A DNA stretch of 64,000 nucleotides, taken from assembly GCA_041661275.1 (NCBI GenBank), contig JBAZUU010000001.1, positions 101,057 through 165,056 of the forward strand. Direction: 5' to 3'. This stretch comes from Parcubacteria group bacterium. GTDB lineage: Bacteria > Patescibacteriota > Minisyncoccia > Moranbacterales > UBA2206. The notes below the pieces were generated by a model. It made no database searches. It was given only the letters and a program-made list of their open reading frames with translations, and had not been told where the DNA came from. The translations under genes and the position numbers were made by a program. Shown here in pieces: positions 1 to 64,000 of the stretch. Each line of letters begins with the position of its first letter. Position 1 is the stretch's first letter.

Positions 1-393
1 AAGCACGGGCGTCAGAAACAAGGCTAAAAAAGAATAGCAGTAAAGAGATAAAAAATATGACAATATTTTTTTGTTTTGAAATCATTTTATAAATAACTAT
101 TTGTAGTAATTGATTGCAAAGGCGATACTCGTGTTATGTTTTTATTATGCCATAAATCCGGATAAATTAGAATAGTTAGTCTTAACTAATAATGCGAAAA
201 TAACAGAAAGACGAAGTAATATTAACCAAATCTACCCCTGTATCAACTCTCCCACCCACTTTAAGTAAAACTCAATATTCGGATAAGTTACACTAAGATT
301 TATTTGTCGATAATAGGACCATTTTGAGAGCAAGCAAATTGAAGGCTTATATAAGCCTTCTTTGTTTAACTATATCATTTTTTAATTAATATC

Positions 394-457
394 TTGACTT
401 TTTGTATCATAAATGATACAATTATAGTATAATTTAGAGTATAAATGATACAATTAT
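394..457 (+). promoter_or_regulatory. Putative promoter (TTGACT 394-399, 17-nt spacer, TACAAT 417-422, alternative TATAAT 428-433) with two direct repeats TAAATGATACAATTAT (about 409-426 and 441-458); the second overlaps the start codon. Candidate autoregulatory operator of the HTH-Fic gene.
   Basis: Read directly: sigma-70-like hexamers and a 16-17 bp direct repeat immediately upstream of the ORF at 456. Confidence 0.45.
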
Positions 458-1526
458 GCCAATTTATCCCAAATTAAGCGAAAGGCAAGTTGCCATTGTT
501 GATTTTGCCAAGAAGCAGATATCCTTTCAAACAAAGGACGTTTTTTCTGAAACCGGAAAAAAATTCAATGTCAAGCGACTGACTATTGTTCGCGACCTGT
601 CATTTTTAGAAGAAAATGACATATTGAAAAAGCGCGGAAAAGGAAGATCGATAGCATACGAGATTTCCCGGAAATATTTGGCGCTTGAGAAAATCGACAG
701 TAAAAAATATTTCTCTCTCCCTTTTTTAAATAGAAATGCCAAGCCGTTATTTGATGACGAAATTTTTTCTATATTGAATGACGGTCTTTTTTCACCGGAA
801 GAAATAGAAAAGTTGGAAGAAATAAATAAAAGGTATGTCGAAACAAATAGCAAGCTAGCTAAAGAAAGTCCGGTGATTCTTCGAAAAGAATGGGAACGTT
901 TGATAATAGAATTGTCATGGAAGTCTTCAGAAATTGAAGGTAATACTTATACCTTGCTCGAGACCGAGGCGCTCCTTCGCGAAATGCGTTTCGCGAAAGG
1001 TAAGGATAGGGCGGAAGCACAAATGATTTTGAACCATAAAAAAACGCTTGATTTCATTTTGGCGAATTATGATTACTTTGCCAATATCGACCTTGATAAA
1101 ATTATAAAAATCCATGAGATGCTGACGGAAAAAGTGGATATAAAAAAAGATTTTAGAGATCATCCAGTGGGAATCACCGGAACGATTTACCGGCCTTTGC
1201 CTAAAAGAAAAGATATTGAAACGGCTATGAAAAAATTGACGGAAGTTCTTGAGGCGGTAGCAAATCCATATGTCAAATCTTTTATTGTTCTCGTTATGAT
1301 TGCTTATATCCAACCATTTGAAGACGGAAACAAACGCACGTCGCGCATTGTCGCCAATGCCATTTTACATGCCCATGGCAAATCTATGCTATCCTATCGC
1401 AACGTCGACGCAATCGAGTATAAAAAAGCGATGCTTCTTTTTTATGAGCAAAATAATATTTCATATATAAAAGAAATATTCATTGCTCAATTCGAGTTCG
1501 CGGTGAAAAACTATTTTGAACAATAA
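456..1526 (+). CDS. Fic/Doc-family protein with N-terminal winged-HTH; core motif is QPFEDGNKRTSR (catalytic His replaced by Gln)
   Basis: Translation contains IAYIQPFEDGNKRTSRIVANAIL, aligning to the Fic motif HPFx(D/E)GN(G/K)R but with Q for H. The N-terminal 60 aa look like a wHTH. 356 aa. Confidence 0.75.
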   Translation: MPIYPKLSERQVAIVDFAKKQISFQTKDVFSETGKKFNVKRLTIVRDLSFLEENDILKKRGKGRSIAYEISRKYLALEKIDSKKYFSLPFLNRNAKPLFDDEIFSILNDGLFSPEEIEKLEEINKRYVETNSKLAKESPVILRKEWERLIIELSWKSSEIEGNTYTLLETEALLREMRFAKGKDRAEAQMILNHKKTLDFILANYDYFANIDLDKIIKIHEMLTEKVDIKKDFRDHPVGITGTIYRPLPKRKDIETAMKKLTEVLEAVANPYVKSFIVLVMIAYIQPFEDGNKRTSRIVANAILHAHGKSMLSYRNVDAIEYKKAMLLFYEQNNISYIKEIFIAQFEFAVKNYFEQ

Positions 1527-1540
1527 AAACTATCAGGAAC

Positions 1541-2179
1541 TTGTTGAGCATAAAAAAATCACACAAAATGTTTGGGATAGGAAAAAAAGAACTAAAAATA
1601 TTGAAAAGTCTGAACACTCCCGGAAAGATCCAGGATTTTCTGAATTTGATGCCAATGAATTTCGAGAAAAATGGAGATACCAGCCTTTCTCCTATGTCAG
1701 TTTTGGAAGAAAATACTTGTCATTGTATGGAGGGTGCGGCTCTAGCGGCTTTGGCTCTTCGGATAAATGACTACCCCCCTCTTTTAGTCGATCTTAGAGC
1801 CAACAAGAATGATTTTGACCATGTCATCGCCGTTTTTAAGCGTGACGGCAAGTGGGGTGCCATCTCAAAAACAAACCACGCTGTTCTTCGTTACCGGGAA
1901 CCGATCTACAAATCCATCAGAGAACTGGTCATGAGTTACTTCCATGAATATACGGATGATCATGGAAGAAAAAATTTGAGAAATTTCTCGCGACCCCTGA
2001 ATCTCAAAATTTTTGATAAGCTTGGTTGGATGACAACCAAAGAAGAAATTGACTACATTCCAGAATATCTTGATAAAGTCAGACACTATCCGATTTTAAA
2101 CAGAAAACAAATATGCGGACTCCGAAAGGCAGACGAGATTGAGCGTAAGGCTGGAGATATTATTGAATGGAAAAAATAG
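1541..2179 (+). CDS. Papain-like (peptidase C39-like) cysteine peptidase domain protein, co-operonic with the Fic-like gene
   Basis: Cys motif CHCMEGAALAALAL and downstream His motif DHVIAVFKRDGKW resemble the Cys/His boxes of C39-type peptidases. Starts 15 nt after the Fic stop. Alternative start MFGIGKK at 1568. Confidence 0.45.
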   Translation: MLSIKKSHKMFGIGKKELKILKSLNTPGKIQDFLNLMPMNFEKNGDTSLSPMSVLEENTCHCMEGAALAALALRINDYPPLLVDLRANKNDFDHVIAVFKRDGKWGAISKTNHAVLRYREPIYKSIRELVMSYFHEYTDDHGRKNLRNFSRPLNLKIFDKLGWMTTKEEIDYIPEYLDKVRHYPILNRKQICGLRKADEIERKAGDIIEWKK

Positions 2180-2210
2180 AGGCCTCTTTTGAGGCCTCTA
2201 TTTTTTTCCT
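2177..2210. terminator. Bidirectional rho-independent terminator (AGAGGCCTC tttt GAGGCCTCT plus T-run; A-run on the other side)
   Basis: Perfect 9-bp stem 2178-2200 flanked by T-run (plus) and A-run (minus). Lies between the convergent 1541..2179 gene and the helicase stop at 2209. Confidence 0.8.
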
Positions 2211-3414
2211 AATTCACAAAAGTCAGCGCGATTCCTTTTTGCTCCGCGCGGCCAGTGCGGCCGATGCGGTGGATATAGTCGTCATATGTCGCCGGAAGAT
2301 CAAAATTGATGACATGGCTGACGTTCGGAATATCCAAGCCTCTTGCCGCTACATCAGTGGCAACCAAAATTTCGACAACATTATCCTTGAACATTTTGAG
2401 CGCGCGTTGCCTTTTCGCTTGAGATTTATTACCATGGATACATTCTGATTTGAAACCCTTGAGATGTAAATTTTTTGACAACTTGTCCGCGCCGTGTTTG
2501 GTACGGGTAAAAATCAACACTTTTTGAAATTCCACTTGGTTCAAAAGATCGTGAAGCACTTCCGATTTATCCTTGCCCATAGTCACCCGGACGATATCCT
2601 GGTCAACAAGAGCCGAGGTTTCTCCGGTCTTTATGGAAATGCGTTCTGGATTATTCAGAAATTGTCTTGTCAAATTCTCGATCTCTCTGGAAAACGTAGC
2701 GGAAAAAAGCATCGTCTGTCTTTTTTTGGAGACGAGAGATAAAAATAATTTCACATCCGGCAAAAATCCCATATCAAACATCCGGTCAGCTTCGTCCAAA
2801 ACGATATTATTAAATCCTGATAAATTAAGCACCTTTCGGGTGATCAGATCTTTTAGACGTCCGGGTGTACCGATAACCATATTATGCCGCAATCGGAGTT
2901 CGGAAATTTGTCTTCCGATGTTAGCGCCACCAACAACAACCACGGAATAGAGGCGAAGCGCACGAGCCAAAGCGATAAATTCGTCCTGGATTTGGATAGC
3001 CAGCTCGCGAGTCGGAACAACGATAAGCACTTTTTCCCTTGGGTTCAAAAGTATTTTGTTAATCATCGGGATAAGAAAAGCGGCTGTTTTTCCAGTGCCG
3101 GTATTAGCCAGACCAATAACATCTCGCCCGGAAAGAACTGCCGGAATAGCCATATCCTGGATAGGAGTAGGCGTGACATATCCGCGGTTTTTTATCGTCT
3201 GCTTCAGTTCGCGTCGGATCTCAAGATCATTAAATGTATAACGAGGCACAAAAACTTCGACAGGTTTTAGTGCTTCAGTTTTATTGATAAAACGATTGAT
3301 GTCGATCGCATCGCCAGAAAATCGTCCTCTTTTTGGATGATTGTAACTAGTTCCTGGCGGTCTTTTCCAACCGCTAGCGGCGCGCGCCAAACGCGCGTTG
3401 TTTCTTCTTCTCAT
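2209..3414 (-). CDS. DEAD-box ATP-dependent RNA helicase (RhlE/CshA-like) with Arg/Gly-rich N-terminal extension
   Basis: Motifs TPTPIQ (Q-motif), ANTGTGKTAAF (Walker A), DEADRM, SAT and HRIGRTGRAG-like motif VI in order. 401 aa. Confidence 0.9.
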   Translation of the reverse strand: MRRRNNARLARAASGWKRPPGTSYNHPKRGRFSGDAIDINRFINKTEALKPVEVFVPRYTFNDLEIRRELKQTIKNRGYVTPTPIQDMAIPAVLSGRDVIGLANTGTGKTAAFLIPMINKILLNPREKVLIVVPTRELAIQIQDEFIALARALRLYSVVVVGGANIGRQISELRLRHNMVIGTPGRLKDLITRKVLNLSGFNNIVLDEADRMFDMGFLPDVKLFLSLVSKKRQTMLFSATFSREIENLTRQFLNNPERISIKTGETSALVDQDIVRVTMGKDKSEVLHDLLNQVEFQKVLIFTRTKHGADKLSKNLHLKGFKSECIHGNKSQAKRQRALKMFKDNVVEILVATDVAARGLDIPNVSHVINFDLPATYDDYIHRIGRTGRAEQKGIALTFVN

Positions 3415-3619
3415 TTACTTTGTCTCAAGCTCGAAGTCCAACTTTGCACCTTACAATTTTGCGCCGGAGCTTAAACATAAAAATTAATATTTTATGTTTA
3501 TATACTCCGACCATTTCAAGAAAGAAGTATTAACATAAAAAGCAAGTATATCACTCCTGACTCATCTTGTCAAGGCATCGATAGAAAAATCCAAAAAACA
3601 ATGTTAGGATAGGTTTATT

Positions 3620-4888
3620 ATGAACACCAGCAAAAAAGAGGAATATTTTGATATCGTCGTCATCGGTGGCGGGGCGGCCGGGATGATGGCAGCGATAGCT
3701 GCCAGTTTTGATGGCGCAAAAATGGCTCTGATCGAGAAAAATAGGACTCTTGGAAAAAAATTGCTTCTCACTGGCAACGGCCGGTGCAATATCACCCAGA
3801 TTAGTTTCGATACCCGCGGATTTATTGAAAAAATTGGCAAAAATGGCAGATTTCTCTTCTCTTCCCTGGCGGCTTTCGGTCCCAATGAAACAGTGGAATT
3901 TTTTGCCAGTTTAGGCCTTGAAGTGAAAACAGAAAAAAATGGCCGGGTTTTCCCAGCAAGTGACAAAGCGCAGGATGTTCTTCATGTCCTTGAAAAAGCC
4001 CTGAAAAAGAATGGGGTGAAAATTATGTTTAACCATAATGTCCTTGATCTAAAAATAAAAGATAAAAAAATAGAATACGTAGAGCTGGAAAACAAAAAGA
4101 TTTATGCCGATAATTTTATCATTACGACTGGAGGAAAATCATATCCGGTGACCGGCTCCACTGGAGACGGATACCTGTGGCTCGCGCGTATCGGACATAA
4201 AATAAATTCCCCCACTCCCGCTCTTGTGCCTGTAAAAATAGTTGAATCCTGGATCAAGGATCTGCAAGGAATAAGTCTTGCGCAGACTGGAATAAAATTG
4301 ATCCAAAATGGCAAAAAGGTGAAACTGGATCCGGGAGAGATTATTTTCACCCATTTTGGGATGAGCGGACCGGCTATCATTAATGCCAGCAAAACTATTG
4401 GCGAATATCTAAAAAAAGGCAAGGTATTCCTGGAAATTGACCTGCTCCCCACTCTGGGCATAGCCGAACTGGAAGAAAAATTAAAAAAAGACTTTGAGAT
4501 ACATAAGAAAAAAGATCTAAAAAATTATTTATCAGAAATATTTCCACGAAAGTTAGCAGTAAAATTGATAGAACTGTCCGGAATAGAAATTACCAGAAAA
4601 ATTTACACAATTGCAAAATCAGAAAGAAACAACTTGGCCCGACTGATAAAAAATATTTGTGTAACTGTCAACGCGCTTTTGGATTTCGGGAGCGCCATGA
4701 TAACTTCCGGCGGAGTGGATCTAAAAGAAGTTGAACCCAAGACAATGCGTTCAAAGATCGTCCCTAATCTATTTTTAGCCGGAGAAATTTTGGATCTCGA
4801 TGGCCCGACTGGCGGATATAATCTGCAGATCGCCTGGACAACAGGACGCACGGCTGGCATCAGCGCGAGAGACAAAAAAGGCCTCTAA
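3620..4888 (+). CDS. BaiN/HI0933-like NAD(FAD)-utilizing flavoprotein (aminoacetone oxidase family)
   Basis: N-terminal FAD fold VVIGGGAAGMMAAI plus TGNGRCN motif typical of the HI0933/YhiN family. 422 aa. Confidence 0.8.
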   Translation: MNTSKKEEYFDIVVIGGGAAGMMAAIAASFDGAKMALIEKNRTLGKKLLLTGNGRCNITQISFDTRGFIEKIGKNGRFLFSSLAAFGPNETVEFFASLGLEVKTEKNGRVFPASDKAQDVLHVLEKALKKNGVKIMFNHNVLDLKIKDKKIEYVELENKKIYADNFIITTGGKSYPVTGSTGDGYLWLARIGHKINSPTPALVPVKIVESWIKDLQGISLAQTGIKLIQNGKKVKLDPGEIIFTHFGMSGPAIINASKTIGEYLKKGKVFLEIDLLPTLGIAELEEKLKKDFEIHKKKDLKNYLSEIFPRKLAVKLIELSGIEITRKIYTIAKSERNNLARLIKNICVTVNALLDFGSAMITSGGVDLKEVEPKTMRSKIVPNLFLAGEILDLDGPTGGYNLQIAWTTGRTAGISARDKKGL

Positions 4889-4910
4889 TAAGCCATGCCA
4901 TAAACATCGC

Positions 4911-4939
4911 TTGACAAATGCCCATAATAGACATATAAT
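4911..4939 (+). promoter_or_regulatory. Consensus sigma-70 promoter for cspA (TTGACA 4911-4916, 17 nt, TATAAT 4934-4939), followed by an approximately 100-nt 5'UTR
   Basis: Perfect -35/-10 hexamers with 17-nt spacing. Long leaders are typical of cold-shock genes. Confidence 0.65.
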
Positions 4940-5039
4940 TGGTTACAAGTCCCAATAAGCATGCAGGTAGAAGACTAGTCGAACTTTTTTGCACAGCTTC
5001 CAATGGTACTAAATTTAATTAAAATATTGTCTATTACAA

Positions 5040-5243
5040 ATGGAACAAGGAACAATCAAAAGACTGACTGACCGAGGATTTGGCTTCATTGCCAGAGAAG
5101 GTCAGGACAAAGATCTTTTTTTCCACTCAAAAGAACTTCAGGGCGTGACCTTTGAAGAACTGCGAGAAGGTGACAAAGTTCAGTTCGAAGTGGCTGAAGG
5201 CCCTAAAGGACCGAACGCTGTCAACGTATCAAAAGTTGCCTAA
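5040..5243 (+). CDS. cspA: Cold-shock protein (CspA family, S1-like cold-shock domain)
   Basis: RGFGFI and LFFHxSEL RNP-like motifs. 67 aa. Confidence 0.9.
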   Translation: MEQGTIKRLTDRGFGFIAREGQDKDLFFHSKELQGVTFEELREGDKVQFEVAEGPKGPNAVNVSKVA

Positions 5244-5261
5244 ACACTTTTGAAGTATTTA

Positions 5262-5298
5262 ACAAAAACCACCCTGTGAAAGCGGGGTGGTTTTTTGT
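5262..5298 (+). terminator. Rho-independent terminator (CCACCC ... GGGTGG plus T-run)
   Basis: Hairpin 5269-5290 followed by TTTTTT. Confidence 0.8.
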
Positions 5299-5309
5299 TT
5301 TATTATCTT

Positions 5310-5415
5310 AGGACTCGCGCGTTGACCGCTATTCCAACTTTTCAAAAAGCTAAGCTTTATGGACAAGCCCAGGCATTTCAAAAAGCTTAGCTTTGAGGAA
5401 ATGCTAACGATAGTA
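5310..5415. repeat. Copy A of an approximately 105-bp intergenic repeat (AGGACTCGCGCGTTGACCGCTATT...TTTCAAAAAGCTAAGCTTT...TTTCAAAAAGCTTAGCTTTGAGG...)
   Basis: About 85 percent identical to 7251-7358. Each copy contains two sub-repeats TTTCAAAAAGCT(A/T)AGC(T/C)TT and follows a rho-independent terminator. Confidence 0.85.
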
Positions 5416-5455
5416 GCTGCGCAAATCCTGTATTGAAAAAATATTCGGGGATTTT

Positions 5456-5956
5456 CTATTTCACCGGAATATTTTTCTCCATTTCTTTTTGAAATTCTTC
5501 CGGATCAGGCATGCTTTCCCGAAAATCCTGTGATTTTTTCTCCCACTCTTCGCTTTCTTTACTAAATTTATCAGCACTTTCCTCTATCTCATTTAGGATC
5601 GAGTTATTATTTATCCGATTATTTATTTCTTTTTTCGCTTCCCTTATTCCCCACCATCCGAGACCAACTACGGCAACTAATATAAGAATGACGATCAAAA
5701 GACATCCGCCGATGATCCACGGCCAAGGACTGCTGGATTTAGGAGGCACAGGAGTTGCTGGCGGCGCAGCTGGCGCGGGCGGGTAATAAACAGGAGGAGG
5801 GGTCGGAGTTGGTTGAGGTGCTGGCGGCGGCATTACTGGAGCTAGTGGTGGAGCGGGCATCGGTTGCGGCGTCATCGGAGCTGGTGCCATCGGTTGAGGA
5901 ACCACTGGCGGTGGCGCCACCGGAGCTGGCGCGGGAGCTTGGTTTTGTTGTTCCAT
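5456..5956 (-). CDS. Proline-rich single-pass membrane protein (hypothetical)
   Basis: N-terminal PAPAPVAPPPVVP low-complexity region, one TM helix, acidic C-terminal tail. 166 aa. Codon-level repeats. Confidence 0.5.
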   Translation of the reverse strand: MEQQNQAPAPAPVAPPPVVPQPMAPAPMTPQPMPAPPLAPVMPPPAPQPTPTPPPVYYPPAPAAPPATPVPPKSSSPWPWIIGGCLLIVILILVAVVGLGWWGIREAKKEINNRINNNSILNEIEESADKFSKESEEWEKKSQDFRESMPDPEEFQKEMEKNIPVK

Positions 5957-6071
5957 ATTTTTGTTTTTATTATTGCCGTTTACATAGAAAATATAGCATA
6001 AAATTTAATTTTTAAAAATGCCGACTGGTTTTTTATTTGAAAAAATCCGGTTTTTGGCGGATAATGAAGCT

Positions 6072-6419
6072 ATGGAAACAAAACAAAAAATTATCCATTG
6101 GCTGCCGAGAATTTTGAGCTTTGGTTACGTTCTCTTTTTTTCACTCTTCGCGTTTGACGTTTTTAGCGGTCCTTTCAGCTGGACAATGATCCTGGCTTTC
6201 GCTGTCCACCTTCTCCCGTCTTTTCTTCTTCTTATAGCCATCGTTGTTTCCTGGAAATATGATCTTTTTGGTTTTTTTATCTTTTTTGGTTTCGCTGTCG
6301 GATATGTTTTTATGGTCGGCTTTGACCGGCCTTGGAGCTGGTATGCCGCCATCTCCGGCCCCTCGGCCGTTGTCGGGATCCTTTATCTTCTTAGCTGGCG
6401 CCAGAGGAAACATCATTGA
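6072..6419 (+). CDS. Small integral membrane protein (3-4 TM, hypothetical)
   Basis: Start moved to METKQK (ATG 6072). Hydrophobic throughout. 115 aa. Confidence 0.45.
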   Translation: METKQKIIHWLPRILSFGYVLFFSLFAFDVFSGPFSWTMILAFAVHLLPSFLLLIAIVVSWKYDLFGFFIFFGFAVGYVFMVGFDRPWSWYAAISGPSAVVGILYLLSWRQRKHH

Positions 6420-6423
6420 AGAA

Positions 6424-6500
6424 TAGATTATTGTTAACGTGTTGACAATAGCATTAACGTATGTTAACATAGTGACAGAGAAGTTAACTAATATAAAGCC
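6424..6500 (+). promoter_or_regulatory. Promoter/operator with clustered GTTAAC half-sites (TTGTTAACgtGTTGACAatagcaTTAACgtatGTTAACAtagtgacagagaaGTTAACtaat); TTGACA at 6442-6447
   Basis: Five GTTAAC/TTAAC palindromic motifs within 70 bp upstream of the HTH-Doc operon. Confidence 0.4.
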
Positions 6501-6507
6501 CTTGTTT

Positions 6508-6765
6508 GTGAGTAAAAATGGCTTTTTTTCAACAACTGAAGCAGCAAAAATACTCGGAATCAGCCGGATTGCCGTGTTTAACCGTGTAAAAAGAGGCTCT
6601 CTGAAAGCTATCCGGATAGGCAAAAACTGGGCAATTCCCAAGGAAGAGCTGGAAAATAATCTGGGTCGTCCGCTAAGCGAGGAGGAAAAACGAATATTGT
6701 TAGAGGGTGTCCGTAAAGTTATTGCCGAATATGGAGAAACTTTGCGGAGACTAGGCAAAGAATAG
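6508..6765 (+). CDS. HTH_17/excisionase-type DNA-binding protein; putative antitoxin of the downstream Doc toxin
   Basis: STTEAAKILGISRIAVFNRVKRGSLKAIRIGKNWAIPKEEL is a MerR/excisionase-family HTH. Stop is 2 nt before the Doc start. The start codon is uncertain (GTG 6508, TTG 6502 or GTG 6439). Confidence 0.6.
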   Translation: MSKNGFFSTTEAAKILGISRIAVFNRVKRGSLKAIRIGKNWAIPKEELENNLGRPLSEEEKRILLEGVRKVIAEYGETLRRLGKE

Positions 6766-6767
6766 TT

Positions 6768-7190
6768 ATGATCAAAAGACTGACGATCATCGAAATAGAA
6801 TTCATCGCTCACGCGATGGCCAGGGAAACATTGGCGTGGAACGAACCGATCCCCGACTTTTCAACGCGCTATCCGGGAAAACTGGAAAGTTGCCTGGCGA
6901 TGCCGTTTCAAAAATTTTCCAGAAAAAATTTATATGAAGGTCTTATTGGAAAGGCAGCCATTATGTTCTATCTGATGATTAAAAATCATCCCTTTCAAAA
7001 CGGCAACAAGCGTATCGCGGTCACTACGCTTCTTTTGCTTCTCTACAAAAATGGAAAGTGGATCAGCGCTTCCAATGAAACTTTATATCGGTTCGCTGTT
7101 CTCGTCGCCCAAAGTCCGGCTGAACTGAAAAAAGAAATTGTCATTCTCATTGAAAATTTCTTGGAGAAATATGTGAAAGATGCAAAATAG
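6768..7190 (+). CDS. doc: Doc (death-on-curing) family toxin, Fic fold with HPFQNGNKR motif
   Basis: Canonical Doc motif NHPFQNGNKRIAVT. 140 aa. Adjacent to a small DNA-binding partner. Confidence 0.8.
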   Translation: MIKRLTIIEIEFIAHAMARETLAWNEPIPDFSTRYPGKLESCLAMPFQKFSRKNLYEGLIGKAAIMFYLMIKNHPFQNGNKRIAVTTLLLLLYKNGKWISASNETLYRFAVLVAQSPAELKKEIVILIENFLEKYVKDAK

Positions 7191-7207
7191 GGCAGCTGGA
7201 ATTTCAA

Positions 7208-7245
7208 TTAGAGATTAAAAAACCGGCATCGCCGGATTTTTGTGT
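7208..7245 (+). terminator. Rho-independent terminator (CCGGC atcg CCGG plus T-run)
   Basis: Hairpin AAAAACCGGCATCGCCGGATTTTTGTG after the Doc stop. Confidence 0.7.
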
Positions 7246-7250
7246 CTTTA

Positions 7251-7358
7251 AGGACTCGCATGTTTGCCGCTATTTTAGCTTTTCAAAAAAGCTAAGCTTT
7301 AGGGAAAAGCCCCGGCGTTTCAAAAAACTTAGCCTTGAGGAGATGCCAACGGTAACAA
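7251..7358. repeat. Copy B of the approximately 105-bp intergenic repeat (see 5310-5415)
   Basis: Direct repeat in the same orientation as copy A. Together they bracket the 5416-7250 segment carrying the HTH-Doc pair. Confidence 0.85.
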
Positions 7359-7374
7359 ACGCACGAGTTCCATT

Positions 7375-7539
7375 TCATTTCCTCCAATCGCTGATTTCCA
7401 ACTTTCCCCTGCCTTTGTCTTTGATGACTAGCTTCTGCTTTTCCTTCCAGCCATATTTTTCCACCATCTCCTTGGGGATGGTCACGGAATAGCTATACAC
7501 GCTGGATTTTTTGAGTTTGATGATGTTTTTTTCTTTCAT
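7375..7539 (-). CDS. AbrB/MazE/SpoVT-type swapped-hairpin DNA-binding protein (54 aa, below the ORF-track cutoff); orphan antitoxin-like
   Basis: Manual translation MKEKNIIKLKKSSVYSYSVTIPKEMVEKYGWKEKQKLVIKDKGRGKLEISDWRK. The VTIPKE motif fits the AbrB/MazE fold. ATG at 7539, stop at 7375. Confidence 0.5.
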   Translation of the reverse strand: MKEKNIIKLKKSSVYSYSVTIPKEMVEKYGWKEKQKLVIKDKGRGKLEISDWRK

Positions 7540-7733
7540 ATTTTTTATTTTAATTATTTTTTAGAGGCCTCTATAGTTGCTTCTATTTTATCTTACCACC
7601 GCCCGGTTGGGAAATCCAGAAGTGATGAATACTTGAAAAAATTCAAATTTTGACGGATAATACAGCAGCGGGATGGCATTCAACTGGAAATGAATTAACC
7701 CGCCCCTCCTAAATATTATTGTATTAAGTTTAT

Positions 7734-8387
7734 ATGGACGATATTCAGTTGGAAAAATTATTAAAAGATTTAATTTCGCTTCCCCACAATGAAGAAATTT
7801 CCAAAGCATTAAGAAAAGAAGTTAAGATGTACCCCGAAGTTGCCATCCGTGAATTTGTTGCCAACGCGCTTATCCATCAAGATCTTTCGATATCCGGCGC
7901 GGGACCAATGATAGAAATATTTGATAATCGTATAGAAATTACCAATACTGGTGAGCCACTAATTGAGACTGATAGATTTATTGACCACCCGCCTCGCTCT
8001 CGAAATGAAGACATGGCATCTTTTATGCGGCAAGTTGGTGTCTGTGAAGAAGGAGGCACTGGTATCGATCGGGCATTAATTAACATAGCCTTATATCAAT
8101 TACCCGCTCCTAGTTTTGAAAAGTTTGACAACTTCACTAAGATTACCTTGTACGCTCATAAGGATTTAAAAGAAATGACATTGGATGATAAAGTACGCGC
8201 CTGTTTTCAACATTGTGTTTTAAAGCATATTGAAAAATCAAGAATGACAAACGCAACTCTCAGAGAACGACTTGGTATCGGCGAAAAAAATTATCCGGCC
8301 GCCTCCGCAATTATCAAGGCAACAATAAAAAAAGGATTCATTAAAGAATCGGAAAAGCCAAAAGAATATGTTCCAATTTGGGCTTAA
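7734..8387 (+). CDS. HATPase_c_4-type (RecG C-terminal-like) putative transcriptional regulator lacking the AlbA_2/Schlafen N-domain
   Basis: IREFVANALIHQD ... IEITNTGEPL ... RSRNEDMASFMRQVGVCEEGGTGIDR matches the PF13749-like ATPase-like DNA-binding family. 217 aa. Confidence 0.6.
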   Translation: MDDIQLEKLLKDLISLPHNEEISKALRKEVKMYPEVAIREFVANALIHQDLSISGAGPMIEIFDNRIEITNTGEPLIETDRFIDHPPRSRNEDMASFMRQVGVCEEGGTGIDRALINIALYQLPAPSFEKFDNFTKITLYAHKDLKEMTLDDKVRACFQHCVLKHIEKSRMTNATLRERLGIGEKNYPAASAIIKATIKKGFIKESEKPKEYVPIWA

Positions 8388-8492
8388 AAACCATGTAGTG
8401 ATTTTGTCAACTTTATTGCTATTTTACCAAAAAATGCCTTATATATGCCAAATATCATGTAGTAGCCATGTAGCACAATTCAACTAATAACC

Positions 8493-9635
8493 CTAAAAAT
8501 CCTTAAACCCCACCCCCCTTAAATCCTTTTTCACCCTATTCACAAATTTCCCAAACTGCCTGGCTTTGTTTCTTTTTTCCAGCTTGCTCGATTCGTTGTG
8601 CCGGGCTTCTTTTTGGAGAGTGATATAGTTTTGAAACTTTCCCGCGTCCAGCGTGCCGGACTTTGCGGCAGCGAGTACCGCGCAGCCGGGTTCGTGAGTG
8701 TGTGTGCAGTCATCAAACTTGCAATCATTGGAAAGAGTCGCTATTTCATCAAAGATACTATCAACGCTGGAAAGCGTATCGCCAAGACCTACTTCACGGA
8801 CACCGGGATTGTCGATGACAATGCCGCCGGAATCCCCGCCTGCGCCTAGGCTTCGGCGGGCAGGCAGAAAATACATCTCGCGTCTTGTGGTCACATGTTT
8901 TCCTCTGTCGGAATATTCACTCACGTCTCCGGTCTTGATAGTCCCTTCGCCAAGTAAAATATTGATAAGCGATGACTTCCCGACGCCAGACGACCCCAAA
9001 AAACAATATGTCTTTCCTTTGATAATATTATCTTTTAGCGCTGCTAGTCCTTCGCCGGTTTTGGTGCTAGTGGCGAACACGCTCACATCGCCCAGTCTTG
9101 TTTTTATCTCCAAAAGTTTTGAATTCAATTCTTCTTTGGAAATTAGATCAATTTTATTAAGGATGACAGCCGGCTCGATGCCACCGTCTCTTGCTATGGC
9201 AAAATATCTCTCAAATCGGTTGAGATTGTAATCCCGGCCGACCGACTGGACGACATAGGCCGTGTCGATGTTGGCCGCTATCATCTGAATTTCATTTTTT
9301 TCGCCAGACCTGTCACGGTCACCAAACTTTCTTTTCATCACAGTACGCCTGGGCAAAATGGCGCGGATGACCGCTTGTCCCTCACCGCTCTCTTCGATCG
9401 CCACCCAATCACCGACAGCTGGATAGTCCTCTTTCGATCTGGCGTTATGTCGAATTTTTCCGGTAATTTTGGCCAGATACGTTCCATCAGTATTTTTGAC
9501 ACTGTATGCACCTTTCGTTTCCGTTGTCACCCGAGCCACAGCAAAACCATCAAGGCCAAGTTTTGCCCGATTGGATTCGAAGAACGGGCCATACCCCAGA
9601 TCTTCCATCGTCAATTTTTTGCTTTTCTTTTCCAT
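8493..9635 (-). CDS. rsgA: Ribosome small-subunit-dependent GTPase A
   Basis: Circularly permuted GTPase order (NKIDL ... GSSGVGKSSLIN ... DxxG) plus C-terminal zinc motif CKFDDCTHTHEPGC. 380 aa. Confidence 0.9.
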   Translation of the reverse strand: MEKKSKKLTMEDLGYGPFFESNRAKLGLDGFAVARVTTETKGAYSVKNTDGTYLAKITGKIRHNARSKEDYPAVGDWVAIEESGEGQAVIRAILPRRTVMKRKFGDRDRSGEKNEIQMIAANIDTAYVVQSVGRDYNLNRFERYFAIARDGGIEPAVILNKIDLISKEELNSKLLEIKTRLGDVSVFATSTKTGEGLAALKDNIIKGKTYCFLGSSGVGKSSLINILLGEGTIKTGDVSEYSDRGKHVTTRREMYFLPARRSLGAGGDSGGIVIDNPGVREVGLGDTLSSVDSIFDEIATLSNDCKFDDCTHTHEPGCAVLAAAKSGTLDAGKFQNYITLQKEARHNESSKLEKRNKARQFGKFVNRVKKDLRGVGFKDF

Positions 9636-9743
9636 TGGTTCCTTATTTACTCTATCACCACCGAAGCAAAAGACAAAATTATGATAAAAAAACAGCCGGC
9701 CTGCGATAATAATGCGGGTCGGCGGCCATGGTCGATAGTCAAT

Positions 9744-11105
9744 CTATAATTTTGCCCTCGTCAGCAGGCCGACAAATCCTGTTGGCTCAATGCCGTTATC
9801 AGATTGAAATTTTTTCACGGCTTCAGTGGTAATTTCCCCATAAATCCCGGTGATGTATTGGGAATCAAGCAGGCCTAATTGATGGAGTCTTGTTTGAATA
9901 TTTTTTGTGCCTTCCGGAACTGCCGGGTCATAATAATCGCCGCTTTCTCCGCTTTCAAAGGAAACTTCATCCAGATCTATCTCTTTGTTGGCTTTTTCAG
10001 TATCCGCATCAGGATTGGTTATATATATTTTTCTTTTGTGGTCAGATTTATTTTCTATAAGCTTAGTGAAGCAAAACTTAGCCACCAGCTCTTTTCTAGA
10101 TTTTTTGTCCACTGAAGAAGCTTTATGATTTCCAATTTTCACCTCGGCATCTTCGTCAAAATGCTCGCCTTTGATGACCAGTTTCAGCCGTGACGTACAG
10201 CTTTTATTAGTGTCTTCATACCGATAAGCTTTCCAGGAATCAATATGAGCTCTTTCAGAATCATCGTTTTCGTCGTCATTTTCTCCTTCCTCGGTTTCAG
10301 CGATGCTGGTATATTGGGTTATGGCGAAATAAGAAGCATGAGAAGCATTAAAAGAGCATTGTCCACCAGAGACTTCGCAGTCAACTCCCATAGGCTCCCA
10401 ACCATCATCGCCGCCATCACTTCTTGAAAATATATTCAGGCTTTGCCCGTTATAAGCACTGCCAACAATGAAAGTGATGGTAACAGGATTAGAAAAAGAC
10501 AAAGTGGTATTCGGCACTCCAAAACGGAGTTTATTTATAATTCTGGAATTATTAGGATCGACGGCTTCGGCATACCATTCGCCAGCATTAAATGTTCCGC
10601 CCCCTTCTTTTGTAATTTTAGTTTCTGATGAAAAAGTAAACCCGAAGCCTTCTGCGGCTGAAGTATAGGTGTATCCTCCGGGAAATTCTATAAATTCAAC
10701 TGCACTACTACTGCCCCCCCACCAATAGACATCGTGAGTAATCCCGGAGTCGATATACAAACCATTAGTCCAGTTGAGCGTGAGAGAATTTACACCCTTG
10801 GTGGCTATTGCCTCATAATCATAATATCCTTGAGCCATCGCGGATGTGTAGGTATATGACCAGTTTCCGGCAGCATCAATCGTTGTTACGTTTTTTACGT
10901 CTCCGCCCTCTACCTGCACCGTTATGGTAGTAGTGCCCACATCAGCCGCATCGATGCTTCCCCTAATAGTCGGTGTCGTGTCCGGAGTCGACAGGGCATA
11001 GGCTTTGAAATTATTCACATCCGCCTCGGCTTTTTCAGGAGACACAAAAAAACAGCTGAAAAAAACGATTAGCGCCAAAAGTAGAAAATATTTTTTGTTT
11101 TTCAT
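9744..11105 (-). CDS. Secreted protein with C-terminal peptidoglycan-binding (PG_binding_1) domain; hypothetical
   Basis: Signal peptide MKNKKYFLLLALIVFFSCFFVSP (start moved to ATG 11105). C-terminal LHQLGLLDSQYITGIYGEITTEAVKKFQSDNGIEPTGFVG is PG-binding-like. Confidence 0.6.
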   Translation of the reverse strand: MKNKKYFLLLALIVFFSCFFVSPEKAEADVNNFKAYALSTPDTTPTIRGSIDAADVGTTTITVQVEGGDVKNVTTIDAAGNWSYTYTSAMAQGYYDYEAIATKGVNSLTLNWTNGLYIDSGITHDVYWWGGSSSAVEFIEFPGGYTYTSAAEGFGFTFSSETKITKEGGGTFNAGEWYAEAVDPNNSRIINKLRFGVPNTTLSFSNPVTITFIVGSAYNGQSLNIFSRSDGGDDGWEPMGVDCEVSGGQCSFNASHASYFAITQYTSIAETEEGENDDENDDSERAHIDSWKAYRYEDTNKSCTSRLKLVIKGEHFDEDAEVKIGNHKASSVDKKSRKELVAKFCFTKLIENKSDHKRKIYITNPDADTEKANKEIDLDEVSFESGESGDYYDPAVPEGTKNIQTRLHQLGLLDSQYITGIYGEITTEAVKKFQSDNGIEPTGFVGLLTRAKL

Positions 11106-11243
11106 TTTTTTGCTTCCCCTATAAAAACATAACCCGTGCTTGATATTACTATACCACAAAAGGAGGCCTCTGGTGAAATGGCTCCTGAAATTAAAACAGG
11201 TCCGGCCAGTATTATATTATACTCTAATTATTAACGGAAAATT

Positions 11244-11510
11244 ATGATGTGGGGTTATGGACCTATGATGGGAGGGTACGGCTTTGGTCTTTTTGGCGGA
11301 TTACTGCAAATTATCTTTTTTGTTTTTATCATTTGGGCAATCGTCTCCCTGTTTCGCTATGGACGATACATGGGCGGATGCGGCCCGATGAGAGGCTATG
11401 ACCACAAGCATGGCGGCAGTGAAAACGCTTTGGAAATCTTGAAAAACCGCTATGCCAAAGGTGAGATAAATAAAGATGAATTTGAGAAAATGAAAAAGGA
11501 CTTGGAGTAG
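11244..11510 (+). CDS. SHOCT-domain small membrane protein
   Basis: Gly/Met-rich TM segment followed by ALEILKNRYAKGEINKDEFEKMKKDL (SHOCT short C-terminal domain). 88 aa. Confidence 0.7.
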   Translation: MMWGYGPMMGGYGFGLFGGLLQIIFFVFIIWAIVSLFRYGRYMGGCGPMRGYDHKHGGSENALEILKNRYAKGEINKDEFEKMKKDLE

Positions 11511-11555
11511 ACAAAAAAATAAGTTGGGGATAAAAAATAGTCGGGCGCTATAATA

Positions 11556-11586
11556 AAATGGCTAAACCTAGCCATTTTTTTATTTA
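11556..11586 (+). terminator. Rho-independent terminator (AAATGGCTA aac TAGCCATTT plus T-run)
   Basis: Perfect 9-bp stem followed by TTTTTTT. Confidence 0.75.
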
Positions 11587-11676
11587 TATCTAAATTACCT
11601 AAAAAAATATTTGTCAAATAAGCGTCTTTATGCTAGTCTGGTGAATCATAAATGTAATTAAAATTTTATCAAACAT

Positions 11677-12219
11677 ATGGTAAAAAATAAGAACTTCTAT
11701 CTAATAATCACAGCCCTTGTCGTGGGACTGACTTTTGTCGCGTTCTCCGGTGTCCAGAAAGCTAACGCCCAATGGGGTGAATTTGATAATAGTGGAGATG
11801 ATTATGGCCAGAGTTGGAGCGAAGATGGAACCGGCTGGTATGATAATAATTCCGATTTAAACTGGATGGATACTGATCAAGATTGGAATAATTCCGGATT
11901 TGATTGGGGTCAGGATAATTCTGACTCCGGTTGGTATGATACAGGATATGATAATTATGCTGCTAACAACGAATATCAGGACTCTCATCGATGCTACGGT
12001 TGCGGAGATGATATTTATAATTACAAAGAAAAAAGAAATAATTGCAAACACAAGAAAAGGCCTATCCCAGAACCAAAGCCTTTTCCAAGACCAGAACCTT
12101 TCCCAATGCCTATTTTTACTCCTGACGGCAAAAGTGAAAATAGCAATATCAATAACATCTCAATAGACAATGCTAATAATAACTTTCAAAATCAGAACAT
12201 AGGATGGGAAAATGACTGA
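11677..12219 (+). CDS. Secreted Asp/Asn/Trp/Gly-rich low-complexity protein with PEPKPFPRPEPFP segment; paralogous to the N-terminal region of the downstream LPxTG protein
   Basis: Signal peptide, D/N/W-rich repeats, shared PEP(R/K)P motif with the 12252 gene. No LPxTG motif. Confidence 0.5.
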   Translation: MVKNKNFYLIITALVVGLTFVAFSGVQKANAQWGEFDNSGDDYGQSWSEDGTGWYDNNSDLNWMDTDQDWNNSGFDWGQDNSDSGWYDTGYDNYAANNEYQDSHRCYGCGDDIYNYKEKRNNCKHKKRPIPEPKPFPRPEPFPMPIFTPDGKSENSNINNISIDNANNNFQNQNIGWEND

Positions 12220-12251
12220 TACTATTTAGAATAGTTTTATTACGTAAACAT

Positions 12252-12725
12252 ATGACTAATATCATGAAAAACTATATAAAAATAACTATCCTCTCTATTA
12301 TTCTGATGGGTGGTATACTTCTTGTTTTTTCAACGGCGAATGCCTGTGAGCAGGGTGGCAATGTTGGATGCAACCCTCCTATTCCCGAGCCACGGCCAGA
12401 ACCTAGACCAAAACCCCAACATCAACCAATCCGCATTGAAAGATTTATTGCACAAGCTGATAAATCCACCAACACTAATAATGTTGTTGTTTCTAACACC
12501 AACACTAATACCCAATCTCAAAGTATCGAGGTCAAGGTAAAGGTAAAGAAAGAAAAAAATAACAAAAAATCAAAAAATGAAAAGAAAAAATCTTCTAAAA
12601 AGACTACAGCCACAACTAAAAAACTGCCGCGAACCGGAAGCTCTACTGCAGGGTTTGCAGGTCTCGGGCTTGTTTCTTGCGTTTCTGCGTTAGGAATAAA
12701 AAGATACTTTTGGAAACTGGCATAA
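12252..12725 (+). CDS. LPxTG cell-wall-anchored surface protein (sortase substrate)
   Basis: C-terminal LPRTGSSTAGFAGLGLVSCVSALGIKRYFWKLA (LPxTG, hydrophobic segment, positively charged tail). N-terminal signal peptide. Lys/Thr-rich stalk. Confidence 0.8.
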   Translation: MTNIMKNYIKITILSIILMGGILLVFSTANACEQGGNVGCNPPIPEPRPEPRPKPQHQPIRIERFIAQADKSTNTNNVVVSNTNTNTQSQSIEVKVKVKKEKNNKKSKNEKKKSSKKTTATTKKLPRTGSSTAGFAGLGLVSCVSALGIKRYFWKLA

Positions 12726-12775
12726 ATTACATAAATTAATTTGTCGGCCAGCTCCTATCGGCTATTCCTAATCAT

Positions 12776-13657
12776 ATGTTTTTAATCTTTCTAGCCAATC
12801 TTTTTAAGCAATACAAAGAACACTGGAAAAAGGCCACTTTGACTCTCGGCCTTTTTTTAGGAATCTTTTTCCTGTTGTTTAATGTTGTCAATTTTGACTT
12901 TAGTTCAGTTGCTAATAGCGATTCTAACGATAAAACAGAAAAGAAAAGCGCCGAGGAAGAAAATAAATGGCAATTCAAAAAGAAGCCTCTGTCTGTGGCT
13001 AACGCCGCTCCCCTTAGCGCCAACGAATGGACCAGGGAATATGGATTAGATGATAGTAACAATAAACCCGGCGATGATCCGGATGGCGACGGGCTGCCCA
13101 ACAAACTAGAGTATGCTCATATGACTGATCCTCTGAAGGCTGACACTGACGGAGATGGCTATTCCGATAAACAGGAAATAATCAATGGTTATGACCCTGA
13201 CGCGCCGGGAGACGCCAGACCCAATGCGGAAATAATCATCACCAAGATCGGTGTTTCTGCTCCGGTTATCTGGTCTAAAAACGATGATGAAACAAGCCTA
13301 CAGGAAGATCTAAAAAAGGGTGTCGTCCATTTTCCCAAGTCCGCCTCTCCCGGACAGGATGGCAATATGGTTATTTCAGGTCATTCCAGCAACTATGTCT
13401 GGGTAAAGGGAAGCTATAACTACATCTTTAAAAACCTCAATAATCTTGAAAAGAATGATGAGATTAAAATAAAGGTAACTCAACAGAACAAAAGAATAAT
13501 TAATTATACTTATAAGATAATTGATAAAAGAACAACCACCGCTGACGATCCATTCATCTTTGAACAAACAGCTAACCCGTCTCTTACTCTCTCCACTTGT
13601 TGGCCAATAGGCACCGCTCTCAAAAGACTTGTAGTGAGAGCAGAGCTGGTGAAATAA
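12776..13657 (+). CDS. Sortase (transpeptidase) with thrombospondin-type-3-like DxDGDG calcium-binding repeats
   Basis: Catalytic His (VISGHSS) and Cys (LTLSTCWP, the TLxTC motif). N-terminal TM anchor. DPDGDGLPN / DTDGDGYSD repeats. Immediately downstream of the LPxTG substrate. Confidence 0.8.
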   Translation: MFLIFLANLFKQYKEHWKKATLTLGLFLGIFFLLFNVVNFDFSSVANSDSNDKTEKKSAEEENKWQFKKKPLSVANAAPLSANEWTREYGLDDSNNKPGDDPDGDGLPNKLEYAHMTDPLKADTDGDGYSDKQEIINGYDPDAPGDARPNAEIIITKIGVSAPVIWSKNDDETSLQEDLKKGVVHFPKSASPGQDGNMVISGHSSNYVWVKGSYNYIFKNLNNLEKNDEIKIKVTQQNKRIINYTYKIIDKRTTTADDPFIFEQTANPSLTLSTCWPIGTALKRLVVRAELVK

Positions 13658-13741
13658 GATCATAAAAAAACTGTCCCGTTAAGCGGGGCGGTTTTTTATA
13701 TCACTTTCTTTTAATTACTTTTTAAATTAAAATAAAGATGT

Positions 13742-14245
13742 ATGAAAAAATATATTTATATCATCTTAGTCATAATCATTGTCCTTGCGGCAGTATTTTT
13801 TATTTCCCGGTCAAAGCCGTCAAAAGAAACTGCTACGCCGCCAGCAACACCGGTAGCGGAAAATAAGGCAGAAAAAATTGTCGAAGACCAGTCCGCTGCC
13901 ACCGCTAAAAACTACCAGGAATCGAGTGAAAAATATAAATATCAAATTGCTGTTGTTTATCCCTTTTTTGACAGTCTAGCTGACAAAAAAATCTTGGATA
14001 GCATTAATAGCCAAATAGATAAAAGCGTGCAACTGGAAGTTGATAAATATATTGCTGAAGCCAGAAAAAACAAGATTGCCCCATCTTTTGGTTATCTTAC
14101 CGGAAACTACACATATTCAGTCTCGGACGGAAAAGTATTGTCAGTAAAATTGGAAATGGAAAAACTTCTTTCCGGCGGCGCTGATCCTTCTAACTACTCC
14201 GTCACTCTGAACTATGATTTGGAAAATGGAAGACAAATATTATAG
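13742..14245 (+). CDS. Membrane-anchored hypothetical protein (possible DUF3298/DUF4163-like fold)
   Basis: Signal anchor plus approximately 130-aa soluble domain. No diagnostic motif. 167 aa. Confidence 0.4.
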   Translation: MKKYIYIILVIIIVLAAVFFISRSKPSKETATPPATPVAENKAEKIVEDQSAATAKNYQESSEKYKYQIAVVYPFFDSLADKKILDSINSQIDKSVQLEVDKYIAEARKNKIAPSFGYLTGNYTYSVSDGKVLSVKLEMEKLLSGGADPSNYSVTLNYDLENGRQIL

Positions 14246-14351
14246 TATGTTCAAATCAAATTATCTAAAACTGCTGACTTTTTTTCTGGTTTTCAACTGG
14301 TTTATTTCTTTTAGCTGAGCCGCTCTTCTCCCTCATTTTATCCAGGAAGGG

Positions 14352-15377
14352 ATGACTATGCAGCAAATAATTTTTGGTGCTATGCTCACTTTTTGGGGAG
14401 TGCTTTTAATGATTCTGTTGGTCAAATTTTTCGGTCAGAAGCTTGATTCTAAAACCTCCTGGTATATAGCAATAATCTTATCCTATGTTTATATTCTTCT
14501 TTTGATCAAAATTGTCAGCCCTTATCAGTTATATTTGGCTTTCTTCATTAATGGCCTAATCACTTTTTTCTTTTACGCTTTCTATAATTCTGCTTACTTC
14601 GAGGCTACGTCTCAAAAAAATATCGGGAAAAGTTCCGCTCTTATGTTTAGCATCGGTCCTCTGATTTCTCTTGTCGCACCGCTCTTTGCTGGATCGCTTG
14701 CTCAAATAAATTATCTTTATATCTGGATTTTATCCTTTTTCTTTTTTCTTATTCCTTTGTATTTTGTAAGATCACAGGAAAGTTTTACTATTAAATATTC
14801 GGTGAGGGAGATTATAGAAGAGATAAGATCTACCCGTCTTTTCATTTTTATCGGTGCTTTTTGGGAAGCAATGGCTTTTGGAATGATTCCTATTTATACC
14901 TTATTTTTTATCAAAACCCCCCTTGGTTATGGCGCTTTTTTATCATACTTGGGAATGATTGGAATCTTAGCCAATCTGTCGCTCGGAGTTTTTACTGACA
15001 AAATGCAAAAAAGAGTGTTTTTTCTTTATCCTGTAACCTTGGCTATGTCCGCTGTTACTTTTTTATTTTCCTTAGCAACAGTAAATATTTATTATTGGAT
15101 TATCGCTTCCGGAGTTATCCAATTTTTTTATCCAATTTATAATAATGTTTCTCTGGCTATGGTCGTTGATACAAAACCGGATTTAAAAAAAGCCATAGTC
15201 GGAAGAGAACTAGTGCTTTCTTTAGGGAGAATTGTCGGACTGTCCTTAGCTTTTTTGAGCTTCACTTTCGAACGCCAGCCTTTTTATATTTTTATTGTCC
15301 TTGGAACCGTTATGCTCTTTTTTCCGCTGGCTCTTTTTTGGCGAACAAAAGTGGTTAAAAAATATTCGTATTTGTAA
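14352..15377 (+). CDS. Polytopic membrane protein, MFS-transporter-like (approximately 9-10 TM), possibly truncated
   Basis: Multiple hydrophobic helices. The segment GKSSALMFSIGPLISLVAPLFAGSLAQ resembles an MFS motif region. 341 aa is short for a 12-TM MFS. Confidence 0.45.
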   Translation: MTMQQIIFGAMLTFWGVLLMILLVKFFGQKLDSKTSWYIAIILSYVYILLLIKIVSPYQLYLAFFINGLITFFFYAFYNSAYFEATSQKNIGKSSALMFSIGPLISLVAPLFAGSLAQINYLYIWILSFFFFLIPLYFVRSQESFTIKYSVREIIEEIRSTRLFIFIGAFWEAMAFGMIPIYTLFFIKTPLGYGAFLSYLGMIGILANLSLGVFTDKMQKRVFFLYPVTLAMSAVTFLFSLATVNIYYWIIASGVIQFFYPIYNNVSLAMVVDTKPDLKKAIVGRELVLSLGRIVGLSLAFLSFTFERQPFYIFIVLGTVMLFFPLALFWRTKVVKKYSYL

Positions 15378-15474
15378 TTTTAAGCAGAGTTAGGCACAGG
15401 CTTAAAATGAAAAAGGCAAGACACGCGTGTCCTGCCCCAGAAACAAAAAGGGAGCGACTTCTCTCGGGAAAAAG

Positions 15475-15810
15475 TCATAATCCCATTTTGGTTTTTATCC
15501 CCTGTAAAATTTCTTGCGCTTTAGGGGAAGGCGGATCAAAAGAGATACCAAGCAAATTCAGGGCCTCCTCCATTTCTTTAGCTACCATAAACTGAAGGTT
15601 ATTTCTTTCCCATCGCTTGATGCTGTACTGGGCATCAACATAGATGGTTAGAATCTTTGCTCCTTTCTCATCATTCTCTGCTTCCCTGATTTTTTTCGCT
15701 AACACCAGAAGCGTTTCGGGAGAATAGAACGCTTGTTCAAGCCCTTGCCAATAAATGATGAGTGGTCCACCTTTTTTCAATATTTCTTGAAGAACGTCTG
15801 GCATTTCCAT
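15475..15810 (-). CDS. Hypothetical protein, downstream of copA on the same strand
   Basis: 111-aa ORF with no recognisable motif. Keeps the local strand and spacing pattern. Confidence 0.35.
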   Translation of the reverse strand: MEMPDVLQEILKKGGPLIIYWQGLEQAFYSPETLLVLAKKIREAENDEKGAKILTIYVDAQYSIKRWERNNLQFMVAKEMEEALNLLGISFDPPSPKAQEILQGIKTKMGL

Positions 15811-15899
15811 ATCACTTACCTCCTAGAATTAAGATCAATGGCAGTTTCCTTTTGTCGCCCACTTGAATATATATTAACGTTTATGTACTTAAAAATCAA

Positions 15900-18095
15900 T
15901 TACTTCCTATATATCTGCAAACTATTCATCACTACCGTCACGGAACTAAATGACATCGCCCCGGCGGCGATCATAGGATTGAGAAATCCAAAAGCAGCCA
16001 AGGGGATAGCTAGGATATTATAGAAAAAAGCCCAGAAAAGATTTTGCTTGATGATAGAAAAAGTGGCTCGGGAAAGTTTCCCGGCCGTTACTACTTTTTC
16101 CAGATTATTAGTCAGAAGAATTATCTCTCCTGCTTCTTTGGCCACATCTGATGCACTACCCATAGCCACGCCAAGATCCGCTTGCACAAGTGACGGCGCG
16201 TCATTGATACCATCGCCCACAAAAGCCACCCTTTCGCCCCTGTCTTGCAATTTTTTTATCTCCTGGACTTTTTCGGAAGGGAGAATTTCTGCTCGAACAT
16301 AGGAAATTCCTAAACTTTTGGCAACTGAGTGCACGGTCGCCATATTATCACCTGAAATAATGCCAACATGAAGCCTCGCTCTTTTCAGTTTTTCAATGAC
16401 CTTTTTGGCCTCGGGTCGGACTTTATCAAAAATTTGGATAGCACCGATCACTTTTTTGTCGTGTCCGACAAAAAGCCAGGAACCGCCCTCCATCTCTGGA
16501 GTTTTTAGTAATTCTTTCGCCCAGGAAGTATCAACTTCCTTTTCTTCTAAGAGCTTCATATTCCCCAAAAAGAGTGGGATATTATGATCTTGAAATATGC
16601 CGCTAAGCCCTCGGCCCCTTGTTTCCTGAAAATTAATAACATTAACTTGTCCGCTCTTTTTTTCTACTGCGTATTTTTCCACTGCCACTGAAAGCGGATG
16701 AGTGGAACTTTGCGCAAGACTTCGAGCAATTGACAACACATTTTCAGCAGCAAAACTAAAATTATCATTGACAATCAATCGACTGACCCTTGGCGTACCC
16801 ATCGTCAGTGTCCCGGTTTTGTCAAAAAGCATCATGGTGATATTTTTGGCTCGTTCAAAAATCTCCGGATTTTTAATGAGTATGCCTTTTCTTGCGGCTT
16901 GCCCTATACCAACCATAATGGCCGTCGGTGTAGCTAGCCCCAAAGCGCAGGGGCACGCTATGATCAAGACCGTAATAGCTCTTGTCAGACTAGTCGCAAA
17001 TATGCCGCCAGAAAAATAATTTAAAATAAAAGTAGAAATAGCTATAAACAACACGACTGGAACGAATATGCCAGAAATCTTGTCCGCCAGTTTTTGCACC
17101 GGAGCTTTGGCCATTTGCGCTTCTTCCATCGTCTTGATGATTTGGGCTAGCGCCGTTCCCTCCCCTGTTACAGTCACTTTTATTTTCAGTTTTCCATTTT
17201 CATTTAGAGTAGCGCCATAGACGGATGAGCCGATATTTTTATCAACCGGTATCGATTCTCCGGTAAGCATTGATTCATTTACACTGGACTCACCTTCTAT
17301 CACTTCCCCATCAAGTGGAATTTTTTCACCGGGCAAAACTCGTACAATGTCGCCGACTTTCACTTCATCTATATTTTTTTCTATCTCCTGATCTCCTTCC
17401 AGCACTCTGGCTTTTTTAGCGCCCAGTTCTAGAAGTTTTTTCATTGCAACGCCAGCCCTTTTTGTGCTTTTGGATTCGAAAAATTTTCCAAGAAGAATGA
17501 GAGTGATGATGACTGCAGCCGTTTCCAAATACTCTTCCATTCCATTGGCTATTGCCCATAAGCTATAAAAATAAGCAGCAGATGTTCCAAGAGATATCAA
17601 AGTGTCCATGTTGGAACTGAATTTTCTGGCCAGTTTTATAGCCATATAATGGAAACGCCAGCCGAAATACCATGCCACAACAGTTGCCAAAAAAATGTGG
17701 ATCCATATGATCAAGTCCAATCCTCCAACCATTATTCCTGATCGAATTTTTATGAACATTTCCAAAACAAGGGGTAAGCTCAAAATGGCTGACCATAAAA
17801 AATCTTTTTTGTCTATGTCCTCATTTTCACTGTGATGCATATGCGAATGATCACCATACGCGGGACCATTTTCATTTTCCGTGTCAGATGCCTGATATCC
17901 TGCTTCCGCCACCGCTTTTTTTATTTTTTCAATACTGACAATTTCCCTGTCATATTCTACCAACGCTTTTTTGGCGGCAAAATTTATCCGAGCATCCGTG
18001 ATCCCTGGTGTGCGTGATAACTTTCGGGTAATTGATGCGGCGCAACTGGCACAAGTCATGCCTGTTATATTTAAGATTATTTTCTTTTTATTCAT
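15900..18095 (-). CDS. copA: Copper-translocating P1B-type ATPase
   Basis: N-terminal HMA domain [16 protein letters not shown] motif [12 protein letters not shown], phosphorylation DKTGTLT, hinge [10 protein letters not shown] motif. 731 aa. Confidence 0.92.
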
Positions 18096-18143
18096 ATATT
18101 TTAATTCGCATGTGCGCTTTCGTAGTGCGCCATTCGCATACTA

Positions 18144-19310
18144 TTATTCTACAGTAAACTTGCCCCTGACCATTCCCATCCAGCAACTAAAAGGAATTTC
18201 TCCGGCAGTCGTAGGAGTAAAATTAATTATATTTTTCCCGGAATTGATATTTTTTTCAATGTTAAGCTCGGGAATGATGATCTTGCTGGTGCACCCACTG
18301 ACCGAGTCGCCATGGATTGTCCACTCTACCGGAACATTCTTTTTTATTTTTAGCGCCGCTGGCTGGAATCCCGAACTTGTTACGTGCATTTCCACTGTTT
18401 GAGTAATACCACTGCTCACCGACTTTGTTCCGGCTTCTGATGGATTTATTGTTTTATCGGCAGCTTCTTCTTGTTGGCCAGATGAAAAAATATTGTTTTT
18501 TACCCCCTTTAATGCTAGTCCGGAACCAAAAGTATATACAGCAAAGATCAGTATCATTATCCCGGCCACTTTTTTGAATATTACAATTTTTTTATTTTTC
18601 GTCCAGGAAGTAGTGATACCTAAAATTAAAAGTGCTGGAACCGTCCCCAAAGCAAAGGAGAATAATCCAAGTGATCCGACCCAAAAACTTCCGGAGGTGA
18701 GAGCCAAAATTTGCATACTTTGAGTGAACCCGCAGGGTAGAAAAAAGCTTAAACCACCTAAAACAACAGGCGCCATTTTATGTTCCGAATTTTCTAATTT
18801 CTTCCAGTTGGAAGTAAGACTTTTGGGAAGAGTAATTCCGATTTTAGATATCGGAGGAATAACGCCTAAAATATTGAAGCCGAGCCAAGCCATAACGACG
18901 GCGATTATTATAGTATAGATAGCAATAAAGTTACCACTGATATTGATCTCGCCACCAATGAGCCCCAAAACTCCGCCCAACACAAAAAAGATAATTAATC
19001 TTCCAATATGAAAAAGTAAATTAGGTGCCATTGCCCCCTTCCAAAAAGTTGCTTCTTCGGTTTTGTATTTTTCGGCAAAGGCGATGATAACTGCACCGAC
19101 TACGGCAAGGCACGATGAAACTGATGCCACAAGCCCGACCAAAAAAGAAACACTTAAGTTAAGGGATGGATTGCCGATGTTGAGACTACCTAAAAAACCC
19201 ATTTTTTGAAAGACACTAAAAAGAAAGAAAATTATTATCACTATTAAAAACGCGTAAATCGATTGCTTCCAATTATTTTTCTCCGATCTTTCACAATCAG
19301 CGCAACGCAT
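18144..19310 (-). CDS. Polytopic membrane protein (DsbD/CcdA-like TM core with Cys residues) fused to C-terminal cupredoxin-like domain; copper-homeostasis accessory
   Basis: Six or more TM helices with SSC / LPCGF cysteines. C-terminal approximately 90 aa beta-rich with H...C...M ligand candidates (WTIHGDSVSGC ... FSCWMGM). Sits between csoR and copA. Confidence 0.5.
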   Translation of the reverse strand: MRCADCERSEKNNWKQSIYAFLIVIIIFFLFSVFQKMGFLGSLNIGNPSLNLSVSFLVGLVASVSSCLAVVGAVIIAFAEKYKTEEATFWKGAMAPNLLFHIGRLIIFFVLGGVLGLIGGEINISGNFIAIYTIIIAVVMAWLGFNILGVIPPISKIGITLPKSLTSNWKKLENSEHKMAPVVLGGLSFFLPCGFTQSMQILALTSGSFWVGSLGLFSFALGTVPALLILGITTSWTKNKKIVIFKKVAGIMILIFAVYTFGSGLALKGVKNNIFSSGQQEEAADKTINPSEAGTKSVSSGITQTVEMHVTSSGFQPAALKIKKNVPVEWTIHGDSVSGCTSKIIIPELNIEKNINSGKNIINFTPTTAGEIPFSCWMGMVRGKFTVE

Positions 19311-19317
19311 AATTTTA

Positions 19318-19581
19318 TTAAATTAGTTTATTAATTTTCAAAATCTCATCAATCATTTCCTGTTTTCTCTTTTCATTAGTTCCTTTCATAGCGTTTATGA
19401 AACAACTATTGAGATGGCGTGCTAATAATTTATCGTTAGCCGATTTCAAAAGCCCAATGACCGCCAGATTTTGCTGGAGAATGTCGATGCAATATTCTTT
19501 TCCCTCGACCATCTTAATAACATTCCCCAAATGGCTCTGCGCCTTTTTGAGAGCAATTGTAATTTGCTTATCCTCTTCCAT
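19318..19581 (-). CDS. csoR: CsoR/RcnR-family copper-sensing transcriptional repressor
   Basis: 87 aa, all-helical. Has the W-X-Y-Z fingerprint Cys (YCIDIL) and His/Cys (ARHLNSC) of the DUF156/CsoR family. First gene of the copper operon. Confidence 0.8.
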   Translation of the reverse strand: MEEDKQITIALKKAQSHLGNVIKMVEGKEYCIDILQQNLAVIGLLKSANDKLLARHLNSCFINAMKGTNEKRKQEMIDEILKINKLI

Positions 19582-19634
19582 AATACTTTAATTAAAAATT
19601 AAAAATTTTAAATTAAAAATTTCTTCGTTAGACC

Positions 19635-19664
19635 TCCCCCCTAGGTATATCCTATACTATACCC
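19635..19664. promoter_or_regulatory. Candidate CsoR operator: pseudo-palindrome CCCCCCTAGGTATAtccTATACtATACCCC in the csoR/receiver divergent spacer
   Basis: GC-run-flanked GGTATA...TATACC inverted repeat, the only GC-rich motif in an otherwise AT-rich spacer. CsoR boxes are typically G/C-tract-flanked pseudo-palindromes. Confidence 0.3.
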
Positions 19665-19736
19665 CATCTTCTGTCAAATTATCTACTTTGCATTTGCAAA
19701 ATATATCAAAACTGGTATTATTACAGTAGAAAAACA

Positions 19737-20117
19737 ATGGACAACACCAAGAAGAAAATACTGGTTGTTGATGATGATCATCATCTCCTGGAAACAATCG
19801 GGCATACATTGAAAGATGCCGGCTTTGAAGTTTTGACCGCGTATGATGGACAGGAAGGACTCAACACAGCCTATGCGCAGAAACCAGATCTTATCATATT
19901 TGACGTTATTATGCCTAAAATGGATGGCCTGACTGCCCTTCGCGAATTGCGAAAAGATCAATGGGGAGGGAATGTCCCGGTGATAATCCTGACCAATGCC
20001 AGCGACAATGACAAACTGGCCGAAGCCCTGGAGTTGGGCATAGATGAGTATATAATAAAGTCCAACGTCCAGTTGAGCCATATAGCCGAAAGAATAAAGC
20101 GCATGCTTGGTGTATAA
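19737..20117 (+). CDS. Stand-alone response-regulator receiver (CheY-like REC) domain protein
   Basis: VVDDD, phospho-acceptor Asp in IIFDVIMP, T (ILTNA) and K (IIKS) residues. 126 aa, no output domain. Confidence 0.8.
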   Translation: MDNTKKKILVVDDDHHLLETIGHTLKDAGFEVLTAYDGQEGLNTAYAQKPDLIIFDVIMPKMDGLTALRELRKDQWGGNVPVIILTNASDNDKLAEALELGIDEYIIKSNVQLSHIAERIKRMLGV

Positions 20118-20174
20118 AACAGGATGATACTTAATATAATTATAATTTCACGCCTTATCGGCGTTTTTTGTTTT

Positions 20175-20300
20175 CATCCCCCACCCCTTTTCTATTCTTT
20201 CATTTTTTTATTTTATAAGTTTCAATCTTTTAAAAAAGAGATTTTCGAAAAATCTCTTTTTTTCGCACCTTTGGCGCAAATAAAAAAGTGGTGGGGGATG
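20175..20300. repeat. Inverted-repeat element ATCCCCCACCCC ... (terminator-like hairpin AGAGATTTTTcgAAAAATCTCT) ... GGTGGTGGGGGATG
   Basis: 14-bp terminal arms CATCCCCCACCCC / GGTGGTGGGGGATG enclose an approximately 100-bp core with a perfect 10-bp hairpin. Arms shared with the element at 30898-30966. Confidence 0.7.
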
Positions 20301-20370
20301 AACTGAAATTATTTCACATTTCAGAAGTATTACAGAAGGCAACAGTAACAATTAATTTAACTTCAAAACA

Positions 20371-20559
20371 ATGGCTAAAAGTGATAGAGGATTCGCTTCG
20401 ATGGATCCTCAAAAGCAAAAACAGATAGCCTCCAAAGGCGGGAGGACTGTCAGTCAGGACAGGCGTCATATGGCGGAAATCGGCCGAAAAGGCGGGAAGT
20501 CGGTCAGTAAAGACAGGATGCATATGGCGGAAATCGGCCGAAAAGGCGGGAAGTCGTAA
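20371..20559 (+). CDS. KGG-repeat general stress protein (YciG/con-10-like)
   Basis: Repeats ASKGGRTVSQDRRHMAEIGRKGGKSVSKDRMHMAEIGRKGGKS, encoded by an exact approximately 60-bp tandem DNA duplication (20455-20574). 62 aa. Confidence 0.7.
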   Translation: MAKSDRGFASMDPQKQKQIASKGGRTVSQDRRHMAEIGRKGGKSVSKDRMHMAEIGRKGGKS

Positions 20560-20626
20560 GATAATAAAATCTATCCCTCTTTGAATATGTATCAGGCACA
20601 AACAAGTCTGAGGCTTGTTTGTGTAT

Positions 20627-21052
20627 TTATTTATTATTTTCCAACCCAATCTTCCAGATAGTTATCTGGATGAAAGTTCCGGCTCCGGCCAAAGCCATAA
20701 TAAGAAGAAACGTCCAGGAATACGGAACAGCCAAATATAGAAAAATAGTGATAAGTGACATCCATATTCCGGTACACCAGGGACAATTAATAAGATCGCT
20801 TAAATTTTTTCTAAGCCCTGTGGGAAACTGGCCAAGATACTTCCGGATATAATCCGTGACGGAATCGTAAGTCAGAAGCCGCACAAGGCGAAACGTGGCT
20901 AAAATCAGGATAAAAGAATCGAAGGCCGAGATATTATATCTTATTTTGCCGGTGATTTCCAGATAATAAGTGAGTAAAATTACCAGAGATATAAATACAA
21001 TAGAGGAAACAAAGTGCCATAAATCCTGGTCTTTTTCAATTAGTTTAGGCAT
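20627..21052 (-). CDS. DUF1360-family membrane protein (CPWCTGIW motif)
   Basis: Conserved C-x-W-C-x-G-x-W motif and 3-4 TM helices. Start moved to MPKLIEK (ATG 21052) because the upstream 31 codons are encoded by a GC-rich hairpin repeat. Confidence 0.6.
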   Translation of the reverse strand: MPKLIEKDQDLWHFVSSIVFISLVILLTYYLEITGKIRYNISAFDSFILILATFRLVRLLTYDSVTDYIRKYLGQFPTGLRKNLSDLINCPWCTGIWMSLITIFLYLAVPYSWTFLLIMALAGAGTFIQITIWKIGLENNK

Positions 21053-21268
21053 AGGAATAGTCCCTGCATTATCCTTCTCTCCCTTCGGGAGAGGATATCC
21101 GCCCAAATTTTTCTTAAAATTTGTGGTGGACAGGAGAGGGAACATTAATTATTAGTTACTGAAATGTATACAACCAACAACCGACAATATTTCCAAAGAA
21201 AAAGGGCAAATGCGCGGAGACGCGTCTGCCCTCTATAATACCGATGATTATACCACCAATGCCATATG

Positions 21269-21487
21269 CTACCCAATCGCCAATGCGACCGAGTACACAC
21301 CGGGAAGCTTAGCGATAGCATCCCTTACTTCCAGAGGCTTGCAATTGCCGTTAGGAACAAATATCCTGTTTGATACAAAATTGGGAACAGCCGAAGGGAA
21401 AATACTCCTGAGCGCCTCCCGCGTTTTTTCCAAATCACAATCTGGTTCTTTTCTAAAAGTAATGATTACTGACGATTCATTCGACAT
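21269..21487 (-). CDS. Small hypothetical protein (72 aa)
   Basis: ORF followed on the minus strand by a GC hairpin (GGGCAGACGCGTCTCCGCGCATTTGCCC). No motif. Confidence 0.3.
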   Translation of the reverse strand: MSNESSVIITFRKEPDCDLEKTREALRSIFPSAVPNFVSNRIFVPNGNCKPLEVRDAIAKLPGVYSVALAIG

Positions 21488-21510
21488 AATAATACCTCCT
21501 TTATTCTGAT

Positions 21511-21711
21511 TTAGTTGCCGCGTTTACGACTGCTTGTTTTTCCGCTTCTTCGATTCTGCTTTCCCATTAAGTTCGGATTCCAGATTATTGGTTTATCTTC
21601 GGCAAAGCCAGTGAATGACTTAGCTCCGAGAAAATTTCCAATAGCTCCTGACGGAATTTTTATGGAAGTTTGGTTAAATTCCAAAGACATCAATTTTACA
21701 TTTTCGTCCAT
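21511..21711 (-). CDS. Small hypothetical protein (66 aa, basic C-terminus)
   Basis: ORF downstream of the rpoD terminator on the same strand. No motif. Confidence 0.3.
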   Translation of the reverse strand: MDENVKLMSLEFNQTSIKIPSGAIGNFLGAKSFTGFAEDKPIIWNPNLMGKQNRRSGKTSSRKRGN

Positions 21712-21814
21712 TTCATTATCCCCCTTAGATTTGTCGAATCATTGATAAAACTGTACCCCGGCATAAAGAAAATAATCGCCCTATGCCGGGATACAGTTTG
21801 GATAAATTTTAAAG

Positions 21815-21845
21815 AACTAAAAAATCGGCCTACGTTAGGCCGATT
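21815..21845 (-). terminator. Rho-independent terminator of rpoD (AATCGGCCTA cgt TAGGCCGATT plus T-run on the minus strand)
   Basis: Perfect 10-bp stem. A-run on plus equals T-run on minus. 165 nt after the rpoD stop. Confidence 0.75.
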
Positions 21846-22009
21846 CGGGTTTATGGGAAATTTCTTTATCTTACTTCTTGAGAATTTTCCGCAAACCTAA
21901 ACCGACCTGGTTGGTAAACCAAGTAAAATAGAAATAGAATCGGTTGTTAGTTTGCTTATTCATACCTTTATAATCTATCAGCTATTGATATTTGTGTCAA
22001 ATATACTAA

Positions 22010-23332
22010 CTAATAGTCCTTTAGTTTTTTTATCGTCACGTGATCTCTTATCTTCTCCAAGGCCTTGGCTTCGATCTGACGGATACGTTCGCGGGTTACG
22101 CCGAATTCCTGACCGACTTCTTCAAGAGTGTGCGTCACGCCATCTTCCAGGCCGAATCTTATCTTCAATATTTTTTGTTCCCGCGGAGTGAGATCGTGGA
22201 GAATTTCATTTAAGTGATCTTTGAGCATCTTTCTTGAAGCGATCTGATTAGGCATCACTGTTTCCGTGTCTTCGATAAAATCTCCCAAAACTGATTCGTC
22301 ATCGGAGTCACCGACGGAAGTTTCCAGTGATACCGTTTCCTGCGAAATCTTTTGGATATGCCGCACCTTGTCCACTTCTATTCCCATTTCCACGGCAATT
22401 TCTTCAGGGAGAGGTTCGCGGCCAAGATCCTGGACAAGACGTCGAGTAACTTGCGTATATTTATTGATCGTTTCTACCATATGCACCGGGATACGGATTG
22501 TTCTTGATTGGTCAGCTAAAGCTCGCGTTACTGCCTGGCGGATCCACCAGGTGGCATAAGTGGAAAACTTATAGCCTTTCCGATAATCAAATTTTTCCAC
22601 CGCCCGGAAAAGCCCGATATTCCCCTCCTGGATCAAATCCAAGAGCGAAAGATTGTGCGATCTCCCGACATATTTCTTGGCGATAGAAACCACTAGACGC
22701 AAATTAGCCTCTGTCAGCCTTTGCTTGGCAGCAACATCACCCTTCTCGATCCTCTTGGCCAAAGATACTTCTTCTTCGGTAGTCAGAAGAGCAACGCGGC
22801 CGATCTCGCGAAGATACATCTGCACCAGATCCGATGACGCGTCTTCCGGAACGGCAATTTCTGCCGGAGTTTTTCCCTTTCTACCCTTCTTTTCTTTTTC
22901 CAGTTCTTCCGGTATCTTGTCTGTTTCCATCTTAATCATTTCATCCGAACTTAAGACCCGGATGCTGGATTTTTCCAGACGGTCATAAAGTTCCTCCAGT
23001 ATTTCTATTTCTTTTTCCGCGTCCGGTATGGCATGAAGTATTTCATCTTCCGTCACAAAACCTCTTTGTTTGGCACGGTAAATCAGATCCTCTACAGGAT
23101 CTTTGCGCCCCACTTCTTTCTTGGATATTTCCGAACGTTTTAGCTTTTTCCGTATTTTTCTACCGATCTTCTTCTGCGCCACTTTTCTTTTACCAGGTTT
23201 TCCAGCCTGCTTTTTAGCCGTTAATTTTTTGGCGGTTTTCTTCTTGGCCGTTCGGATATCCTTTTTTGGCATCCTCTTTTTGGAAGGTTTTGCTTTTTTA
23301 GACGGAGCTTTTTCCTTTTTTCTTCTGGCCAT
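22010..23332 (-). CDS. rpoD: RNA polymerase sigma-70 factor RpoD with Lys-rich N-terminal extension
   Basis: Regions 1.2-4 recognisable ([37 protein letters not shown]; region 4 [24 protein letters not shown]). Downstream of dnaG (classic operon). 440 aa. Confidence 0.92.
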
Positions 23333-23402
23333 AATATTTAGAACAAAAAGAAACCAATCGGCGCTACGCGCGCTTTTTGATTTTTAAGATAAGTTATCTA
23401 CC

Positions 23403-25187
23403 CTAAATTTCTTCTTCAAGAATTTTTTTGAATTCTATCCTTAAAAATTTCACTGCTTCTTTATCCTTTTTTTCTTCCGCCATCCTAAGATCATTCTCTA
23501 TCTTTTTCAGCTTTTCCTTTCTCAATTCTTCCCTGATTTCTGACAGTACCTTACTCAATGTTTCCTGGGGCTTTTCAATTTCCACTTCTTCCAGCTCATT
23601 GGTAAGGCTCATTCGATATTTTTTGCCAAAACTTAGCTTTTCCGCCCGCTTTTTTTCCGCTAAATCAGAAAACCAGCCAGAAAGCTTTTCCCGGGAAAAT
23701 TCAGCTGTTTTTCCTTTTTCCAAGGCAATATTCAGAAGTCTATCTTTTGGCAGAAAAGAAAGTTCTTCCTTCTTTTCCCATGCCTCCTTCCAAATATCCG
23801 GGAAAGCAAGCATAAGCCCGATTAATTCATCAACCAAAATATCAATTTTCTTCCTTTCGGCGACCGGAGCTTCCGATTCCTCCTCTTTTCTTTCCCATCT
23901 GCTCTTAAGATTAGCTTTTTTGAGAACATCCGTCAATGCGGCTTCAGTCGTTTCCAGCTTTTCGGCAATCTTTTTTATCCAATGGCTTTTTTCTACAGAA
24001 CTAGCGATACTTCCCAACATATCAGTCAGCATTTCAGAAATTTTTCTCTTATCCTCAACTTTATTCTTATCGAATTTTTTAAGACTATCGTCTAAAAAAT
24101 ATTCCATAGCGTTCTTTGATTTTTCTACCGCCTTTTTCAGCTCTTCCGGATTTTCCCGTGCCATGTCCGCCGCGTCTTTTCCGGTCTTAATGCTAACTAT
24201 TTCCACATTCATGTCACTGGCAAAACAAAGCTTGGCGCTTTTTTTCGTCGCCGCGCTTCCGGCTGAGTCCATATCAAAAAACATTTTTATCTTCGGCGTA
24301 TATCTTTTTATTATCTTCACTTGCTCTGGCGTCAGCGCCGTTCCGGAAACGGCTACGACGTTTTTTATCCCGGCTTGAGAGGCAGCAATGACATCCATAT
24401 TTCCTTCCACCAGAAGCGCGAAATCATTTTCCTTGATACTGCTTCTCGCCTTGTCCAAGCCATAAAGAACATTGCTTTTGTGATAGACTTCTGTTTCTGG
24501 CGTATTCACATATTTCGCCTGCGACCCATCCCCGCCCGGAGCGACTCTGGCCGAATATCCAACAATTTTTCCGGAGTAATCCGCAATGGGAAACATAATT
24601 CGCTCCCGAAATCTGTCGTAGTAATCATGGCCATTATCTTTTTTCACCAATAGTCCGGTTTTTTCTATCTCTTCTTTTTTATATCCGCGTTTCACCAAAA
24701 AATCTAAAACATTCCGCCACCCGCGCGGTGCGTAACCCAATCTGAATTCTTTTATCGTCTCATCTTTCAAGCCGCGTTCGCGAAGATAATTCAGTATTTT
24801 TGTTTTCCCGTCGCCTTTCCAGAGCTGTATCTCATAGAACTTGGTCGCTAGTTCCAAAATTTCCATCGTTCGGTTTTTTTGTTCCGCTTTTTTTGGATCA
24901 TATCCGGCCAAAGTCACTCCCGCTTTTTCCGCCAGCTGTTTCAGGGCTTCGCGAAATTCCAACCCTTCTATCTCCATAACAAAACTAAAAATATCCCCGC
25001 CTTTTTGACAACCGAAACATTTCCAAAACTGCTTTTCTTCAGAAACCATAAAAGAAGGCGATTTTTCATTATGAAAAGGGCAGAGAGCCCGATAATTGCT
25101 CCCTGCCTTTTCCAGTCTGATATATTCGCCCAAAACGTCGATAATATTGAGCCGTGATTTTATCTCCTCAAGATCGTTATTCATCAC
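23403..25187 (-). CDS. dnaG: DNA primase
   Basis: Zinc-finger CPFHNEKSPSFMV...CFGC, RNA polymerase core, TOPRIM (EGNMDV...DMDSAG). 594 aa. Confidence 0.92.
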   Translation of the reverse strand: MMNNDLEEIKSRLNIIDVLGEYIRLEKAGSNYRALCPFHNEKSPSFMVSEEKQFWKCFGCQKGGDIFSFVMEIEGLEFREALKQLAEKAGVTLAGYDPKKAEQKNRTMEILELATKFYEIQLWKGDGKTKILNYLRERGLKDETIKEFRLGYAPRGWRNVLDFLVKRGYKKEEIEKTGLLVKKDNGHDYYDRFRERIMFPIADYSGKIVGYSARVAPGGDGSQAKYVNTPETEVYHKSNVLYGLDKARSSIKENDFALLVEGNMDVIAASQAGIKNVVAVSGTALTPEQVKIIKRYTPKIKMFFDMDSAGSAATKKSAKLCFASDMNVEIVSIKTGKDAADMARENPEELKKAVEKSKNAMEYFLDDSLKKFDKNKVEDKRKISEMLTDMLGSIASSVEKSHWIKKIAEKLETTEAALTDVLKKANLKSRWERKEEESEAPVAERKKIDILVDELIGLMLAFPDIWKEAWEKKEELSFLPKDRLLNIALEKGKTAEFSREKLSGWFSDLAEKKRAEKLSFGKKYRMSLTNELEEVEIEKPQETLSKVLSEIREELRKEKLKKIENDLRMAEEKKDKEAVKFLRIEFKKILEEEI

Positions 25188-25230
25188 CTATAATCCTAGT
25201 ATATTACACAAAAGAATGCAAAATATTGCG

Positions 25231-26064
25231 TTATTTTATTCTCTTGAGCTTTACTTTCGCCAATGACTTAAAATTATTTCTGGAAATCACTGGCCTGCCC
25301 GACTTTTTCTCAATATCAAGTCTCGCCCTGCCAGCCACCGTTCCGCCCTCAATAGCCACTCTCCTATTTTCGGGAAATGTTTTTGGTTTTTTTGATTTGG
25401 ATATTTCCGTCGTCGCTGTTTCGGCTAGCATATTTAGCACCAATTCCAGATTAGTCATATTATCCCGCAAATTTTCTTTTTTCAAGTCTTTGTGTTTTTT
25501 ATAGTCTTTTGTTCTCATTCCCGCCCAGGCAAAAGTGATGTCGTCTGTGAGAATAGCAAATATATCATTGGTTTTTATTCCTCGGTCATTCCACTCATTA
25601 GTCAGATCTTTTCTGATCTCGATGCTTTTTAGCCTCAAATCCACCCAATTTTTGGAATAACCTTTTTTGAGATATGTCGCCATCGCTCTTTGGATGGCCT
25701 TCTCCGGATCTTCCGTTTCTTCTACTCGCTCATAGCCAACTCGCGCCAGCCAAAGCTTAAACGGCTCGGCATTGGGCGAAGGAATAGACTGAATAATGCG
25801 AAGCATCGTTTCTGTGTCAGCTACATCAGTAAGATAATGCTTACCATCAGTTGCCTGCATTTTCAGTTGTACGATTTTCTCGTACACCTGACTTCCTTCA
25901 TTTTTTAACTTATTTTTCAAGTCCGACCAGTAACGTTTTGGTATAGTGCTGCCTGTTAAAATTTCCACTATATCTATCACGGAAAAAAACCATAACTCTC
26001 TTTCATCATCCCAATGCCTTCTAATTTCCCTGCCTTCAAAAATAGCTATCTTTTTTGTTTTCAT
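25231..26064 (-). CDS. DinD-like DNA-damage-inducible protein (Bro-N/RhuM-type N-terminal domain)
   Basis: Overall similarity of layout and several segments to E. coli DinD as recalled (N-terminal Bro-N-like WFFSVIDIVEILTGS; C-terminal VAIEGGTVAGRARLDIEKKSG). 277 aa. Confidence 0.5.
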   Translation of the reverse strand: MKTKKIAIFEGREIRRHWDDERELWFFSVIDIVEILTGSTIPKRYWSDLKNKLKNEGSQVYEKIVQLKMQATDGKHYLTDVADTETMLRIIQSIPSPNAEPFKLWLARVGYERVEETEDPEKAIQRAMATYLKKGYSKNWVDLRLKSIEIRKDLTNEWNDRGIKTNDIFAILTDDITFAWAGMRTKDYKKHKDLKKENLRDNMTNLELVLNMLAETATTEISKSKKPKTFPENRRVAIEGGTVAGRARLDIEKKSGRPVISRNNFKSLAKVKLKRIK

Positions 26065-26182
26065 CTTCGTGTTATCTTATTAATTATAGTGATATTATAT
26101 CACTATAATTAACTCCTGTCCATCCCTCTAGATGTGGATAATTTTTTGACAAAGACGAGCTAATTTACAAAATATTGCGCTG

Positions 26183-26590
26183 TTAATTAATTCTATCCAA
26201 ATCAGCATCCAATACAATATGATCGAATGCTATAAGCTCTTCGTAATGGGGATGTTTCTCATCAATAGGATTCAATAAAAATATCTTCTTTCCGAGATAA
26301 AAAGCGATTAAAAGCTCCATTAAAGTATTGGATCCAAAATATCCATCTATCCCTTTCTTTTCGTGGTTTAGTATAAGTACGGCATGAGAATTTTCTATTT
26401 TTTTCCATTGATTTTTAGTCCAGATTGGCTTCATTTCTAAAAAGTTTTCCCTTCCGTGATTTTCCTGATATCACTCTTCAGTAACTAGCGGATCAGGCGT
26501 AAAAACCTCATGCCCTTTATTGGTCAGATAATCAGCCGCTTTTGCCATCTCATCAACAAATGTACAACTTCCACAAATCGTTATTTTCAT
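26183..26590 (-). pseudogene. Nucleoside 2-deoxyribosyltransferase-like protein, interrupted by a frameshift (39-aa N-terminal ORF 26471..26590 plus 83-aa ORF 26183..26434)
   Basis: N-terminal piece MKITICGSCTFVDEMAKAADYLTNKGHEVFTPDP and C-terminal piece ...NHEKKGIDGYFGSNTLMELLIAFYLGKKIFLL together look like one Nuc_deoxyri_tr2-type protein split by a stop and frame change. Could also be a sequencing error. Confidence 0.45.
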
Positions 26591-26616
26591 ACTATTTTAT
26601 TAGCCAATTTGGTCTG

Positions 26617-26703
26617 CGGAAAGGGGGGGATTCGAACCCCCGGTGCCATTTCTGACACGCATGCTTTCCAAGCATGTCGATTAAACCGCTCTCGCACCTT
26701 TCC
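26617..26703 (-). tRNA. tRNA-Ser (anticodon GGA), class II with long variable arm
   Basis: Acceptor GGAAAGG/CCTTTCC, anticodon stem-loop CATGC-TTGGAAA-GCATG, long variable arm, T-arm GGGGG-TTCGAAT-CCCCC, discriminator G. CCA not encoded. Confidence 0.8.
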
Positions 26704-26772
26704 ATGATTTTAAAACGAGGCTCTAAACCTCGTTCTTACTTTACCAGCTAAAATGTCATAAATCAACTAAAA

Positions 26773-26900
26773 CGTCATCTCGAGCGAGTTCGACCAAAGG
26801 AAGAACGAGTCGAGAGATCTACTCAATAATAACGCTTGCGAACCTATTCGGTAGATTCCTCGACTCACACTCATTCCATTCGTGTTCGCTCGGAATGACG
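26773..26900. repeat. MITE-like nested-palindrome element, diverged copy (CGTCATCTCGAGCGA ... GTCGAGAGATCTAC ... GTAGATTCCTCGAC ... TCGCTCGGAATGACG)
   Basis: Same architecture as the copies at 40100, 52046 and 58023: terminal IR plus internal IR GTCGAxxGATCTAC / (GT)AGATxCxTCGAC. Lies between the pyk stop and tRNA-Ser. Confidence 0.75.
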
Positions 26901-26902
26901 AA

Positions 26903-28390
26903 TCATTCCACTTCATTCACCTCCACTGACCTAACTTTGTGGCCTTTTTTGTCAATGCCTAAAACTATGACTATTTTATCTTCCTTTTTTATCCTCCTTT
27001 CTTTTTTCGCTTTTTGGATGATTGCGTCGATAAAACTGTGATTATTTTCTTTCAAATTCAAAAGATACGGCTCGACGCCCCAAACTATTGAGAGCTGGTT
27101 GTAAACTTTCGGATTTTCAGTGGCAACAAATATGTGCCGTTCGGGACGGTAGTTAGAAATGGCACGGGCGGTGAAACCGGAAAAGGAAACAGCCAAAATT
27201 GCCTTGGCATCTTCTTTCTTGGCCATCTTCCAGGCTCCGGCAATAAAGTTAGCATATTCTTTTTTTATATGATCTTCGATTTCGATATGCTTGGGAACAT
27301 AATCATCAAACCGCGATTCTTCCGTGTCGCAGATTATCTGGCTCATTATCCGCACCGAATCAATCGGAAACTTTCCATTGGCCGATTCTCCGGAAAGCAT
27401 GGTGGCGTCAGCGTGATCAATGACGGCGTTCGAAACATCGGAAACTTCAGCGCGCGTAGGCAGTGGATTTTCAATCATCGAGTTGAGCATTTGCGTGGCT
27501 ACTATCACGGGTTTTGCCGCTTTCAAACATTTGGCGATAATTTCTTTTTGGTAGAGAACCACTTTTGTTTCCGGAAGCTCTATCCCCAGATCGCCTCTGG
27601 CTACCATAATGACATCAGACACTTCAATGAGTTCATCGATATTGATAATCGCTTCCTTTCTCTCAATTTTCGACACAATTTGTGGCAAATGTTCTTTGTC
27701 TTTGGCTAATTTTCTAATTTTTTCCCTAGTTTCTTTGATATCTTTGGCATAACTAACAAAAGAAAGAGCGACAAAATCAACATCTTTTTCAGCTACTGCA
27801 TAAACCATATCCTTTTCATCTTTTTCCGTCACTGGAGGAATATTTAGTTTGGCATCCGGAATGTTCACTCCCTTGTGATTTCTGACCACCCCGCCAGCGA
27901 CCACTTCTCCGATCAAAATATCATCTTTCTTTTCAACTACTTTTATTTTCATCAATCCATCTTCAATCAGAATTTCATTCCCAATTTCTATATCTTTAAT
28001 TATCCCCGGCCAATCCAATCCTATGCTTTTAATTTTATTTTTGGATTTTGGATTTTGGATTTTATTTGGAATTTGTAATTTATCATTTGAAATTTGGGAG
28101 CTAACCGATGCATCAGTGACGTTAATTTTTTCACCTACTTTTATTTCTACATCCTCACTGACTATTGTTCTTATGCGCGGTCCTTGCAGATCAGCCATAA
28201 TTCCCACTGGAATATTCAGTTTTCGGCTGATGTTTCTGATGTTATCAATCAATTCCCCATTAGATTCATGTGTTCCATGGGAAAAATTTATTCGCGCCAC
28301 ATTCATTCCGGCCATAATCATTTGCTCCAAAATTTTCGGTTCGGATGATGCCGGTCCGATTGTTGCTACAATTTTTGTTTTCTTTTGCAT
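26903..28390 (-). CDS. pyk: Pyruvate kinase carrying a low-complexity insertion (SQISNDKLQIPNKIQNPKSKNKIKSIG) in the B domain
   Basis: MQKKTKIVATIGPAS, NVARINFSHG, ADLQGPRIR, MVARGDLG motifs. Start moved to ATG 28390. Insertion is encoded by the GGATTTTGGATTTTGG/GGAATTTGTAATTT repeat at 28024-28090. Confidence 0.9.
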   Translation of the reverse strand: MQKKTKIVATIGPASSEPKILEQMIMAGMNVARINFSHGTHESNGELIDNIRNISRKLNIPVGIMADLQGPRIRTIVSEDVEIKVGEKINVTDASVSSQISNDKLQIPNKIQNPKSKNKIKSIGLDWPGIIKDIEIGNEILIEDGLMKIKVVEKKDDILIGEVVAGGVVRNHKGVNIPDAKLNIPPVTEKDEKDMVYAVAEKDVDFVALSFVSYAKDIKETREKIRKLAKDKEHLPQIVSKIERKEAIINIDELIEVSDVIMVARGDLGIELPETKVVLYQKEIIAKCLKAAKPVIVATQMLNSMIENPLPTRAEVSDVSNAVIDHADATMLSGESANGKFPIDSVRIMSQIICDTEESRFDDYVPKHIEIEDHIKKEYANFIAGAWKMAKKEDAKAILAVSFSGFTARAISNYRPERHIFVATENPKVYNQLSIVWGVEPYLLNLKENNHSFIDAIIQKAKKERRIKKEDKIVIVLGIDKKGHKVRSVEVNEVE

Positions 28391-28497
28391 ACATATATTA
28401 TATTCGTAATTCGTACATTCGTAAACATTCGTAATTCGTAGAGACAAACAAAAACAGACAATCCAAAAAGAATTGCCTGTTCTATATAAATTCAAGT

Positions 28498-28881
28498 TTA
28501 TTTGATAAGTTGAAATCCTCCGATAACTGGAAGCTTTTTCATCTCACCCTTTGAAGCATTGATGATTCCCAGAATCATAAATACGATGCTAGCGATCATG
28601 ACGATGAACCATAGCAGGATTCCGATGAATATAAAGGTTAGGATAGTTGAAGCTATATATCCAACGACCGTGAAAAGCAGAAAGTTCAACTGTTGATTGG
28701 CATGAAATTTGGCAAACGGACTGTTTTTGGCATCAGACACTAACGGAACGAAAAACAGAATTGGAAAAATATATCCGATAATCGCAAACAGTTTATTTTT
28801 TTCCGCATCACTGCCACCACCTTGGGGAGCCTGCGGAGCAGGAGCTACTGGCGGAGTTTGTTGTGCATTTTGTTCTTCCAT
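28498..28881 (-). CDS. DUF4870 (Tic20-like) small membrane protein with Pro/Ala/Gln-rich N-terminus
   Basis: Architecture FAIIGYIFPILFFVPLV...NSPFAKFHANQQLNFLL typical of DUF4870. 127 aa. Confidence 0.6.
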   Translation of the reverse strand: MEEQNAQQTPPVAPAPQAPQGGGSDAEKNKLFAIIGYIFPILFFVPLVSDAKNSPFAKFHANQQLNFLLFTVVGYIASTILTFIFIGILLWFIVMIASIVFMILGIINASKGEMKKLPVIGGFQLIK

Positions 28882-28955
28882 AAGTCACCCACCTTTCTAT
28901 TTTTATCTTTGTTTACTGTTTCTATAATATCACACTACCAGCAATATTCCAAATC

Positions 28956-29318
28956 CTACATTATCCCCGCAATTTCACTCAAAATATCCTCCGGAATCGG
29001 ATTTCTCTTGGGACTCACGCCAGGATATCTCCAAGCGCTGATAATTTTTATCGCTTTCTTCTTACTTCTTTCTTCTTTCTTCTTATCCTGGTACATAGCC
29101 CAAACTTCTGACTTCCACACTGTTTTATTATTAATAGTCTTCGGACTTACTGGTTGCATAACCGCCACGGTCTTTTCCGCAATCCCTTCTTCCTTTCTGG
29201 CTGGACGACTAATAACGCCCAGAATTTTCTGGGCGGAAAGACCGTAATATTGCATCTTAAATTTCACATGATTAGTCCAGTGGTATTGAGAAGTATTTTT
29301 TGGGCTTTTGGAAAACAT
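28956..29318 (-). CDS. Hypothetical basic protein, translationally coupled to htpX (TAATG overlap)
   Basis: ATG overlaps the htpX TAA stop by 1 nt. No motif. 120 aa. Confidence 0.45.
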   Translation of the reverse strand: MFSKSPKNTSQYHWTNHVKFKMQYYGLSAQKILGVISRPARKEEGIAEKTVAVMQPVSPKTINNKTVWKSEVWAMYQDKKKEERSKKKAIKIISAWRYPGVSPKRNPIPEDILSEIAGIM

Positions 29319-30211
29319 TATTTTACATCCATTCCCCGGAGCGCCCTCACTCTATCTTCAATCGGTGGATGAGTTAAAAACATTTTGGAAATTTTTTTTC
29401 CTTTGAAAGGATTGGTGATATAGAGATGAGCAGTGGCACGATTAGCAGCTTCCAATTTTTCCGGATCAGCTGAAATTTTTTCAAGCGCTCGCGCCAGTCC
29501 ATCAGGATAACGGGTGAGAAGCGCGCCATCGGCATCAGCTAAAAATTCCCGCTTTCGGGAAATAGCTAACTGCATGAGAACCGCGGCAATTGGCGCGAGA
29601 ATTGATAAGACTATAGCCAAAATTATCATAATTAGTCTCATTTGCCCCCCGCCCTCATTGTCGCTTCCCCGCCTTCCCCAAAAAGCCCAGTGGCGGAACC
29701 AATCGGCCATCAAGGCCACAAACCCAACCAGAACTACCACTACTGTGGAAAGCAAGATGTCGCGGTTGCCAATATGGGAAAGTTCGTGAGCAATGACACC
29801 CTGGAGTTCAGATTTCTCGAGCTTGTTTATTATTCCGGTGGTGAGACAAATAACTCCATGCTCCGGATCGCGACCAGTAGCAAAGGCATTGGGAGCGCTA
29901 TCTTGAATGATATATATTTTCGGCACCGGTAGCCCGGCAGTAATGCAAAGATTTTCCACTAGGTGATAAATTTCCGGATTACTATTGTGATCCAAGGGTT
30001 TAGCGCTCGACATGGCGAGAACAATTTTATCGCTCCACCAATAGGAGCCAAAACTCATAATAATAGAAAAAATTATCGCACCAAAAAGAATGGCGCTATT
30101 ATTCATCGCTCCGGCAAAAACATAACCAACCATGATGACAAAAATCAGGAAAAAGGTGATATAAAGATAGGTCAGCCGCGTATTTCTATCGGCTTGAGTA
30201 TATAGTGTCAT
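29318..30211 (-). CDS. htpX: Zinc metalloprotease HtpX (M48 family)
   Basis: HELSHIGNRD (HExxH), downstream Glu, four TM segments. 297 aa. Confidence 0.9.
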   Translation of the reverse strand: MTLYTQADRNTRLTYLYITFFLIFVIMVGYVFAGAMNNSAILFGAIIFSIIMSFGSYWWSDKIVLAMSSAKPLDHNSNPEIYHLVENLCITAGLPVPKIYIIQDSAPNAFATGRDPEHGVICLTTGIINKLEKSELQGVIAHELSHIGNRDILLSTVVVVLVGFVALMADWFRHWAFWGRRGSDNEGGGQMRLIMIILAIVLSILAPIAAVLMQLAISRKREFLADADGALLTRYPDGLARALEKISADPEKLEAANRATAHLYITNPFKGKKISKMFLTHPPIEDRVRALRGMDVK

Positions 30212-30343
30212 AAATTACAAATTCAAATATCTAAATCCTAAATAAATTCAAAATTATAATTTTCAAAATACAAAACGTTTTAAATTTTGGATTTTGATAT
30301 TGTAATTTATTTGGAATTTGAGATTTTGAATTTTGGATTTTTG

Positions 30344-30889
30344 CTAGAACTGAACATTAACCACTTCCTTCTCCGAAGCTTCCGCCTGGAAGAAATCACG
30401 TTTGGTAAAATTCAGCATCCCGGCAAAGATATTGGTTGGAAAGACTTGAATTTTAGTATTGAAGTCGCGCACATTGCCATTGTAAAAGCGTCTGGCCGCC
30501 ATAATTTTGTCTTCCGTGTCAGTCAGTTCTCTTTGCAATTCCAAAAAGTTTTGATTGGCTTTCAGATCTGGATAAGCTTCCGCGATAGCAAACAAACTTT
30601 TCAAAGCGCCTGAAAGCATATTTTCCGCCTGCCCTTTAGCTTCGGCCGTTCCTGCTCCCATAGCGGCAGCTCTGGCTTGCGTTACTTTTTCAAACACATC
30701 TTTCTCGTGCGCTGCATACCCCTTTACTGTGTTTACAAGATTTGGAATCAAATCGTGTCGGCGTTTCAGTTGCACGTCAATGTCACTCCAGGCTTCGTCA
30801 ACCCGATTTTTGAGTCTGACAAGCCCGTTATACATGAAGATAATGCCGATGACGAGCACAATTACGATAATGAGCAATATTATTGCCAT
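30344..30889 (-). CDS. lemA: LemA family membrane protein
   Basis: N-terminal TM, then YNGLVRLKNRVDEAWSDIDVQLKRRHDLIPNLV ... RRFYNGNVRDFNTKIQVFPTNIFA, characteristic of LemA. Upstream of htpX. Confidence 0.9.
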   Translation of the reverse strand: MAIILLIIVIVLVIGIIFMYNGLVRLKNRVDEAWSDIDVQLKRRHDLIPNLVNTVKGYAAHEKDVFEKVTQARAAAMGAGTAEAKGQAENMLSGALKSLFAIAEAYPDLKANQNFLELQRELTDTEDKIMAARRFYNGNVRDFNTKIQVFPTNIFAGMLNFTKRDFFQAEASEKEVVNVQF

Positions 30890-30897
30890 ATTCTTTT

Positions 30898-30966
30898 ATC
30901 CCCCACCACTTTTTCACTTTTTTTCTTCCGCGCCAAGGGCGCGAGTGAAAAAGTGGTGGGGGATGA
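30898..30966. repeat. Perfect 20-bp inverted repeat ATCCCCCACCACTTTTTCAC ... GTGAAAAAGTGGTGGGGGAT with inner GC hairpin CGCGCC aag GGCGCG
   Basis: Shares the GGTGGGGGATGAA arm with 20175-20300. Lies in the divergent spacer between lemA and the PAP2-like gene. Confidence 0.75.
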
Positions 30967-31076
30967 ATTATTTAATTACACTTAAATTGTACCAAAATGA
31001 CGATATATAGCAAACGCCTGCCCGATGTACCCAGGGTATGATATAATAATTATAGTTTTATAAATAATACAATTAT

Positions 31077-31556
31077 ATGATAGATATTTCTCAATACTAC
31101 GTATTTCTCATTCCTATCGCCATAGGAACTTTGATCCATGCCATCAAATTCATCCTTTATCTCCTGCGCCATGATTATAACTGGAAGCTGGCTATTGAAC
31201 ATGGCCTGACCTATGGCCATATGCCATCATCGCACACCGGTTTTGCCATCTCCCTCATAACTTCTGTCGGACACTACGAGGGAATCAGCACGGGAGCCTT
31301 TGCTGTCGCCGTAGCTTTGGCTATTTTTATTATTGACGACGCTATCCGGTTACGCATCCAGATGGGGCACCAGGCCAGATATATGAATATTATGACCCAA
31401 AAACTGGAGCTTGACCCGAAGGAATTCCCACGCCTGAAAGAACGAGTGGGACATAAAAAAATAGAAGTGCTGGTGGGTGGAATATTAGGACTTTTGTTTA
31501 CTCTCGCATTGATACGACTTTTAGAAATTTACCCTTTGCCTATTATAACTTTTTAA
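31077..31556 (+). CDS. Divergent PAP2 (DUF212) family membrane protein
   Basis: YGHMPSSHTGF plus DDAIRLRIQMGHQARY motif arrangement typical of the divergent PAP2 family. 159 aa. Confidence 0.65.
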   Translation: MIDISQYYVFLIPIAIGTLIHAIKFILYLLRHDYNWKLAIEHGLTYGHMPSSHTGFAISLITSVGHYEGISTGAFAVAVALAIFIIDDAIRLRIQMGHQARYMNIMTQKLELDPKEFPRLKERVGHKKIEVLVGGILGLLFTLALIRLLEIYPLPIITF

Positions 31557-32847
31557 GTTCTTCGAGAATTACTTTTTTATCATTCCAAGGAATCATTTTG
31601 CTTCCAATCATCATCATTTCTTCCGCTCCCTTTCCAGTGACTAAAAAAATATCATGAGGTTTTGCAAGTTGCAGAGCCTTTTTTATCGCTTCTCTTCGGT
31701 CTAAAATTTTCCAGAAGTTTTCATTTTCTTTTTTGTTTTTTACACCACTCGCCACTTCATCAATTATTTTTTGTGGATCTTCAGTGTATGGATCTTCGTT
31801 AGTAACGATTATATAATCAGCGTATTTGTCGACAATTTCACCCATTAACGGCCTCTTTCCGCGATCTCGGTCGCCGCAAGAACCAAAAACAGCGATTATT
31901 TTAGACATCCGATGTCCTTCGGTGTTTTGGACATCGGATGTCCTTGAAGTTGAAATCATAGAATATAGTTTTTCCAGGCTATCCGGTGTCAGGGCATAAT
32001 CGATTATGATATTCAGATTTTTATCGTTAGGAACCCTGTCCATCCGTCCTGGCACCACTTTTATTTTTTCGAGCGCCCGGGACATTGTTTCCGGACTGAT
32101 ATGTTCGCTTAGTCCTACGCAAATGGCCGCCAACGCATTTTCAATATTAAACTCCCCCGGCAGATTTAATTTATATTTCACGCCTTCCACTTCAAATTCC
32201 GATCCATCTACATTTGTTTTTATATTTTTCGCTTTCACGGCGATCACGTGTCCGCAATCAAAACCGGAACAGTCCACATCATTTTTAGTGTAACCATATT
32301 TTTCCGGAATATTATATAAAAGATAATCTTTCGGCCTTTTCATCTCCAAATTCACTATCCCCACTTGCGCGCAGCAAAATAATTTATATTTAGCGATCCG
32401 ATATTCATCTATTGTTTTGTGATAATCTAAATGTTCGCGAGTAACGTTTGTAATTACCGCCGTTTTGTATTTCACGCCCCACGTCCGGTACTGATCAAGA
32501 GCATGGGAAGAAGTTTCTAAGATTAAATATTTGCATTTGGCATCCACTGCTTTTTTAATAAATTTCTGGAGGGATTTGCTGGACATAGTGGTGAATTTTG
32601 TTTTATTCACCCATTCTTTTTCGCTGATCTTGAAATTTATAGTAGAAATCATCGCCACTTTCGCGCCTGATTCTTCCAAAATTTTAGCAATCATCTGACA
32701 AGTGGTTGTTTTGCCATTAGTTCCAGTAACACCGATAACGGTCAGTTTTCTTGACGGAAAAGCATACAAAATATTAGCTGCTATCGCTTGCAATAGATGG
32801 TAATAATTTTTCAATCTTTGCGGTATAAGAAGTTTTAACTTTTGCAT
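31543..32847 (-). CDS. Mur ligase family protein, MurE-like (UDP-MurNAc-tripeptide synthetase) lacking the N-terminal domain; contains a short palindromic insertion
   Basis: GVTGTNGKTTT P-loop, HALDQ...TNVTREHLDYH, C-terminal Mur ligase domain. 434 aa. Tandem 15-mer palindromes GGACATCCGATGTCC / GGACATCGGATGTCC at 31903-31948 encode an extra approximately 15 aa. Confidence 0.7.
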   Translation of the reverse strand: MQKLKLLIPQRLKNYYHLLQAIAANILYAFPSRKLTVIGVTGTNGKTTTCQMIAKILEESGAKVAMISTINFKISEKEWVNKTKFTTMSSKSLQKFIKKAVDAKCKYLILETSSHALDQYRTWGVKYKTAVITNVTREHLDYHKTIDEYRIAKYKLFCCAQVGIVNLEMKRPKDYLLYNIPEKYGYTKNDVDCSGFDCGHVIAVKAKNIKTNVDGSEFEVEGVKYKLNLPGEFNIENALAAICVGLSEHISPETMSRALEKIKVVPGRMDRVPNDKNLNIIIDYALTPDSLEKLYSMISTSRTSDVQNTEGHRMSKIIAVFGSCGDRDRGKRPLMGEIVDKYADYIIVTNEDPYTEDPQKIIDEVASGVKNKKENENFWKILDRREAIKKALQLAKPHDIFLVTGKGAEEMMMIGSKMIPWNDKKVILEELKKL

Positions 32848-32970
32848 AATTTTAAATTTTTAATCTGAAATTTGAAATGAATTTTAAATGATTTAATTTA
32901 AAATTAAAACATTTTAATAATTTAAAATTGATTAAAAATTAAAAATTCTAAATTAAAAATTGAACGAGGC

Positions 32971-34047
32971 CTATTTTATTAGATTTTTTAACCTTTGAAT
33001 ATTTCTGTACAGCCAATATTTCCTGGAATTTATTATGATATCATAGCTTCCTGGAAATTCTGTCGGTCGAGTGTTCGGCGAAAATCCCAACTTAAACCGC
33101 GTAATTCCCGCCCATTTATTCGTAATTCGTACATTCATACTTGATTCGCCTGCCTGCCGGCGAGGCAGGTAATTCGTAGAGATCCCTCCAAAATCATATC
33201 TTTCGCATCCCGCCACCTTAGCATCCTGAATTTGCTGCCACTGCAAAAGAAACGGAGCCATAACGTTCCGATACTCATCATCTGATGCTCCATGGAGATA
33301 GGTGCAAGTTTTTCCATAAAATATCACGATATTAGCCGCAATTATTTGGTTGTTATATTCAGCAATATATAATTTTAAGATGTTTTTCGGAATAACTTCC
33401 AACATTTTTCGATAATAGCTTTCTGGATGCGCTTCAATTCCCTGTCTTTTGGCCATTATCTGAGTTAGTTTCAAAAAATTTTCTATAAGATTATTGTTCG
33501 TTGTTCCTTGTTCACTGGTCACTGCCACTCCGTGTTTCTGAGCTACTTTTATGTTATATCGGGTCTTCGATTTCATTTCCGCGAGCAACTGCTCTTCCGG
33601 CTTTGTTACATTGATAATAAACAGCTCTCTCGGCTGCATATCATGTGGGGCTTTTTTTATCTTGCAAGTAGTATTACTCTCGATTGCTTCTAAAATTTCA
33701 TTTGTTGCCGGCTCAACCCTTATCCATCCGATATTATTATTTTTCGCCAAATCAATCAAATCTCTTAATTGATCCCTGATCATTGATCTTTGATCATTGA
33801 CTACTGGCCCACGAGGAATATAAAAATACTTTCCTACAATCGGAAGCATGTGCTCAATAATACTGGCATGAAAAAAAATATCCCCCTCGCCCGCTTGCGG
33901 GAGAGGGTGGCCGGAGGCCGGGTGAGGGAAAGAAACATTATATGTTTTCCGCCCAACGCTTTCTTGAAATTTCCGCCACTCGCTCGACTGCAAAAAGCCT
34001 CCATCGGGAGAATTTTGTTGAACAAAAGTGATTTCTTCTCTATCCAT
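32971..34047 (-). CDS. FemAB-family peptidoglycan interpeptide-bridge peptidyltransferase (FemX-like)
   Basis: Overall FemAB layout (two GNAT-like halves: HASIIEHMLPIVGKYFYIPRGP ... KLYIAEYNNQIIAANIVIFYGKTCTYLHGASD). A GC-rich hairpin repeat at 33885-33945 encodes an inserted PHPASGHPLPQAGEGD segment. Confidence 0.6.
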   Translation of the reverse strand: MDREEITFVQQNSPDGGFLQSSEWRKFQESVGRKTYNVSFPHPASGHPLPQAGEGDIFFHASIIEHMLPIVGKYFYIPRGPVVNDQRSMIRDQLRDLIDLAKNNNIGWIRVEPATNEILEAIESNTTCKIKKAPHDMQPRELFIINVTKPEEQLLAEMKSKTRYNIKVAQKHGVAVTSEQGTTNNNLIENFLKLTQIMAKRQGIEAHPESYYRKMLEVIPKNILKLYIAEYNNQIIAANIVIFYGKTCTYLHGASDDEYRNVMAPFLLQWQQIQDAKVAGCERYDFGGISTNYLPRRQAGESSMNVRITNKWAGITRFKLGFSPNTRPTEFPGSYDIIINSRKYWLYRNIQRLKNLIK

Positions 34048-34055
34048 TAATTTAT

Positions 34056-34697
34056 CTAAAATAGTTTGCTTAATTCTGCTAAAACCTTTTTAGAAATATA
34101 CTCATGCCCCTGCTGATTAGAATGCAAGCCATCCCTGTAAAGATATTTCTTCTTCCATTCATCATCAGTTACACCAATGTCAACAAAAATTATTTCTTTT
34201 TCCAGACATATTTTTTTTGTATATTTTTGAAACTCTTTTTTCCTCGCATTGGTAAAATATGATTTTCTGCCATCGAAGGGACTAGTCTTTGGATTGGTTT
34301 TGGACTCGTCGTAAAAACCGCTTCCAACCATTATCACATGATTGCTAGATTTTTTAAGAAATTCTAGCAAATTATTCATCTCTTTAACATATTCTTCCAC
34401 TGAGGAAACAAAATTATCAGGTTCATCTTTTGCTTTGGCATTATTCCCTCCTATTGAAACCACGATTATTATTTCCCCGCCCCGACTATATCGTTTTAAT
34501 TGTTCAGGAAAACTATCTCTCACAAAATCAATAGTTGCACCAGAAAACCCAAAATTATAAATTTCATACTTCTCGCCGATTCCATTTTCAGAGTACATCT
34601 TTTTGTGAAGGGCTTGCTTAACCAAATCTGCCCAGCCTGAGGTTTCAGCTCCAACTCCATATACATGACTCGAACCAAGTAAAAAAATTTGAATCAT
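34056..34697 (-). CDS. SGNH/GDSL-family hydrolase
   Basis: GSSHVYG (block I), GGNN (block III), DGLHSNQQGH (block V). Start moved to ATG 34697 because the longer ORF would overlap tRNA-Gly. Confidence 0.7.
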   Translation of the reverse strand: MIQIFLLGSSHVYGVGAETSGWADLVKQALHKKMYSENGIGEKYEIYNFGFSGATIDFVRDSFPEQLKRYSRGGEIIIVVSIGGNNAKAKDEPDNFVSSVEEYVKEMNNLLEFLKKSSNHVIMVGSGFYDESKTNPKTSPFDGRKSYFTNARKKEFQKYTKKICLEKEIIFVDIGVTDDEWKKKYLYRDGLHSNQQGHEYISKKVLAELSKLF

Positions 34698-34716
34698 AAA
34701 AATATATATTAAAATG

Positions 34717-34788
34717 AGCGGGTAGCGGGAGTCGAACCCGCATCTTAACCTTGGGAAGGTCACATAATAGCCGCTATACGATACCCGC
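34717..34788 (-). tRNA. tRNA-Gly (anticodon CCC)
   Basis: Acceptor GCGGGTA/TACCCGC, anticodon arm TGACC-TTCCCAA-GGTTA, T-arm GCGGG-TTCGACT-CCCGC, discriminator T. Confidence 0.75.
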
Positions 34789-34816
34789 AGGTCCGCCCAG
34801 GGGGACGGACTGTTTA

Positions 34817-35416
34817 TTACAAAGATTTATCATTCATTCCGCCTCCAACTGAATCTGACGAAGATCCAGAAGCAGAATCTTCCGATCCCGTCACCTGCAC
34901 CGAAGTTTTTCCTTGCCACTTCTCATCTTCGCTCACTCCGATAATTATTGCTATATTTTGTGTTCCTTTTTTGTAATTAGTGATCTTTGAAGTACCAATA
35001 GTCATTTCGGTTTTTGTGTCTGCTGCCCAGCCCTTACTTTCTAAATCACTTTTATACTTGCCGTATATTTCATCCACACTCATGCTGGTAATATAGGCAA
35101 CAGAATAACTCTTGTCTTTCCCGTTAGCCATAGAAAGTTGAATTTTGGCGTCCGTTGCAATAAAAATATCTTTTGGAAAATCCGCGGAGAGTGTTGCTGT
35201 TCCTTCGCCTGACATAGAAAAATCTCCTTCATTTGATTTAATATTCATCTGTCCTTTGTCTGAATTAATATCCACACTTCCCCCTGTTTGCGACTCAATG
35301 GATTTCTCCATTATTTTCTCTCCCGCTTTTTTCCCCGCCCAGTCCGTGAGACCGCAGCCGGAAAGAAGCAATACCGCTCCAAGCGTCATAGCGCTGACAG
35401 CAATTTTTTGTTTCAT
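34817..35416 (-). CDS. Lipoprotein (hypothetical), Ser-rich C-terminus
   Basis: Lipobox LLSGCG after signal peptide. 199 aa. Confidence 0.55.
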   Translation of the reverse strand: MKQKIAVSAMTLGAVLLLSGCGLTDWAGKKAGEKIMEKSIESQTGGSVDINSDKGQMNIKSNEGDFSMSGEGTATLSADFPKDIFIATDAKIQLSMANGKDKSYSVAYITSMSVDEIYGKYKSDLESKGWAADTKTEMTIGTSKITNYKKGTQNIAIIIGVSEDEKWQGKTSVQVTGSEDSASGSSSDSVGGGMNDKSL

Positions 35417-35433
35417 ATTTTTATTATTAAAAA

Positions 35434-36006
35434 TTATTTCTTTCCCAAATTCTTCAACGCCTCTCGTATCCTTTGCCCCACATCTTTCACGTCTGTCGGC
35501 ACCATCTTGAGCGCGTCCCTGGCTTCAGCAATACCATACCCCATAGAAACGAGCGCCTCAATAGCATCGCTATCTATAACCACATCTTCCTTATCAGAAG
35601 TCGACATATCCGCCACCTTGTTTTTAAGTTCGAGTATAACACGCTCGGCCGTTTTTTTACCAATCCCGGAAACTTTGGTAAGAATTGACGGATCTTCATT
35701 AAGAATAGCCGTCCTGATAGTTTTTGGTGTGGCAATAGACAAGATGCCCATCGAAGCCTTAGGGCCAATGCCAGAGATGGAAATTAAAAGTTCAAACATT
35801 TCTTTTTCTTCAAGTGTCAAAAAGCCATAAAGCGCCAATATGTCTTCCCGGACATAAGTATATGTAAACAGATCAACTTCCTTCATCGCTGATACTTTTC
35901 CAAAAGTATAAACGCTCAAATACACCTTGTATCCGACATCATGCACATCCACCACGACGTAATTGTCTTTTATATATTCAATTTTTCCTTTGAGCTTGGC
36001 AATCAT
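35434..36006 (-). CDS. ruvA: Holliday junction branch-migration protein RuvA
   Basis: N-terminal OB fold (IAKLKGKI...DVHDVGYKVY), two HhH motifs (ISGIGPKAS, VSGIGKKTAERV), C-terminal domain III. 190 aa. Confidence 0.9.
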   Translation of the reverse strand: MIAKLKGKIEYIKDNYVVVDVHDVGYKVYLSVYTFGKVSAMKEVDLFTYTYVREDILALYGFLTLEEKEMFELLISISGIGPKASMGILSIATPKTIRTAILNEDPSILTKVSGIGKKTAERVILELKNKVADMSTSDKEDVVIDSDAIEALVSMGYGIAEARDALKMVPTDVKDVGQRIREALKNLGKK

Positions 36007-37193
36007 AATTTTTTCTTCTCCATCACCATATTATAGTACTGCTCGCCATGTTTTTCAAAAGGATTATCCCTATCAATGACAAGCCCTTGCTTTTCATACA
36101 TTGAAATGGCAGGATTTGAGACGCGCGTAATGGCTTTTATCCTAAACTGCCTCGCCATTTCCGGCAAAACCGAACCAGTGAAATATTTGCCAATGCATAA
36201 ACTATTCACTTCTTGGTCAACATTCAAAGATCCGGCGTAAACTTCCTCGTCATTTAATTTCTCAAACCGGCAAAAAGCCGCCAGCTTATCCTGAAATTTC
36301 AGAGTATAGACGATCTGTCCCGATAGCCCATCATCCATTTCTTTTTTAAAATCCCCGATGACCGCCTCCGCCGCTTTTGGATTATCTGGAAAAACCACTT
36401 CCCGATAATTTTTTTCCACCATCTTCAACATTTCCTCTTTTTCCTCCTCGCTCAATTTTATTTCCTGGCCATTTTCATCATTATCGCCAATGACTCTTCT
36501 TTCCAATTTCAGGTTTTTTATCATTTCAAAATCGATTTTCTCTCCCGCTGCTTTGGCTGATTTCAGCATTATTGAAAGCATTATTATATCAGCATGATGA
36601 TCTTTTTCTAGTCTCTCATATAGATCCTTTATTCTATTTTCTTCTTCAGCATTATTAATTTCTTGAAATATTTCGGTAAGGATATAGGCGTATAAAAAAT
36701 ATTCAGATTTTTCGAGGCCTTTTGACGAAATATAATCTATAATATCCTTTGAGGTCTTGAAAGCATCTCCCTTTTTAAAAATTTCCAAACAATCTTCTGA
36801 ATATTTAAAAAAGAAATTCTCGTCTTTTTTTATTTCACTCAACACAAATTCGGATGATTTATTGTCCTTATTTATCTCCGCCAGCTGATGCAAAATATTT
36901 TTATTATTTCTGGCTAAATTACCGGACTTATCCATCACTATCATTTCTTGCTGTATTGTTTTTTTTATCTGTTCATTCGCTTCCGGAAACCATCTCTGGA
37001 TATCCTCATTAATAGCCAATTGTTCATCGGAAATATAGTGCTTTTCGCCATTTTCAATTAGATCCCTAATTTTCATTTCATTCTCCTCGAAGGTTTTAAT
37101 TAAGGCCAACCTCCGAGATTCATTGGTTCCAAGTTTATTTTCAATCGTTTTTGATTGTTCTCTTATTGGCCATTCGTTCATAATTGCTTTCAA
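36003..37193 (-). CDS. Hypothetical protein (Glu/Lys-rich helical region plus possible C-terminal GNAT-like fold), overlaps the ruvA start by 4 nt
   Basis: 396-aa ORF with no diagnostic motif. The C-terminal approximately 100 aa weakly resemble an acetyltransferase fold. Confidence 0.4.
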   Translation of the reverse strand: MKAIMNEWPIREQSKTIENKLGTNESRRLALIKTFEENEMKIRDLIENGEKHYISDEQLAINEDIQRWFPEANEQIKKTIQQEMIVMDKSGNLARNNKNILHQLAEINKDNKSSEFVLSEIKKDENFFFKYSEDCLEIFKKGDAFKTSKDIIDYISSKGLEKSEYFLYAYILTEIFQEINNAEEENRIKDLYERLEKDHHADIIMLSIMLKSAKAAGEKIDFEMIKNLKLERRVIGDNDENGQEIKLSEEEKEEMLKMVEKNYREVVFPDNPKAAEAVIGDFKKEMDDGLSGQIVYTLKFQDKLAAFCRFEKLNDEEVYAGSLNVDQEVNSLCIGKYFTGSVLPEMARQFRIKAITRVSNPAISMYEKQGLVIDRDNPFEKHGEQYYNMVMEKKKL

Positions 37194-37199
37194 TGATTA

Positions 37200-38300
37200 C
37201 ATCCCAATAATACCATCCGTCAGAAATAATAAAAAGAGGCGAGAATTGCTTGTGGTAAGCATACTCGCCTATTTGTGGTTTTACGCCGATTGTTTCATTT
37301 CTTTAGGAGCGGCGATATCTCCTTTTTGGGTGTAGCTCACAATGAGTTACACCCATTCGTCCTCTTTGTCAAAGAGGACGCAGCTCTTTCTTTCAAACCC
37401 GTGCGGACAACCCTCGCAAGAGGGCTACCCACACGGCGCAGGCTGGCGGCACGGGCACTCGTCCGAGTGCTCGTACAGCCAGCATCTGCTTGTTACCTGA
37501 TCCTCCCGGGCCCAATACTGGCGCCCGGGAACCCAATCGTAATCCTCACCGGTAAACACGTGTTTACCGGCTTCCTGAAATAAGTGCATTATTTCCATTT
37601 TTCCTCCTCGCCCCGACTCGCGTCGGGGCATTTTGATTGTTTTTCTCACCTCACCCACCCAAAATAATTTTTCCAAATTATCTTAAGTGGATGAGGGAGA
37701 ATTTCTCAAAGAACTCCTGGATTAACGATATAATCCACAAAAATGCCAGTGATATCATTTGATTTAAGAGAAGAGAGAGTTTCTTTAGCAAAATCAAATT
37801 AGCGATATCACTGGCATATTTCCAGAGACGAATTATTTATTCATCCTGGACTCTCTTCCCTTAGACGCAATAAATTGCGTCTCTACGATATTCGATTTTT
37901 AAATTTCAGCTTTATTAGAAAGCCTGCTCCTAGTTCCAAATGAATTGGAACTAGGGACCACTTTCTATCCCGACGATGGCTCGTTCGGGAGAGAAACAGA
38001 TTTGTTATCCATTCATCCGCTATCTTTTGAGAATCTCTCTTCTCTTGGATGAATATTGTATACCCTCTGTTTCCAGTGCCATTTATAGGCCTCTTTCATC
38101 TTAGGGATAATCGAGACACTATTTATATGTAATGTACGTTGGTTACGTTTGCTCTCTCTTCCCTATCTCATCGTAACAACACAGTATATCATAAAAAAAC
38201 CAAATTGTAAATAATATTAGGTACATTTTTACGGTTTTGTTACTATTTTACCTTACATAAAACATTATTTTGGCTTATTATCGTTTATATATTGTCATAA
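37200..38300. ncRNA. Candidate large structured non-coding RNA or other structured non-coding element, unclassified; the strand is undetermined
   Basis: 1.17 kb with no credible ORF. The 37230-37640 core is GC-rich in an AT-rich genome. Perfect hairpins at 37236-37270, 37328-37354, 37358-37380, 37549-37570 (22-bp perfect palindrome), 37611-37628, 37743-37817 (21+ bp stem), 37864-37881 and 37930-37954. Long-range complementarity between 37697-37711 and 38013-38026. Confidence 0.4.
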
Positions 38301-38306
38301 TTGATA

Positions 38307-38335
38307 TTGACATTTTTCTCGCCGTATGCTATAAT
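38307..38335 (+). promoter_or_regulatory. Consensus sigma-70 promoter (TTGACA 38307-38312, 17 nt, TATAAT 38330-38335) driving the ORF6N gene
   Basis: Perfect hexamers and spacing, 28 nt upstream of the ATG at 38363. Confidence 0.7.
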
Positions 38336-38362
38336 GGCTATATAAAGCCATAAAATAAAACT

Positions 38363-38878
38363 ATGCCTGAAGTAAGCCAACAATTAATCCCCCACGAGCG
38401 GATAATCGACAAAATATACCTAATAAGAGGCCAAAAAGTTATGTTTGATAGAGATTTGGCTGAACTTTATGGAGTAGAAACAAGAGCTTTAAAACAGGCA
38501 GTAAAAAGAAACATAAAGCGCTTTCCGATCGACTTCATGTTTCAGTTAAATAAGAAGGAGTTGGAAATTTGGAGATCACAAATTGTGATGTCCAAAGGCG
38601 ACCAAAAGGGATTAAGATGGCTGCCCATCGTATTCACTGAACAAGGAGTTACTATGCTTTCGGCAGTGCTTAAAAGCAAAACGGCTATAGCTATAAGCAT
38701 TCAGATAGTCAGAACATTCGTTAAGCTTCGCGAAATGTTGGCAACCCACAAAGAAATGCGCGAAAAGATTGAAAAATTAGAAAAGAGCCAAAATAAAAAC
38801 TTTAAAATTATTTTTGAAATAATCGCTCGTCTAATGAAAGAGGACGCGCTGCCAAAAGAGAAAATTGGATTCAAGTAA
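38363..38878 (+). CDS. ORF6N-domain (KilA-N/Bro-N-related, phage-associated) DNA-binding protein
   Basis: MFDRDLAELYGVETRALKQAVKRNIKRFPIDFMFQL and RWLPIVFTEQGVTMLSAVLKS are typical of ORF6N. 171 aa. Confidence 0.7.
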   Translation: MPEVSQQLIPHERIIDKIYLIRGQKVMFDRDLAELYGVETRALKQAVKRNIKRFPIDFMFQLNKKELEIWRSQIVMSKGDQKGLRWLPIVFTEQGVTMLSAVLKSKTAIAISIQIVRTFVKLREMLATHKEMREKIEKLEKSQNKNFKIIFEIIARLMKEDALPKEKIGFK

Positions 38879-38891
38879 AAACGCACGCTAT

Positions 38892-39659
38892 ATGATTCAA
38901 GAGCAATTGCAAAATTTTGGCCTAACTAAAGCCCAATCGGCTGTTTTAGGCTATCTATTGGAGAATAAAGAGGCTAAAGCCAGCTTGATTGCTCGATCTA
39001 CCAGCCACCCGAGGGGCGTGGTGTACAAGGTATTGGAAGAACTATTGGCTATGGAGCTGGTGGAAAAGCAGGAAAAAGAAGGCCAGATCGCCCGTTTTCG
39101 CGCCAGCCATCCTCAAAACATAGAAAAAGTGCTGGAAGAAAAAGAAAAGAAGCTGGAACAAAGCAAAAAGGCCTGGGCCGATCTCCTACCCCAGCTGGTT
39201 TCGAGCTATAATATGACACTTAATAAACCTGGCATTAAATTTTTCGAAGGCGAAGATGGATTTAAAAAGGTTCTTTACGATACACTTACTAGCAAATCAG
39301 AGGTCTATCTTTTCATTAATACCGAAGCTATGGAAGAAGAGGAAAAATTCAAGGAGATAAACGCTGAATATAAACAAAAAAGGATTAACGGAAAAATTGT
39401 AAAAAAAATATTGCGTGTTGGGAAAAAGCCAGAATTGACATTTGGAACAAGCAATGAAAAATACGACGCCATGACAGAAATAAGATACGCTGAAGAGTTG
39501 TCAAGCATATCTAAGGCAGCTATTCACATATATGACAATAAAATATCTTACCAGATAATTGATGGAGAAAAGATTATTGGCATTCTTATTGAAGACAAGA
39601 ATATATACGAGATGAACAAGGCCTGGTTTGAGATGATGTGGGAAACAGCCAAATCATAG
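38892..39659 (+). CDS. TrmB-family transcriptional regulator
   Basis: N-terminal wHTH (GLTKAQSAVLGYLLENKEAKASLIARSTSHPRGVVYKVLEELLAMELVEKQ) plus C-terminal TrmB-type domain. Start moved to MIQEQ (ATG 38892) to avoid overlap. Confidence 0.6.
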   Translation: MIQEQLQNFGLTKAQSAVLGYLLENKEAKASLIARSTSHPRGVVYKVLEELLAMELVEKQEKEGQIARFRASHPQNIEKVLEEKEKKLEQSKKAWADLLPQLVSSYNMTLNKPGIKFFEGEDGFKKVLYDTLTSKSEVYLFINTEAMEEEEKFKEINAEYKQKRINGKIVKKILRVGKKPELTFGTSNEKYDAMTEIRYAEELSSISKAAIHIYDNKISYQIIDGEKIIGILIEDKNIYEMNKAWFEMMWETAKS

Positions 39660-39781
39660 CCGGCTCTTGCCAAAAATCAAAAGGCGTGCTAAAAATACTT
39701 AGTAACTATTACATACAGCATAGAACATAAAACATGGAACAAAAGATTGTTTCATGCTCCATGTTCCATGCTTCATGACTT

Positions 39782-40051
39782 ATGCCGATAAAAAAAGCTG
39801 CTAAGAAATACATGCGAGTGACTAAGAGAAAGACCGAAAAGAACCGAAAAATTAAGGGAAATTTTCGATCTGCCATAAAAGCGACACAATCCGCAATTGC
39901 CGGAGGGGAAAAAGACAAGGCGCAGGAATCTTTGAAAAAAGCGGTTGTCGCCCTCGATAAGGCCGTCCAAAAGAAAGTCATCCACAAAAATATGGCCGCC
40001 CGGACGAAATCGAGATTAAATAAGACCGTAAAGGAAATGGTAAAGAAATAA
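39782..40051 (+). CDS. rpsT: 30S ribosomal protein bS20
   Basis: Basic helical 89-aa protein with the bS20 pattern (KKAAKKYMRVTKRKTEKNRKIKGNFRSAIK). Confidence 0.85.
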   Translation: MPIKKAAKKYMRVTKRKTEKNRKIKGNFRSAIKATQSAIAGGEKDKAQESLKKAVVALDKAVQKKVIHKNMAARTKSRLNKTVKEMVKK

Positions 40052-40057
40052 TACAGA

Positions 40058-40086
40058 CAAAAATCCCCTTACCGGGGATTTTTTAA
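40058..40086 (+). terminator. Rho-independent terminator (AAATCCCC ttacc GGGGATTT plus T-run)
   Basis: 8-bp stem and T-run after rpsT. Confidence 0.8.
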
Positions 40087-40099
40087 TTTTAAAAAAAGT

Positions 40100-40238
40100 C
40101 CGTCATCCTGAGCGAAGTTCCAAATATATTGGGACGTAGTCGAAGGATCTACTACAAATTGTCACTAGTGCTAATATTTGGCAGATTCTTCGACTGCATT
40201 CCCCCGCTAAGGCGGGGTCATTCCGCTCAGAATGACGG
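40100..40238. repeat. MITE-like nested-palindrome element copy (CCGTCATCCTGAGCG ... GTCGAAGGATCTAC ... CAGATTCTTCGAC ... CGCTCAGAATGACGG)
   Basis: Terminal 15-bp inverted repeats and an internal inverted repeat. Ends exactly at the holA stop codon (40239-40241). Confidence 0.85.
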
Positions 40239-41210
40239 TCAAAGCTCCGCCACGAACTTATCTAAAGCCATTCTCATATCAACCTTGCCAGTCTTCACCG
40301 CATGGTCAAACCGCGCCAACTTGTTGTATATTTTTTTTAACCGCTCGAAAGTAAAAACTCTTGTTTGCGCCAGTGTTTTTCTGATAACAAACGGATGCAT
40401 TTTGGTGACTCGAGATATCTCATATTCACTGCTCATTCCTCTTTCCACGAGATCAGCGATCCTTATCATATTTCTAAATTGATAGACAATCATAGAAAAA
40501 ATATAGAACGGATCGTCGCCTTTTTCCATATTGTCATGAAGAAGTTTCATAGCTGACTTTTTATCATTGGCTCCAAGAGCGTCAATAGCTGAAAAAATAT
40601 TACCATCAATTTTCGCTTTGACCAGAAGCTCCACATCTTTGTCAGTTATCATGACTCCGTCCGAGTAACTTATCAGTTTTTGAATTTCTGAATCTAAAAT
40701 ATTAGTATCTGAACCAACAAAAGCGATTAGTTTTTCAAGAGCCGTTTTGGAAATAGAAGCTTTTTCGTCCAATTCTTTCATCCTTTTTAAAATCCATCCC
40801 GCCAATTTTGCGCCTTCCAATTTTGCGAACTCTTGTTTTTTAATTTCACTCTTTGACAATAGCAATTTAAATAAACTGTTATTTTTCTTCGGATTTTCCA
40901 CTTCCCAAAAAATAACCACGAGATCCAAGTCAGCCAGAATATTTTTATTTTCTTTTACATATTCTGCTATTTTTTTCTGATCATCCAACGCGCCACTGGA
41001 AATAATGTTTTTGACAATCACCAATCTTTTAGGCGCCAAAAGATTAGCCATGCCGAAAACACTCAAAACATCGTTCAGTTTAGCTTTTTCATTCATGTCA
41101 AACAAAGACAAGCCCGATCCGGACTTGTCGCTTTGAAGATATTTATTTTTGATTTCTTTTAGTTTGTGGAGAGATCTGAATGAATCTTCTCCATACAGAA
41201 ATATAATCAT
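40239..41210 (-). CDS. holA: DNA polymerase III delta subunit
   Basis: N-terminal IIFLYGEDSF, AAA-lid and C-terminal helical domain layout of HolA. 323 aa. Confidence 0.7.
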   Translation of the reverse strand: MIIFLYGEDSFRSLHKLKEIKNKYLQSDKSGSGLSLFDMNEKAKLNDVLSVFGMANLLAPKRLVIVKNIISSGALDDQKKIAEYVKENKNILADLDLVVIFWEVENPKKNNSLFKLLLSKSEIKKQEFAKLEGAKLAGWILKRMKELDEKASISKTALEKLIAFVGSDTNILDSEIQKLISYSDGVMITDKDVELLVKAKIDGNIFSAIDALGANDKKSAMKLLHDNMEKGDDPFYIFSMIVYQFRNMIRIADLVERGMSSEYEISRVTKMHPFVIRKTLAQTRVFTFERLKKIYNKLARFDHAVKTGKVDMRMALDKFVAEL

Positions 41211-41338
41211 TTTTTAAGCACCAAATCGCAAGCACCAAATTCCAAATAAATTACAATAACCAAAATCCCAATATTCAAAACGGTTTGGAATTTTGAATTT
41301 ATTTGATATTTGTTATTTGAAATTTGTAATTTCCAACG

Positions 41339-42445
41339 CTAGTTGGTTGGAGTCCAACGCAATGTCTGACCTGGTTCCAGAATTTCCAGCCAGATTTGTC
41401 CCGGCACGAATTTCACTTCCTGACCATTAGAGTCAAGAAACATCATCTTGGAAGTTGCCGCAGATTTATCTTTTTTCCAGGTACCCTTTATTTCCTGTCC
41501 ATTCATATAGAAGAAAGCATCGCCACTATCAACAGAGTCAAACCAGGGGTCTCCTAATTGAACATTGTTATATTGCTCTCCTTCAACTAACTGATCTGAT
41601 TGAGCCATTGCTACGACAACGTTTTTTGGCGCCAGTCTTTGCCCATTATTTCTGTCTGTGTCAGCCACATTGCCCCAAATTCTTTTATATGAATTTGTTT
41701 CTTTGTCATAATCATATTCAGCAGCAAATGGTCCGGCAAAAGCCACGCGCAAATGTCCGCCATTTGGTCTTTGGTCAACCGGCGCTTCGTCCTGGTGAGG
41801 ATATCCGGCAAACTTGTTTTCCATCCTAAACCCAAAAGCTTTAGCGCCTTCAATGATTTTAGCAAATTTAGCATATCCGGTATCCACCCCTCTCATTGTT
41901 CCGCTGGCTTCTTTTCGGTAGCAATATTGGCTGGCGCTGCGTCCGGCATCGTCATTACAATTCATATCGTCAAATTGCTTGCTGTCAAGAACGTCTTTAA
42001 ACTTTTGAATATTAGACCTGCCCCAGTGGACAAAGATCGCGTCGAGTCCTTCGGCCATTGACAGAAAGTCATGGCGCGCGCTTCTCATCGAACCAACATC
42101 ATCCGGATTGCCACAGACATAAACTCCCATAAGTCGAGTGATAGACGCGGTAATGACCGGCATTTCCACTACCATGTCCGCGTCAGAAAATCCGGCAGCT
42201 GGACGAGCCGCCACATCAGCTGGCTGCATAACCGCTACCGGCCTTCGATTCCAATCGGCACAAGCCAAGCCTGAAATTGGACTGACATTTCCGGAATTGG
42301 CCGGTCCAGTTTGAGTGGTTTTATTTCCATTTAGATCTATCTTTTTGTCTGTAGCAGTCTTTGGTCTGGAGAGAAAATAATATCCTCCCCCTGCTACCAG
42401 GATTACCACCAGAACGGCGATAATGATTTTTTGCGCTTTGTTCAT
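41339..42445 (-). CDS. DUF3048 (YerB-like) secreted/lipoprotein-type protein
   Basis: N-terminal TM anchor, then a domain resembling DUF3048 (GLACADWNRRPVAVMQ ... ) and a C-terminal beta domain. 368 aa. Confidence 0.5.
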   Translation of the reverse strand: MNKAQKIIIAVLVVILVAGGGYYFLSRPKTATDKKIDLNGNKTTQTGPANSGNVSPISGLACADWNRRPVAVMQPADVAARPAAGFSDADMVVEMPVITASITRLMGVYVCGNPDDVGSMRSARHDFLSMAEGLDAIFVHWGRSNIQKFKDVLDSKQFDDMNCNDDAGRSASQYCYRKEASGTMRGVDTGYAKFAKIIEGAKAFGFRMENKFAGYPHQDEAPVDQRPNGGHLRVAFAGPFAAEYDYDKETNSYKRIWGNVADTDRNNGQRLAPKNVVVAMAQSDQLVEGEQYNNVQLGDPWFDSVDSGDAFFYMNGQEIKGTWKKDKSAATSKMMFLDSNGQEVKFVPGQIWLEILEPGQTLRWTPTN

Positions 42446-42575
42446 AAATTATTATCTACGAATTACGAACCCTTACGAATGTACGAACGATTGTTAAATT
42501 AGGATTATTCCTAGAAGTTTATTTTTCGTTACATTCGTATTTTTTCGTATTTCGTAGTGAAAAAACAAAATTAAA

Positions 42576-43430
42576 CTATCTTTGACACTTCGTACAATAA
42601 AACACCGACCTTCCTCCCATTTTTTTCCGCACTATTATTGTATCACATTTTTGGCATTTTTTCTTCTCCCGTCTATACACCTTCAAAACCTTGTGAAAAT
42701 TGCCAGGAGCGCCAGAGGTGTCACGATAGTCGCTGTCAGATGTCCCACGCAATTTTATGGCTTTATTCAGGACTATTTTTATATATTTGTATATTTCTTT
42801 ACGCTCTTTGTTTGATAAATCTTTGATTAATCTTTCTGGCAGAATTCCCGCTTCAAATAATATTTCACTTCTATATATATTGCCAATTCCAGCGATAAGG
42901 TTTTGATCCATGAGAACTATTCCAACCGGGGTTTTTTGCTTTTTATTTAATATTTCTTGAAATTTAGCAAATGTGAAATCTGGACTCATCGCGTCCACCC
43001 CTAAAGTCGTTATATCTTTATATTCTTTTAAGGTCTTGGTGTCAAGCAACACTATCTTAGCAAACTTTCTCATATCCGAAAATTCTAATGTCTTATTTTT
43101 TCCAAGCGTCCAAATGTGATGGATATATTGATTAACCCGATCAGAAAAATATTGTTCATTGTTCATTGTTCTTTGATCTTTGACCAAAAGATGCCCAGTC
43201 ATCTTCAAATGTATATACATCGTCTTCCCGCCCGAAAGATCAATAAACATATTCTTCCCGATCCTATGCGCACCCAAAATTTTCCGGCCAACTATTTCCT
43301 TACGAAACTTTTCGACTGTTATATTTTTGAGACTTTTCGGCGCATCAGACCAAAAATCGGTGATTTTGTCACCTTTTATTTTTCTATTGAGATCGTCGAC
43401 GATTGTCTGGACCTCAGGTAGTTCCGGCAT
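42576..43430 (-). CDS. mutM: Formamidopyrimidine-DNA glycosylase (Fpg/MutM)
   Basis: N-terminal MPELPEV (catalytic Pro2/Glu3), H2TH, C-terminal zinc finger CQKCDTIIVRKKMGGRSVFYCTKCQ. Start moved to ATG 43430. Confidence 0.9.
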   Translation of the reverse strand: MPELPEVQTIVDDLNRKIKGDKITDFWSDAPKSLKNITVEKFRKEIVGRKILGAHRIGKNMFIDLSGGKTMYIHLKMTGHLLVKDQRTMNNEQYFSDRVNQYIHHIWTLGKNKTLEFSDMRKFAKIVLLDTKTLKEYKDITTLGVDAMSPDFTFAKFQEILNKKQKTPVGIVLMDQNLIAGIGNIYRSEILFEAGILPERLIKDLSNKERKEIYKYIKIVLNKAIKLRGTSDSDYRDTSGAPGNFHKVLKVYRREKKKCQKCDTIIVRKKMGGRSVFYCTKCQR

Positions 43431-43485
43431 ATTCGCTTCGCTCAAATTAAAAGTTAAAAATGCAAAATTAAAAGTTGTTACATGA

Positions 43486-44217
43486 TTAATCCTTCTCCGG
43501 AATCGCCTTCCAACACATTTTAAATATCATTCGCATGGCTGAAGCAATAGGCTCTGATTCCAAAATCACCGCCATTTTGTCACGCACGGAAAATAATCCG
43601 ACACGGTTAGCGTAAATATTAATTTCGATCTTAAACGGATATTCTTCGGCGCTAATTATTTTTGTTCGTCTCAGTTGATTTTTGTCCTGCGTTGTAAATT
43701 GACTGGCGTCTTTGTCGTCCGGCATGATGAGCGTCTGCATAATTTTTTTCCTCTGCCTCCTAGCCACATATTTTTCCACATCTTTCCAATTGAACATTTT
43801 CAAAACTTCCCCTGACGCCCAACCCACCACTTCTGTTCCGGAATAATTCAGTGAGTCTTCATAAGCTTCCAATATTCCTTCTTTTCCATGATAGAACCAG
43901 ACTTTCGGTTTTATCTCACTGACATTGTTTATAGAAATCAAATCAGGAAGTATCTGGTCAATCAGTGATTCTTTTTTTCTAATCAGCGCTTTTAGTTCAT
44001 GCGGATCAATAGCTATAAAATGTTTTCGCTTTCCCTTAGTGGTTACTCGAATATAGCCCATCCCGACCATTTCGTCCATATTTTCATAAACTGTCGTCCT
44101 CTTGATGCCGGTTTTCTTAGCTATTTCAATGATAGATGTCTCTCCAAGCTCAAGAGCCGCCAAATATATCTTGGCTTTTTTATCCTCCAGCCCTATTTTT
44201 CTCAAGGTTTCCAGCAT
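43486..44217 (-). CDS. TrmB-family transcriptional regulator (second paralog)
   Basis: wHTH AKIYLAALELGETSIIEIAKKTGIKRTTVYENMDEMVGMGYIRV plus C-terminal TrmB domain. Start moved to MLETLRK (ATG 44217). Divergent from the radical-SAM gene. Confidence 0.65.
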   Translation of the reverse strand: MLETLRKIGLEDKKAKIYLAALELGETSIIEIAKKTGIKRTTVYENMDEMVGMGYIRVTTKGKRKHFIAIDPHELKALIRKKESLIDQILPDLISINNVSEIKPKVWFYHGKEGILEAYEDSLNYSGTEVVGWASGEVLKMFNWKDVEKYVARRQRKKIMQTLIMPDDKDASQFTTQDKNQLRRTKIISAEEYPFKIEINIYANRVGLFSVRDKMAVILESEPIASAMRMIFKMCWKAIPEKD

Positions 44218-44431
44218 AATGATTGTAATAATGTCGCTTTTTCCGACGATAATTGTATTATAATACCACTTTAAATATCTGTCAAATATGGCTATTTTAA
44301 GCCATCCGCCTGCCGACACCCAATATATCGTACTATTTTTTTGACGTTTTGTGTAGATTATATATAATTTATAGTCATTTCAATGGGGAATGGCACGAAC
44401 CTTAAAAACAAACCAAAAAGGAGACCATACT

Positions 44432-46015
44432 ATGCTTACAAAAGTAGCTTTGATCCAACCGGTGACGGCAGCGGGTAAATCGTTAGGTATTTTCAAATCG
44501 CCTGAATCCATTCAGGCCTTGGCTGGCCAACTGCAAAAGCTGGGCTATCAAGTTAAAATGTTTCATTCGGCCGACAGCGACGAGCTTCGCTGGCAGATCC
44601 ACGGGTTTCTACCGCACTTCATTTGCATTTCGACCATGACCGCCAATTTTCCTGAAGGCCACAAAATTGCGCAAGCAATCAAAAATTCCAAATACTTCCG
44701 CCGGGTAAAAATCATTTTGGGTGGCTGGCATGCTTCTGGCTGTGTAAAAGCCTATGAATCCGGCCAGGAAAAAGAAAGTCTGCGAGAAATTCTTAATCGT
44801 GATTCGCCATTCGACTATGTGGTGGCTGGTGAGGGCGAAGAGGTTTTGCCAAAACTGATCGAAGCAATAAAGAACAATTTCGGAATCATGCATCTAAAAG
44901 GCGTGAGCTATTTTAGTGGAGGAGAGATTCAACTTGGCGGCTCCACACCTCGGATAAATAATCTGGATGGCGTAGCCATGCCTAGCTGGGAAGGTCTTGA
45001 GGTTAATCAATACCGCGATAAAAGAAATGGTGCCCTTGATTTGAGCGTCCATTTCAACCGCGGCTGCCGGTTCAAATGCGCCTACTGCGCAACAGCTTCA
45101 GTTTATGGCCGGGGCATCCGAACTACTCCTGCAGAGCAGGCGTTTGAGTACATCGAATTTCTGGCGCAAAAGTTTAAACCACAGGTCATCACCTTCACGG
45201 ATGAAGATTTTTTCGCTAATCTGCCGTGGGTGAGACAATTGGTAAATTTGCTGCAAAAAGAAAACTTCCATCACAAGTATGGAATTTCTTTCGACACTTT
45301 TGCCAGCGTCAATGATCTACATCGCTTGCAGAGAAATGGGCATAGCCAACTACTGCATCAGATGAAAGCCACGGGATTTAATTCCTTCACGATCGGAATA
45401 GAATCATTCAGCGTCCCCACATTAAAAAAATACAACAAGGAGTTGATGATTCTGCCGACCATGCTTCTGGAACAAAAAATATTTTACAATGAAGCAAAAA
45501 GCTTCACTAAGAGACTAATGCTTCATAACCACTACCTTTCAACTGTTCAACAAGCTATAAATTTCGCCCATGAACACGGATTTCTGGTGGTGGGAGATTA
45601 CATCCTGGGCAACCCGGATGAATCTGTCGACGCTGTACTCTTCGGTTTCCGCTCGTTCAAAAGCCTTTGCCATCTGATGCTGGCCTACCTGCCGGTGTAT
45701 ACACCATTTCCTGGCACAGCTCTCTGGTTAGAAGCCTACACTTCCGGACAACTGGCACGAAAGGATGATGGAAAAATCAACTGGGGAAAATTCGATGCCA
45801 GCGGCAGCGCTCTTGATCTCGGATACGATATTGCCTCGCTGCGCAATAACCTGGAAATTGAATTCTATACTTCCGATCGATATGCCGAAGACATGTTGGC
45901 TATGATCGAAAAAAATCCTGCCATCAAAAAATTCTTTCTCGACCGCCTGAAATATCTCGACCAGACTTATCCCGATGATCCGCGCATCATCAAACAACTC
46001 GCACATTTACAATGA
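44432..46015 (+). CDS. B12-binding-domain radical SAM protein
   Basis: N-terminal B12-binding-like Rossmann region, CxxxCxxC cluster motif CRFKCAYC, radical SAM core. Start at ATG 44432 with RBS AAAAAGGAG 7 nt upstream. 527 aa. Confidence 0.65.
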   Translation: MLTKVALIQPVTAAGKSLGIFKSPESIQALAGQLQKLGYQVKMFHSADSDELRWQIHGFLPHFICISTMTANFPEGHKIAQAIKNSKYFRRVKIILGGWHASGCVKAYESGQEKESLREILNRDSPFDYVVAGEGEEVLPKLIEAIKNNFGIMHLKGVSYFSGGEIQLGGSTPRINNLDGVAMPSWEGLEVNQYRDKRNGALDLSVHFNRGCRFKCAYCATASVYGRGIRTTPAEQAFEYIEFLAQKFKPQVITFTDEDFFANLPWVRQLVNLLQKENFHHKYGISFDTFASVNDLHRLQRNGHSQLLHQMKATGFNSFTIGIESFSVPTLKKYNKELMILPTMLLEQKIFYNEAKSFTKRLMLHNHYLSTVQQAINFAHEHGFLVVGDYILGNPDESVDAVLFGFRSFKSLCHLMLAYLPVYTPFPGTALWLEAYTSGQLARKDDGKINWGKFDASGSALDLGYDIASLRNNLEIEFYTSDRYAEDMLAMIEKNPAIKKFFLDRLKYLDQTYPDDPRIIKQLAHLQ

Positions 46016-46129
46016 GTACGCCCATTAATATGCGTACTCCAAAACCCAGCGGATGATTCCACTGGGTTTTTTATTTTTTCGCCAATTAAAAAGCCCATCC
46101 GAATTTAATCCGGATGGGCTAAATATTTT

Positions 46130-47929
46130 CTACAAGAATTCCTTTAATCTTCCGCGTCTTTCAGGATGCCGCAAAAGGCGCAACGCTTTTGATTCCACCT
46201 GTCTAATATATTCCCGGGTTTTATTGAGTTTAGCGCCAACTTCCTCCAGGGTCATCTCTGGATGGCCAAACAAACCAAAACGCATCACAATTACCCGTTG
46301 TCGCCTGATACTAAGCTTCGCAAGGCATGCTCTGAAAGCTTCACTCAATTCATCATTGATGATTTTAGATTCCAGTTCCTTTTCCGGATCATTTTCTCCT
46401 GGCTGGGCTTCAATCTCTTGACGAGAAACTACTTCGTGTCTTTGATAGAACAAATAATCCCCCATTACATCCTGCATAAATTGGTAGTAATGGTCGGAAT
46501 CTCCCCTCCACATTCCCACCTGCCTGAAGTACCGCCGCATAAGCGTCATTCCAGTTAAGGTAAACTTGGGGTGATCGAAACGCATATTTTGAAATTCGTA
46601 AAATGGTATCTCGCCAAAATCAATATCTTCCCGGGAAAGCAAGATTGCCTTGACGAATTCCGGATCAGTAAAATCGTCTCGTTCGGGCTTTAATCGTTTA
46701 ATATCGACCACCGATCTAGTCTCGTAAGAAACCCTGATATCTTTTATGACAGCGACATCAATTCCTCTTCCAAGCTGAACGTCTTCCTGTTCCATCTGCC
46801 GCTTGGAAGCGACAACCAGCCCGCCCTGCCGATATTTCCGATTTCCAAAGATATGATGGACTAATATCGGCTGGTCGGCCGAACGAAAAACATCTTGGAA
46901 TTCGACGACAATTCCGGAGGTTTTGCCTTCATGCGGCGCTACTGCCCGACAAGCTCTTTGCTCGGCAACCACCCAGGAATACGTTGGCCGTAGATTCAGG
47001 GTAACCGTAACCCGCTCAGAGTCCCAACCCTCAATAAGAATGTCTCGAGAGCAAAGCACATCGATCCATCCTTTATTGAAAGCATTAATTATGCGATCCC
47101 TTTCCCTATCAGGCGTGCCAGAATGGATAGCGTACGCTTTAATTCCCGCTTTTCGATAATACCTAGCGAGCTCGATCGTGTGGTTGATACTGACACAAAA
47201 AGCAACAGCTGGAATACCTCGGAAATTCTTCAGATAGAAATCCCGAGAAACTTTATTTCTGGCGGCGATATTAAGCGCCTTTTCAGCTACTTCTTCATCA
47301 AGCACGCCCTTGCGAGTCATCCTGACTTTGCGAAGGTCAATGTCAGTCTCCACGACATACCCGCGTAGCGGCAAAAGGATTCCGTCTTCAATTGCCTCCT
47401 GTAAGGTCATACGATAAATCTCGTTTCGGAAAACTTTTTCGACGTTTTTTTGTTCACTGAATTTATCTGTCGCCGTGAAAGCGATGCAGATTGCGTTCAG
47501 ATAATCAGGAATCTTCGAACGCATAAGAGACAATGAGCGATGACCCTCGTCAAGAATCACCAGCCGGACAAAATCTTTAGGGATCAGCCTCTTTTTAATA
47601 AGGAGTACCAGTGAATGATATGTCGTATAAACAATGTCCCCAGTAAGATCCTTTTTCCCTTTGTGATAGACCGTAATGTTGGCATCAGGATCATGCTTGC
47701 GCATCTTTTTTACGTTTTGATCCATAATGAGATGCGTCGGGGAAACGATCAAAATCTTTTTCAAAAAGCCTCGCATCAGCTTGGCCACTTCGGAAAAAAC
47801 AATCGTTTTGCCTGATTTTGAGGGCATGACAACGAAACCTCGAATGTCTTTTTTCTTCTGATTCTCATCAATAAAGTCGAGAATCGCATCATAGACCGAA
47901 CCCTGATATTGCCGCAATTTAAAGCTCAT
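46130..47929 (-). CDS. SF2 DEAH-type helicase (ResIII-like N-domain plus helicase C-domain) fused to a C-terminal sigma-70 region-4 HTH
   Basis: Walker A MPSKSGKT, DEGH box VILDEGHRS, helicase C-region. C-terminal ELSEAFRACLAKLSIRRQRVIVMRFGLFGHPEMTLEEVGAKLNKTREYIRQVESKALRLLRHP is a textbook sigma-70 region 4.2. 599 aa. Confidence 0.7.
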   Translation of the reverse strand: MSFKLRQYQGSVYDAILDFIDENQKKKDIRGFVVMPSKSGKTIVFSEVAKLMRGFLKKILIVSPTHLIMDQNVKKMRKHDPDANITVYHKGKKDLTGDIVYTTYHSLVLLIKKRLIPKDFVRLVILDEGHRSLSLMRSKIPDYLNAICIAFTATDKFSEQKNVEKVFRNEIYRMTLQEAIEDGILLPLRGYVVETDIDLRKVRMTRKGVLDEEVAEKALNIAARNKVSRDFYLKNFRGIPAVAFCVSINHTIELARYYRKAGIKAYAIHSGTPDRERDRIINAFNKGWIDVLCSRDILIEGWDSERVTVTLNLRPTYSWVVAEQRACRAVAPHEGKTSGIVVEFQDVFRSADQPILVHHIFGNRKYRQGGLVVASKRQMEQEDVQLGRGIDVAVIKDIRVSYETRSVVDIKRLKPERDDFTDPEFVKAILLSREDIDFGEIPFYEFQNMRFDHPKFTLTGMTLMRRYFRQVGMWRGDSDHYYQFMQDVMGDYLFYQRHEVVSRQEIEAQPGENDPEKELESKIINDELSEAFRACLAKLSIRRQRVIVMRFGLFGHPEMTLEEVGAKLNKTREYIRQVESKALRLLRHPERRGRLKEFL

Positions 47930-48129
47930 ATACGCTCCTATTTTCTAAGAAAAAAAGGTTAATGACAAAGAACAACAACGTAAGATTATTGCATATTTAA
48001 ATCCTCTTGTCAATGCAGACGCAGAAACCCTGAATTCAGCCCCCGATGCCTCGCCATCGGGGTTTTATTATAAAAAAAGTCCTGCGCCAGCAGGACACCT
48101 TAACTTTGCATTTTGAATTTTTAACTAAA

Positions 48130-50823
48130 TCATATTTCTCCCCAATTATCCCCAGTCTTCACATGAGCAACTAGTGGAACGCGCAATTTATATACGCTTT
48201 CCATTATTTCTTTTATCTTCGGCGCTAGTTTTTCAGCCACCCCTTCTTTCACTTCAAAAATAATCTCATCGTGCACTTGCAAGATCATGCGTACGTCGGG
48301 ATTATCAGCAAACTCTTCGTGCAATTTCAGCATGGCCATTTTGACAATATCAGCGGAAAGCCCTTGGATAGGCATATTGATGGCCATTCTTTCTGCGGCA
48401 TTAGCCATCATAAAATTAGGCGAGTTTATTTCCGGAATATTACGCCTGCGGCCAATTTCTGTTTCTACGTAGAGATTTTTTTTAGCAAATTCCTTAGTCC
48501 TTTTCATATATTCCGCAATCCCCGGGAAACGTTCAAAATATTCGTCGATAAATTTTTTGGCATCATCTCTGGAAACATCAGCTGACTGGGAAAATCCAAA
48601 AACACTCATCCCATAAATTACTCCGAAATTCAAAGCTTTCGCCGAACGCCTCATTTTTTGGGTCACTTGCGAAAGCGGAACCTTATATACTTCTGCCGCT
48701 GTCGCCTGGTGAATATCCACGCCCTCGTGGAACAATTTAATCATTTTTTTGTCTTCACTCATATGTGCCACCACCCGCAAGTCAATCTGCGAATAATCAG
48801 CGGCCACCAGCCGCCATCCTTCTTCTGCTTCGAAAGCAGTGCGCAGAACCTGCCCGACGTCAGTTCTTATGGGAATATTTTGCAGGTTAGGTTCCGATGA
48901 AGACAGTCTCCCCGTGGACGTTACCGCTTGGTTAAAAGTAGTATGTATGCGAGATTTTTTATCCACTAGAAGCGGTAGAGCATCGAGATAGGTCGTTTTC
49001 AGCTTGAATATTTCCCGATATTCCTCAATTTTTTCCACGATCTTGTGTTTTTCTTTTATCTTTTGTAGCTCACTGGAAGCTGTGGAATATCCGGTTTTGC
49101 CTTTTTTAATGTCCTCCGTTGGAATTTTTAAATCAACAAAAAGTATGTCGGCTAGTTGCCGTGATGAATTGATATTAAATTCTTTTCCAGCGCTAGTATA
49201 GATATTTTTTTCCAGATTAATAATTCTCTTGTTTATATTTTCCACGATACCGGAAAATATAACGGTATTCAGTTTCACGCCATTCGTTTCCATTTCCGCC
49301 AAAACCGGAATGAGCGGCATCTCTAGATCGCATAATACTTTTTTGACATTATGCGCCTCTCTCTGCGAAGCAGATATTTCTTCGATTTTTTCTTCGTATA
49401 TTCTTTTTAGTTTCCCGATGTAGTCCGCGACTTGGCAAAATTTTTGCGCTATCTCATCTGATGATTCAATTTCTAATCCCAATTGTCCTTTCTTTTTTTC
49501 TTCAACTATTTCTTCACCCAAATTTTCCAAAACTAATCGGGAAAATTCATTTTTTGCTCCGGGGTTGACCACATAGGCTCCAAGCATCACATCAAAGTCT
49601 AATCCTTTGATTTCTATTTTATTATTTTTTAGTATTTCCAGATCCTTTTTTAGATCATATCCGATCTTTTTTATATTTTCATTTTCCAAAACAACTTTTA
49701 ATTTTTCAATCTTATCCGTATAGGCAGCCCGACCGGCTTTCCAGCTCACAGCGATTCCGACAATCTCACTTTTAAAAACATTTTCTCCTCTGGTGTTTAA
49801 TTTAATAGCAATTTCTTTTGCTTTTTCAATCTCGGAAGTTATTTCATCGAAATTTTTATCAGTTATAATTTCATATTTGAAATTCTTCACCCCTCCTTTT
49901 TCAATATTCGCAATTAGCGGATTAGCATTTATTCGTTGATTAGCATCATTCCCAGGAATTCTTTTGATCAAACTATAAAAATTCAGATCCTGAAAAAGTT
50001 TCACTAATTTTTCCCGGTCAAATTCGTGAGTCTTGGCATTCTCTAAATTAATTTCTACCGGTACATCTTTTTTAATTGTCGCCAGCCCCTTACTTTGTAT
50101 AGCGATTACCTTATCACGCTCTAGCTTTTCTTTTATCGCTCCTTTTATTTCATTAATATTTTTATATACATCCTCCAATGTTCCATATTTTGAAAGAAGT
50201 TCCACAGCAGTTTTTTCGCCAATGCCTTTGACGCCTGGAATGTTGTCCGATGCGTCGCCGCGAAGCCCTTTATAATCGATCATTTGCACCGGCGCCAAAT
50301 TATATCGTTCCTTCACCGCGTTTTCATCATAGGTAACAGCGTCAGTGAGACCACGACGCATAGTATAAACTTTTGTTTTTGAACTAATAAGCTGCAAAGT
50401 ATCCAGGTCTCCTGTAACGATAATATTTTCAAGATCCTGATGTTCTTTTTCCGAGTGAGCGACCACGGTTCCGATAAGATCATCCGCTTCAAACCCTTCT
50501 TTTTCATAGATAGGAATATTCATCGCCCGCACTACCTCCTTTACTTTGGGAATTTGATCATAGAGCGCCTGATCAGCTTTGACTCTCGTCGCTTTATATT
50601 CTTTATACTCAATATGCCTGAAAGTCGGCCCGGCCAAATCGAAAGTAGCGATGATATAGTCTGGATTGAATCTGGAGATGACTGAAAGAATAGTCGAAGA
50701 AAAACCATAGACAGCATTGACCAGCTCACCCGATTTAGTAGTCAGTGGCGGAAGCGCGTGATAAGCGCGATGAATGATAGCGTTTCCATCGATAAGAACC
50801 AGTTTTTTAGTGTTTTTGGACAT
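48130..50823 (-). CDS. polA: DNA polymerase I
   Basis: 5'-3' exonuclease domain (N-terminal), family-A polymerase motifs (DYSQIDLRVVAH motif A, RRSAKALNFGVIYG motif B, QVHDEIIFEV motif C). 897 aa. Confidence 0.92.
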   Translation of the reverse strand: MSKNTKKLVLIDGNAIIHRAYHALPPLTTKSGELVNAVYGFSSTILSVISRFNPDYIIATFDLAGPTFRHIEYKEYKATRVKADQALYDQIPKVKEVVRAMNIPIYEKEGFEADDLIGTVVAHSEKEHQDLENIIVTGDLDTLQLISSKTKVYTMRRGLTDAVTYDENAVKERYNLAPVQMIDYKGLRGDASDNIPGVKGIGEKTAVELLSKYGTLEDVYKNINEIKGAIKEKLERDKVIAIQSKGLATIKKDVPVEINLENAKTHEFDREKLVKLFQDLNFYSLIKRIPGNDANQRINANPLIANIEKGGVKNFKYEIITDKNFDEITSEIEKAKEIAIKLNTRGENVFKSEIVGIAVSWKAGRAAYTDKIEKLKVVLENENIKKIGYDLKKDLEILKNNKIEIKGLDFDVMLGAYVVNPGAKNEFSRLVLENLGEEIVEEKKKGQLGLEIESSDEIAQKFCQVADYIGKLKRIYEEKIEEISASQREAHNVKKVLCDLEMPLIPVLAEMETNGVKLNTVIFSGIVENINKRIINLEKNIYTSAGKEFNINSSRQLADILFVDLKIPTEDIKKGKTGYSTASSELQKIKEKHKIVEKIEEYREIFKLKTTYLDALPLLVDKKSRIHTTFNQAVTSTGRLSSSEPNLQNIPIRTDVGQVLRTAFEAEEGWRLVAADYSQIDLRVVAHMSEDKKMIKLFHEGVDIHQATAAEVYKVPLSQVTQKMRRSAKALNFGVIYGMSVFGFSQSADVSRDDAKKFIDEYFERFPGIAEYMKRTKEFAKKNLYVETEIGRRRNIPEINSPNFMMANAAERMAINMPIQGLSADIVKMAMLKLHEEFADNPDVRMILQVHDEIIFEVKEGVAEKLAPKIKEIMESVYKLRVPLVAHVKTGDNWGEI

Positions 50824-50910
50824 AATTTATTATATCACAAAGTCGCCCTAATAATACAAAAAACTTAGACATCAAATGTCTAAGCCTTTTTGTAGTACAG
50901 TTTTTTAAAA

Positions 50911-51252
50911 TTATTTTTGCAATGCTCCTCCGACTATATTTATTATAACTATACCAACAACCGCTACCGCTAGGCCGATCAACGAAAAAGCAAGTGTCTT
51001 GCCGCTACGCCCGACCCGCTCCTCATCTCCGCCGGCGACCAGATAATCAATAGCAGCCACAAGGAGACCAACGATGGAAAGCGCTCCCATACCACCTAAT
51101 ATCACATAAAGGAATGTGCTGATACTGGAAAAAGCCTGCCCGACGCTCGGCTGATCAAGACTGCCCTGTTGATCCGGTCTTATTTGAGCCATTGCCACTC
51201 CCGGGAAAAAAACCGAAAAGTATATTATATTTTTTACTATTTTGTTCATCAA
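50911..51252 (-). CDS. Small two-TM secreted/membrane protein, possibly VirB2/TrbC-pilin-like
   Basis: Signal peptide plus two hydrophobic helices separated by a charged GGDEER loop. 113 aa. Weak assignment. Confidence 0.35.
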   Translation of the reverse strand: MMNKIVKNIIYFSVFFPGVAMAQIRPDQQGSLDQPSVGQAFSSISTFLYVILGGMGALSIVGLLVAAIDYLVAGGDEERVGRSGKTLAFSLIGLAVAVVGIVIINIVGGALQK

Positions 51253-51265
51253 CTATATTATACTA

Positions 51266-52030
51266 CTATTTTTCTAAAGGTTCTACTGAATTTATCGTCA
51301 CGTTTTCCACTGGCCTGTCATTAGTTGTCGTTTTGACGTTTTCAATCTTCAAAGCGACGTCCATTCCACTCGTTACCGTTCCAAAAACTGTGTAACTGGG
51401 TGGGAGTGGCGCTTCGGGGCTAGCGGTAACAATAAAAAACTGACTACCATTGGTGTTCGATCCGGAATTAGCCATGGCCAGTGTCCCTCGCGGATATTTT
51501 TCCGTTCCGACTAATTCATCCTTGAATTTATATCCCGGTCCACCCATTCCCCAACTGGATGTATCGGCATTTTTGGAATTTGGATCGCCGCCCTGGATCA
51601 TAAAGCCCTTGATGACGCGATGAAATTTCGTGTTGTTATAAAAACTACCTTGGGCAAGATTGAGAAAATTAGTGACCGTAAGTGGAGCAGTTGACGCGTC
51701 TAGTTTCACTTTTATATCTCCCATACTCGTTTTAATTGTCGCTGCGGTATATTTTTTCAATATTTCCGCGTTAGCTTCTGGCGCCTTTAGATTGGAATCC
51801 ATATTATTTTCATTTAATGCGTTATTCATATTTTCATTTTCCTTGTTGGTCGCGTCATTGATATCCTGTTGCGCTTTTTCTTTCAAATTAAGCATACCGG
51901 AAATATTTCCGCCAGGATCAGTGATGGGATCGGGAATTTTGTTGCTATCTTGCGCCTGCTGGCTATTGCCGCAACCAGAGAGAGTTACTACTGCGATTAC
52001 CAATGTTGATAATATTAATATTTTTTTCAT
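51266..52030 (-). CDS. Cyclophilin-type peptidyl-prolyl cis-trans isomerase, lipoprotein form
   Basis: Lipobox LSGCG. FHRVIKGFMIQGGD ... GTLAMANSGSNTNGSQFFI cyclophilin signature. 254 aa. Confidence 0.9.
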   Translation of the reverse strand: MKKILILSTLVIAVVTLSGCGNSQQAQDSNKIPDPITDPGGNISGMLNLKEKAQQDINDATNKENENMNNALNENNMDSNLKAPEANAEILKKYTAATIKTSMGDIKVKLDASTAPLTVTNFLNLAQGSFYNNTKFHRVIKGFMIQGGDPNSKNADTSSWGMGGPGYKFKDELVGTEKYPRGTLAMANSGSNTNGSQFFIVTASPEAPLPPSYTVFGTVTSGMDVALKIENVKTTTNDRPVENVTINSVEPLEK

Positions 52031-52045
52031 ATATTTTATAAAGCG

Positions 52046-52184
52046 CCGTCATCCTGAGCGAAGCGATCCCGCTTTAGCGGGAGAGCGCAGTCGAAGGATC
52101 TACTATAAGTTATTACTAGTTATATCACGTGGCAGATCCCTCGACTTCATTCGACTAAAAGTCTCATTCCGCTCGGGATGACGG
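52046..52184. repeat. MITE-like nested-palindrome element copy (CCGTCATCCTGAGCG ... GTCGAAGGATCTAC ... CAGATCCCTCGAC ... CGCTCGGGATGACGG)
   Basis: Same family. Lies between the PPIase start and the tsaE 3' end. The tsaE ORF in the track reads into it. Confidence 0.85.
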
Positions 52185-52588
52185 GAAAGAAAGGATATTT
52201 TTCTTTTATTTTCATCCATCCATTCAAAGCCTATCCACAAAGCACCTCTTGGAATAATTTTAGAAATCCTATCTGCCCATTCGACAATTATAACATTATT
52301 TTCGTCAGCAATAATTTCCTCCCAACCAAGATTTATTATATCATCTTTTCTTACTCGGTATGCATCAAAGTGAAAAATATTTTTCCCATATTTTTTCATG
52401 ATAACAAAAGTGGGACTTGTATAGGGACCTTTTACTCTCAAATCTTTCAATAATCCCTGGGTAAACGTTGTTTTCCCGCTGCCCAGCTCGCCAGTTAGAC
52501 AAATAATTTTCCCGCCTTTAATTTCTTGAGCTAACATTTCGCCCAGTTTTTGCGTTTGTTTGGAATTTTCGGTAATAAATTCTTTCAT
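52103..52588 (-). CDS. tsaE: tRNA threonylcarbamoyladenosine biosynthesis protein TsaE (C-terminal approximately 25 aa encoded by the MITE copy; true stop uncertain)
   Basis: P-loop LTGELGSGKTTFTQGL plus TsaE layout. The ORF continues to 52103 through repeat sequence. Confidence 0.8.
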   Translation of the reverse strand: MKEFITENSKQTQKLGEMLAQEIKGGKIICLTGELGSGKTTFTQGLLKDLRVKGPYTSPTFVIMKKYGKNIFHFDAYRVRKDDIINLGWEEIIADENNVIIVEWADRISKIIPRGALWIGFEWMDENKRKISFLSRHPERNETFSRMKSRDLPRDITSNNL

Positions 52589-52666
52589 GTTTTATATACT
52601 ATCAGTAAATATAAAAAAACAAAACGGCAAATCGATTTCCGACTTGCCGCAGATTGCTCAAGTTCT

Positions 52667-53014
52667 CTAACTATGAGATCTTCGATGCCAGCGTTTAAAG
52701 GCTTCCTCTTTGCTCATTGCGCCAAATCTCTCATGACATTTTTCACAGCCGAATCCACCTGTCCCACCAATAATACCCTCGAAATTATGTGCCCCACCCT
52801 TTGGGCAGCGATCAAAAACGTAAGCGCCAAGCAAAGCCCAGACTACTATTGCAATGATCGCCACAAAGATAATAATAATGAACCATCCGATGTAAAAAGC
52901 TAATGCGCTCAAATTATCGGCAAACACATAAAGCGCATAAGTCACCGCAGCTGCTAGAATCAGAAAAACTAAAATGCTTTTTGTCGCCACAAACCAATTC
53001 CGGAATAAAATCAT
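52667..53014 (-). CDS. Membrane protein with C-terminal zinc-ribbon (CPKGG...CEKCHERF), hypothetical
   Basis: Two TM helices plus Cys4-like ribbon. 115 aa. Confidence 0.45.
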   Translation of the reverse strand: MILFRNWFVATKSILVFLILAAAVTYALYVFADNLSALAFYIGWFIIIIFVAIIAIVVWALLGAYVFDRCPKGGAHNFEGIIGGTGGFGCEKCHERFGAMSKEEAFKRWHRRSHS

Positions 53015-53211
53015 CTTTTTCCTCCTCGTTTATTTTTCAAGACTTATTTTAATCGCTTATTTAAGAGATTATGAACTGGCTTGATTATAATGATCAATTT
53101 TTATTTGTCAATAACCTTTAATTTGACATGAAAAAATATTCCTGCTATTTTGATTAACTAACTTGATTAGTACGGACGTGCCGGTGGCGCGTCTCCACAT
53201 TTTTCTAAATT

Positions 53212-54336
53212 ATGACTCTTGCTCCCCAGGAACAATTCAAAAACTTTCTAGATAAATCACAGGATGTTTTGATCCTTATCCCGGAAAATCCCAGCGCTGA
53301 CGCAGTCGGTTCTTCCTGGGCGCTCTATTATTTTCTGGAAAAAAGGGGCAAAAACCCGACCATCGCTTTTTCCAATCATTTGAGTGACAAATTCGGCTTT
53401 TTGACCAAGCCTTCGCGAATCCTCAATGAGATTTCCGGCGCCCGGGATTTCGTCCTTTCTTTTGATGTTTCTCGCAATAAGATCGGAAATGTTCGTCACG
53501 AAGAAAAGGACGGAAAATTTAATATCTATCTTACTCCGGAACATGGTACTATCAATCCTCGTGATTTCTCTTTCATTTTAGCCAAATTCAAATACGATCT
53601 TATCATCGTCATTGATTGCCCGGATCTGGAAAAATTGGGCAAGATTTATAATTCTAACACTGATTTGTTTTTTGAAGTGCCGGTCGTAAACATTGATTAT
53701 CGTTCTGGTAATGATAACTTTGGCCAGATCAATCTGGTTGATGTCACCTCTTCTTCATGCTCCGAAATTGTCGGTCGAGCCATCGAAGATATGGATATTT
53801 TAAGTATGGATAAGCAAATCGCTACCGCAATTCTCGCCGGTATCATCGGCGCCACTGACAGTTTTCAGAAAAAAAATACTACGCCTAAATCATTTCTTTT
53901 CGCGGCGCATCTCATGGACAAAGGGGCTGATCAGCAAGAAATTATCCGCTGGCTATACAAAACCCAACCTCTCCATGTTTTGAAACTTTGGGGTCGAACG
54001 ATGGCCAAATTGCAATGGGACGAAACTCTGAAAATCGTTTCCGCCACCATTTCCATTGATGATCTGGTGCAAAGTCGAGCCAACATCACTGATCTACCGC
54101 TCATTCTCGAAAAACTCCAAGAAAGCTACACCGACGGCTCTATTTTCCTCATCACTTTCAACGACACCCCCACAACTTCTGTTGCTCTTATGAAAACTGC
54201 CGACAATGAAATTTTCAAAAAACTTTATCTCAATTTCGGCGGGGAGCTGAAACGTGGCCTTCTGGAACTAAAAACCGAAAAGACTGATCTGGAAGAAGTG
54301 AGGAAAGGGATTGTGGAAAAGATAAAAATTTTATGA
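53212..54336 (+). CDS. DHH-family phosphoesterase (NrnA-like; DHH plus DHHA1 layout) with degenerate catalytic motifs
   Basis: Layout matches NrnA/bifunctional oligoribonuclease-pAp phosphatase. Motif I reads ENPSADAVGS and motif III reads IDYR instead of IDHH. 374 aa. Confidence 0.55.
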   Translation: MTLAPQEQFKNFLDKSQDVLILIPENPSADAVGSSWALYYFLEKRGKNPTIAFSNHLSDKFGFLTKPSRILNEISGARDFVLSFDVSRNKIGNVRHEEKDGKFNIYLTPEHGTINPRDFSFILAKFKYDLIIVIDCPDLEKLGKIYNSNTDLFFEVPVVNIDYRSGNDNFGQINLVDVTSSSCSEIVGRAIEDMDILSMDKQIATAILAGIIGATDSFQKKNTTPKSFLFAAHLMDKGADQQEIIRWLYKTQPLHVLKLWGRTMAKLQWDETLKIVSATISIDDLVQSRANITDLPLILEKLQESYTDGSIFLITFNDTPTTSVALMKTADNEIFKKLYLNFGGELKRGLLELKTEKTDLEEVRKGIVEKIKIL

Positions 54337-54465
54337 TTTAAAATTTAATACCCAAATTTTGAATTACGGACGTCAGTCTGTTTTTTTATTGTTCATCTTG
54401 TGATAAAATAATGATAACCAGATTAATAATTTCGTATTTTTGTATTAAATTCGTATTTCGTAACT

Positions 54466-57400
54466 ATGATAAAAATAATAAGAAAAAAAGATGCGCTGGA
54501 GGAATCAGAAAAAGCGGCTCTGACCAAAAAAATAATTTCCAAATTCCGCCGCAGGGAGGAAGAAGAAGAGACGTCCGCATATGCTGCGTCGATCAATTTC
54601 CCCTACCTCGACACCAATCTTGTTCCGATTTCCAATGACAATCTGAAACTTCTGACCGAGGTTGAGGCGAAAGAAAATGATCTGATCATCATCCAAAAAG
54701 TATCGCGCGTTGTCCATGCCATCACTACTGATCCGACTGAAGAAAAAACCAAAAACTTCATTGCGCAATTGCAGCAGGAGAAGGGCTGGCAAATGAAGAT
54801 TTTTGTCGTTTCCCGGTCAAATATGAATATCGTCCTGGAGCGATACAAAAAGATCATTTTTGTGGAAATTCTGGATCTTATGAGTCTACACTTAAGTCCG
54901 GAAGAACTGGCCAAGTTTGAGGAGGAAATGAAAGATCTCCTGACGCTGAAACTTCGGATTAATGAGATGCCGGTCACCCAGATCTTGAATATTATCATGG
55001 CCGGCGCGTATAAGCTCAAGGCCTCGGACGTGCATCTCGAACCCCAGGAAAAAGAATTTCGTCTGCGTTATCGAATTGACGGCGTACTGCAAGATGTAGC
55101 ATATCTGCCGCTCAATGTCTATAAGTCGATCATCACCCGCATAAAATATATGTGCCATATGAAGATCAACTTGCGCGATATCGCCCAGGACGGCACATTT
55201 GAATTCACGGTTCCCCTGGAAACAGGAGAGAAAAAAGCCGACACCCGTGTTTCCGTCATTCCGGGAAATTTTGGCGAATCGGCCGTGATAAGAATCCTCG
55301 ATCCAGAATCGATCAGAGTGACTGTTGATAAACTGGGTCTCACTGGACTGGCCAGTGAGATAATGCAAAAGGAAATTTTGTCGCCAAATGGAATGATTTT
55401 GAATACCGGGCCGACTGGATCAGGAAAAACAACGACGCTCTATGCCATCATTAACACGCTCAATCAACCGGACAAGAAAATAATCACCATTGAAGACCCG
55501 ATCGAATATGAACTGGCCGGTATTTCCCAAACGCAGATAGAAAAATCGCGTGGCTATACTTTTGCAACAGGTCTTCGAGCCATTGTCCGTCAAGACCCGG
55601 ATATTATTCTTGTTGGTGAAATTCGTGATGATGAAACAGCGGACATTGCTGTCAATTCATCGCTTACCGGGCACTTGGTACTCTCGTCGCTTCACACCAA
55701 CAATGCTATCGGCGCTATTCCCCGACTCATCGAATTGGGCGTGAAACCTTCTCTCATGTCTCCGGCTATAAATGCCGTCATCGGACAGCGTTTGGTGCGA
55801 AAACTTTGCGAATGCAAAGAAGCCTATGTTCCGGCGACTGAATCGATTGAATCAATAAAAAGAATTCTTTCTATCATTTCTCCTAAATCAAAAGTGGAAG
55901 TTCCGAAAAATATCCAAAATCTTTATCGCCCCAAAGGTTGTTCCAAATGCAATGGCATTGGATATAAAGGACGGATTGGAATATTTGAGATACTGACCAT
56001 AACCGAAGAAATTGAAAAATTAATTTTGGAGCTGGCTGGAGAAACAGAACTGACTATGACGGCACTTGAAGGCGGAATGATCACTATGCTTCAGGACGGA
56101 ATCATTAAGGCCGTAACTGGAATAACTTCCATTGATGAAGTAAAGCGCGTGACCGGTCAGGGAGAATTTTTGGAAATCATCTATGACAAATTGATGGCGG
56201 CGACGTTGGGTCGGTCAGTCTTGGTGAGTAAAAAGAATTTTGAACTGGCGGAAAAAACTATAAAAGATTTCAAAAAATTTCAGGAATTGATTTCTAAAGA
56301 AAAAAGCACCGACATCGCCAAAATTATTTTTGCCGCCGCTTCCATCCTTGGAGTAAACGATATTCACATTGAACCGCAGGCAGTGCTGGTCAAGATTCGT
56401 TTCCGCATCGATGGAATTTTGCAAGATGTCGCCACAATTCCACTAAATGAATACCCGGCCTTTTTAGGTGAGATAAAAATGCTTTCCGGCGTCAAAACTG
56501 AAGCGCGTCAGGGTGTGATTGACTCCCGATTTACCATTAAATTTGATGAAGAAATAAAAAACGCAAGAGAACCACAAACTGACGTGCGTGTTTCCATAAT
56601 TTTAGGCGGCTTTGGCGAAACGGTTGTGTTGCGTTTACTTTTCAAAACTACCTTGGAATATGATCTCAAAAAATTGGGAATACGCCAGCAAAATCTGGAT
56701 AAGATCATGCATGAAATCGAAAAGCCCAATGGCGTCATTTTGAACACCGGCCCGACTGGCAGCGGAAAAACAACGACCCTTTACTCGATCTTGCAGCATC
56801 TCAATAACCGGGAAGTGAAAATTATTACTGTAGAAGACCCGATTGAATATCAGATGGAAGGAATTTTGCAAACACCAGTCAATGACAAAGAGGGATATAC
56901 TTTCGTCAACGCCCTTCGACAGCTTTTGCGTCAAAATCCGGATATTATGATGATCGGTGAAATCCGCGACAATGAAACAGCAGTCGCCGCCGTGCAAGCC
57001 GCTCTCACTGGACACTTAGTACTCTCTACTATTCACACCAACAACGCCGCTGGAGCGGTGGCGCGAATGATCAATATGGGCGTCGCTCCTGCTGACATCG
57101 CCACTTCCGTCAACGCCTTTATCGCCCAGCGACTTGTACGAAGGCTGTGTGATTGCAAGAAAAAAATAGCGCCGACCGCGGAAGAAAAAGCAAAAATAGA
57201 AGCCACGCTAAAAAAGGTTTCGCCAAAAAGTGGCGTGGAAATTCCTAAAATCGGAGATATATACAAGCCAGGAGGATGCGTCAAATGTAATGGCATCGGA
57301 TACCACGGACGAATGACGGTTTCAGAAGTATTTCAGATCACCCGCGACATCCAGGAAATGATCACTCGCGGTGCCATGACGGTCGAACTCGAAGAAAAAG

Positions 57401-57501
57401 CTATTGAAAATGGCATGCTGACGATGGCGCAAGACGGCGTTATCCGCGTCCTTGAAGGCGAAACAACACTGTCAGAAGTGGAAAGAGTTACTGATTTGTA
57501 A
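54466..57501 (+). CDS. pilB: Type II/IV secretion-system ATPase (PilB/GspE family) with tandemly duplicated ATPase modules
   Basis: T2SSE N-domain, then two complete cores each with Walker A GPTGSGKTTTLY, Asp box, Walker B, His box and tetracysteine zinc motif (CECK...CSKCNG and CDCK...CVKCNG). 1011 aa. Confidence 0.85.
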   Translation: MIKIIRKKDALEESEKAALTKKIISKFRRREEEEETSAYAASINFPYLDTNLVPISNDNLKLLTEVEAKENDLIIIQKVSRVVHAITTDPTEEKTKNFIAQLQQEKGWQMKIFVVSRSNMNIVLERYKKIIFVEILDLMSLHLSPEELAKFEEEMKDLLTLKLRINEMPVTQILNIIMAGAYKLKASDVHLEPQEKEFRLRYRIDGVLQDVAYLPLNVYKSIITRIKYMCHMKINLRDIAQDGTFEFTVPLETGEKKADTRVSVIPGNFGESAVIRILDPESIRVTVDKLGLTGLASEIMQKEILSPNGMILNTGPTGSGKTTTLYAIINTLNQPDKKIITIEDPIEYELAGISQTQIEKSRGYTFATGLRAIVRQDPDIILVGEIRDDETADIAVNSSLTGHLVLSSLHTNNAIGAIPRLIELGVKPSLMSPAINAVIGQRLVRKLCECKEAYVPATESIESIKRILSIISPKSKVEVPKNIQNLYRPKGCSKCNGIGYKGRIGIFEILTITEEIEKLILELAGETELTMTALEGGMITMLQDGIIKAVTGITSIDEVKRVTGQGEFLEIIYDKLMAATLGRSVLVSKKNFELAEKTIKDFKKFQELISKEKSTDIAKIIFAAASILGVNDIHIEPQAVLVKIRFRIDGILQDVATIPLNEYPAFLGEIKMLSGVKTEARQGVIDSRFTIKFDEEIKNAREPQTDVRVSIILGGFGETVVLRLLFKTTLEYDLKKLGIRQQNLDKIMHEIEKPNGVILNTGPTGSGKTTTLYSILQHLNNREVKIITVEDPIEYQMEGILQTPVNDKEGYTFVNALRQLLRQNPDIMMIGEIRDNETAVAAVQAALTGHLVLSTIHTNNAAGAVARMINMGVAPADIATSVNAFIAQRLVRRLCDCKKKIAPTAEEKAKIEATLKKVSPKSGVEIPKIGDIYKPGGCVKCNGIGYHGRMTVSEVFQITRDIQEMITRGAMTVELEEKAIENGMLTMAQDGVIRVLEGETTLSEVERVTDL

Positions 57502-57505
57502 TTTT

Positions 57506-57988
57506 ATGGAAACGACTAACAAATATTTTATTCCCATAAAATTAAATAAGGACATTCTTGTCACTTATCACACCTCTCCCGCTCATATCGGCCGGCTTTA
57601 TCACTCCGTTGATTTTATCGCGCCTCTTGAAACACCGATCCTGGCCGCTCTTGATGGAAAGGTTACCGCTATAAAACTTGACTCAGATATCGGAGGATCA
57701 ACAGAAGATTTTGATCAGTATGGAAATTATATTGAGATAAAGCATGCCAACGGTGAATTTTCCATGTATGAACACATGCGAAAAAATGGCGGATTGGTAA
57801 AAATCGGCGATCACGTGAAGACTGGCCAAGCCATTGGATATGTTGGTGAAACCGGCTGGATGGCTGATCTTGGGCCACATCTGCATTTTAATGTCCATAA
57901 ATATACCCGCGGCAACGGCCCGACTGATTACGAAGCATTGAAAATTCACTGGGTCACGCCACCGCCGAATAAGGAAAATATCATATAA
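57506..57988 (+). CDS. M23-family (LytM-domain) metallopeptidase
   Basis: HxxxD (YHSVD) and HLHF motif with GYVGETG in the M23 layout. Start moved to METTNKYF (ATG 57506), just after the pilB stop. Confidence 0.75.
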   Translation: METTNKYFIPIKLNKDILVTYHTSPAHIGRLYHSVDFIAPLETPILAALDGKVTAIKLDSDIGGSTEDFDQYGNYIEIKHANGEFSMYEHMRKNGGLVKIGDHVKTGQAIGYVGETGWMADLGPHLHFNVHKYTRGNGPTDYEALKIHWVTPPPNKENII

Positions 57989-57993
57989 TTACA

Positions 57994-58020
57994 AAAACGC
58001 TCTTGCAAGGGCGTTTTTTT
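57994..58020 (+). terminator. Rho-independent terminator (AAACGCTCTTGCAAGGGCGTTT plus T-run)
   Basis: Hairpin plus 7 T after the M23 peptidase gene. Confidence 0.75.
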
Positions 58021-58022
58021 AT

Positions 58023-58184
58023 CCGTCATCCCGAGCGAGTTCGACCACAGGGAGAACGAGTCGAGGGATCTACCCCTGATTACCTAAAGTTTTATTAAAT
58101 AAATTTAGCCAGTGATAATATAAAGCAGATCCCTCGACTTCATTCCTCCGACATTCGTCGGAGTCATTCCGCTCGGGATGACGG
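58023..58184. repeat. MITE-like nested-palindrome element copy (CCGTCATCCCGAGCG ... GTCGAGGGATCTAC ... CAGATCCCTCGAC ... CGCTCGGGATGACGG), longest copy
   Basis: Perfect 15-bp terminal inverted repeats and internal inverted repeat. Sandwiched between two terminators. Confidence 0.9.
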
Positions 58185-58196
58185 GAATTAAAAAAA

Positions 58197-58228
58197 GGCG
58201 GGTCGCATCGCGCCCGCCAAAAACCCAA
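58197..58228 (-). terminator. Rho-independent terminator for the minus-strand small-protein operon (GGCGGGCGCGATGCGACCCGCC plus T-run on minus)
   Basis: GC hairpin with an A-run on plus (T-run on minus), just downstream of the 58242 gene. Confidence 0.7.
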
Positions 58229-58241
58229 ACATCCTAGCCCA

Positions 58242-58439
58242 TTAGAGCTTGAGCTTCTTCAGCGCTTCTTCGCATTGTACTTGTTTTGAAATAAGAAGCG
58301 CCATTGTTCCGAAACTACAAAGAACGAATGGTAGAATCCGAATTATGGCTCCAGGTTCACCCGGATCGTATATGTATATTGTTATAATTCCCGCAAGAAT
58401 AAACAGAGTAATACCTAGAACAAAACTAAAAAATCTCAT
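58242..58439 (-). CDS. Small two-TM membrane protein (hypothetical)
   Basis: 65-aa hydrophobic ORF with RBS AAGGAGAAG 6 nt upstream. Follows a zinc-ribbon ORF. Confidence 0.45.
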   Translation of the reverse strand: MRFFSFVLGITLFILAGIITIYIYDPGEPGAIIRILPFVLCSFGTMALLISKQVQCEEALKKLKL

Positions 58440-58452
58440 TTTCTTCTCCTTT

Positions 58453-58629
58453 TCAAAAAAACTTCTTCTTTATCCATCGCCAAAATCTCCTGAAAGGATT
58501 TTCTTCCTTCTCAACACACCCCTTACAGAGATTGGCCCATTTGCCATCAACAGGATATTCGCGAAGAACTGTAAATATTTTTTTGCAATGTTCGCAAACC
58601 AAGCCTTTATACCTCGGCGCGAATTTCAT
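58453..58629 (-). CDS. Small zinc-ribbon protein (58 aa, below ORF-track cutoff): MKFAPRYKGLVCEHCKKIFTVLREYPVDGKWANLCKGCVEKEENPFRRFWRWIKKKFF
   Basis: Manual translation. CxxC ... CxxC. Stop lies 13 nt before the downstream membrane-protein ATG. Confidence 0.4.
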   Translation of the reverse strand: MKFAPRYKGLVCEHCKKIFTVLREYPVDGKWANLCKGCVEKEENPFRRFWRWIKKKFF

Positions 58630-59080
58630 TTCCCCCTCCTGTCAAAAAACTTCAACATAGCATTTTTCCGCGTTTTATCCGCGTCCTAATCAGCGACAAA
58701 TCCGCGACTTTTACACTAATCTGCAGGCAAAATCCCAAAGCTAGGCCCCGGGGGAAGGAGCAACATCGAGGTACGATCGAGCCGAAACCCAATACGCCCA
58801 TGTCTTGAAAAAAGCTCCCATATTGAGGACAAAAGATAGAAGTCCCCAATTTGCCTGCAATTTACTGCTAATCATCTGAAAACCGCTTATTTGCGAGCTT
58901 TTCGATGACTTTAGAGTGTAGCACATCTGGTAATTTTTGTCAAACAGGGGTATAATAACTGCAGACGGTAATTTTTAATTTTTAATTTTTAATTTGAAAT
59001 GAATGTAAAAATGATTAAATTTCAAATTTATTCATTTAAAATTCAATAAAAAATTTCAAATTTCAAATTTCAAATTTTCA

Positions 59081-60082
59081 GTGATAACCACTTCCCACGA
59101 GCAAATTGACGACATAAATCTGGATTCTACCCTGCGCCCCCAAACATTCAATGAATATATCGGACAGGAAAAGGTGAAGAAAAATCTGGAGATCCTGATT
59201 GGCGCGGCGCGACACAGAAAAGAACCGATTGAACATGTTCTTCTCTATGGTCCGGCAGGCTTGGGCAAAACAACACTGGCCAACATCATTGCTAAAGAAA
59301 TGGGCGTGGGGATAAAGACTACTTCCGGTCCGGCTATTGAACGCGTTGGCGATTTCGGCTCAATTTTGACTAATTTATCCGACGGCGACATTCTTTTCAT
59401 CGATGAAATTCACAGATTGAACAAGTCTATCGAAGAAATCCTCTATCCGGCCATGGAAGATTTTAAGCTGGATATCATTATTGGAAAGGGACCGAGCGCC
59501 AGAACCATTCAACTCGATTTGCCAAAATTTACCCTGATTGGCGCTACAACAAAATTAGGATCACTGTCAAATCCCCTGCGTAATCGCTTTGGAGCAGTCC
59601 ACCGCCTGGAATTTTATACCAACGGAGAAATTGAAAAAATCCTGGAACGCTCTTCCAAAATTCTCGGCACCGACGTTCACAAGTCAGGTCTCCAAAAAAT
59701 CGCGTCTTGCGCCCGGCAAACTCCAAGAGTGGCCAATAGACTTCTGAAACGGGTTCGAGATTTTGCTCAAATTCATAACCATAAAACCGTTGATGAAAAT
59801 ATCGCTCAAAAAGCCCTCGAAATGATAGATGTTGATCATATCGGCCTTGAACCGGCCGACAAGCAGATCCTAAAAACTATCATTGAAAAATTCGGTGGCG
59901 GACCGGTGGGACTGGGAACTATCGCCGCGGCAACACAAGAAGAAATAAAAACCATTGAAGATGTCTATGAACCATATCTTTTGCAGATTGGATTTCTGGC
60001 GAGAACACCGAGAGGTCGCATGGCAACGGAACTGGCCTATAACCATTTGGGAATAAAATATATTAATAACACACTTCTATGA
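59081..60082 (+). CDS. ruvB: Holliday junction ATP-dependent DNA helicase RuvB
   Basis: [18 protein letters not shown] Walker A, DEIHRL Walker B, sensor and WH domains. 333 aa. Confidence 0.92.
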
Positions 60083-60312
60083 TGACCGGACTTATTTTTC
60101 TTCTTTACGCCATAATCATTATTATGTTTGTCGTGACCTATTTTTTTATCATCTATCACCTGGTCAGATATTCCCTGAAACCATCACTCAACAATATCGT
60201 TCTCCCTATTTTTATCATCGGTTCGACCCTTCTTCTCATTTCCAACGTTGCGCTTTTTTTCTCCGTTAACTGGCAAATATTTCTCGCTAATTTTCCCATA
60301 AATTTAAGATAA
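60079..60312 (+). CDS. Small two-TM membrane protein, translationally coupled to ruvB (ATGA overlap)
   Basis: 77-aa hydrophobic ORF. Start overlaps the ruvB stop. Confidence 0.45.
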
Positions 60313-60314
60313 AA

Positions 60315-60905
60315 ATGAAAGATTTCACCAAATATCATTTTAAGGGTCAGGAAGACAGAGAAAAAGTTCTCCTGGTTCTTCACCGCCACTGGTTTGACAT
60401 CTTGAGCCAATTTCTGGTTATGATAGGGATGCTTTTTCTCCTTTTTGGCAGCTTTATTATCCTCCCAATTGTCTTTCCGGCCATATCCGAAGGAGCCAAT
60501 CATAATCTTTTTCTTTTTTTGGAAAATCTTTTCTTTATGCTCACTTGGATTATGCTATTCCTTATCTGGGTTGATTATTACTTTGATGTTTGGATTGTCA
60601 CCGACAACCGCATCGTAAATATCGATCAAAAGGGACTTTTTTCGCGCGAAGTGTCAGAACTGGAACTGGATAAGATCCAGGATATCACTACTGACGTTAA
60701 GGGCGTTATCCCAACTTTTCTCAATTTCGGCGATCTGCAGGTGCAAACTGCCGCCGAAGAGGAGCGCTTTCTTTTTCACAACATTCCCGATCCATATGAC
60801 GTGAAAAATATCATCATGAATCTGCACAAAAACAGCGAGAAAAAAATTGAGAATGAATTTGGCAATATGCTCAAAGAAAAAGTTCTTCATGAGGATTCTG
60901 TATAA
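60315..60905 (+). CDS. Bacterial PH-domain (bPH_2, YdbS/YdbT-like) membrane protein
   Basis: Two TM helices followed by a PH-like beta domain (WIVTDNRIVNIDQKGLFSREVSELELDKIQDI). 196 aa. Confidence 0.55.
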   Translation: MKDFTKYHFKGQEDREKVLLVLHRHWFDILSQFLVMIGMLFLLFGSFIILPIVFPAISEGANHNLFLFLENLFFMLTWIMLFLIWVDYYFDVWIVTDNRIVNIDQKGLFSREVSELELDKIQDITTDVKGVIPTFLNFGDLQVQTAAEEERFLFHNIPDPYDVKNIIMNLHKNSEKKIENEFGNMLKEKVLHEDSV

Positions 60906-60934
60906 AATTTGACTTAATCAATTCATCAAGGAGG

Positions 60935-62602
60935 GTGAAAGAAAAAAATAACATCTTCTCGTCGTTATTCTTCCTGTTGCTAACAACAGTTTTTTTCGGC
61001 TTTCCAAGCGGCAGTATAGCAGACGGTAGTGATGTAATAATAAATCAGATAATGATTGAGGATTGTGAAAATACAAAAAATGAGTTTATTGAATTATATA
61101 ATAATTCTGACAATGACATAATTTTGGATGGATACAAACTGATCAAAAAAACGAAAAGTGGAAACAAAAGTAACCTTGTTTCTTCGGAAAAATTCAAAGG
61201 TACAATCCCATCTAAGGGATATTTTCTCATCGCTCCTCAAAAATATGCTCCTGCTATAGTCGCGGATCTCCCTTACTCGGTAGCAGATGCTTCAATTGCC
61301 GACGATAGTACCATTATCCTGTATGATGATCAGACTGAAAAAAATATAGTGGATATGGTTGATTATGGAGCAGTAATCGACATTAATTTCGAAACAAAAC
61401 CAACATTCAATCCGCCTAAAGGAAAAAGTATCGAAAGAAAAAATCATAAGGATACGGGCAACAATTTCGATGATTTTGTCCTGTCGGATTCCATAGCCAG
61501 AAATACAAAGTCCAAAACATCCGTTGACGGTATAAAGAATACTTCCTGCACACTTTCAGAAAACATAGATGAAAATATTTCCGTTGAATATGACAAAAAT
61601 ATTTATAAAAATATCTCTGCCGATTTTGACGTTGATTATATCGGATCGACTGATGCTACAAAATACACCTGGACTTTTGGCGACGGCCACAAAAGTTATC
61701 TGCAAAAAACTACTCACAAATACGAAGAGGCTGGAACATATGCAGCTAGCATAACTATCCGCGGCGATAAAGATGCTAAGAAAAATTTTGAAGTGGAAGT
61801 GGAAGAATATGAAGCGCCAAAAGTGAGAATTATCCGCCTTTCTCCCAATCCTAAGGGGGTCGACACAAAAAATGAGTGGATTGAAATTCAAAATGATTCC
61901 AAGAAAAAAATTGATATGATCGACTGGACAATCGCTACTGGCTGGGACAAACTAATTAATCACAAAATTACCAAAAAATTTGTCATTAAATCCAAAAAAA
62001 GCGCCAAAATCACCAGCAAGTATTGCGCTTTTACGCTTAACAACATCAAAAACAAAATTGAGCTGCGCGATCCGACCGGCGAAACGGTGCAGAAAATAAA
62101 ATACAACCGGAAAAAAGATAAAATTGAAGATGATGAAATTTTTGCGATATCTGGAAAAAATTGGGAATGGAATAAACCGATGAATAATAGCGCGCCGGAA
62201 GAAAATAATACGGAATTAAATTCTGACAACAATATTCCCCCTCTCCCCTCGGGAGAGGATGTCCGCCAAAATTTTTCTGAAAATTTAGAGCGGACAGGAG
62301 AGGGCTCTAAAGAGAATACGGGAGATATAATTATTATTCCTCAATCTGAAATAGATTCCGGCATCGGAAAAGCTACGCCAGATATTTCCTGGCAAAACAA
62401 AAAGGATAATCGGATAATTCTTATCGGTTACGGCACAACCATTAATACGCCAGTAAATTTATTAAATATTCCCCACGGCCAAGTTCTGGGCGCATCAGAC
62501 GAAAAATATTTCCCACCCGAAAAACATTGGGCAGTTTCGCTATTTGATAATTCAGTCAGAAAAATAAATTTTGGTTTGAATTGGGTTTTGAGTAGGATAT
62601 AA
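60935..62602 (+). CDS. Secreted protein with two lamin-tail domains (LTD) flanking a PKD-like domain; start codon and true C-terminus uncertain
   Basis: Signal peptide. LTD-like DVIINQIMIEDCE...EFIELYN and KVRIIRLSPNPKG...EWIEIQN. PKD-like WTFGDGHKSY...GTYAASITI. The 3' third contains a GC-rich hairpin repeat (62233-62300). Confidence 0.55.
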   Translation: MKEKNNIFSSLFFLLLTTVFFGFPSGSIADGSDVIINQIMIEDCENTKNEFIELYNNSDNDIILDGYKLIKKTKSGNKSNLVSSEKFKGTIPSKGYFLIAPQKYAPAIVADLPYSVADASIADDSTIILYDDQTEKNIVDMVDYGAVIDINFETKPTFNPPKGKSIERKNHKDTGNNFDDFVLSDSIARNTKSKTSVDGIKNTSCTLSENIDENISVEYDKNIYKNISADFDVDYIGSTDATKYTWTFGDGHKSYLQKTTHKYEEAGTYAASITIRGDKDAKKNFEVEVEEYEAPKVRIIRLSPNPKGVDTKNEWIEIQNDSKKKIDMIDWTIATGWDKLINHKITKKFVIKSKKSAKITSKYCAFTLNNIKNKIELRDPTGETVQKIKYNRKKDKIEDDEIFAISGKNWEWNKPMNNSAPEENNTELNSDNNIPPLPSGEDVRQNFSENLERTGEGSKENTGDIIIIPQSEIDSGIGKATPDISWQNKKDNRIILIGYGTTINTPVNLLNIPHGQVLGASDEKYFPPEKHWAVSLFDNSVRKINFGLNWVLSRI

Positions 62603-62644
62603 AAAAATTTGGACATCCCAGTTTGGGATATCCAAATTAAATCC

Positions 62645-63106
62645 TTAAAAAAGTTTCTTTTGCGGGTCAGTCCTCTCTAAATGTTTTCTGACTTTCGAAA
62701 GAAATTCTTCCGAAGTCACAAGCGCGCTCCTTGCCTCCTCCTTACTAACCGGAGTCATAGGATCATAAGTAAATTTATTGCGTTTTTTGCGCATCTTATC
62801 AAAGATTTTTATCAATGAGTTAAATTTATCCCCCAATATCATACCGGACACTTCCACTGTGGTTTTATGTTGTTGCCCGTCATCCGGCCGCAAGCCATGA
62901 AGAAATATTATAGCTCTGGCAATTTTCAACATGCCTGTATAAGCCATGGCATAACAAGTTTCTTCATCGATAGCCAGGGTTTTTCTGGCAGCCGACAAAT
63001 TCTTTTCGGCACTTCTCATTAATGCTCTGACTTGATCAAGCCCGATACGCTCTCTCTTCAGAAACCCTTTTTGCACAAGCTTATTGAAGTAATTTTCTAA
63101 ATTCAT
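62645..63106 (-). CDS. HEPN-domain protein (toxin component of a HEPN/MNT pair)
   Basis: All-helical 153-aa protein with HEPN-like organisation. Overlaps the upstream MNT gene by 26 nt. Confidence 0.55.
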   Translation of the reverse strand: MNLENYFNKLVQKGFLKRERIGLDQVRALMRSAEKNLSAARKTLAIDEETCYAMAYTGMLKIARAIIFLHGLRPDDGQQHKTTVEVSGMILGDKFNSLIKIFDKMRKKRNKFTYDPMTPVSKEEARSALVTSEEFLSKVRKHLERTDPQKKLF

Positions 63107-63659
63107 TTTTATTTTTGGTTAATAATATATATTTTTTTGTTACATTTTGCAGAAATGAATCCTTTTTGATTTTTTTTAGAAACTCTGCCACTCCCCAAAT
63201 ATGATAGTTGATTTCCCGATCAATTTCTTTTTCTATTTTTGATATTTTAGCTATCAACTCATCTTCGTCGGGATTTCCAATAATGAACAGATCCACATCA
63301 GAATTTCCTCCAAAGTCTCCTTTGGCGTATGATCCGAAGATAAAAGCGAATTCGATATTAGATATTTTTTTCACTACCGATTCCAGCCCCGCCTCGATAC
63401 CAATAGTTTTCCTGACAATATTTTGCACATCAAAGAAAATCGGATCTTGTTTATTGGCAAAATAATAGCGTCGGCTGGCGACCATTTCCGATTTGATTAT
63501 TCCAGTTTTCAGCATTTTCTCCAGCTCTCGTTGAGCTGTTCCAGGAGACGCCGCAACTATTCTGGCTATTTCACTTAGATAAAATTTCTTATCCTCATTG
63601 GAAAACAGGAGTTTCGCAATACCTTGTCGGGTTTTTGATTTGAAAAATAGGTTTAACAT
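63081..63659 (-). CDS. Minimal nucleotidyltransferase (MNT) with N-terminal wHTH; antitoxin partner of HEPN
   Basis: GSxxxGxxxxxSDxD motif FIFGSYAKGDFGGNSDVDLFII. N-terminal HTH (LSEIARIVAASPGTAQRELEKM). 192 aa. Confidence 0.7.
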   Translation of the reverse strand: MLNLFFKSKTRQGIAKLLFSNEDKKFYLSEIARIVAASPGTAQRELEKMLKTGIIKSEMVASRRYYFANKQDPIFFDVQNIVRKTIGIEAGLESVVKKISNIEFAFIFGSYAKGDFGGNSDVDLFIIGNPDEDELIAKISKIEKEIDREINYHIWGVAEFLKKIKKDSFLQNVTKKYILLTKNKNEFRKLLQ

Positions 63660-63800
63660 ATCTTTATCTTAGCACATACTCTATTTTGAGTAAATACTTA
63701 CTCATAATAGAGTAATGAGTTTTCTTCGTAAAGAAACAAAAAAAGGAAGCGCCCGCGATGGAACGCTTCCTGTCTAAAATACTTCTTTTATCTAAAAAGG

Positions 63801-63980
63801 TTAACGGGGATTTTTCTTTTTCACAAATCTGTCCCAAAGAGGTATAGCGCCCATAAAAAACATTACAAGCCCATATACCCAAAGAGGAATTCCGAACACA
63901 TCTTCTACCGGGTAAGCGCTACTTCTGCCTGCCCAAATCAACACAATTCCGGTAATAATTTCAAGGTAATAAATAAGCAT
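63801..63980 (-). CDS. Small two-TM membrane protein (59 aa, hypothetical; below track cutoff)
   Basis: Manual translation MLIYYLEIITGIVLIWAGRSSAYPVEDVFGIPLWVYGLVMFFMGAIPLWDRFVKKKNPR. The overlapping 72-aa track ORF looks spurious. Confidence 0.3.
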   Translation of the reverse strand: MLIYYLEIITGIVLIWAGRSSAYPVEDVFGIPLWVYGLVMFFMGAIPLWDRFVKKKNPR

Positions 63981-64000
63981 AGCAAATCTCCCTCATCTAA

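Follow-up and report, generated by a model that had tools for sequence, protein, structure and literature searches.

A winged-helix Fic protein with glutamine in place of the catalytic histidine: a putatively self-repressing gene, probably a chance neighbour of a CPR-C4-family protease gene

The Fic signature, HxFx(D/E)GN(G/K)R, is built around an invariant catalytic His, and the GNKR form of its loop, as present in Doc, accompanies inverted ATP and kinase activity. A clade departing from this signature, designated D2, was described by Khater and Mohanty in 2015 on the basis of 45 sequences, exclusively bacterial and "usually single-domain", which carry Gln at the position of the catalytic His (motif Qx[F/Y]x[D/E][G/V]NKR), were grouped with Doc, and were considered perhaps not to be catalytically dead (PMC4454073). 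In class II Fic proteins, an inhibitory Glu-Arg pair blocks productive ATP binding, and CccR has been found to act through a palindrome as the repressor of its own promoter (PMC9755527). For Fic proteins that combine a helix-turn-helix (HTH) with Gln at the His position, here termed Fic(Q), the literature search on their characterisation returned only the 2015 in silico note, together with CccR as a functional analogue. The cysteine protease CPR-C4 represents a further described family of relevance, whose genomic neighbourhood was reported to be uninformative (PMC9108980).

The locus considered here is located in a stretch of 64,000 nucleotides, referred to as the window, and consists of two genes on the forward strand, namely a winged helix-turn-helix (wHTH)-Fic(Q) gene (gene 1, 456..1526, 356 aa) and a gene for a vasohibin-like cysteine protease of the CPR-C4 family (gene 2, or C4, 1568..2179, 203 aa). 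The evidence assembled below is probably best explained by a solitary, self-repressing Fic(Q) gene that was put upstream of a core protease gene, the two being functionally independent.

Fold, motifs and glutamine of the Fic(Q) protein

The product of gene 1, whose translation includes MIAYIQPFEDGNKRTSRIVA, matches the Pfam Fic family PF02661 with 55.5 bits against a cutoff of 24, and its AF2 model (pLDDT 93) retrieves FICD, BT_2513, SoFic and CbFic2 as the top Foldseek matches, the first three with a probability of 1.00. In a phmmer search against the PDB, "yiQpfedgnKrtsr" of gene 1 pairs with "yiHpfidgnGrtsr" of FICD, while "SSEIEGN" pairs with the inhibitory-helix segment "TVAIEGN"; the register of the Fic motif is therefore right, and Gln286 occupies the position of the catalytic His, as the original prediction had proposed for this Fic fold. 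The motif QPFEDGNKRTSR (1311..1346, forward strand) comprises Gln286, encoded by CAA at 1311-1313 and aligned to His363 of FICD, followed by Lys293 as in Doc and by the retained final Arg297, so that gene 1 departs from the general signature at the catalytic residue itself.

Several further elements of the Fic core are preserved. The motif SSEIEGN (S157-N163, 924..944, forward strand), which contains Glu161 and is of the class II type, aligns with TVAIE234GN of FICD, and the features that define class II, an inhibitory helix, (S/T)xxxE(G/N), located N-terminally in the same chain and the second motif Arg that pairs with it, are both present and family-invariant. The flap region, R234 ... V238-G-I-x-G-T-x-Y-x-P247 (1155..1196, forward strand), consists of invariant columns that align with the FICD flap, and across the Fic(Q) family the active-site shell as a whole (Asp, GNKR loop, Arg297, flap and inhibitory Glu) is invariant. 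At the N-terminus, the secondary structure of the model, H-H-H-b-b, delimits a wHTH at residues ~9-70 (480..665, forward strand) with a recognition helix at ~41-53 (KRLTIVRDLSFLE); profile matches to this region are weak (DeoR, Penicillinase_R, ArgR), and its residues T43 and R46 are invariant across the family. Assignment of gene 1 as a Doc toxin was considered and rejected, given a score of 14.6 bits for TIGR01550 against a cutoff of 38.65, the presence of Gln and the final Arg where Doc toxins have HxFxxxNKRxx[not R], and the lack of a conserved neighbour that could serve as antitoxin gene.

The possibility that CAA arose from CAC through a sequencing or assembly error has been ruled out, and the Gln is genuine. 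In an independent Logan assembly (L103), 2272 bp agree with the window at 100% identity, and Gln is found at this motif position in 120/120 homologues and in all 98 of the related loci. It is likewise present in all full-length cluster representatives having a recognisable motif, the exceptions being three full-length representatives with a degenerate (P0315, P0372) or non-alignable (P0380) motif. Both Gln codons are in use within the clade (CAA 51, CAG 48, His codon 0), and a canonical Doc gene retaining its His (HPFQNGNKR) at 6768-7190 of the window serves as an internal control. These comparisons across the clade indicate that Gln in place of the general-base His is strictly selected. The clade motif can be written QxFxD[G/V]NKRxxR, with G, V, I, L and A variants among the relatives, and the family comprises at least 578 clusters at 50% identity. 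A scan with the single protein gave 18 loci, after which an alignment query on metagenomes was used for locus sampling. Relatives also occur in cultured hosts, for example Bacteroides, Aeromonas and Sulfitobacter.

Promoter, operator half-sites and transcription unit

Gene 1 is preceded by a sigma-70-like promoter (394..422, forward strand) with the -35 element TTGACT (394-399), a 17-nt spacer, an extended TG (414-415) and the -10 element TACAAT (417-422), which is the top sigma-70-like match in positions 1-2400 (10/12 plus TG) and of which CTTGAC and TACAAT are kept in the promoters of relatives. The two predicted copies of a direct repeat, ATAAATGATACAATTAT, are both exact and lie on the forward strand at 409..425 and, 32 nt further on, at 441..457, the latter covering the ATG at 456 and standing unchanged in relatives whose proteins are 87, 67 and 60% identical. 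Two additional elements, absent from the original prediction, complete the arrangement. One is a perfect palindrome (402..421, unstranded), TTGTATCAT-aa-ATGATACAA, with arms of 9+9 nt at 402-410 and 413-421 that are 100% complementary, placed between -35 and -10 and overlapping -10; the other is an imperfect inverted fourth copy, AAATGATATAGTTA (367..380, reverse strand, 12/14 match), which forms the outer-left half-site opposite the second repeat copy as outer-right half-site and is kept as a TTGTATCAT-like sequence in three related loci (L107, L024, L002). The four half-sites, with the core ATGATACAA, form a dyad centred at 411.5 and are symmetric around the promoter. Within the 64-kb window, the 14-mer repeat core occurs exactly only in the two direct-repeat copies; the search for further operator sites gave only one single site with one mismatch, ahead of a DUF212 gene (31062-31075), and one near-match in a coding region (4111-4124), numbers that lie within chance.

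This arrangement recurs across the family. Phased repeats, defined as direct repeats of at least 10 nt with a spacing of 21-23 or 31-33 nt upstream of the ATG, were found in 59/80 Fic(Q) loci against 2.5 expected, the spacing being exactly 22 nt in 52 of the 59, while the remaining 21 loci have none by the same definition. In the relatives with 87, 67 and 60% protein identity, all four half-sites are kept between spacers that have diverged, and the operator lies on the gene's own promoter in every Fic(Q) subclade. The repeat sequence also appears to track the recognition helix across the family: helix class ATxKR is associated with operator TGAGC[TC] in 21/21 loci, RETITRD with GACGCAA in 4/4 and PTLNRD with GATAGGA in 3/3, in classes that were drawn post hoc from the same loci and with an association inflated by shared ancestry. 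Phasing and operator/helix tracking across the family thus lend strong comparative support to the predicted autoregulation of gene 1 by its own wHTH.

The transcription unit is bounded on both sides by terminators. On the left, a hairpin with a U-tract (341..367, forward strand, -11 kcal/mol, z -4.0) closes a conserved flanking element, and the syntenic relative L021 has a hairpin of different stem sequence at the matching place. On the right, a strong hairpin with a U-tract (2172..2208, forward strand, -23.2 kcal/mol, z -7.4) overlaps the stop codon of C4 and is faced by a convergent DEAD-box helicase gene. Neither a promoter nor a hairpin was found in the 41-nt gap between the two genes, and their co-transcription at this locus, as originally suggested, is plausible; a weak internal promoter for C4 may nevertheless reside inside the 3' end of gene 1.

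The protease gene and the neighbourhood of the pair

Gene 2 had been described as a C39-like cysteine peptidase on account of its Cys box, CHCMEGAALAALAL, and His box, DHVIAVF. The two boxes stand, as they fall on Cys61 and His93, the catalytic residues of CPR-C4 (gene 2 codons 1724-1726 and 1820-1822, forward strand), whereas the family assignment does not, no C39 family being matched at E <= 1 in Pfam and none in NCBIfam. A sequence search of the PDB matched CPR-C4 (7OB6/7PJO) over the full length with E 1.7e-57, and the C61/H93/L115 triad and the Zn-binding D83/D92/D182 (CPR-C4 numbering from PMC9108980) are aligned and identical in gene 2. Profiles for C39, BtrH or transglutaminase-like families were rejected, the only profile signal being a weak, sub-threshold match to Pfam Vasohibin (E 0.032), and searches of gene 2 against PHROGs and PADLOC gave no matches. 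A TTG at 1541, 14 nt past the stop of gene 1, is an alternative start; the ATG at 1568, which leaves a gap of 41 nt, is the likelier one, because it agrees with the deposited protein of 203 aa and similarity to L021 sets in only 10 nt before it.

The survey of gene neighbourhoods showed that the Fic-protease pair is not conserved in relatives. C4 was absent from the 3.5-4 kb flanks of all 98 related Fic(Q) loci; among the 86 loci whose gene start is defined, at least 700 nt were available downstream in 68 and upstream in 64. The nearest Fic(Q) relatives (87, 81, 80 and 78% identity) have other neighbours, being followed by NUDIX, DUF218 (opposite strand), RibD_C or chitinase fragments, and in five contexts of the nearest C4 loci (four homologues, 81-88% identity) no Fic gene was found beside C4. 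No conserved partner gene of another kind emerged either: 128 flanking ORFs of Fic(Q) loci fell into 141 Pfam families, mostly housekeeping, none of which occurred more than 3 times, and all-against-all clustering of flanking ORFs gave a largest cluster of 3. With PADLOC, the same 128 neighbours yielded only 2 methylases and 2 DUF4143-type ATPases as possible defence-island context. Two Fic(Q) paralogues were observed on one contig, and some relatives are located on plasmids near integrases.

Comparison with L021 reveals how the two genes may have come together. Positions 1558-5301 of the window are 84% identical to L021 3991-7685, and on the other side a variable slot is delimited at its left edge by a conserved non-coding element (220..338, forward strand), 82% identical at the nucleotide level to L021 2245-2363; this element has no Rfam match, nor does it show a significant fold (z -1.6). 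Between these shared flanks, L021 carries 3-dmu-9_3-mt, HTH_3 and DUF2975 genes instead of Fic(Q), and its C4 gene has its own TGGTATAAT promoter, with the downstream genes kept. Fic(Q) and C4 are thus likely to be chance neighbours resulting from a local gene swap.

In the mechanism proposed here, a lineage-specific cassette replacement would have set Fic(Q) and C4 side by side, gene 2 being the core syntenic C4 whose native promoter region would have been swapped for the Fic(Q) cassette. The winged helix of gene 1 is predicted to bind the four phased half-sites over its own -35/-10 elements and start codon, and this binding would repress transcription of gene 1 itself, as the comparative evidence suggests. 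Transcription of C4 probably reads through from the Fic(Q) promoter, which would be a by-product of the insertion and not a designed pairing. The Fic domain, in which the inhibitory-helix Glu, flap, Mg-binding Asp, phosphate-binding loop and final Arg are all retained, has most likely kept its capacity to bind a nucleotide or phospho-ligand. Gln in place of the general-base His and the Doc-type Lys make a canonical AMP-transferase unlikely.

Alternative readings and comparison with known systems

The originally predicted two-gene module, in which the Fic protein and the cysteine protease would work together as a toxin and its processing enzyme or as a new accessory system, now appears extremely improbable. 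The genes do share a strand and are separated by 41 nt, with flanking terminators common to both and no terminator or consensus promoter between them, but the pair recurs in 0/98 Fic(Q) loci, within flanks of 3.5-4 kb, and 0/5 of the nearest C4 contexts, Fic(Q) relatives at 87-78% identity have other neighbours, C4 of L021 stands at the equivalent spot with its own promoter and different upstream genes, and the CPR-C4 paper likewise offers no informative neighbourhood (PMC9108980). It is very doubtful, too, that Fic(Q) acts as a local transcription factor for whichever gene lies downstream, here C4, with the Fic domain as ligand sensor. The apparent dependence of C4 on the Fic(Q) promoter and the co-directional ORF within 60 nt in 12/86 loci agree with such a role, whereas the downstream ORF is convergent in 26 loci and more than 150 nt away in 23, the downstream genes are unrelated housekeeping genes, and the operator sits on Fic(Q)'s own promoter in every subclade.

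Silencing by autorepression would also suit a SoFic-type gene that acts on its own as a toxin or in defence against phages, or else a mobile accessory gene, its logic resembling that of toxin-antitoxin (TA) modules and CccR. SoFic is the top PADLOC model for Fic(Q) (E 1e-21) and candidate PDC-S04 models also match; the gene is patchily present at a variable slot, occurs as two paralogues on one contig, and has relatives on plasmids near integrases. This reading is nonetheless distinctly unlikely, in that the PADLOC match reflects generic Fic homology, the His required for SoFic and CccR toxicity is missing, the mostly housekeeping neighbours (methylases 2/128) give no defence-island signal, and phage matches are just two and weak. 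A possible, though less likely, reading is that Fic(Q) is an enzyme with non-canonical chemistry, which might hydrolyse NTP or remove phospho- or nucleotidyl modifications, its dose being set by the wHTH: the Doc-type Lys would invert the nucleotide, and Gln286 could position a water molecule, by comparison with the catalytic Gln of GTPases. Invariance of Gln, not drifting and with both codons in use, invariance of the Asp, GNKR loop, Arg297, flap and inhibitory Glu, and the argument of Khater and Mohanty against catalytic death of the clade (PMC4454073) speak in its favour, while no alternative general base has been identified and the Glu161-Arg297 inhibitory pair is kept. Strict Gln and conservation of the whole pocket fit catalytic activity as well as pure ligand binding.

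A broader and rather speculative proposal, on balance unlikely, is that the QxFxD[G/V]NKRxxR clade constitutes a distinct Fido class, in which a nucleotide-sensing or -hydrolysing switch would control oligomerisation and DNA binding of the wHTH, and which horizontal transfer would have carried across CPR, Bacteroidota and Proteobacteria. If this is true, proteins of the clade would use the Fic fold to regulate transcription and not to modify other proteins, with His-to-Gln and Gly-to-Lys making the switch. Under the preferred reading of two independent genes, the Fic-protease "module" would be a false lead, now removed as an accident of local gene swap, and gene 2 belongs to an already published family whose neighbourhood is still silent on its substrate. 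The His-less Fic clade flagged in 2015 emerges as large, apparently under strict selection for Gln, fused to a wHTH and equipped with a putative, co-varying operator on its own promoter.

Among the known systems, CPR-C4 (PDB 7OB6/7OB7/7PJO; Cornish et al. 2022, PMC9108980) has the triad Cys-His-Leu(carbonyl) and three Zn-binding Asp in common with gene 2, from which it shows no functional difference, although gene 2 adjoins a Fic(Q) gene here, unlike its relatives. Human FICD/HYPE (PDB 6I7K, 4U04) is the best match to the Fic core of gene 1 (phmmer E 1.7e-10, Foldseek E 1.4e-9) and shares the EGNT inhibitory motif, the flap and the xPFxDGNxRTSR loop, whereas it has TPR repeats instead of a wHTH, His363 and Gly in the motif, and proven AMPylase/deAMPylase activity. 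Doc (phage P1; TIGR01550) shares the GNKR loop form, with Lys for the second Gly; unlike gene 1, it keeps the catalytic His, lacks the final Arg, flap and intramolecular inhibitory helix, and relies on a separate Phd antitoxin. The D2 clade is the published group to which QPFEDGNKR of gene 1 and its distant D-V-NKR relatives are assigned by motif. In contrast to the description of D2, the Fic(Q) family combines a wHTH at the N-terminus with the class-II inhibitory helix, flap and final Arg, the operator arrays form no part of that description, and gene 1, judged by its model, appears structurally nearer to FICD and SoFic than to Doc, with which D2 had been grouped. CccR (Yersinia pseudotuberculosis), SoFic and CbFic2 combine a class II Fic domain, inhibitory helix and HTH in one polypeptide, as gene 1 does, and with an HTH in the chain and a predicted palindromic operator, gene 1 would qualify as an HTH-Fic autorepressor of the CccR kind. 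In CccR, SoFic and CbFic2 the HTH is C-terminal, the motif is HxFxxGNGRxxR and His-dependent AMPylation has been demonstrated, whereas gene 1 carries its HTH N-terminally, matched only weakly by the C-terminal wHTH of CbFic2 (E 0.016), and has Gln in place of His and Lys in place of Gly.

Identity and conservation of the Gln-containing Fic protein

The window is AT-rich and, judging by the deposited names of identical proteins, comes from a CPR bacterium of Parcubacteria/Moranbacteria type. ORF 1 (456..1526, + strand) encodes a 356-aa protein, referred to as Fic(Q), which matches the Pfam Fic profile at 55.5 bits (cutoff 24). Comparison with the PDB by phmmer aligned residues 119-323 with human FICD, placing 'yiQpfedgnKrtsr' on FICD 'yiHpfidgnGrtsr' and matching 'SSEIEGN' with 'TVAIEGN' in the inhibitory helix of FICD. 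The register of the Fic motif is therefore correct, and the His-to-Gln replacement noted in the original prediction lies at the catalytic position, which is occupied by Gln286 (codon CAA, 1311-1313), with Lys293 at the position of the second Gly, as in Doc. The AlphaFold2 model based on 40 homologues (pLDDT 93, pTM 0.91) has a winged helix at the N-terminus (residues 9-70; three helices, two strands), and the Fic core after it is entirely helical; its top Foldseek match in the PDB is FICD (E 1.4e-9), followed by BT_2513, SoFic, and CbFic2, all of which are class II Fic proteins.

The motif Q-x-F-x-D-G-N-K-R-x-x-R is present in 120/120 best homologues and in all 98 related loci from genome and metagenome collections. 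Among the best 150 cluster representatives inspected from an exhaustive HMM search, full-length members carry Gln, except for three with degenerate or unalignable motifs. Of 99 loci, 51 use CAA for this Gln and 48 use CAG; none has CAC or CAT, though His is one transversion away. A CAC-to-CAA error, which had been a concern, is dispelled by the use of both Gln codons, the family-wide occurrence of Gln, and an independent Logan assembly of the locus that is 100% identical; as read from these sequences, the Gln is real and selected.

The variant is already in the literature, having been described in silico in 2015 as clade 'D2', comprising 45 bacterial sequences with the consensus Qx[F/Y]x[D/E][G/V]NKR, for which the authors argued that some function might persist and named none (Khater & Mohanty 2015, PMC4454073). 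The clade is much larger than reported at that time, with at least 578 clusters of 50% identity (HMM search, E <= 1e-30). Variants of the motif, D-V-NKR and D-I-NKR, occur in distant relatives, among them genes on plasmids or chromosomes of cultured Sulfitobacter, Aeromonas caviae, and Bacteroides finegoldii. The proteobacterial relatives L105 (Sulfitobacter plasmid, 3375-4712) and L106 (Aeromonas caviae) are ~440-470 aa long; their motif reads D-V/I-NKR, and they have a C-terminal extension of ~90 aa. Three ATCGTTTC repeats lie upstream of the Sulfitobacter gene, which adjoins ScpB-like and TerB-N genes.

Besides the Gln-type Fic, the same 64 kb encodes a Doc-type protein whose His is intact. 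This protein (6768-7190, +; 140 aa; HPFQNGNKR, without the final Arg) directly follows an HTH_17/AbiEi_4-like gene (6439-6765, +), the two resembling a toxin-antitoxin pair (6439-7190). A canonical HPFxDGNGR Fic protein is located ~2 kb or less downstream in 2 of the 98 Fic(Q) loci (L082, ~6243; L094, ~5408).

The putative operator array

The best promoter-like site in positions 1-2400 is TTGACT (394-399), separated by a 17-nt spacer from TG-n-TACAAT (414-422). The 17-nt direct repeat ATAAATGATACAATTAT, present at 409-425 and again 32 nt further on at 441-457, belongs to a larger dyad whose centre is at 411.5, with a perfect inner palindrome, TTGTATCAT (402-410) and ATGATACAA (413-421), between -35 and -10, and outer arms (367-380 and 443-456) that are 86% complementary. 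The exact 14-mer operator core is absent elsewhere in the 64 kb, and near-matches across the window are no more numerous than expected by chance. One single-copy site with one mismatch, AAATAATACAATTA (31062-31075, +), is preceded by a TATGATATAAT promoter-like element and lies directly 5' of the start codon (ATG) of a gene (31077-31556) for a DUF212 (divergent PAP2) membrane protein.

All four half-sites (copies of the putative core) are retained at 87, 67, and 60% protein identity, and the sequence between them has diverged. A phased direct repeat (at least 10 nt, one mismatch allowed, spacing 21-23 or 31-33 nt, at most 120 nt upstream) precedes the start codon in 59 of 80 loci, compared with 2.5 in shuffled controls; in 52 of the 59, the spacing is exactly 22 nt, equal to two helical turns. 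The usual layout in the family is a palindrome plus one more copy adjoining the ATG. The repeat sequence varies by subclade in step with the recognition helix: (R/K)-h-T-h-x-R-D accompanies GATAC(A/G)A in 21/36 loci, RETITRD accompanies GACGCAA (4/4), ATxKR accompanies TGAGC(T/C) (21/21), PTLNRD accompanies GATAGGA (3/3), and VTLRRK accompanies TGAT(T/C)GATAA (2/2), with the classes defined on the same loci on which they are scored and shared ancestry contributing to the association. Speaking against shared ancestry as the cause, four loci with ~42-46% overall identity to the window protein (L102, L049, L052, and L075) have an identical operator and the same helix type, whereas in L026 and L030 (~47-48%) both have changed. 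Such a pattern is expected if the wHTH (winged helix-turn-helix) binds there as a repressor of its own promoter, so the autoregulation proposed originally gains support from both the phased repeats and the tracking of operator with helix.

The neighbouring protease gene and the origin of the adjacency

The second gene, C4 (+ strand, 203 aa), most likely starts at ATG 1568, since the deposited gene call matches and similarity to L021, a syntenic locus, begins only 10 nt upstream. The intergenic distance from this start is 41 nt; the 15 nt given earlier is in fact 14 nt and extends to a TTG at 1541. The product had been regarded as a C39-like peptidase, which is refuted: no C39 profile in Pfam matches even at E <= 1, the only match noted alongside being Vasohibin (E 0.032), and the protein aligns end to end with 'CPR-C4' (PDB 7OB6/7PJO) at E 1.7e-57. 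CPR-C4 is a cysteine protease of CPR bacteria that remotely resembles human vasohibins in structure and has the triad Cys61-His93-Leu115(carbonyl) (PMC9108980). The Cys and His boxes originally recognized are the true catalytic ones, only the family having been wrongly assigned: the triad is identical in the window protein (Cys 1724-1726, His 1820-1822, and Leu), and the three Zn-binding aspartates are likewise aligned. The family is abundant and highly conserved in CPR (7534 matches, many >70% identical), and the authors who described CPR-C4 noted explicitly that the surrounding genes offered no clue to function (PMC9108980).

A Fic-protease module is rejected, as a C4 homologue lies beside Fic(Q) in 0/98 loci (tblastn, 3.5-4 kb flanks; the gene start is defined in 86 loci, with at least 700 nt of flanking sequence downstream in 68 of these and upstream in 64), and no Fic is found near the closest C4 homologues (81-88% identity). 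Downstream of the Fic(Q) homologues are an 860-nt gap and then chitinase fragments (P0002, 87% identity), a NUDIX gene (P0003, 81%), RibD_C (P0005, 80%), and a convergent DUF218 gene (P0006, 78%). P0005 and P0006 are paralogues on a single 16-kb CPR contig, separated by 2.2 kb; PIF1-helicase and SEC-C genes lie upstream there, and the same genes adjoin P0003 on another contig. In a Pfam scan, the 128 flanking ORFs of the family fell in 141 Pfam families, none recurring more than three times, and were mostly housekeeping genes (ribosomal L20, Lgt, LspA, TruB, and tRNA synthetases), with only two DNA methylases among them. Fic(Q) is a solitary gene.

The C4 protein of L021 is 88% identical to that of the window, and window 1558-5301 corresponds to L021 3991-7685 at 84% nucleotide identity, a block holding C4, a convergent DEAD-box helicase, an HI0933-like flavoprotein, and a cold-shock protein. 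On the other side, window 220-338 corresponds to L021 2245-2363 (82%). Between these flanks, the window carries 1.2 kb (339-1557) with the promoter, putative operator, and Fic(Q), and L021 carries 1.6 kb (2364-3990) with a glyoxalase-like 3-dmu-9_3-mt gene, a divergent XRE-HTH/DUF2975 pair, and the promoter TGGTATAAT just 5' of C4. The comparison identifies the Fic(Q)/C4 adjacency as the product of cassette replacement at a variable slot. Since the swap removed the region bearing the C4 promoter in L021, C4 is probably transcribed by read-through from the Fic(Q) promoter. The co-transcription predicted originally is likely in this genome, as the gap (1527-1567) has no consensus promoter or hairpin (-1.9 kcal/mol, z 0.06) and a strong terminator (2172-2208; -23.2 kcal/mol, z -7.4) overlaps the C4 stop.

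Several further features were observed around the slot. On the P0005/P0006 contig, another 3-dmu-9_3-mt gene is located two genes downstream of one of the Fic(Q) paralogues. In both window 220-367 and L021 2245-2390, the conserved 119-nt non-coding stretch is followed by a terminator hairpin with wholly different stems (GAAGGCTTAT/ATAAGCCTTC versus TTACGTAAT/ATTACGTAA); the 119-nt element, which has no Rfam match and a fold z-score of only -1.6, might represent a small RNA or belong to a conserved 3' UTR. In the N-terminal half of a 166-aa ORF (5456-5956, -), Pro and Ala are extremely abundant (APAPAPVAPPPVVPQPMAP...); a predicted membrane helix and then a charged tail come after it.

Role of the Fic(Q) domain and relation to known systems

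Besides Gln, the invariant columns of the family comprise S157, S158, I160, and E161 in the inhibitory helix, R234 and V238-G-I-x-G-T-x-Y-x-P247 in the flap, and D290-G-N-K-R-T and R297 in the motif. At the level of the alignment, this conservation demonstrates strong purifying selection on the residues that line the pocket, on the flap, and on the inhibitory Glu/Arg pair, and a strict requirement for the Gln itself. The pocket would still bind a nucleotide or a phospho-ligand. Since canonical transfer of AMP or a phosphoryl group needs His as the general base, it is unlikely here. The main rival reading is a Gln-dependent catalytic activity, which might for instance position water for hydrolysis while the nucleotide is inverted as in Doc. 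A role as a SoFic-type toxin or defence gene and a role as regulator of the downstream gene have less support. The reading adopted is that Fic(Q) is a self-repressing DNA-binding protein, the Fic(Q) domain being a predicted ligand-binding, non-AMPylating module.

Both gene families had been recorded previously, CPR-C4 experimentally and the Gln clade in silico. The original observation as a whole is confirmed, and its interpretation is supported in part only; the additions are an origin of the adjacency in a cassette swap, a protein architecture with the wHTH at the N-terminus, an account of how large and widespread the clade is, and the conserved putative operator array co-varying with the helix, which renders autoregulation directly testable.

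The wHTH profile of Fic(Q) (residues 4-71) weakly matches residues 300-370 of PDB 8CIL_A (E 0.016), with further weak matches to ArgR, BlaI, and MecI. The matched region is the C-terminal wHTH of Coxiella CbFic2, whereas that of Fic(Q) is N-terminal, which hints that the two groups may carry the same DNA-binding domain at opposite ends of the Fic core. Repression of the protein's own promoter, as proposed for Fic(Q), has been shown experimentally for CccR (PMC9755527), a class II Fic protein whose HTH is C-terminal, in contrast to the N-terminal wHTH of Fic(Q).

Follow-up and report, generated by a model that had tools for sequence, protein, structure and literature searches.

Small non-coding repeats that fold back on themselves have been described in several bacteria. 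The MITE-type repeats include ERIC and YPAL in enterobacteria and yersiniae, Correia in Neisseria and RUP in the pneumococcus, and Correia and RUP elements duplicate TA or short targets. Such repeats are about 100-170 bp long, carry terminal inverted repeats and fold over their entire length as a long hairpin. They are intergenic, often lie right after stop codons or between convergent genes, are co-transcribed with flanking genes in either orientation, and are patchy among close relatives. The RAYT-mobilised REP/REPIN sequences are extragenic palindromic units at gene 3' ends, a doublet of which forms a long hairpin. They tolerate strand-asymmetric G.T mismatches, are terminator-associated, and number tens to hundreds of copies alongside a cognate RAYT gene. 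The sites of integron attC/CALIN arrays are imperfect palindromes of ~60-140 nt at cassette 3' ends, alike within one array, and toxin-antitoxin cassettes are common cargo. In CPR bacteria and phages, the TIGR arrays of the RNA-guided Tas/Nop systems consist of two alternating 8-12-nt repeats with 9-nt variable spacers, mostly in 5-15 units beside a Nop-domain gene (PMC12045711). In the literature on Patescibacteria, a full-text search found miniature inverted repeats mentioned in passing in two papers only, neither of which deals with such elements judging by title or abstract.

The locus described here lies in a 64-kb stretch of DNA (the window) from a Parcubacteria-group (CPR) bacterium. 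It contains two copies, E1 and E2 (Table 1), of an element that is like the MITE-type repeats in length, lack of coding capacity, terminal inverted repeats, folding, position, apparent co-transcription and patchy occurrence. However, its sequence is not known to be similar to any of them, and it differs further in its CPR host, the lack of a target-site duplication, a very low copy number in the DNA read and an inner pair of self-palindromic 13-mers. With REP/REPIN sequences it has in common the 3'-end location, the long hairpin, the asymmetric mismatches and the proximity to terminators, whereas neither high copy number nor a RAYT gene is seen and its units, 13-mers, are too short for folding alone. 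Unlike attC sites, it has no core sites, a reversed order of its arms and no integrase, and there are only two sites around a multi-gene interval of mixed orientation. The TIGR arrays resemble the element in that both occur in CPR genomes and have short repeats recurring every ~36-38 nt ahead of a terminator. The element differs in having two 20-nt units with sequence conservation between organisms, and the six genes scanned (5456-8387) matched no Nop-domain family. On balance, we lean towards reading E1 and E2 as diverged copies of a small family of ~120-nt non-coding foldback repeats of the MITE (ERIC, Correia, RUP) or REPIN kind, with a patchwork containing an autonomous toxin-antitoxin module between them. 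Most likely, a few bacteria with tiny genomes (CPR) carry this hairpin repeat beside transcription terminators.

The repeat pair and its wider family

Within the window, blastn aligned E1 (5310-5412) with E2 (7251-7354) over 104 nt at 83.65% identity with one indel (E = 6e-24), and no third copy was found in the 64 kb by blastn or an unfiltered covariance-model search. Two same-orientation repeats of about 85% identity had been claimed in the initial annotation, and this stands (104 nt at 83.7%). The 105-bp extents given there (5310-5415 and 7251-7358) were too short: comparison with homologues extends the element to about 120 nt (Table 1), because the 3' outer arm pairs with the 5' end. Going inwards through the element, outer inverted arms (17-18 bp) give way to a short middle helix and then to the 13-bp inner inverted repeat, AAAGCTAAGCTTT/AAAGCTTAGCTTT, which encloses a variable centre of ~20 nt. 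The inner arms of E1 lie at 5346-5358 and 5382-5394, and its 3' outer arm is degenerate. The paired sub-repeats TTTCAAAAAGCT(A/T)AGCTTT noted earlier in each repeat were located at four sites (5340-5358, 5376-5394, 7281-7300 and 7318-7336), the last reading TTTCAAAAAACTTAGCCTT.

Each repeat starts 14-15 nt beyond a predicted bidirectional terminator, so the terminator first noted directly 5' of each copy is predicted on the minus strand as well. Both copies occupy gaps between convergent genes. On the minus strand, E1 and E2 lie between a terminator and the stop codon of the Pro-rich protein (22 nt away) or AbrB (4 nt away), respectively.

A pattern scan of metagenomes, with subsequent checks by nhmmer and covariance model, identified seven further members on unrelated short contigs and in other gene contexts, giving nine copies in all. 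Three are full-length (L068, L055 and L094, the last with a perfect 18-bp terminal inverted repeat) and four are core-only (L043, L044, L096 and L099). The element is single at each of these seven sites, several of which adjoin hairpins and none a toxin-antitoxin module. All copies are intergenic without a conserved ORF, and their orientation to neighbouring genes is mixed (five minus, one plus, three convergent). No target-site duplication was consistent among them, and neither a transposase nor a RAYT gene was found.

The HI0933-csp synteny is conserved in the relatives L036 and L037, where the csp terminator persists with no element after it; identity of the adjacent HI0933-like protein to that of relatives with the terminator alone is 84% and 73%. 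Relatives differ from one another in what follows csp, no element lies behind the AbrB ortholog of L037, and none is present in the ~54 kb of relatives scanned. Gain of the element in this lineage has been shown in part.

Table 1. Coordinates of the repeats, terminators, promoters and genes at the locus (positions in the window).
Feature	Position	Strand	Evidence
csp, cold-shock protein; core gene, left border of variable segment	5040-5243	+	Pfam CSD, 79 bits
T1, bidirectional intrinsic terminator, ancestral	5264-5295	.	Predicted on both strands; same hairpin after csp in L036 and L037
E1, copy 1 of ~120-nt foldback repeat	5310-5434	.	Covariance-model score 78.1 bits
Pro-rich single-pass membrane protein, 166 aa	5456-5956	-	ORF; family matches weak only
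P1, promoter-like block TTGAAA-17-GATAAT	6034-6070	+	Pairs with 7630-7666
DUF7670 small membrane protein	6072-6419	+	Pfam PF24709, 98.1 bits, residues 1-114 of the 6072-start version
Promoter and operator of toxin-antitoxin module	6430-6490	+	TTGACA 6442-6447, TAACAT 6465-6470
HTH_17 (excisionase-type) putative antitoxin and autorepressor, 85 aa, GTG start	6508-6765	+	PF12728, 35.3 bits; TIGR01764, 34.8 bits
Doc-family toxin, 140 aa, motif HPFQNGNKR	6768-7190	+	Pfam Fic; TIGR01550, 52.4 bits
T2, bidirectional intrinsic terminator	7223-7235	.	Predicted on both strands
E2, copy 2 of ~120-nt foldback repeat	7251-7371	.	Covariance-model score 78.8 bits
AbrB/MazE-fold small protein, 54 aa; lineage core gene	7375-7539	-	PF04014, 34.2 bits
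P2, promoter-like block paired with P1	7630-7666	+	Similarity to 6034-6070
HATPase_c_4 and C-terminal region, 217 aa	7734-8387	+	PF13749, 66.7 bits
RsgA GTPase; core gene, right border	8493-9635	-	Pfam RsgA_GTPase, 145.9 bits

Genes between and beside the copies

The E1-E2 segment is a patchwork, not one unit, made of the Pro-rich membrane gene, the DUF7670 gene (for which gene callers chose an alternative start at 6018) and an autonomous HTH_17-Doc type II toxin-antitoxin module. The gene identities first assigned between and beside the repeats were upheld, among them a canonical Doc preceded by its HTH partner, with GTTAAC sites as operator. HMM searches, proposed as a check, confirmed both partners, which passed the cut-offs of TIGR01764 (28.8) and TIGR01550 (38.65). 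The toxin also matched the PHROG Doc-like toxin (E = 7.6e-18), and its HPFQNGNKR motif does not vary in alignment A6 and can be aligned to PDB 9vzc. The family of the 85-aa protein has an invariant C-terminal tail, YGE.L..LG.E (alignment A5). GTTAAC sites at 6433-6438, 6463-6468 and 6483-6488 overlap the TTGACA-17-TAACAT promoter. This layout is kept upstream of homologous modules in L105 and L107; the module in L108 keeps GTTAAC/TTAACATATGTTAA sites and lacks an exact TTGACA.

Like Phd-Doc of phage P1, the module pairs a toxin of the Doc family (TIGR01550 passed, H-x-F-x-N-G-N-K-R present) with a small upstream gene that nearly abuts it (2 nt off) and has palindromic operators overlapping the promoter. 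The difference lies in the partner, which is of the HTH_17/excisionase type and not of the Phd/YefM fold. A 2009 survey listed Phd, AbrB/MazE and YhfG as partners of Fic/Doc, and truncated MerR-type HTH proteins with PIN toxins only (PMC2701414). The pairing had been called atypical, and it does depart from textbook Phd-Doc, but the bicistron of 85-aa HTH_17 protein and Doc recurs as a bare two-gene module in 6/6 contexts examined. One of these is outside the CPR by its NCBI name, Candidatus Saccharicenans (given for the identical Doc protein), and the element flanks the module in none of these six other contexts. HTH_17-Doc, which has a GTTAAC operator of its own, is a common, self-contained and ordinary toxin-antitoxin module. 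The 85-aa protein probably uses its N-terminal HTH to bind the GTTAAC palindromes overlapping its own promoter, and presumably blocks Doc through its invariant C-terminal helix. If the toxin acts like P1 Doc, it would phosphorylate EF-Tu after loss of the labile partner.

Beyond the right-hand copy, the 54-aa AbrB had been taken for an orphan. It is visibly the same protein as a 56-aa gene adjoining RsgA in L037 (identity about three quarters in the alignment), with the motif TTTAGAGGCCTCTATAG upstream of AbrB common to both, and is thus a core gene, not a stranded antitoxin. Relative to L037, the HATPase_c_4 gene is inserted between AbrB and RsgA. Its product aligns only to residues ~275-485 of homologues, most of which have 470-500 aa (best PHROG match at profile positions 281-472 of 485), so that the gene is a 5'-truncated form encoding the C-terminal 210 residues of a protein normally ~485 aa long. 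The earlier assignment of an HATPase_c_4 domain on its own stands, but the label of regulator is not supported.

Origin and role of the pair

The initial annotation suggested that the repeats are recombination sites delimiting a mobile or defence island. As att-like sites, attC-like sites or MITE-flanked ends of a composite transposon, they would explain why same-orientation copies bracket a 1.8-kb accessory segment missing from relatives, in a region downstream of csp that differs between relatives and near abundant Abi, Fic and toxin-antitoxin genes (among them, upstream, one for AbiEii and one for a 356-aa Fic protein). However, neither an integrase nor a transposase is found in the interval or next to the copies, the composite has no target-site duplication around it, the arms read GTTTGC...GCAAAC and not in the attC order RYYYAAC...GTTRRRY, the segment holds four genes of mixed orientation, and att sites of recent origin should be more alike than 84%. 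The element also occurs without the module at seven unrelated sites, and the module without the element in six. Recurrence at unrelated terminator-proximal sites had been named beforehand as an argument against a cassette, and it was found, if modestly (nine copies in all). We find no support for a mobile cassette, which is very improbable, because the repeats are likely dispersed hairpin copies and the toxin-antitoxin pair a common self-contained module. Some observations do sit poorly with a MITE-type repeat: nine known copies are far below typical MITE or REP numbers, only two occur in the 69 kb read of this genome, with 23% of the source contig covered, and the copies are old (75-85% identity). 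The lack of a consistent target-site duplication and of a transposase or RAYT gene also counts against it. The inner arms are nearly invariant across organisms, which is partly imposed by the search pattern but could also reflect a sequence-specific function. Two copies just 1.9 kb apart are unexpected for a rare dispersed element, and the second collinear pair, P1/P2, hints at local duplication and not independent insertion. The pair could accordingly be the remnant of an old segmental duplication of element, minus-strand gene and divergent promoter. P1 and P2 lie in the same order and orientation, are 78% identical (alignment score 21 vs 11.3 +/- 1.5 in shuffles) and contain the only two occurrences of TTGAAA-N17-GATAAT in 64 kb, vs 0.09 expected; the start codons of the two minus-strand genes coincide with a third, weak block (5942-5969 and 7525-7552). 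That block is not significant on its own, though, the genes within the units (Pro-rich protein and AbrB) are unrelated, and the spacings are unequal (724 vs 379 nt). AbrB and its upstream region are moreover ancestral, because they are common to L037, itself without element or promoter block, which leaves the duplication highly doubtful.

Two further readings concern function. The element could be a functional structured RNA on the minus strand, acting in cis as a 3'-UTR hairpin (to stabilise or to help termination) or forming an sRNA that ends at the adjacent terminator. In keeping with this, the terminator beyond each window copy has a T-run, the element begins 0-17 nt past a co-directional stop codon in L055, L094 and L096, and neighbouring genes have that orientation in 5/6 informative contexts. 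UUUUUGAAA follows the inner hairpin on the minus strand, where all three substitutions in the inner stem, two of them in E2 and one in L099, result in G.U pairs. The long hairpin is kept in 5/5 full-length copies, with 82-89% of cells paired. Yet no Rfam family matches the element, and covariation is nil in the core and weak over the full length (5 double-change pairs vs 2.4 +/- 1.2 in shuffles, reached by 25/500 shuffles). The strand signals conflict, because thermodynamics and G.U counts (25 vs 11) favour the plus strand, on which 8/9 cores fold more stably; in the two window copies, G.U and A.C mismatches are balanced (4/3 and 5/6). In L044 the element is in the plus orientation, within the gene-to-terminator interval, no promoter is conserved on either strand by prediction and inspection, and orthologous genes in relatives have no element. 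We consider a functional RNA unlikely. The terminator-associated elements offered as a fallback in the initial annotation come close to the reading we favour. Alternatively, the element could provide paired sites for a dimeric DNA-binding protein and act at the DNA level, for example by organising the nucleoid, as a roadblock or through plasmid-like partition. Both inner arms are palindromes in their own right (AAAGCT-W-AGCTTT), the arms are 36-38 bp apart, and the same TTTCAA extension precedes each, so that the unit also reads as two ~20-nt direct repeats. Spacing is constant and the spacer variable in 9/9 copies, and sequence is conserved beyond pairing alone. Against such sites, the search pattern itself imposed the conservation of the left arm, and the motif shows no enrichment in the rest of the window (9 sites vs 6.0 +/- 2.6 expected). 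The sites lie between convergent genes where no promoter needs control, and have no DNA-binding gene as a consistent neighbour. Every left arm has A as its central base and every right arm T, which suits arm-to-arm pairing better than two independent palindromes. We consider binding sites improbable.

If E1 and E2 are instead dispersed foldback repeats, each would have inserted past a pre-existing bidirectional terminator, in two convergent-gene gaps. Spread presumably occurred via a transposase in trans or by hairpin-directed insertion. Judging from the layout, with stop codon, element and terminator in this order on the minus strand, transcription probably yields a hairpin of 40-50 bp in the 3' UTR. 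Such a hairpin could stabilise those mRNAs or help to terminate them, as a side-effect. RecA-mediated deletion of the segment would be possible in principle between same-orientation copies at this distance, and no E1-E2 deletion allele was seen.

At least four other two-copy hairpin repeat families, also intergenic, are present in the window.

Anatomy of the foldback repeat

The toxin-antitoxin (TA) module of the window, an HTH_17 gene followed by doc, lies between two direct repeats (E1 and E2). The initial annotation had described these repeats as 105 bp long. The pair itself is real: blastn within the window aligns 5310-5412 with 7251-7354 over 104 nt, with 83.65% identity, one indel and E = 6e-24. 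Its extent was underestimated, as homologues elsewhere show a unit of ~120 nt. No comparable third copy was found in the 64 kb by blastn or by an unfiltered covariance-model search. The element measures 119-125 nt, and its outer inverted arms of 17-18 bp form a perfect 18-bp inverted repeat in the metagenome copy L094 (CAGGACTTACGCGTTTGC...GCAAACGCGTAAGTCCTG). The element ends carry AGGACTYRCRYGTTTGC. An outer-arm pattern with up to three mismatches matches only the 5' arms of E1 and E2 in the 64-kb window. Inside the outer arms lie a short middle helix, an inner inverted repeat of 13 bp (AAAGCTAAGCTTT/AAAGCTTAGCTTT) and, at the centre, 20-21 nt of variable sequence. The inner arms are themselves palindromic, and TTTCAA directly precedes each of them, which is why "paired sub-repeats" had been noticed within each copy.

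All nine known copies of the element are intergenic. Comparison of the copies revealed no conserved ORF, since the indel puts E1 and E2 out of frame with each other; small ORFs within the element were rejected on these grounds. A promoter inside the element was rejected on both strands by prediction and inspection. The terminators reported ahead of the repeats were recovered as terminator-like hairpins (T1 and T2), with E1 and E2 beginning 14-15 nt beyond them. The hairpins are predicted on both strands and therefore look bidirectional. E1 occupies the gap between the convergent csp and Pro-rich protein genes, and E2 that between the convergent doc and AbrB-like genes.

Features of the locus and other repeats in the window
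Feature	Position	Remark
csp	5040-5243	left core border
T1	5264-5295	terminator-like hairpin 5' of E1
E1	5310-5434	3' arm degenerate
P1	6034-6070	promoter-like block
HTH_17 gene	6508-6765	TA module
doc	6768-7190	TA module
T2	7223-7235	terminator-like hairpin 5' of E2
E2	7251-7371	second copy of the foldback repeat
P2	7630-7666	promoter-like block
HATPase_c_4 gene	7734-8387	217-aa product
RsgA gene	8493-9635	minus strand; right core border
Other repeat pair	21072-21140 / 62236-62304	
Other repeat pair	40079-40201 / 52025-52152	
Other repeat pair	26773-26822 / 58024-58073	
Other repeat pair	20257-20302 / 30922-30967	
54-nt tandem duplication	20434-20541	
Larger Fic region	456-1526 and 1541-2179	Fic protein and downstream gene, and an AbiEii gene just before the window start; also L004 521-1216

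Other copies and comparison with known elements

An exact-pattern scan of JGI metagenomes returned 65 loci, from which homologues were sorted by nhmmer, a covariance model and inspection. Seven of the 65 are true homologues of the element. Three are full-length and come from one sample (L068, L055 and L094); four cover the core only and come from another (L043, L044, L096 and L099). The nine copies known in all thus comprise two in 69 kb of the source contig, plus three from one metagenome sample and four from another, on separate contigs. The source contig, k141_323660 of ENA ERZ27249449, is 299.6 kb long, and its proteins are recorded under a Parcubacteria-group (CPR/Patescibacteria) MAG. 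Because 21 core bases were set by the search pattern, the conservation of the core is partly imposed. The seven other copies adjoin unrelated genes (MarR-like, methyltransferase, genes upstream of alaS, FtsX and others), and a strong hairpin stands on the T1/T2 side in five of the nine copies. The only taxonomic pointer among the seven contigs is one YggT-like protein, 53% identical to a Parcubacteria relative. Among GTDB representative genomes, an exact-pattern scan found 30 hits, each of them single and the taxa unrelated; as none resembles the full repeat, all are attributed to chance. Pattern scans of viral contigs and blastn against phages and plasmids yielded only a solitary unit or a chance hit, and a literature search for the 12-mer of the element retrieved only PCR primers.

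In two contigs of one metagenome sample (L099 at ~950-1090 and L044 at ~450-600), the core hairpin lies within a larger shared unit of ~135 nt. Four TACGAA(A) repeats and a GC-rich hairpin (CCTGCCTACCGGCAGGCAGG) are likewise part of this unit. The modules that flank the core therefore differ from one organism to another. A supposed sister family on eight contigs of sample Ga0208946 (L057, L063, L070, L071, L078, L087, L090 and L097) was rejected. This long AT-rich non-coding repeat extends over at least 300 nt without ORFs and holds CTGAAAGCTTAG-AAG-CTAAGCTTTAAAATG, the same 12-mer in another arrangement. Since it shares only the 12-mer, it was treated as unrelated, and it is probably a repeat of another organism.

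Like a MITE, the element is short, does not code for protein and has terminal inverted repeats. When the five full-length copies were inspected for a MITE-type target-site duplication, a single candidate 5-nt match came to light (TATTT in L094), with none at E1 and E2. The marks of REP/REPIN elements, high copy number and a cognate RAYT gene, were not seen in the available, incomplete genome DNA. The core sites R''/R' of an integron attC read RYYYAAC ... GTTRRRY, whereas the arms of the element read ...GTTTGC ... GCAAAC...; an attC was rejected, as there is no attC-type core, there are only two sites, and no integrase match was obtained among the genes at 5456-8387. A TIGR array is built of alternating 8-12-nt edge/loop repeats with 9-nt spacers, in several units and with a Tas (Nop) gene. 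It was rejected because the anatomy differs and no Nop-domain match was found among the genes scanned. An IS110 bridge RNA, a retron and a CRISPR mini-array were rejected on anatomy and on the absence of their associated genes.

Dispersed hairpin repeats abound in this genome. Besides E1/E2, the window contains at least four families of short repeats with hairpins, each family with two copies, 46-125 nt long and 79-92% identical. On a crude ORF map these lie mostly in gaps beside gene ends, with some overlapping long ORFs, and some carry a hairpin of the CGTCATCCTGAGCGAAG...CGAAGGATCTAC type.

The HTH_17-Doc module and its neighbours

Profile searches upheld the earlier gene identities (CSD, Pro-rich membrane protein, DUF7670, HTH_17, Doc and a 54-aa protein of MazE/AbrB fold). 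Doc scores 52.4 bits with TIGR01550 (cut-off 38.65) and 41.4 bits with PF02661 (cut-off 24). Its motif HPFQNGNKR has the Doc form H-x-F-x-(D/N)-(A/G)-N-K-R, is invariant in six homologues and lines up with HCFYNANKR in a protein of the death-on-curing family (PDB 9vzc). Only 2 nt separate the end of the 85-aa HTH_17 gene from doc; the HTH_17 gene product has no match to Phd and matches HTH_17 and the excisionase-type TIGR01764 instead. The same pair was found in L105/L106, L107, L108-L111, L114 and L115. Six further modules, chosen at 62-86% Doc identity, were compared. Each is a bare bicistron of an 85-aa HTH_17 protein and a 138-144-aa Doc in a different neighbourhood (one adjoins tRNA-Arg), and none of the six has the element. 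One set of four loci carries a Doc protein named by NCBI as Candidatus Saccharicenans. The promoter/operator layout TTGTTAAC..TTGACA..TTAACATATGTTAAC..GTTAAC is conserved in the CPR modules L105 and L107; the Saccharicenans-type L108 has the GTTAAC sites and the TTAACATATGTTAA palindrome as well, but no exact TTGACA. The C-terminal tail of the HTH protein (YGE.L..LG.E) is also conserved. With its conserved operator, motif and tail, and as a bare bicistron in different neighbourhoods, the TA module is therefore an autonomous and widespread unit.

The HTH-Doc pairing had been called atypical. In this Doc subfamily of thousands of homologues (5178 at E <= 1e-5), an excisionase-type HTH protein and not Phd is the regular partner. 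The HTH protein is a putative antitoxin that would neutralise Doc. A 2009 survey named Phd, AbrB/MazE and YhfG as partners of Fic/Doc proteins (PMC2701414). In L105 (6481-6642; also L106, 1830-1991), a 53-aa AbrB-fold gene directly follows doc on the same strand, and its product resembles the AbrB-like protein of the window in a shared ...LPKE...GW.E.QKL... motif. The arrangement may be fortuitous, or AbrB-fold genes may repeatedly accompany this Doc subfamily; the 2009 survey includes AbrB/MazE-Fic/Doc pairs (PMC2701414).

The AbrB-like gene to the right of E2 had been taken for an orphan. It aligns closely throughout with a 56-aa gene directly beside RsgA in the relative L037, another relative has a 55-aa MazE-like gene near RsgA, and the upstream motif TTTAGAGGCCTCTATAG is shared. 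The AbrB-like gene is a core gene of the lineage and not an orphan antitoxin. The HATPase_c_4 product, as the initial annotation had it, matches HATPase_c_4 only. It shows 45-59% identity to residues ~275-485 of homologues, the great majority of which measure 470-500 aa, and so represents the C-terminal ~210 residues of a family normally of ~485 aa; the PHROG match spans positions 281-472 of a 485-position profile. A stop codon stands three codons upstream of the ATG. The restriction of the match to the C-terminal part, together with this stop, indicates that the gene is 5'-truncated. It sits in a ~0.9-kb segment inserted between AbrB and RsgA relative to L037, which suggests either a remnant kept expressed from P2 or a decaying insertion.

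The blocks P1 and P2 form a second direct-repeat pair at the locus. These 37-nt promoter-like blocks (TAYTTGAAAAAATYC..TTTTGRCGGATAATRMAGC) are 78% identical, have the same order and orientation as E1/E2, and precede the DUF7670 gene and the truncated HATPase_c_4 gene, respectively. The pattern TTGAAA-N17-GATAAT occurs only in P1 and P2 in 64 kb (0.09 expected). They may represent a promoter that is portable, or may stem from an old duplication. In P1 the end of the -10-like hexamer is 6 nt ahead of ATG 6072, the start that gives a full DUF7670 match. Either the DUF7670 transcript has almost no leader, or the gene callers were right to start the ORF at 6018, which would place the promoter-like block within it (6037-6072).

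Origin and meaning of the repeat pair

Two relatives, L036 (84%) and L037 (73%; identities of the adjacent HI0933-like protein), keep csp and the terminator hairpin almost base for base. Neither has the element or the cassette, and ~54 kb of relatives' DNA contains no copy of the element. The csp terminator and the AbrB gene are kept in relatives without the element; neighbouring genes also differ, and there is no clean empty site. We lean towards the reading that E1 and E2 are old copies of one non-coding foldback repeat, low in copy number and of the MITE/ERIC/REPIN kind. They would have been gained in the lineage beside pre-existing terminators, presumably by mobilisation in trans, and by chance flank an accessory segment of patchwork make-up, in which an ordinary HTH_17-Doc TA pair is the only organised module. 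The proposal that the repeats are recombination sites delimiting a cassette found no evidence tying the element to the cassette and is the least probable of the readings considered here. The E1-E2 interval yielded no integrase, no transposase and no hallmark of a defence system, and base composition shows no anomaly and does not single out the interval. Look-ups of Doc, Csp and AbrB for strain alleles matched only the same contig. That the pair is the remnant of a local duplication, a reading prompted by the collinear P1 and P2, is scarcely more probable.

Does the element act as RNA or as DNA? On the minus strand, E1 and E2 lie 22 nt and 4 nt from the stop codons of the Pro-rich and AbrB-like genes, with the terminators at the far side, and so should, given these predicted terminators, be transcribed as 3'-UTR hairpins, which may in turn affect the mRNA. 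A functional 3'-UTR element or small RNA is nevertheless an unlikely explanation. Rfam gave no match for the whole window at gathering thresholds or for 5200-7600 at permissive thresholds, where the best hits reached 29 bits against a cut-off of 56 and rested on the terminator. The long hairpin forms on both strands, with consensus energies of -36.4 kcal/mol (plus) and -27.1 kcal/mol (minus). Covariation over the full length (five copies) is weak, with 5 double-change pairs against 2.4 +/- 1.2 in shuffled alignments, a value reached by 25 of 500 shuffles; in the core (nine copies) there are 0 double changes, and shuffles equal the observed. Pairs kept only as G.U number 25 on the plus and 11 on the minus strand overall and are balanced in E1 (4/3) and E2 (5/6). 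The plus-strand fold is better in eight of nine cores, three inner-stem substitutions favour the minus strand, and the gene layout gives a minus orientation in five contexts, plus in one (L044) and convergent in three. Because covariation is weak or absent and these strand signals conflict, selection for RNA structure or for one strand cannot be shown. A minus-strand RNA, which first rested on two G.U-compatible substitutions, was not sustained with more copies and the L044 context. The data are compatible with a DNA palindrome decaying symmetrically. Twin palindromes bound by a protein, as the self-palindromic inner arms might suggest, are improbable, less so than either the cassette or the duplication.

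Patescibacteria have very small and compact genomes. Full-text literature searches found no paper on repeats or MITEs in this group. It is conceivable, and we put it forward with considerable reserve, that the element is the first recognised CPR/Patescibacteria-specific foldback class. Such a class might insert a fixed 14-15 nt downstream of intrinsic-terminator hairpins, or might be an RNA hairpin domesticated in 3' UTRs, where it would determine the 3' ends or the stability of mRNAs in minimal genomes; the paired copies and the paired portable promoter blocks P1/P2 might then help to assemble and express accessory genes downstream of csp. A documented foldback repeat family would give a handle on how Patescibacteria gain and shuffle accessory genes, especially if the element prefers terminator-flanked convergent gaps and ends up in 3' UTRs, and would also serve as a marker of strain-level variation. 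A direct-repeat pair around a TA module need not mean a mobile cassette; the mobile unit here is the HTH_17-Doc module alone, with its conserved GTTAAC operator.

In two Logan assemblies (ERR15459707 and ERR12035931), an identical Csp is followed by an 88-aa gene on the minus strand, a 98-aa HTH_17 gene and the start of a Doc-like gene; the stretch downstream of csp therefore varies even among very close relatives. About 5 kb upstream lies a second, larger Fic-domain protein of 356 aa with a downstream gene of ~203-212 aa, and an AbiEii gene stands just before the window start. Genes of TA/Abi type and housekeeping genes (DEAD helicase, HI0933-like, csp and RsgA) stand side by side in this neighbourhood.

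What the first reader, a model, noticed from the sequence alone, without database searches (positions are those of the whole stretch)
26773..58184. Four-copy MITE-like nested-palindrome element (CCGTCATCCCGAGCG ... GTCGAGGGATCTAC ... AGATCCCTCGAC ... CGCTCGGGATGACGG)
Copies lie at 26773-26900 (diverged), 40100-40238, 52046-52184 and 58023-58184. Each has 15-bp terminal inverted repeats and an internal inverted repeat (GTCGArGGATCTAC / AGATyCyTCGAC) around a variable 30-50 bp core. A copy is therefore predicted to fold into one long imperfect hairpin of about 130-160 nt.

All copies are intergenic at gene 3' ends:
- the 40100 copy ends exactly at the holA stop codon;
- the 52046 copy has been absorbed into the tsaE reading frame, supplying its last approximately 25 codons;
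- the 58023 copy sits between two terminators;
- the 26773 copy sits between the pyk stop and tRNA-Ser.

The central core is partly conserved too (GTCGAAGGATCTACTAyAArTTrTyACTAGT). That suggests either a small structured RNA family or a non-autonomous mobile element that has recently spread.
Basis: seen in the sequence. Interest (0 to 1): 0.7.

Follow-up and report, generated by a model that had tools for sequence, protein, structure and literature searches.

The report
Gene-less pairs of Ssn-nuclease hairpin repeats
The four repeats are real, but they are inverted pairs of a small DNA hairpin that in many other bacteria flanks the gene for a tiny single-strand-DNA-cutting nuclease (Ssn), so they are gene-less members of a recently described repeat/nuclease system in an unusual long-loop form, not a new kind of element.

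Summary
All four copies exist at the stated coordinates, far beyond chance. Two more lie just past the window end on the same Parcubacteria contig.

Each copy is an inverted pair of a 50-60 nt half-unit: CGTC-AT-YYY-GAGCG-(variable sub-hairpin)-AGTCGA-RRR-AT-C. YYY and RRR are complementary within all 12 half-units. They match between partner halves in only 1 of 6 pairs. The conserved structure is therefore two separate hairpins, not one long hairpin.

The same unit occurs in at least 120 genome loci across many phyla. In several genomes it flanks, in inverted orientation, a 92-96 aa GIY-YIG gene that is 44-53% identical to the 94-aa Neisseria gonorrhoeae protein I take to be the SsnA orthologue. 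SsnA is a published hairpin-specific single-stranded-DNA endonuclease.

The units also fit the 'CGTC-tagged REP' superfamily, but none matches the published Ssn-motif search string.

No nuclease gene lies in the 84 kb examined, so the window copies are non-autonomous. Relatives show an empty tsaE site. At the holA site, one relative has an orthologous but diverged pair and another has none. Copies are 41-74% identical, so this is not a recent burst.

Verdict: a long-loop variant of a known kind. The MITE and RNA readings are not supported.

The parts
26772..26901 (.). Pair 1: inverted pair of hairpin units between the pyk stop (26903) and tRNA-Ser (26616-26703). Triplets are CTC/GAG (left) and TCC/GGA (right).
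26773..26823 (+). Pair 1, left half-unit: CGTCAT-CTC-GAGCG-[GTTC..GAAC sub-hairpin]-AGTCGA-GAG-ATCTAC
   Evidence: E 1.3e-12
26850..26900 (-). Pair 1, right half-unit: CGTCAT-TCC-GAGCG-[ACAC..GTGT sub-hairpin]-AGTCGA-GGA-ATCTAC
   Evidence: E 3.2e-12
40100..40238 (.). Pair 2: begins 1 nt after the holA stop codon (40239-40241, minus strand). It lies between holA and the rpsT terminator (40059-40083).
40100..40153 (+). Pair 2, left half-unit (CCT/AGG; sub-hairpin GTTCCAA..TTGGGAC)
   Evidence: E 2.9e-13
40180..40238 (-). Pair 2, right half-unit (TCT/AGA; sub-hairpin CCCCGC..GCGGGG). Its triplet differs from that of the left half.
   Evidence: E 1.1e-12
52046..52184 (.). Pair 3: between the tsaE core and the PPIase start codon (52030).
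52046..52105 (+). Pair 3, left half-unit (CCT/AGG; sub-hairpin CCCGC..GCGGG)
   Evidence: E 1.3e-11
52131..52184 (-). Pair 3, right half-unit (CCC/GGG; sub-hairpin GACT..AGTC)
   Evidence: E 4.1e-14
52103..52184 (-). The last 27 codons plus the stop codon of the tsaE reading frame, supplied by pair 3. Homologues end here and are 133-139 aa long.
58023..58184 (.). Pair 4: after the M23-peptidase gene (57452-57988, +). It has the longest spacer (about 50 nt) and is the only pair with the same triplet (CCC/GGG) in both halves.
58023..58074 (+). Pair 4, left half-unit. The repeat finder copy 58024-58073 is 92% identical to the pair 1 left half (26773-22).
   Evidence: E 1.6e-14; D13
58124..58184 (-). 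Pair 4, right half-unit (sub-hairpin CTCCGAC..GTCGGAG)
   Evidence: E 5.4e-13

Best explanation
**What it is.** Each copy is a gene-less inverted pair of hairpin units, with the CGTC tags pointing outward. The unit is CGTC-AT-YYY-GAGCG-(variable sub-hairpin)-AGTCGA-RRR-AT-C.

**Family.** The unit belongs to the CGTC-tagged REP superfamily. More specifically, it is the type of hairpin that flanks genes of the Ssn family. Ssn proteins are about 94-aa single-domain GIY-YIG endonucleases. The Neisseria enzyme SsnA binds such a hairpin only in single-stranded DNA and cuts a few nucleotides 5' of the tag.

**What is shown here.**
- The unit architecture and its within-unit covariation.
- The spread of the unit across many phyla.
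- Its position on both sides of Ssn-family genes in other genomes.
- The absence of such a gene between the arms here, or anywhere in the 84 kb examined.
- Presence/absence differences among relatives.

**What is inferred.**
- In this Parcubacteria genome the pairs act as binding and cleavage sites for an Ssn nuclease supplied in trans, whenever the DNA is single-stranded (replication, DNA uptake).
- They were multiplied and are turned over by an Ssn-dependent process of unknown chemistry, much as REPINs depend on RAYT.
- Landing next to stop codons, they are tolerated, and one has become the tail of TsaE.
For: **Unit structure**
- Eight half-units in the window and four more on the same contig share the tag, both conserved blocks and the 3' C.
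- YYY/RRR are complementary within 12 of 12 halves, while partner halves carry the same triplet in only 1 of 6 pairs.

**Distribution and covariation in other genomes**
- A genome-collection scan for the half-unit gave at least 120 loci in many phyla; my own estimate of the chance expectation is about 0.5.
- 112 of 119 distinct units have complementary triplets.
- The three stem pairs switch between UA and CG with at most 2 of 44 unpaired, and an inner 2-bp mini-hairpin also covaries; 0 of 500 shuffles reach the observed score.

**Link to the nuclease gene**
- The unit flanks a GIY-YIG ORF on both sides in the loci from Bifidobacterium oedipodis (L086), an Oscillospiraceae MAG (L112) and a Patescibacteria MAG (L049). 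In the Gammaproteobacteria (L006) and Kiritimatiellae (L004) loci only a unit at or after the 3' end of the ORF was seen.
- In the reverse test on 80 metagenome loci carrying such genes, a forward unit lies upstream in 29 of 72, an inverted unit downstream in 25 of 73, and both in 23. I estimate about 0.001 expected per flank.
- The base after the palindrome is C in 71 of 71 flanking units. In the published Neisseria enzyme this position is the one most critical for binding (PMC11893778).
- These proteins are 44-53% identical, without gaps, to a 94-aa N. gonorrhoeae protein. I take that protein to be the SsnA orthologue because it has Y6, Y17 and E64 and sits among 7 canonical NTS repeats.

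**Non-autonomy and site differences**
- No GIY-YIG gene was found in the window or its flanks.
- The tsaE|PPIase junction is empty in three relatives.
- The holA site is occupied at identical boundaries in a relative with 76% HolA identity but lacks the element in one with 82% identity.
Against: - No ssn gene was found in the 84 kb of the 299.6-kb contig that could be read, and none from that contig appeared among the top 120 homologues. A partner nuclease in this genome is therefore unproven.
- None of the units matches the published SRM search string, either in the window or among 119 units from other genomes.
- The loops are 21-30 nt, against 4-5 nt in described CGTC REPs.
- No Ssn enzyme has been tested on this variant.
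- GIY-YIG nucleases are hydrolytic, and no mechanism by which one could copy DNA is known.
- There is no target-site duplication.
- Copies are old and diverged, so current activity is not shown.
- Sequence alone cannot exclude that the transcribed hairpins also act in RNA, for example as terminators.
Confidence: 0.78

Rival explanations
1. Fossil repeats. The pairs are relics of an Ssn-hairpin system whose nuclease has been lost from this reduced Parcubacteria genome. They persist because they are neutral, or because the hairpins have been co-opted as terminators or insulators at gene 3' ends.
For: - No GIY-YIG gene lies in the 84 kb examined.
- Copies are only 41-74% identical.
- The holA-site copy is old, being shared at 76% HolA identity.
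- On the holA strand, pair 2 is followed by ACTTTTTTT, which resembles a terminator.
Against: - All 12 halves keep the tag, both conserved blocks, the 3' C and perfect triplet complementarity, although the loops have diverged completely. That pattern suggests continuing selection on the positions a protein would recognise.
- Compensatory changes are also seen in the sub-hairpins.
- Only about 28% of the contig could be examined.
Confidence: 0.15
2. Classical MITE: a deletion derivative of a DDE-type insertion sequence, moved through its 15-bp terminal inverted repeats.
For: - The copies have 15-bp inverted ends, are 130-162 bp long and lie between genes.
- An IS30-like element occupies the same tsaE junction in one relative.
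Against: - No target-site duplication is visible at any copy.
- The 'TIRs' are part of a self-pairing unit that also occurs singly, in tandem and tags-inward.
- The gene found between such ends is a GIY-YIG nuclease, never a transposase.
- The ends are conserved across phyla, which IS-specific TIRs are not.
Confidence: 0.02
3. Structured RNA family: a small RNA, or a cis-acting 3'-UTR element or terminator, selected at the RNA level.
For: - Folding z-scores are strong, -5 to -10, on both strands.
- Stems and sub-hairpins covary.
- The copies sit at gene 3' ends, where they would be transcribed. Di Nocera et al. proposed an RNA role for REPs (PMC3733652).
Against: - No Rfam family matches.
- The pairs are symmetric and fold equally on both strands.
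- The short-loop relatives carry RY-GNA-RY mini-hairpins. From my own knowledge, the d(GCGAAGC) type is exceptionally stable in DNA.
- The associated protein is a DNA endonuclease whose characterised member does not bind RNA (PMC11893778).
- The conserved blocks are sequence-invariant rather than covarying, as expected for protein contacts.
Confidence: 0.04
4. RAYT-type REPIN: the pairs are mobilised by a REP-associated tyrosine (Y1/HUH) transposase that recognises a GTAG tag.
For: - 9 of 12 half-units end in ...ATCTAC, so the complementary strand begins with GTAG.
- The inverted-pair organisation resembles that of REPINs (PMC3116915).
Against: - The CTAC tail is not conserved in other genomes (alignment A4, columns 45-50), whereas CGTC/TGTC and the 3' C are.
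- No Y1 transposase appears in the gene tables of the three loci (about 62 kb, some of it outside the window) for which Pfam-annotated gene tables were returned; window 11.5-30 kb and 51-54 kb had none.
- The flanked gene elsewhere is GIY-YIG.
Confidence: 0.01

Closest known systems
Ssn nuclease / NTS-SRM hairpin system (Chenal et al. 2025, Nat Commun 16:2388, PMC11893778)
   Same: - The hairpin has a 5' unpaired CGTC, a stem beginning AT-YYY and an essential C right after the palindrome.
- In other genomes the units flank, in inverted orientation, a ~94-aa single-domain GIY-YIG gene. Those proteins are 44-53% identical to the gonococcal protein I take to be the SsnA orthologue.
- Many gene-less copies are scattered near genes.
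   Different: - None of the units fits the published SRM search string.
- The inner stem is replaced by invariant GAGCG/GTCGA blocks.
- Loops are 10-40 nt (21-30 nt here) and contain their own hairpin.
- The host is a Parcubacteria (CPR) genome.
- No ssn gene was seen in the part of the genome examined, and there is no biochemical test of this variant.
CGTC-tagged REPs (Di Nocera et al. 2013, BMC Genomics 14:522, PMC3733652), including Neisseria dRS3 and Rickettsia RPE-4/RPE-6
   Same: - CGTC (or TGTC) tag.
- The first two stem pairs are A-T and T-A.
- A short 3' tail.
- Mostly inverted pairs, often of unlike partners.
- Placement within about 20 nt of ORF 3' ends, with occasional incorporation into reading frames.
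   Different: - Described families have 8-9 bp stems and 4-5 nt loops. Here there are 5 covarying pairs plus conserved blocks and long structured loops.
- That paper concluded CGTC REPs have no dedicated enzyme.
REPIN-RAYT systems (Bertels and Rainey 2011, PMC3116915)
   Same: - An inverted pair of hairpin repeats forms the dispersed unit.
- It is non-autonomous and associated with a small nuclease-type gene that is itself flanked by the repeats.
- It persists vertically over long periods with diverged copies.
   Different: - The tag is CGTC, not GTAG.
- The partner is a hydrolytic GIY-YIG nuclease, not an HUH/Y1 transposase, so the peel-and-paste chemistry cannot be assumed.
Bacterial MITEs such as Correia/NEMIS or RU-1 (ERIC)
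   Same: Size of 130-160 bp, inverted ends, intergenic copies, and occasional read-through into ORFs.
   Different: There is no target-site duplication and no transposase-bearing parent. The ends are self-folding units that are conserved across phyla.

Membership tests
CGTC-tagged REP superfamily (PMC3733652) | Unpaired CGTC (or TGTC/CCTC) tetranucleotide at the 5' end of the palindrome | tested here: met
   CGTC is present in 12 of 12 half-units of the contig and is invariant in 44 of 44 short-loop units, though the scan pattern forced this. Among units next to GIY-YIG genes the tag is TGTC in 54 and CGTC in 12.
CGTC-tagged REP superfamily (PMC3733652) | Stem whose first two pairs are A-T and T-A | tested here: met
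   Pairs 11-42 (AU) and 12-41 (UA) hold in 44 of 44 units. All 12 halves of this contig read CAT...AT.
CGTC-tagged REP superfamily (PMC3733652) | Stem of 8-9 bp and loop of 4-5 nt | tested here: not met
   There are five covarying pairs, followed by the invariant GAGCG/GTCGA blocks. Loops are 10-40 nt and 21-30 nt with a nested hairpin in the window.
CGTC-tagged REP superfamily (PMC3733652) | Mainly inverted pairs, between genes, close to ORF 3' ends | tested here: met
   All 6 occurrences on the contig are inverted pairs. They lie 1-2 nt from the holA and pyk stops and 9 and 44 nt from two other stops. In other genomes there are 87 tags-outward, 43 tags-inward and 34 tandem neighbour pairs.
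Ssn-related motif (SRM) / Ssn system (PMC11893778) | Match to the published degenerate search string HGTCWYN(0-2)YYVSBRHN(0-5)WNVSBRGN(0-2)RNCYNB | tested here: not met
   There are 0 matches in the window and 0 of 119 units from other genomes match. The same regex finds 7 NTS copies around gonococcal ssnA.
Ssn-related motif (SRM) / Ssn system (PMC11893778) | Units flank a single-domain ~94-aa GIY-YIG gene on both sides in inverted orientation | tested here: met
   This is met in other genomes: L049, L086 and L112 have units on both sides, and L004 and L006 have a unit at or after the 3' end only. In 80 metagenome loci, both sides are flanked in 23. It is not met in the window itself, where the pairs contain no gene.
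Ssn-related motif (SRM) / Ssn system (PMC11893778) | The flanked protein is an SsnA homologue with the catalytic residues Y6, Y17 and E64 | tested here: met
   Pfam GIY-YIG scores E 1e-15 to 1e-18. The proteins are 44-53% identical, without gaps, to the 94-aa gonococcal protein that carries Y6/Y17/E64. Residue spacing is the same: Y5, Y16 and E63 in the L086 protein.
Ssn-related motif (SRM) / Ssn system (PMC11893778) | Conserved GTC 5' of the palindrome (needed for cleavage) and C immediately 3' of it (needed for binding) | tested here: met
   Both are present in 12 of 12 halves. The 3' C is present in 71 of 71 gene-flanking units.
Ssn-related motif (SRM) / Ssn system (PMC11893778) | An ssn gene in the same genome | tested here: inconclusive
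   None was found in 84 kb of the 299.6-kb contig by phmmer or tblastn. None of the top 120 homologues of a CPR Ssn lies on that contig. The rest of the genome could not be read.
Ssn-related motif (SRM) / Ssn system (PMC11893778) | Bound and cut by the cognate Ssn as ssDNA only | not testable with these tools
   This needs biochemistry.
MITE | Target-site duplication flanking the element | tested here: not met
   The flanks of the four window copies and of the orthologous L231 copy share no direct repeat.
MITE | Autonomous parent IS with the same ends and a transposase gene | tested here: not met
   The only gene found between such ends is a GIY-YIG nuclease.
REPIN/RAYT | GTAG tag and a flanked Y1 (RAYT) transposase gene | tested here: not met
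   GTAG appears only on the complementary strand of 9 of 12 halves and is not conserved elsewhere. No Y1_Tnp family appears in the gene tables.
Any Rfam RNA family | Score at or above the gathering threshold | tested here: not met
   Only two tRNAs were found in the window. A permissive scan of pair 4 gave only sub-threshold chance hits.

The most novel reading that the evidence does not exclude
The GAGCG...GTCGA long-loop units are a separate specificity class of Ssn-hairpin pairs. This class spans many phyla, including CPR bacteria and Gram-positives, and the published SRM motif misses it.

On this reading the gene-less inverted pairs behave as REPIN-like replicators. They insert or are replaced at fixed positions next to stop codons, and they sit in one orientation relative to replication.

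If true, this would be a tractable system for testing whether a hydrolytic GIY-YIG ssDNA nuclease can drive the spread of DNA repeats.
Probability: 0.3. Interest if true: 0.6.

Novelty: new variant of a known kind. Interest (0 to 1): 0.35.

Why it matters
- **Unannotated repeats.** A repeat seen in many genome collections, which is often translated into spurious small ORFs or appended to real genes (here TsaE), can now be assigned to a defined nuclease-hairpin system.
- **Coverage of the published motif.** The published Ssn recognition motif matched none of the GAGCG/GTCGA units collected here. Counts of Ssn-associated repeats based on that motif may therefore be underestimates, and the hairpin loop can evidently carry long structured inserts.
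- **CPR genomes.** In a CPR bacterium with a small genome, about one pair per 14 kb is a noticeable load. CPR bacteria are thought to depend on DNA uptake (my own background knowledge, not tested here). By analogy with Neisseria, the pairs could influence how incoming single-stranded DNA is used.
- **Annotation.** The 27-residue tail of TsaE and similar extensions in homologues are repeat-derived, not part of the protein family.

Tried and rejected
- **Rfam.** The gathering-threshold scan of the window and a permissive scan of pair 4 found nothing relevant.
- **Literature.** Searching for the exact repeat strings returned only an unrelated cell-biology paper. A generic 'GIY-YIG + inverted repeats' search returned mostly mitochondrial papers. 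A search for follow-ups on Ssn found only the original paper, and its supplements are not held.
- **Partner gene.** phmmer and tblastn found no GIY-YIG in the window plus 10 kb on each side. I then tried to spot the partner on the same 299.6-kb contig through the 'longest contig' column of a homologue search. None appeared among the top 120. Walking further along the contig is not possible with the look-up rules.
- **Solved structures.** The PDB holds only UPF0213 proteins (1zg2, 1ywl) as distant relatives and no Ssn structure.
- **Phages as carriers.** Only 10 viral contig stretches carry the unit and 6 carry an Ssn relative, so phages do not look like the main vehicle.
- **Terminators.** The scan did not call the terminator-like hairpins beside pair 4.
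- **Extra motif hits.** Two further strict-motif hits in the window (620-677, 60816-60891) lack the tag and the conserved blocks and lie in coding sequence. I treat them as chance.
- **A proposed extra base pair.** Columns 21-31 in the short-loop units are unpaired in 24 of 44 sequences, so that pair is not supported.
- **One look-up failed.** The closest HolA relative on a short contig had no DNA available.

Full report
**1. Checking the observation**

- The terminal motif CGTCATYCYGAGCG, allowing 2 mismatches, occurs 8 times in 64 kb. These are exactly the two ends of each copy. Shuffles gave 0.69 on average, and none of 100 reached 8.
- A profile built from the half-units recovers these 8 halves (E 1e-11 to 1e-14) and nothing else in the window up to E = 10.

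The gene context is as described.
- pyk lies at 26903-28495 (-), with its stop 2 nt from copy 1. tRNA-Ser lies at 26616-26703.
- The holA stop is 1 nt from copy 2, and rpsT with its terminator lies on the other side.
- The TsaE Pfam domain ends at residue 131 of 161, and the last 27 codons are read from copy 3.
- Copy 4 follows an M23 peptidase gene. The terminator-like hairpins beside it are visible by eye, but the scan did not call them.

**2. Anatomy: two hairpin units, not one long hairpin**

As a single strand, each copy folds into a four-way junction of outer stem, left sub-hairpin, central stem and right sub-hairpin.
- With RNA parameters the z-scores are -5 to -10 on either strand.
- With DNA parameters the energies are -29 to -42 kcal/mol, against -13 to -20 for the two halves folded separately.

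Each copy is an inverted pair of one unit: (C)CGTC-AT-YYY-GAGCG-[variable hairpin]-(R)AGTCGA-RRR-AT-CT(A/G)C.
- YYY and RRR are complementary within all 12 half-units known from this contig. The triplets are CTC, TCC, CCT, TCT and CCC.
- The two halves of a pair carry the same triplet in only 1 of 6 pairs.
- Pairing is therefore conserved inside each half, and the cross-half 'long hairpin' tolerates mismatches.
- The loops hold sub-hairpins of at least five unrelated sequences. Related copies show compensatory changes, such as GTTC/GAAC versus ATTC/GAAT, ACAC/GTGT versus GCAC/GTGC, and CCCCGC/GCGGGG versus CCCCGT/ACGGGG.

**3. The same genome outside the window**

NCBI names the source a 'Parcubacteria group bacterium' MAG. 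The window maps to a 299.6-kb contig.
- Ten kb past the window end there are two more pairs, after the genes for a penicillin-binding protein (Transgly + Transpeptidase) and YebC. None lies in the 10 kb before the window start.
- That makes 6 pairs in 84 kb.
- All six have the same orientation on the window + strand, in a stretch where GC skew is uniformly negative. With six copies this is only suggestive (two-sided p about 0.03).
- Pairs are 41-74% identical to one another, so they are not products of a recent burst.

**4. Related sequences elsewhere**

My own estimate of the chance expectation is about 0.5.
- The loci come from Bacteroidota (many Pedobacter), Clostridia, Coriobacteriia, Bifidobacterium, Acidobacteriota, Gemmatimonadota, Planctomycetota, Verrucomicrobiota, Chloroflexota, Gammaproteobacteria MAGs, Myxococcales and several CPR groups.
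- Of 119 distinct units, 112 have RRR exactly complementary to YYY, across 8 triplet types.
- On 44 short-loop units, the three variable stem pairs switch between UA and CG with at most 2 unpaired. An inner 2-bp mini-hairpin (RY-GNA-RY) also covaries (GC 33/AU 10; CG 29/UA 7/UG 5). No shuffle of 500 reached the observed score, and slid controls fell from 93% paired to at most 53%.
- One caveat applies: the scan pattern forced Y and R at these positions. The shuffle control allows for that.
- Neighbouring units in other genomes are tags-outward in 87 cases, tags-inward in 43 and tandem in 34. Tags-outward pairs more often carry different triplets (51) than the same one (36).

**5. The associated gene**

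In five genome loci a 82-96 aa ORF (measured from its ATG) lies beside the units.
- In L049, L086 and L112 a forward unit ends roughly 10-60 nt before the start codon and an inverted unit begins 0-11 nt after the stop.
- In L004 and L006 only a unit at or after the 3' end of the ORF was seen.
- The three ORFs scanned (L086, L112, L049) are GIY-YIG domains (Pfam E 1e-15 to 1e-18).

For the reverse test I fetched 80 metagenome loci encoding relatives of these proteins. I searched them with a strict motif, CAT-XXX-GA-N5-70-GA-rc(XXX)-AT, which I estimate to occur by chance about once per 3e5 nt per strand.
- A forward unit lies within 200 nt upstream in 29 of 72 loci. An inverted unit lies downstream in 25 of 73. 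Both are present in 23.
- The flanks hold 98 further units in 127 kb.
- In all 71 flanking units the base after the palindrome is C. The tag is TGTC in 54 and CGTC in 12.

**6. What is already known**

Di Nocera et al. 2013 (PMC3733652) defined 'CGTC-tagged REPs'.
- Their features are an unpaired CGTC/TGTC tag, a stem whose first pairs are A-T and T-A, a short tail, mostly inverted dimers (often of unlike partners), placement within 20 nt of ORF 3' ends and occasional intragenic copies.
- They found no dedicated enzyme.

Chenal et al. 2025 (PMC11893778) described the Ssn system.
- Such hairpins (NTS in Neisseria, SRM in general) flank ssnA, a 94-aa single-domain GIY-YIG gene.
- SsnA binds the hairpin only as ssDNA, not as dsDNA, RNA or the reverse strand. 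It cuts a few nucleotides 5' of the tag.
- The C after the palindrome is critical for binding, and the three bases before it are critical for cleavage.
- The loop can be replaced or extended.
- The authors noted that the NTS-ssnA-NTS layout resembles an insertion sequence.

**7. Bridging to that system**

- A tblastn search of one of my flanked proteins against the plasmid collection hit two N. gonorrhoeae chromosomes that are filed there.
- The ORF at that site is 94 aa with Y6, Y17 and E64, the residues mutated in the paper. It sits among 7 NTS repeats that match the published SRM string. I take it to be the gonococcal SsnA orthologue.
- It is 44% identical to the Patescibacteria protein and 53% identical to the Bifidobacterium protein, in both cases without gaps.
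- The proteins flanked by the window-type hairpin are therefore Ssn-family members.
- The hairpin variant, however, does not fit the published search string: 0 hits in the window and 0 of 119 units.

**8. Mobility evidence**

*tsaE site.*
- More than 100 TsaE homologues are 133-139 aa long and align to only 81-84% of the window protein.
- In three relatives (79-81% identity, same gene order) the tsaE stop lies 0-7 nt from, or overlaps, the PPIase start codon, with no element between them.
- This site is therefore empty in relatives. The element displaced the stop codon and added 27 codons.
- No target-site duplication is visible.

*holA site.*
- A relative with 76% identical HolA carries a pair at exactly the same boundaries (TGAC|CGTCAT ... 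ATGACG|GACTTTTT). Its inner blocks (GAGGA/GACGA) and loops are different.
- The flanking terminator and coding sequence are nearly unchanged there.
- A relative with 82% identical HolA has an unrelated sequence of about 120 nt at this site.
- The pair is therefore either old and fast-evolving inside, or it has been replaced in place.

**9. How it most likely works**

Shown:
- the unit architecture;
- its conservation and covariation;
- its partnership with Ssn genes in other genomes;
- the lack of a gene inside the window pairs.

Inferred:
- an Ssn nuclease supplied in trans recognises each half as an ssDNA hairpin;
- because the tags point outward, the predicted cuts fall just outside the pair, one on each strand;
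- Ssn activity is involved in the spread or turnover of the pairs, by chemistry that is unknown;
- by analogy with Neisseria, the sites may limit the use of incoming ssDNA.

No ssn gene was found in the 84 kb that could be read. A fossil state cannot be excluded, and I give it about 0.15.

**10. Verdict**

- The MITE and small-RNA interpretations are only partly right.
- The element is a long-loop variant of a known repeat-nuclease system in a CPR genome.
- It is of moderate interest, mainly because it shows that the published motif misses a widespread class.

Noticed in passing
window 20173-20302 and 30895-30967: A second, unrelated palindromic repeat. Its arms are TTCATCCCCCACC(A/C)CTTTT and AAAAAGTGGTGGGGGATGAA, around a small GC hairpin (CGCGCCAAGGGCGCG in the second copy). 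There are two copies, with 82 and 25 nt between the arms.
   Followed up: partly
window 21072-21140 and 62236-62304: A 69-nt direct repeat, 86% identical, containing the hairpin CTCTCCCTTCGGGAGAG. The copies are 41 kb apart (D5).
   Followed up: no
window 5339-5412 and 7281-7354; window 20434-20541: A 74-nt repeat (85% identical) with copies 1.9 kb apart, and a tandem duplication of a 54-nt unit (D4 and D12).
   Followed up: no
window 28019-28095, 30203-30373, 32854-32961, 41236-41341, 58969-59077: AT-rich tracts built from GGATTTT / AATTTGAAATTT-like words recur in intergenic regions on both strands (D1, I1-I7).
   Followed up: no
L212:1993-3052 (relative; tsaE|PPIase junction): In another relative the same junction that holds pair 3 in the window carries an IS30-like gene (HTH_38 + rve). 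TsaE there also has a foreign C-terminal tail. This junction seems to be a repeated landing place.
   Followed up: partly
L230:2112-2275 (relative; holA|rpsT spacer): The relative with 82% identical HolA has, in place of the pair, an unrelated sequence of about 120 nt. That sequence begins GTCGAAGGGAAC and has its own partial inverted repeats. It could be a different repeat family or a decayed unit.
   Followed up: no
window 26772-58184 plus L206:961-1092 and L206:7406-7551: All six pairs on the contig have the same orientation (the 'L-type' half, then the 'R-type' half with GGAATGA...GAATGA, on the window + strand). GC skew is negative throughout this region.
   Followed up: partly
window half-unit 3' ends (e.g. 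26819-26822, 40149-40152, 52100-52103, 58070-58073): 9 of 12 half-units of this genome end in ...ATCTAC, so the complementary strand starts with GTAG, the tag of RAYT-type REPs. The tail is not conserved in other genomes.
   Followed up: partly
L129:720-2551; also L132, L141, L151: Some metagenome contigs with an Ssn gene carry dense arrays of units. In L129, 13 units fall into repeating blocks of roughly 240 nt, each with a CCC(-) unit followed by one or two TTC(+) units.
   Followed up: no
window 62645-63659; L204:4491-5800 and 16053-17084 (window start and 10 kb before it): Toxin-antitoxin or defence-type genes cluster at both window ends: a HEPN + nucleotidyltransferase pair, AbiEii, two Fic proteins and MazE. 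A BRO-N domain gene (25231-26064) sits beside tRNA-Ser.
   Followed up: no
L002:1479-1547 and L003:1165-1233: Two short-read assemblies of the same organism both break 69 nt after the holA stop, that is, in the middle of pair 2. These palindromic repeats fragment assemblies. Many Ssn homologues in the database sit on contigs under 2 kb, which I suspect has the same cause.
   Followed up: partly
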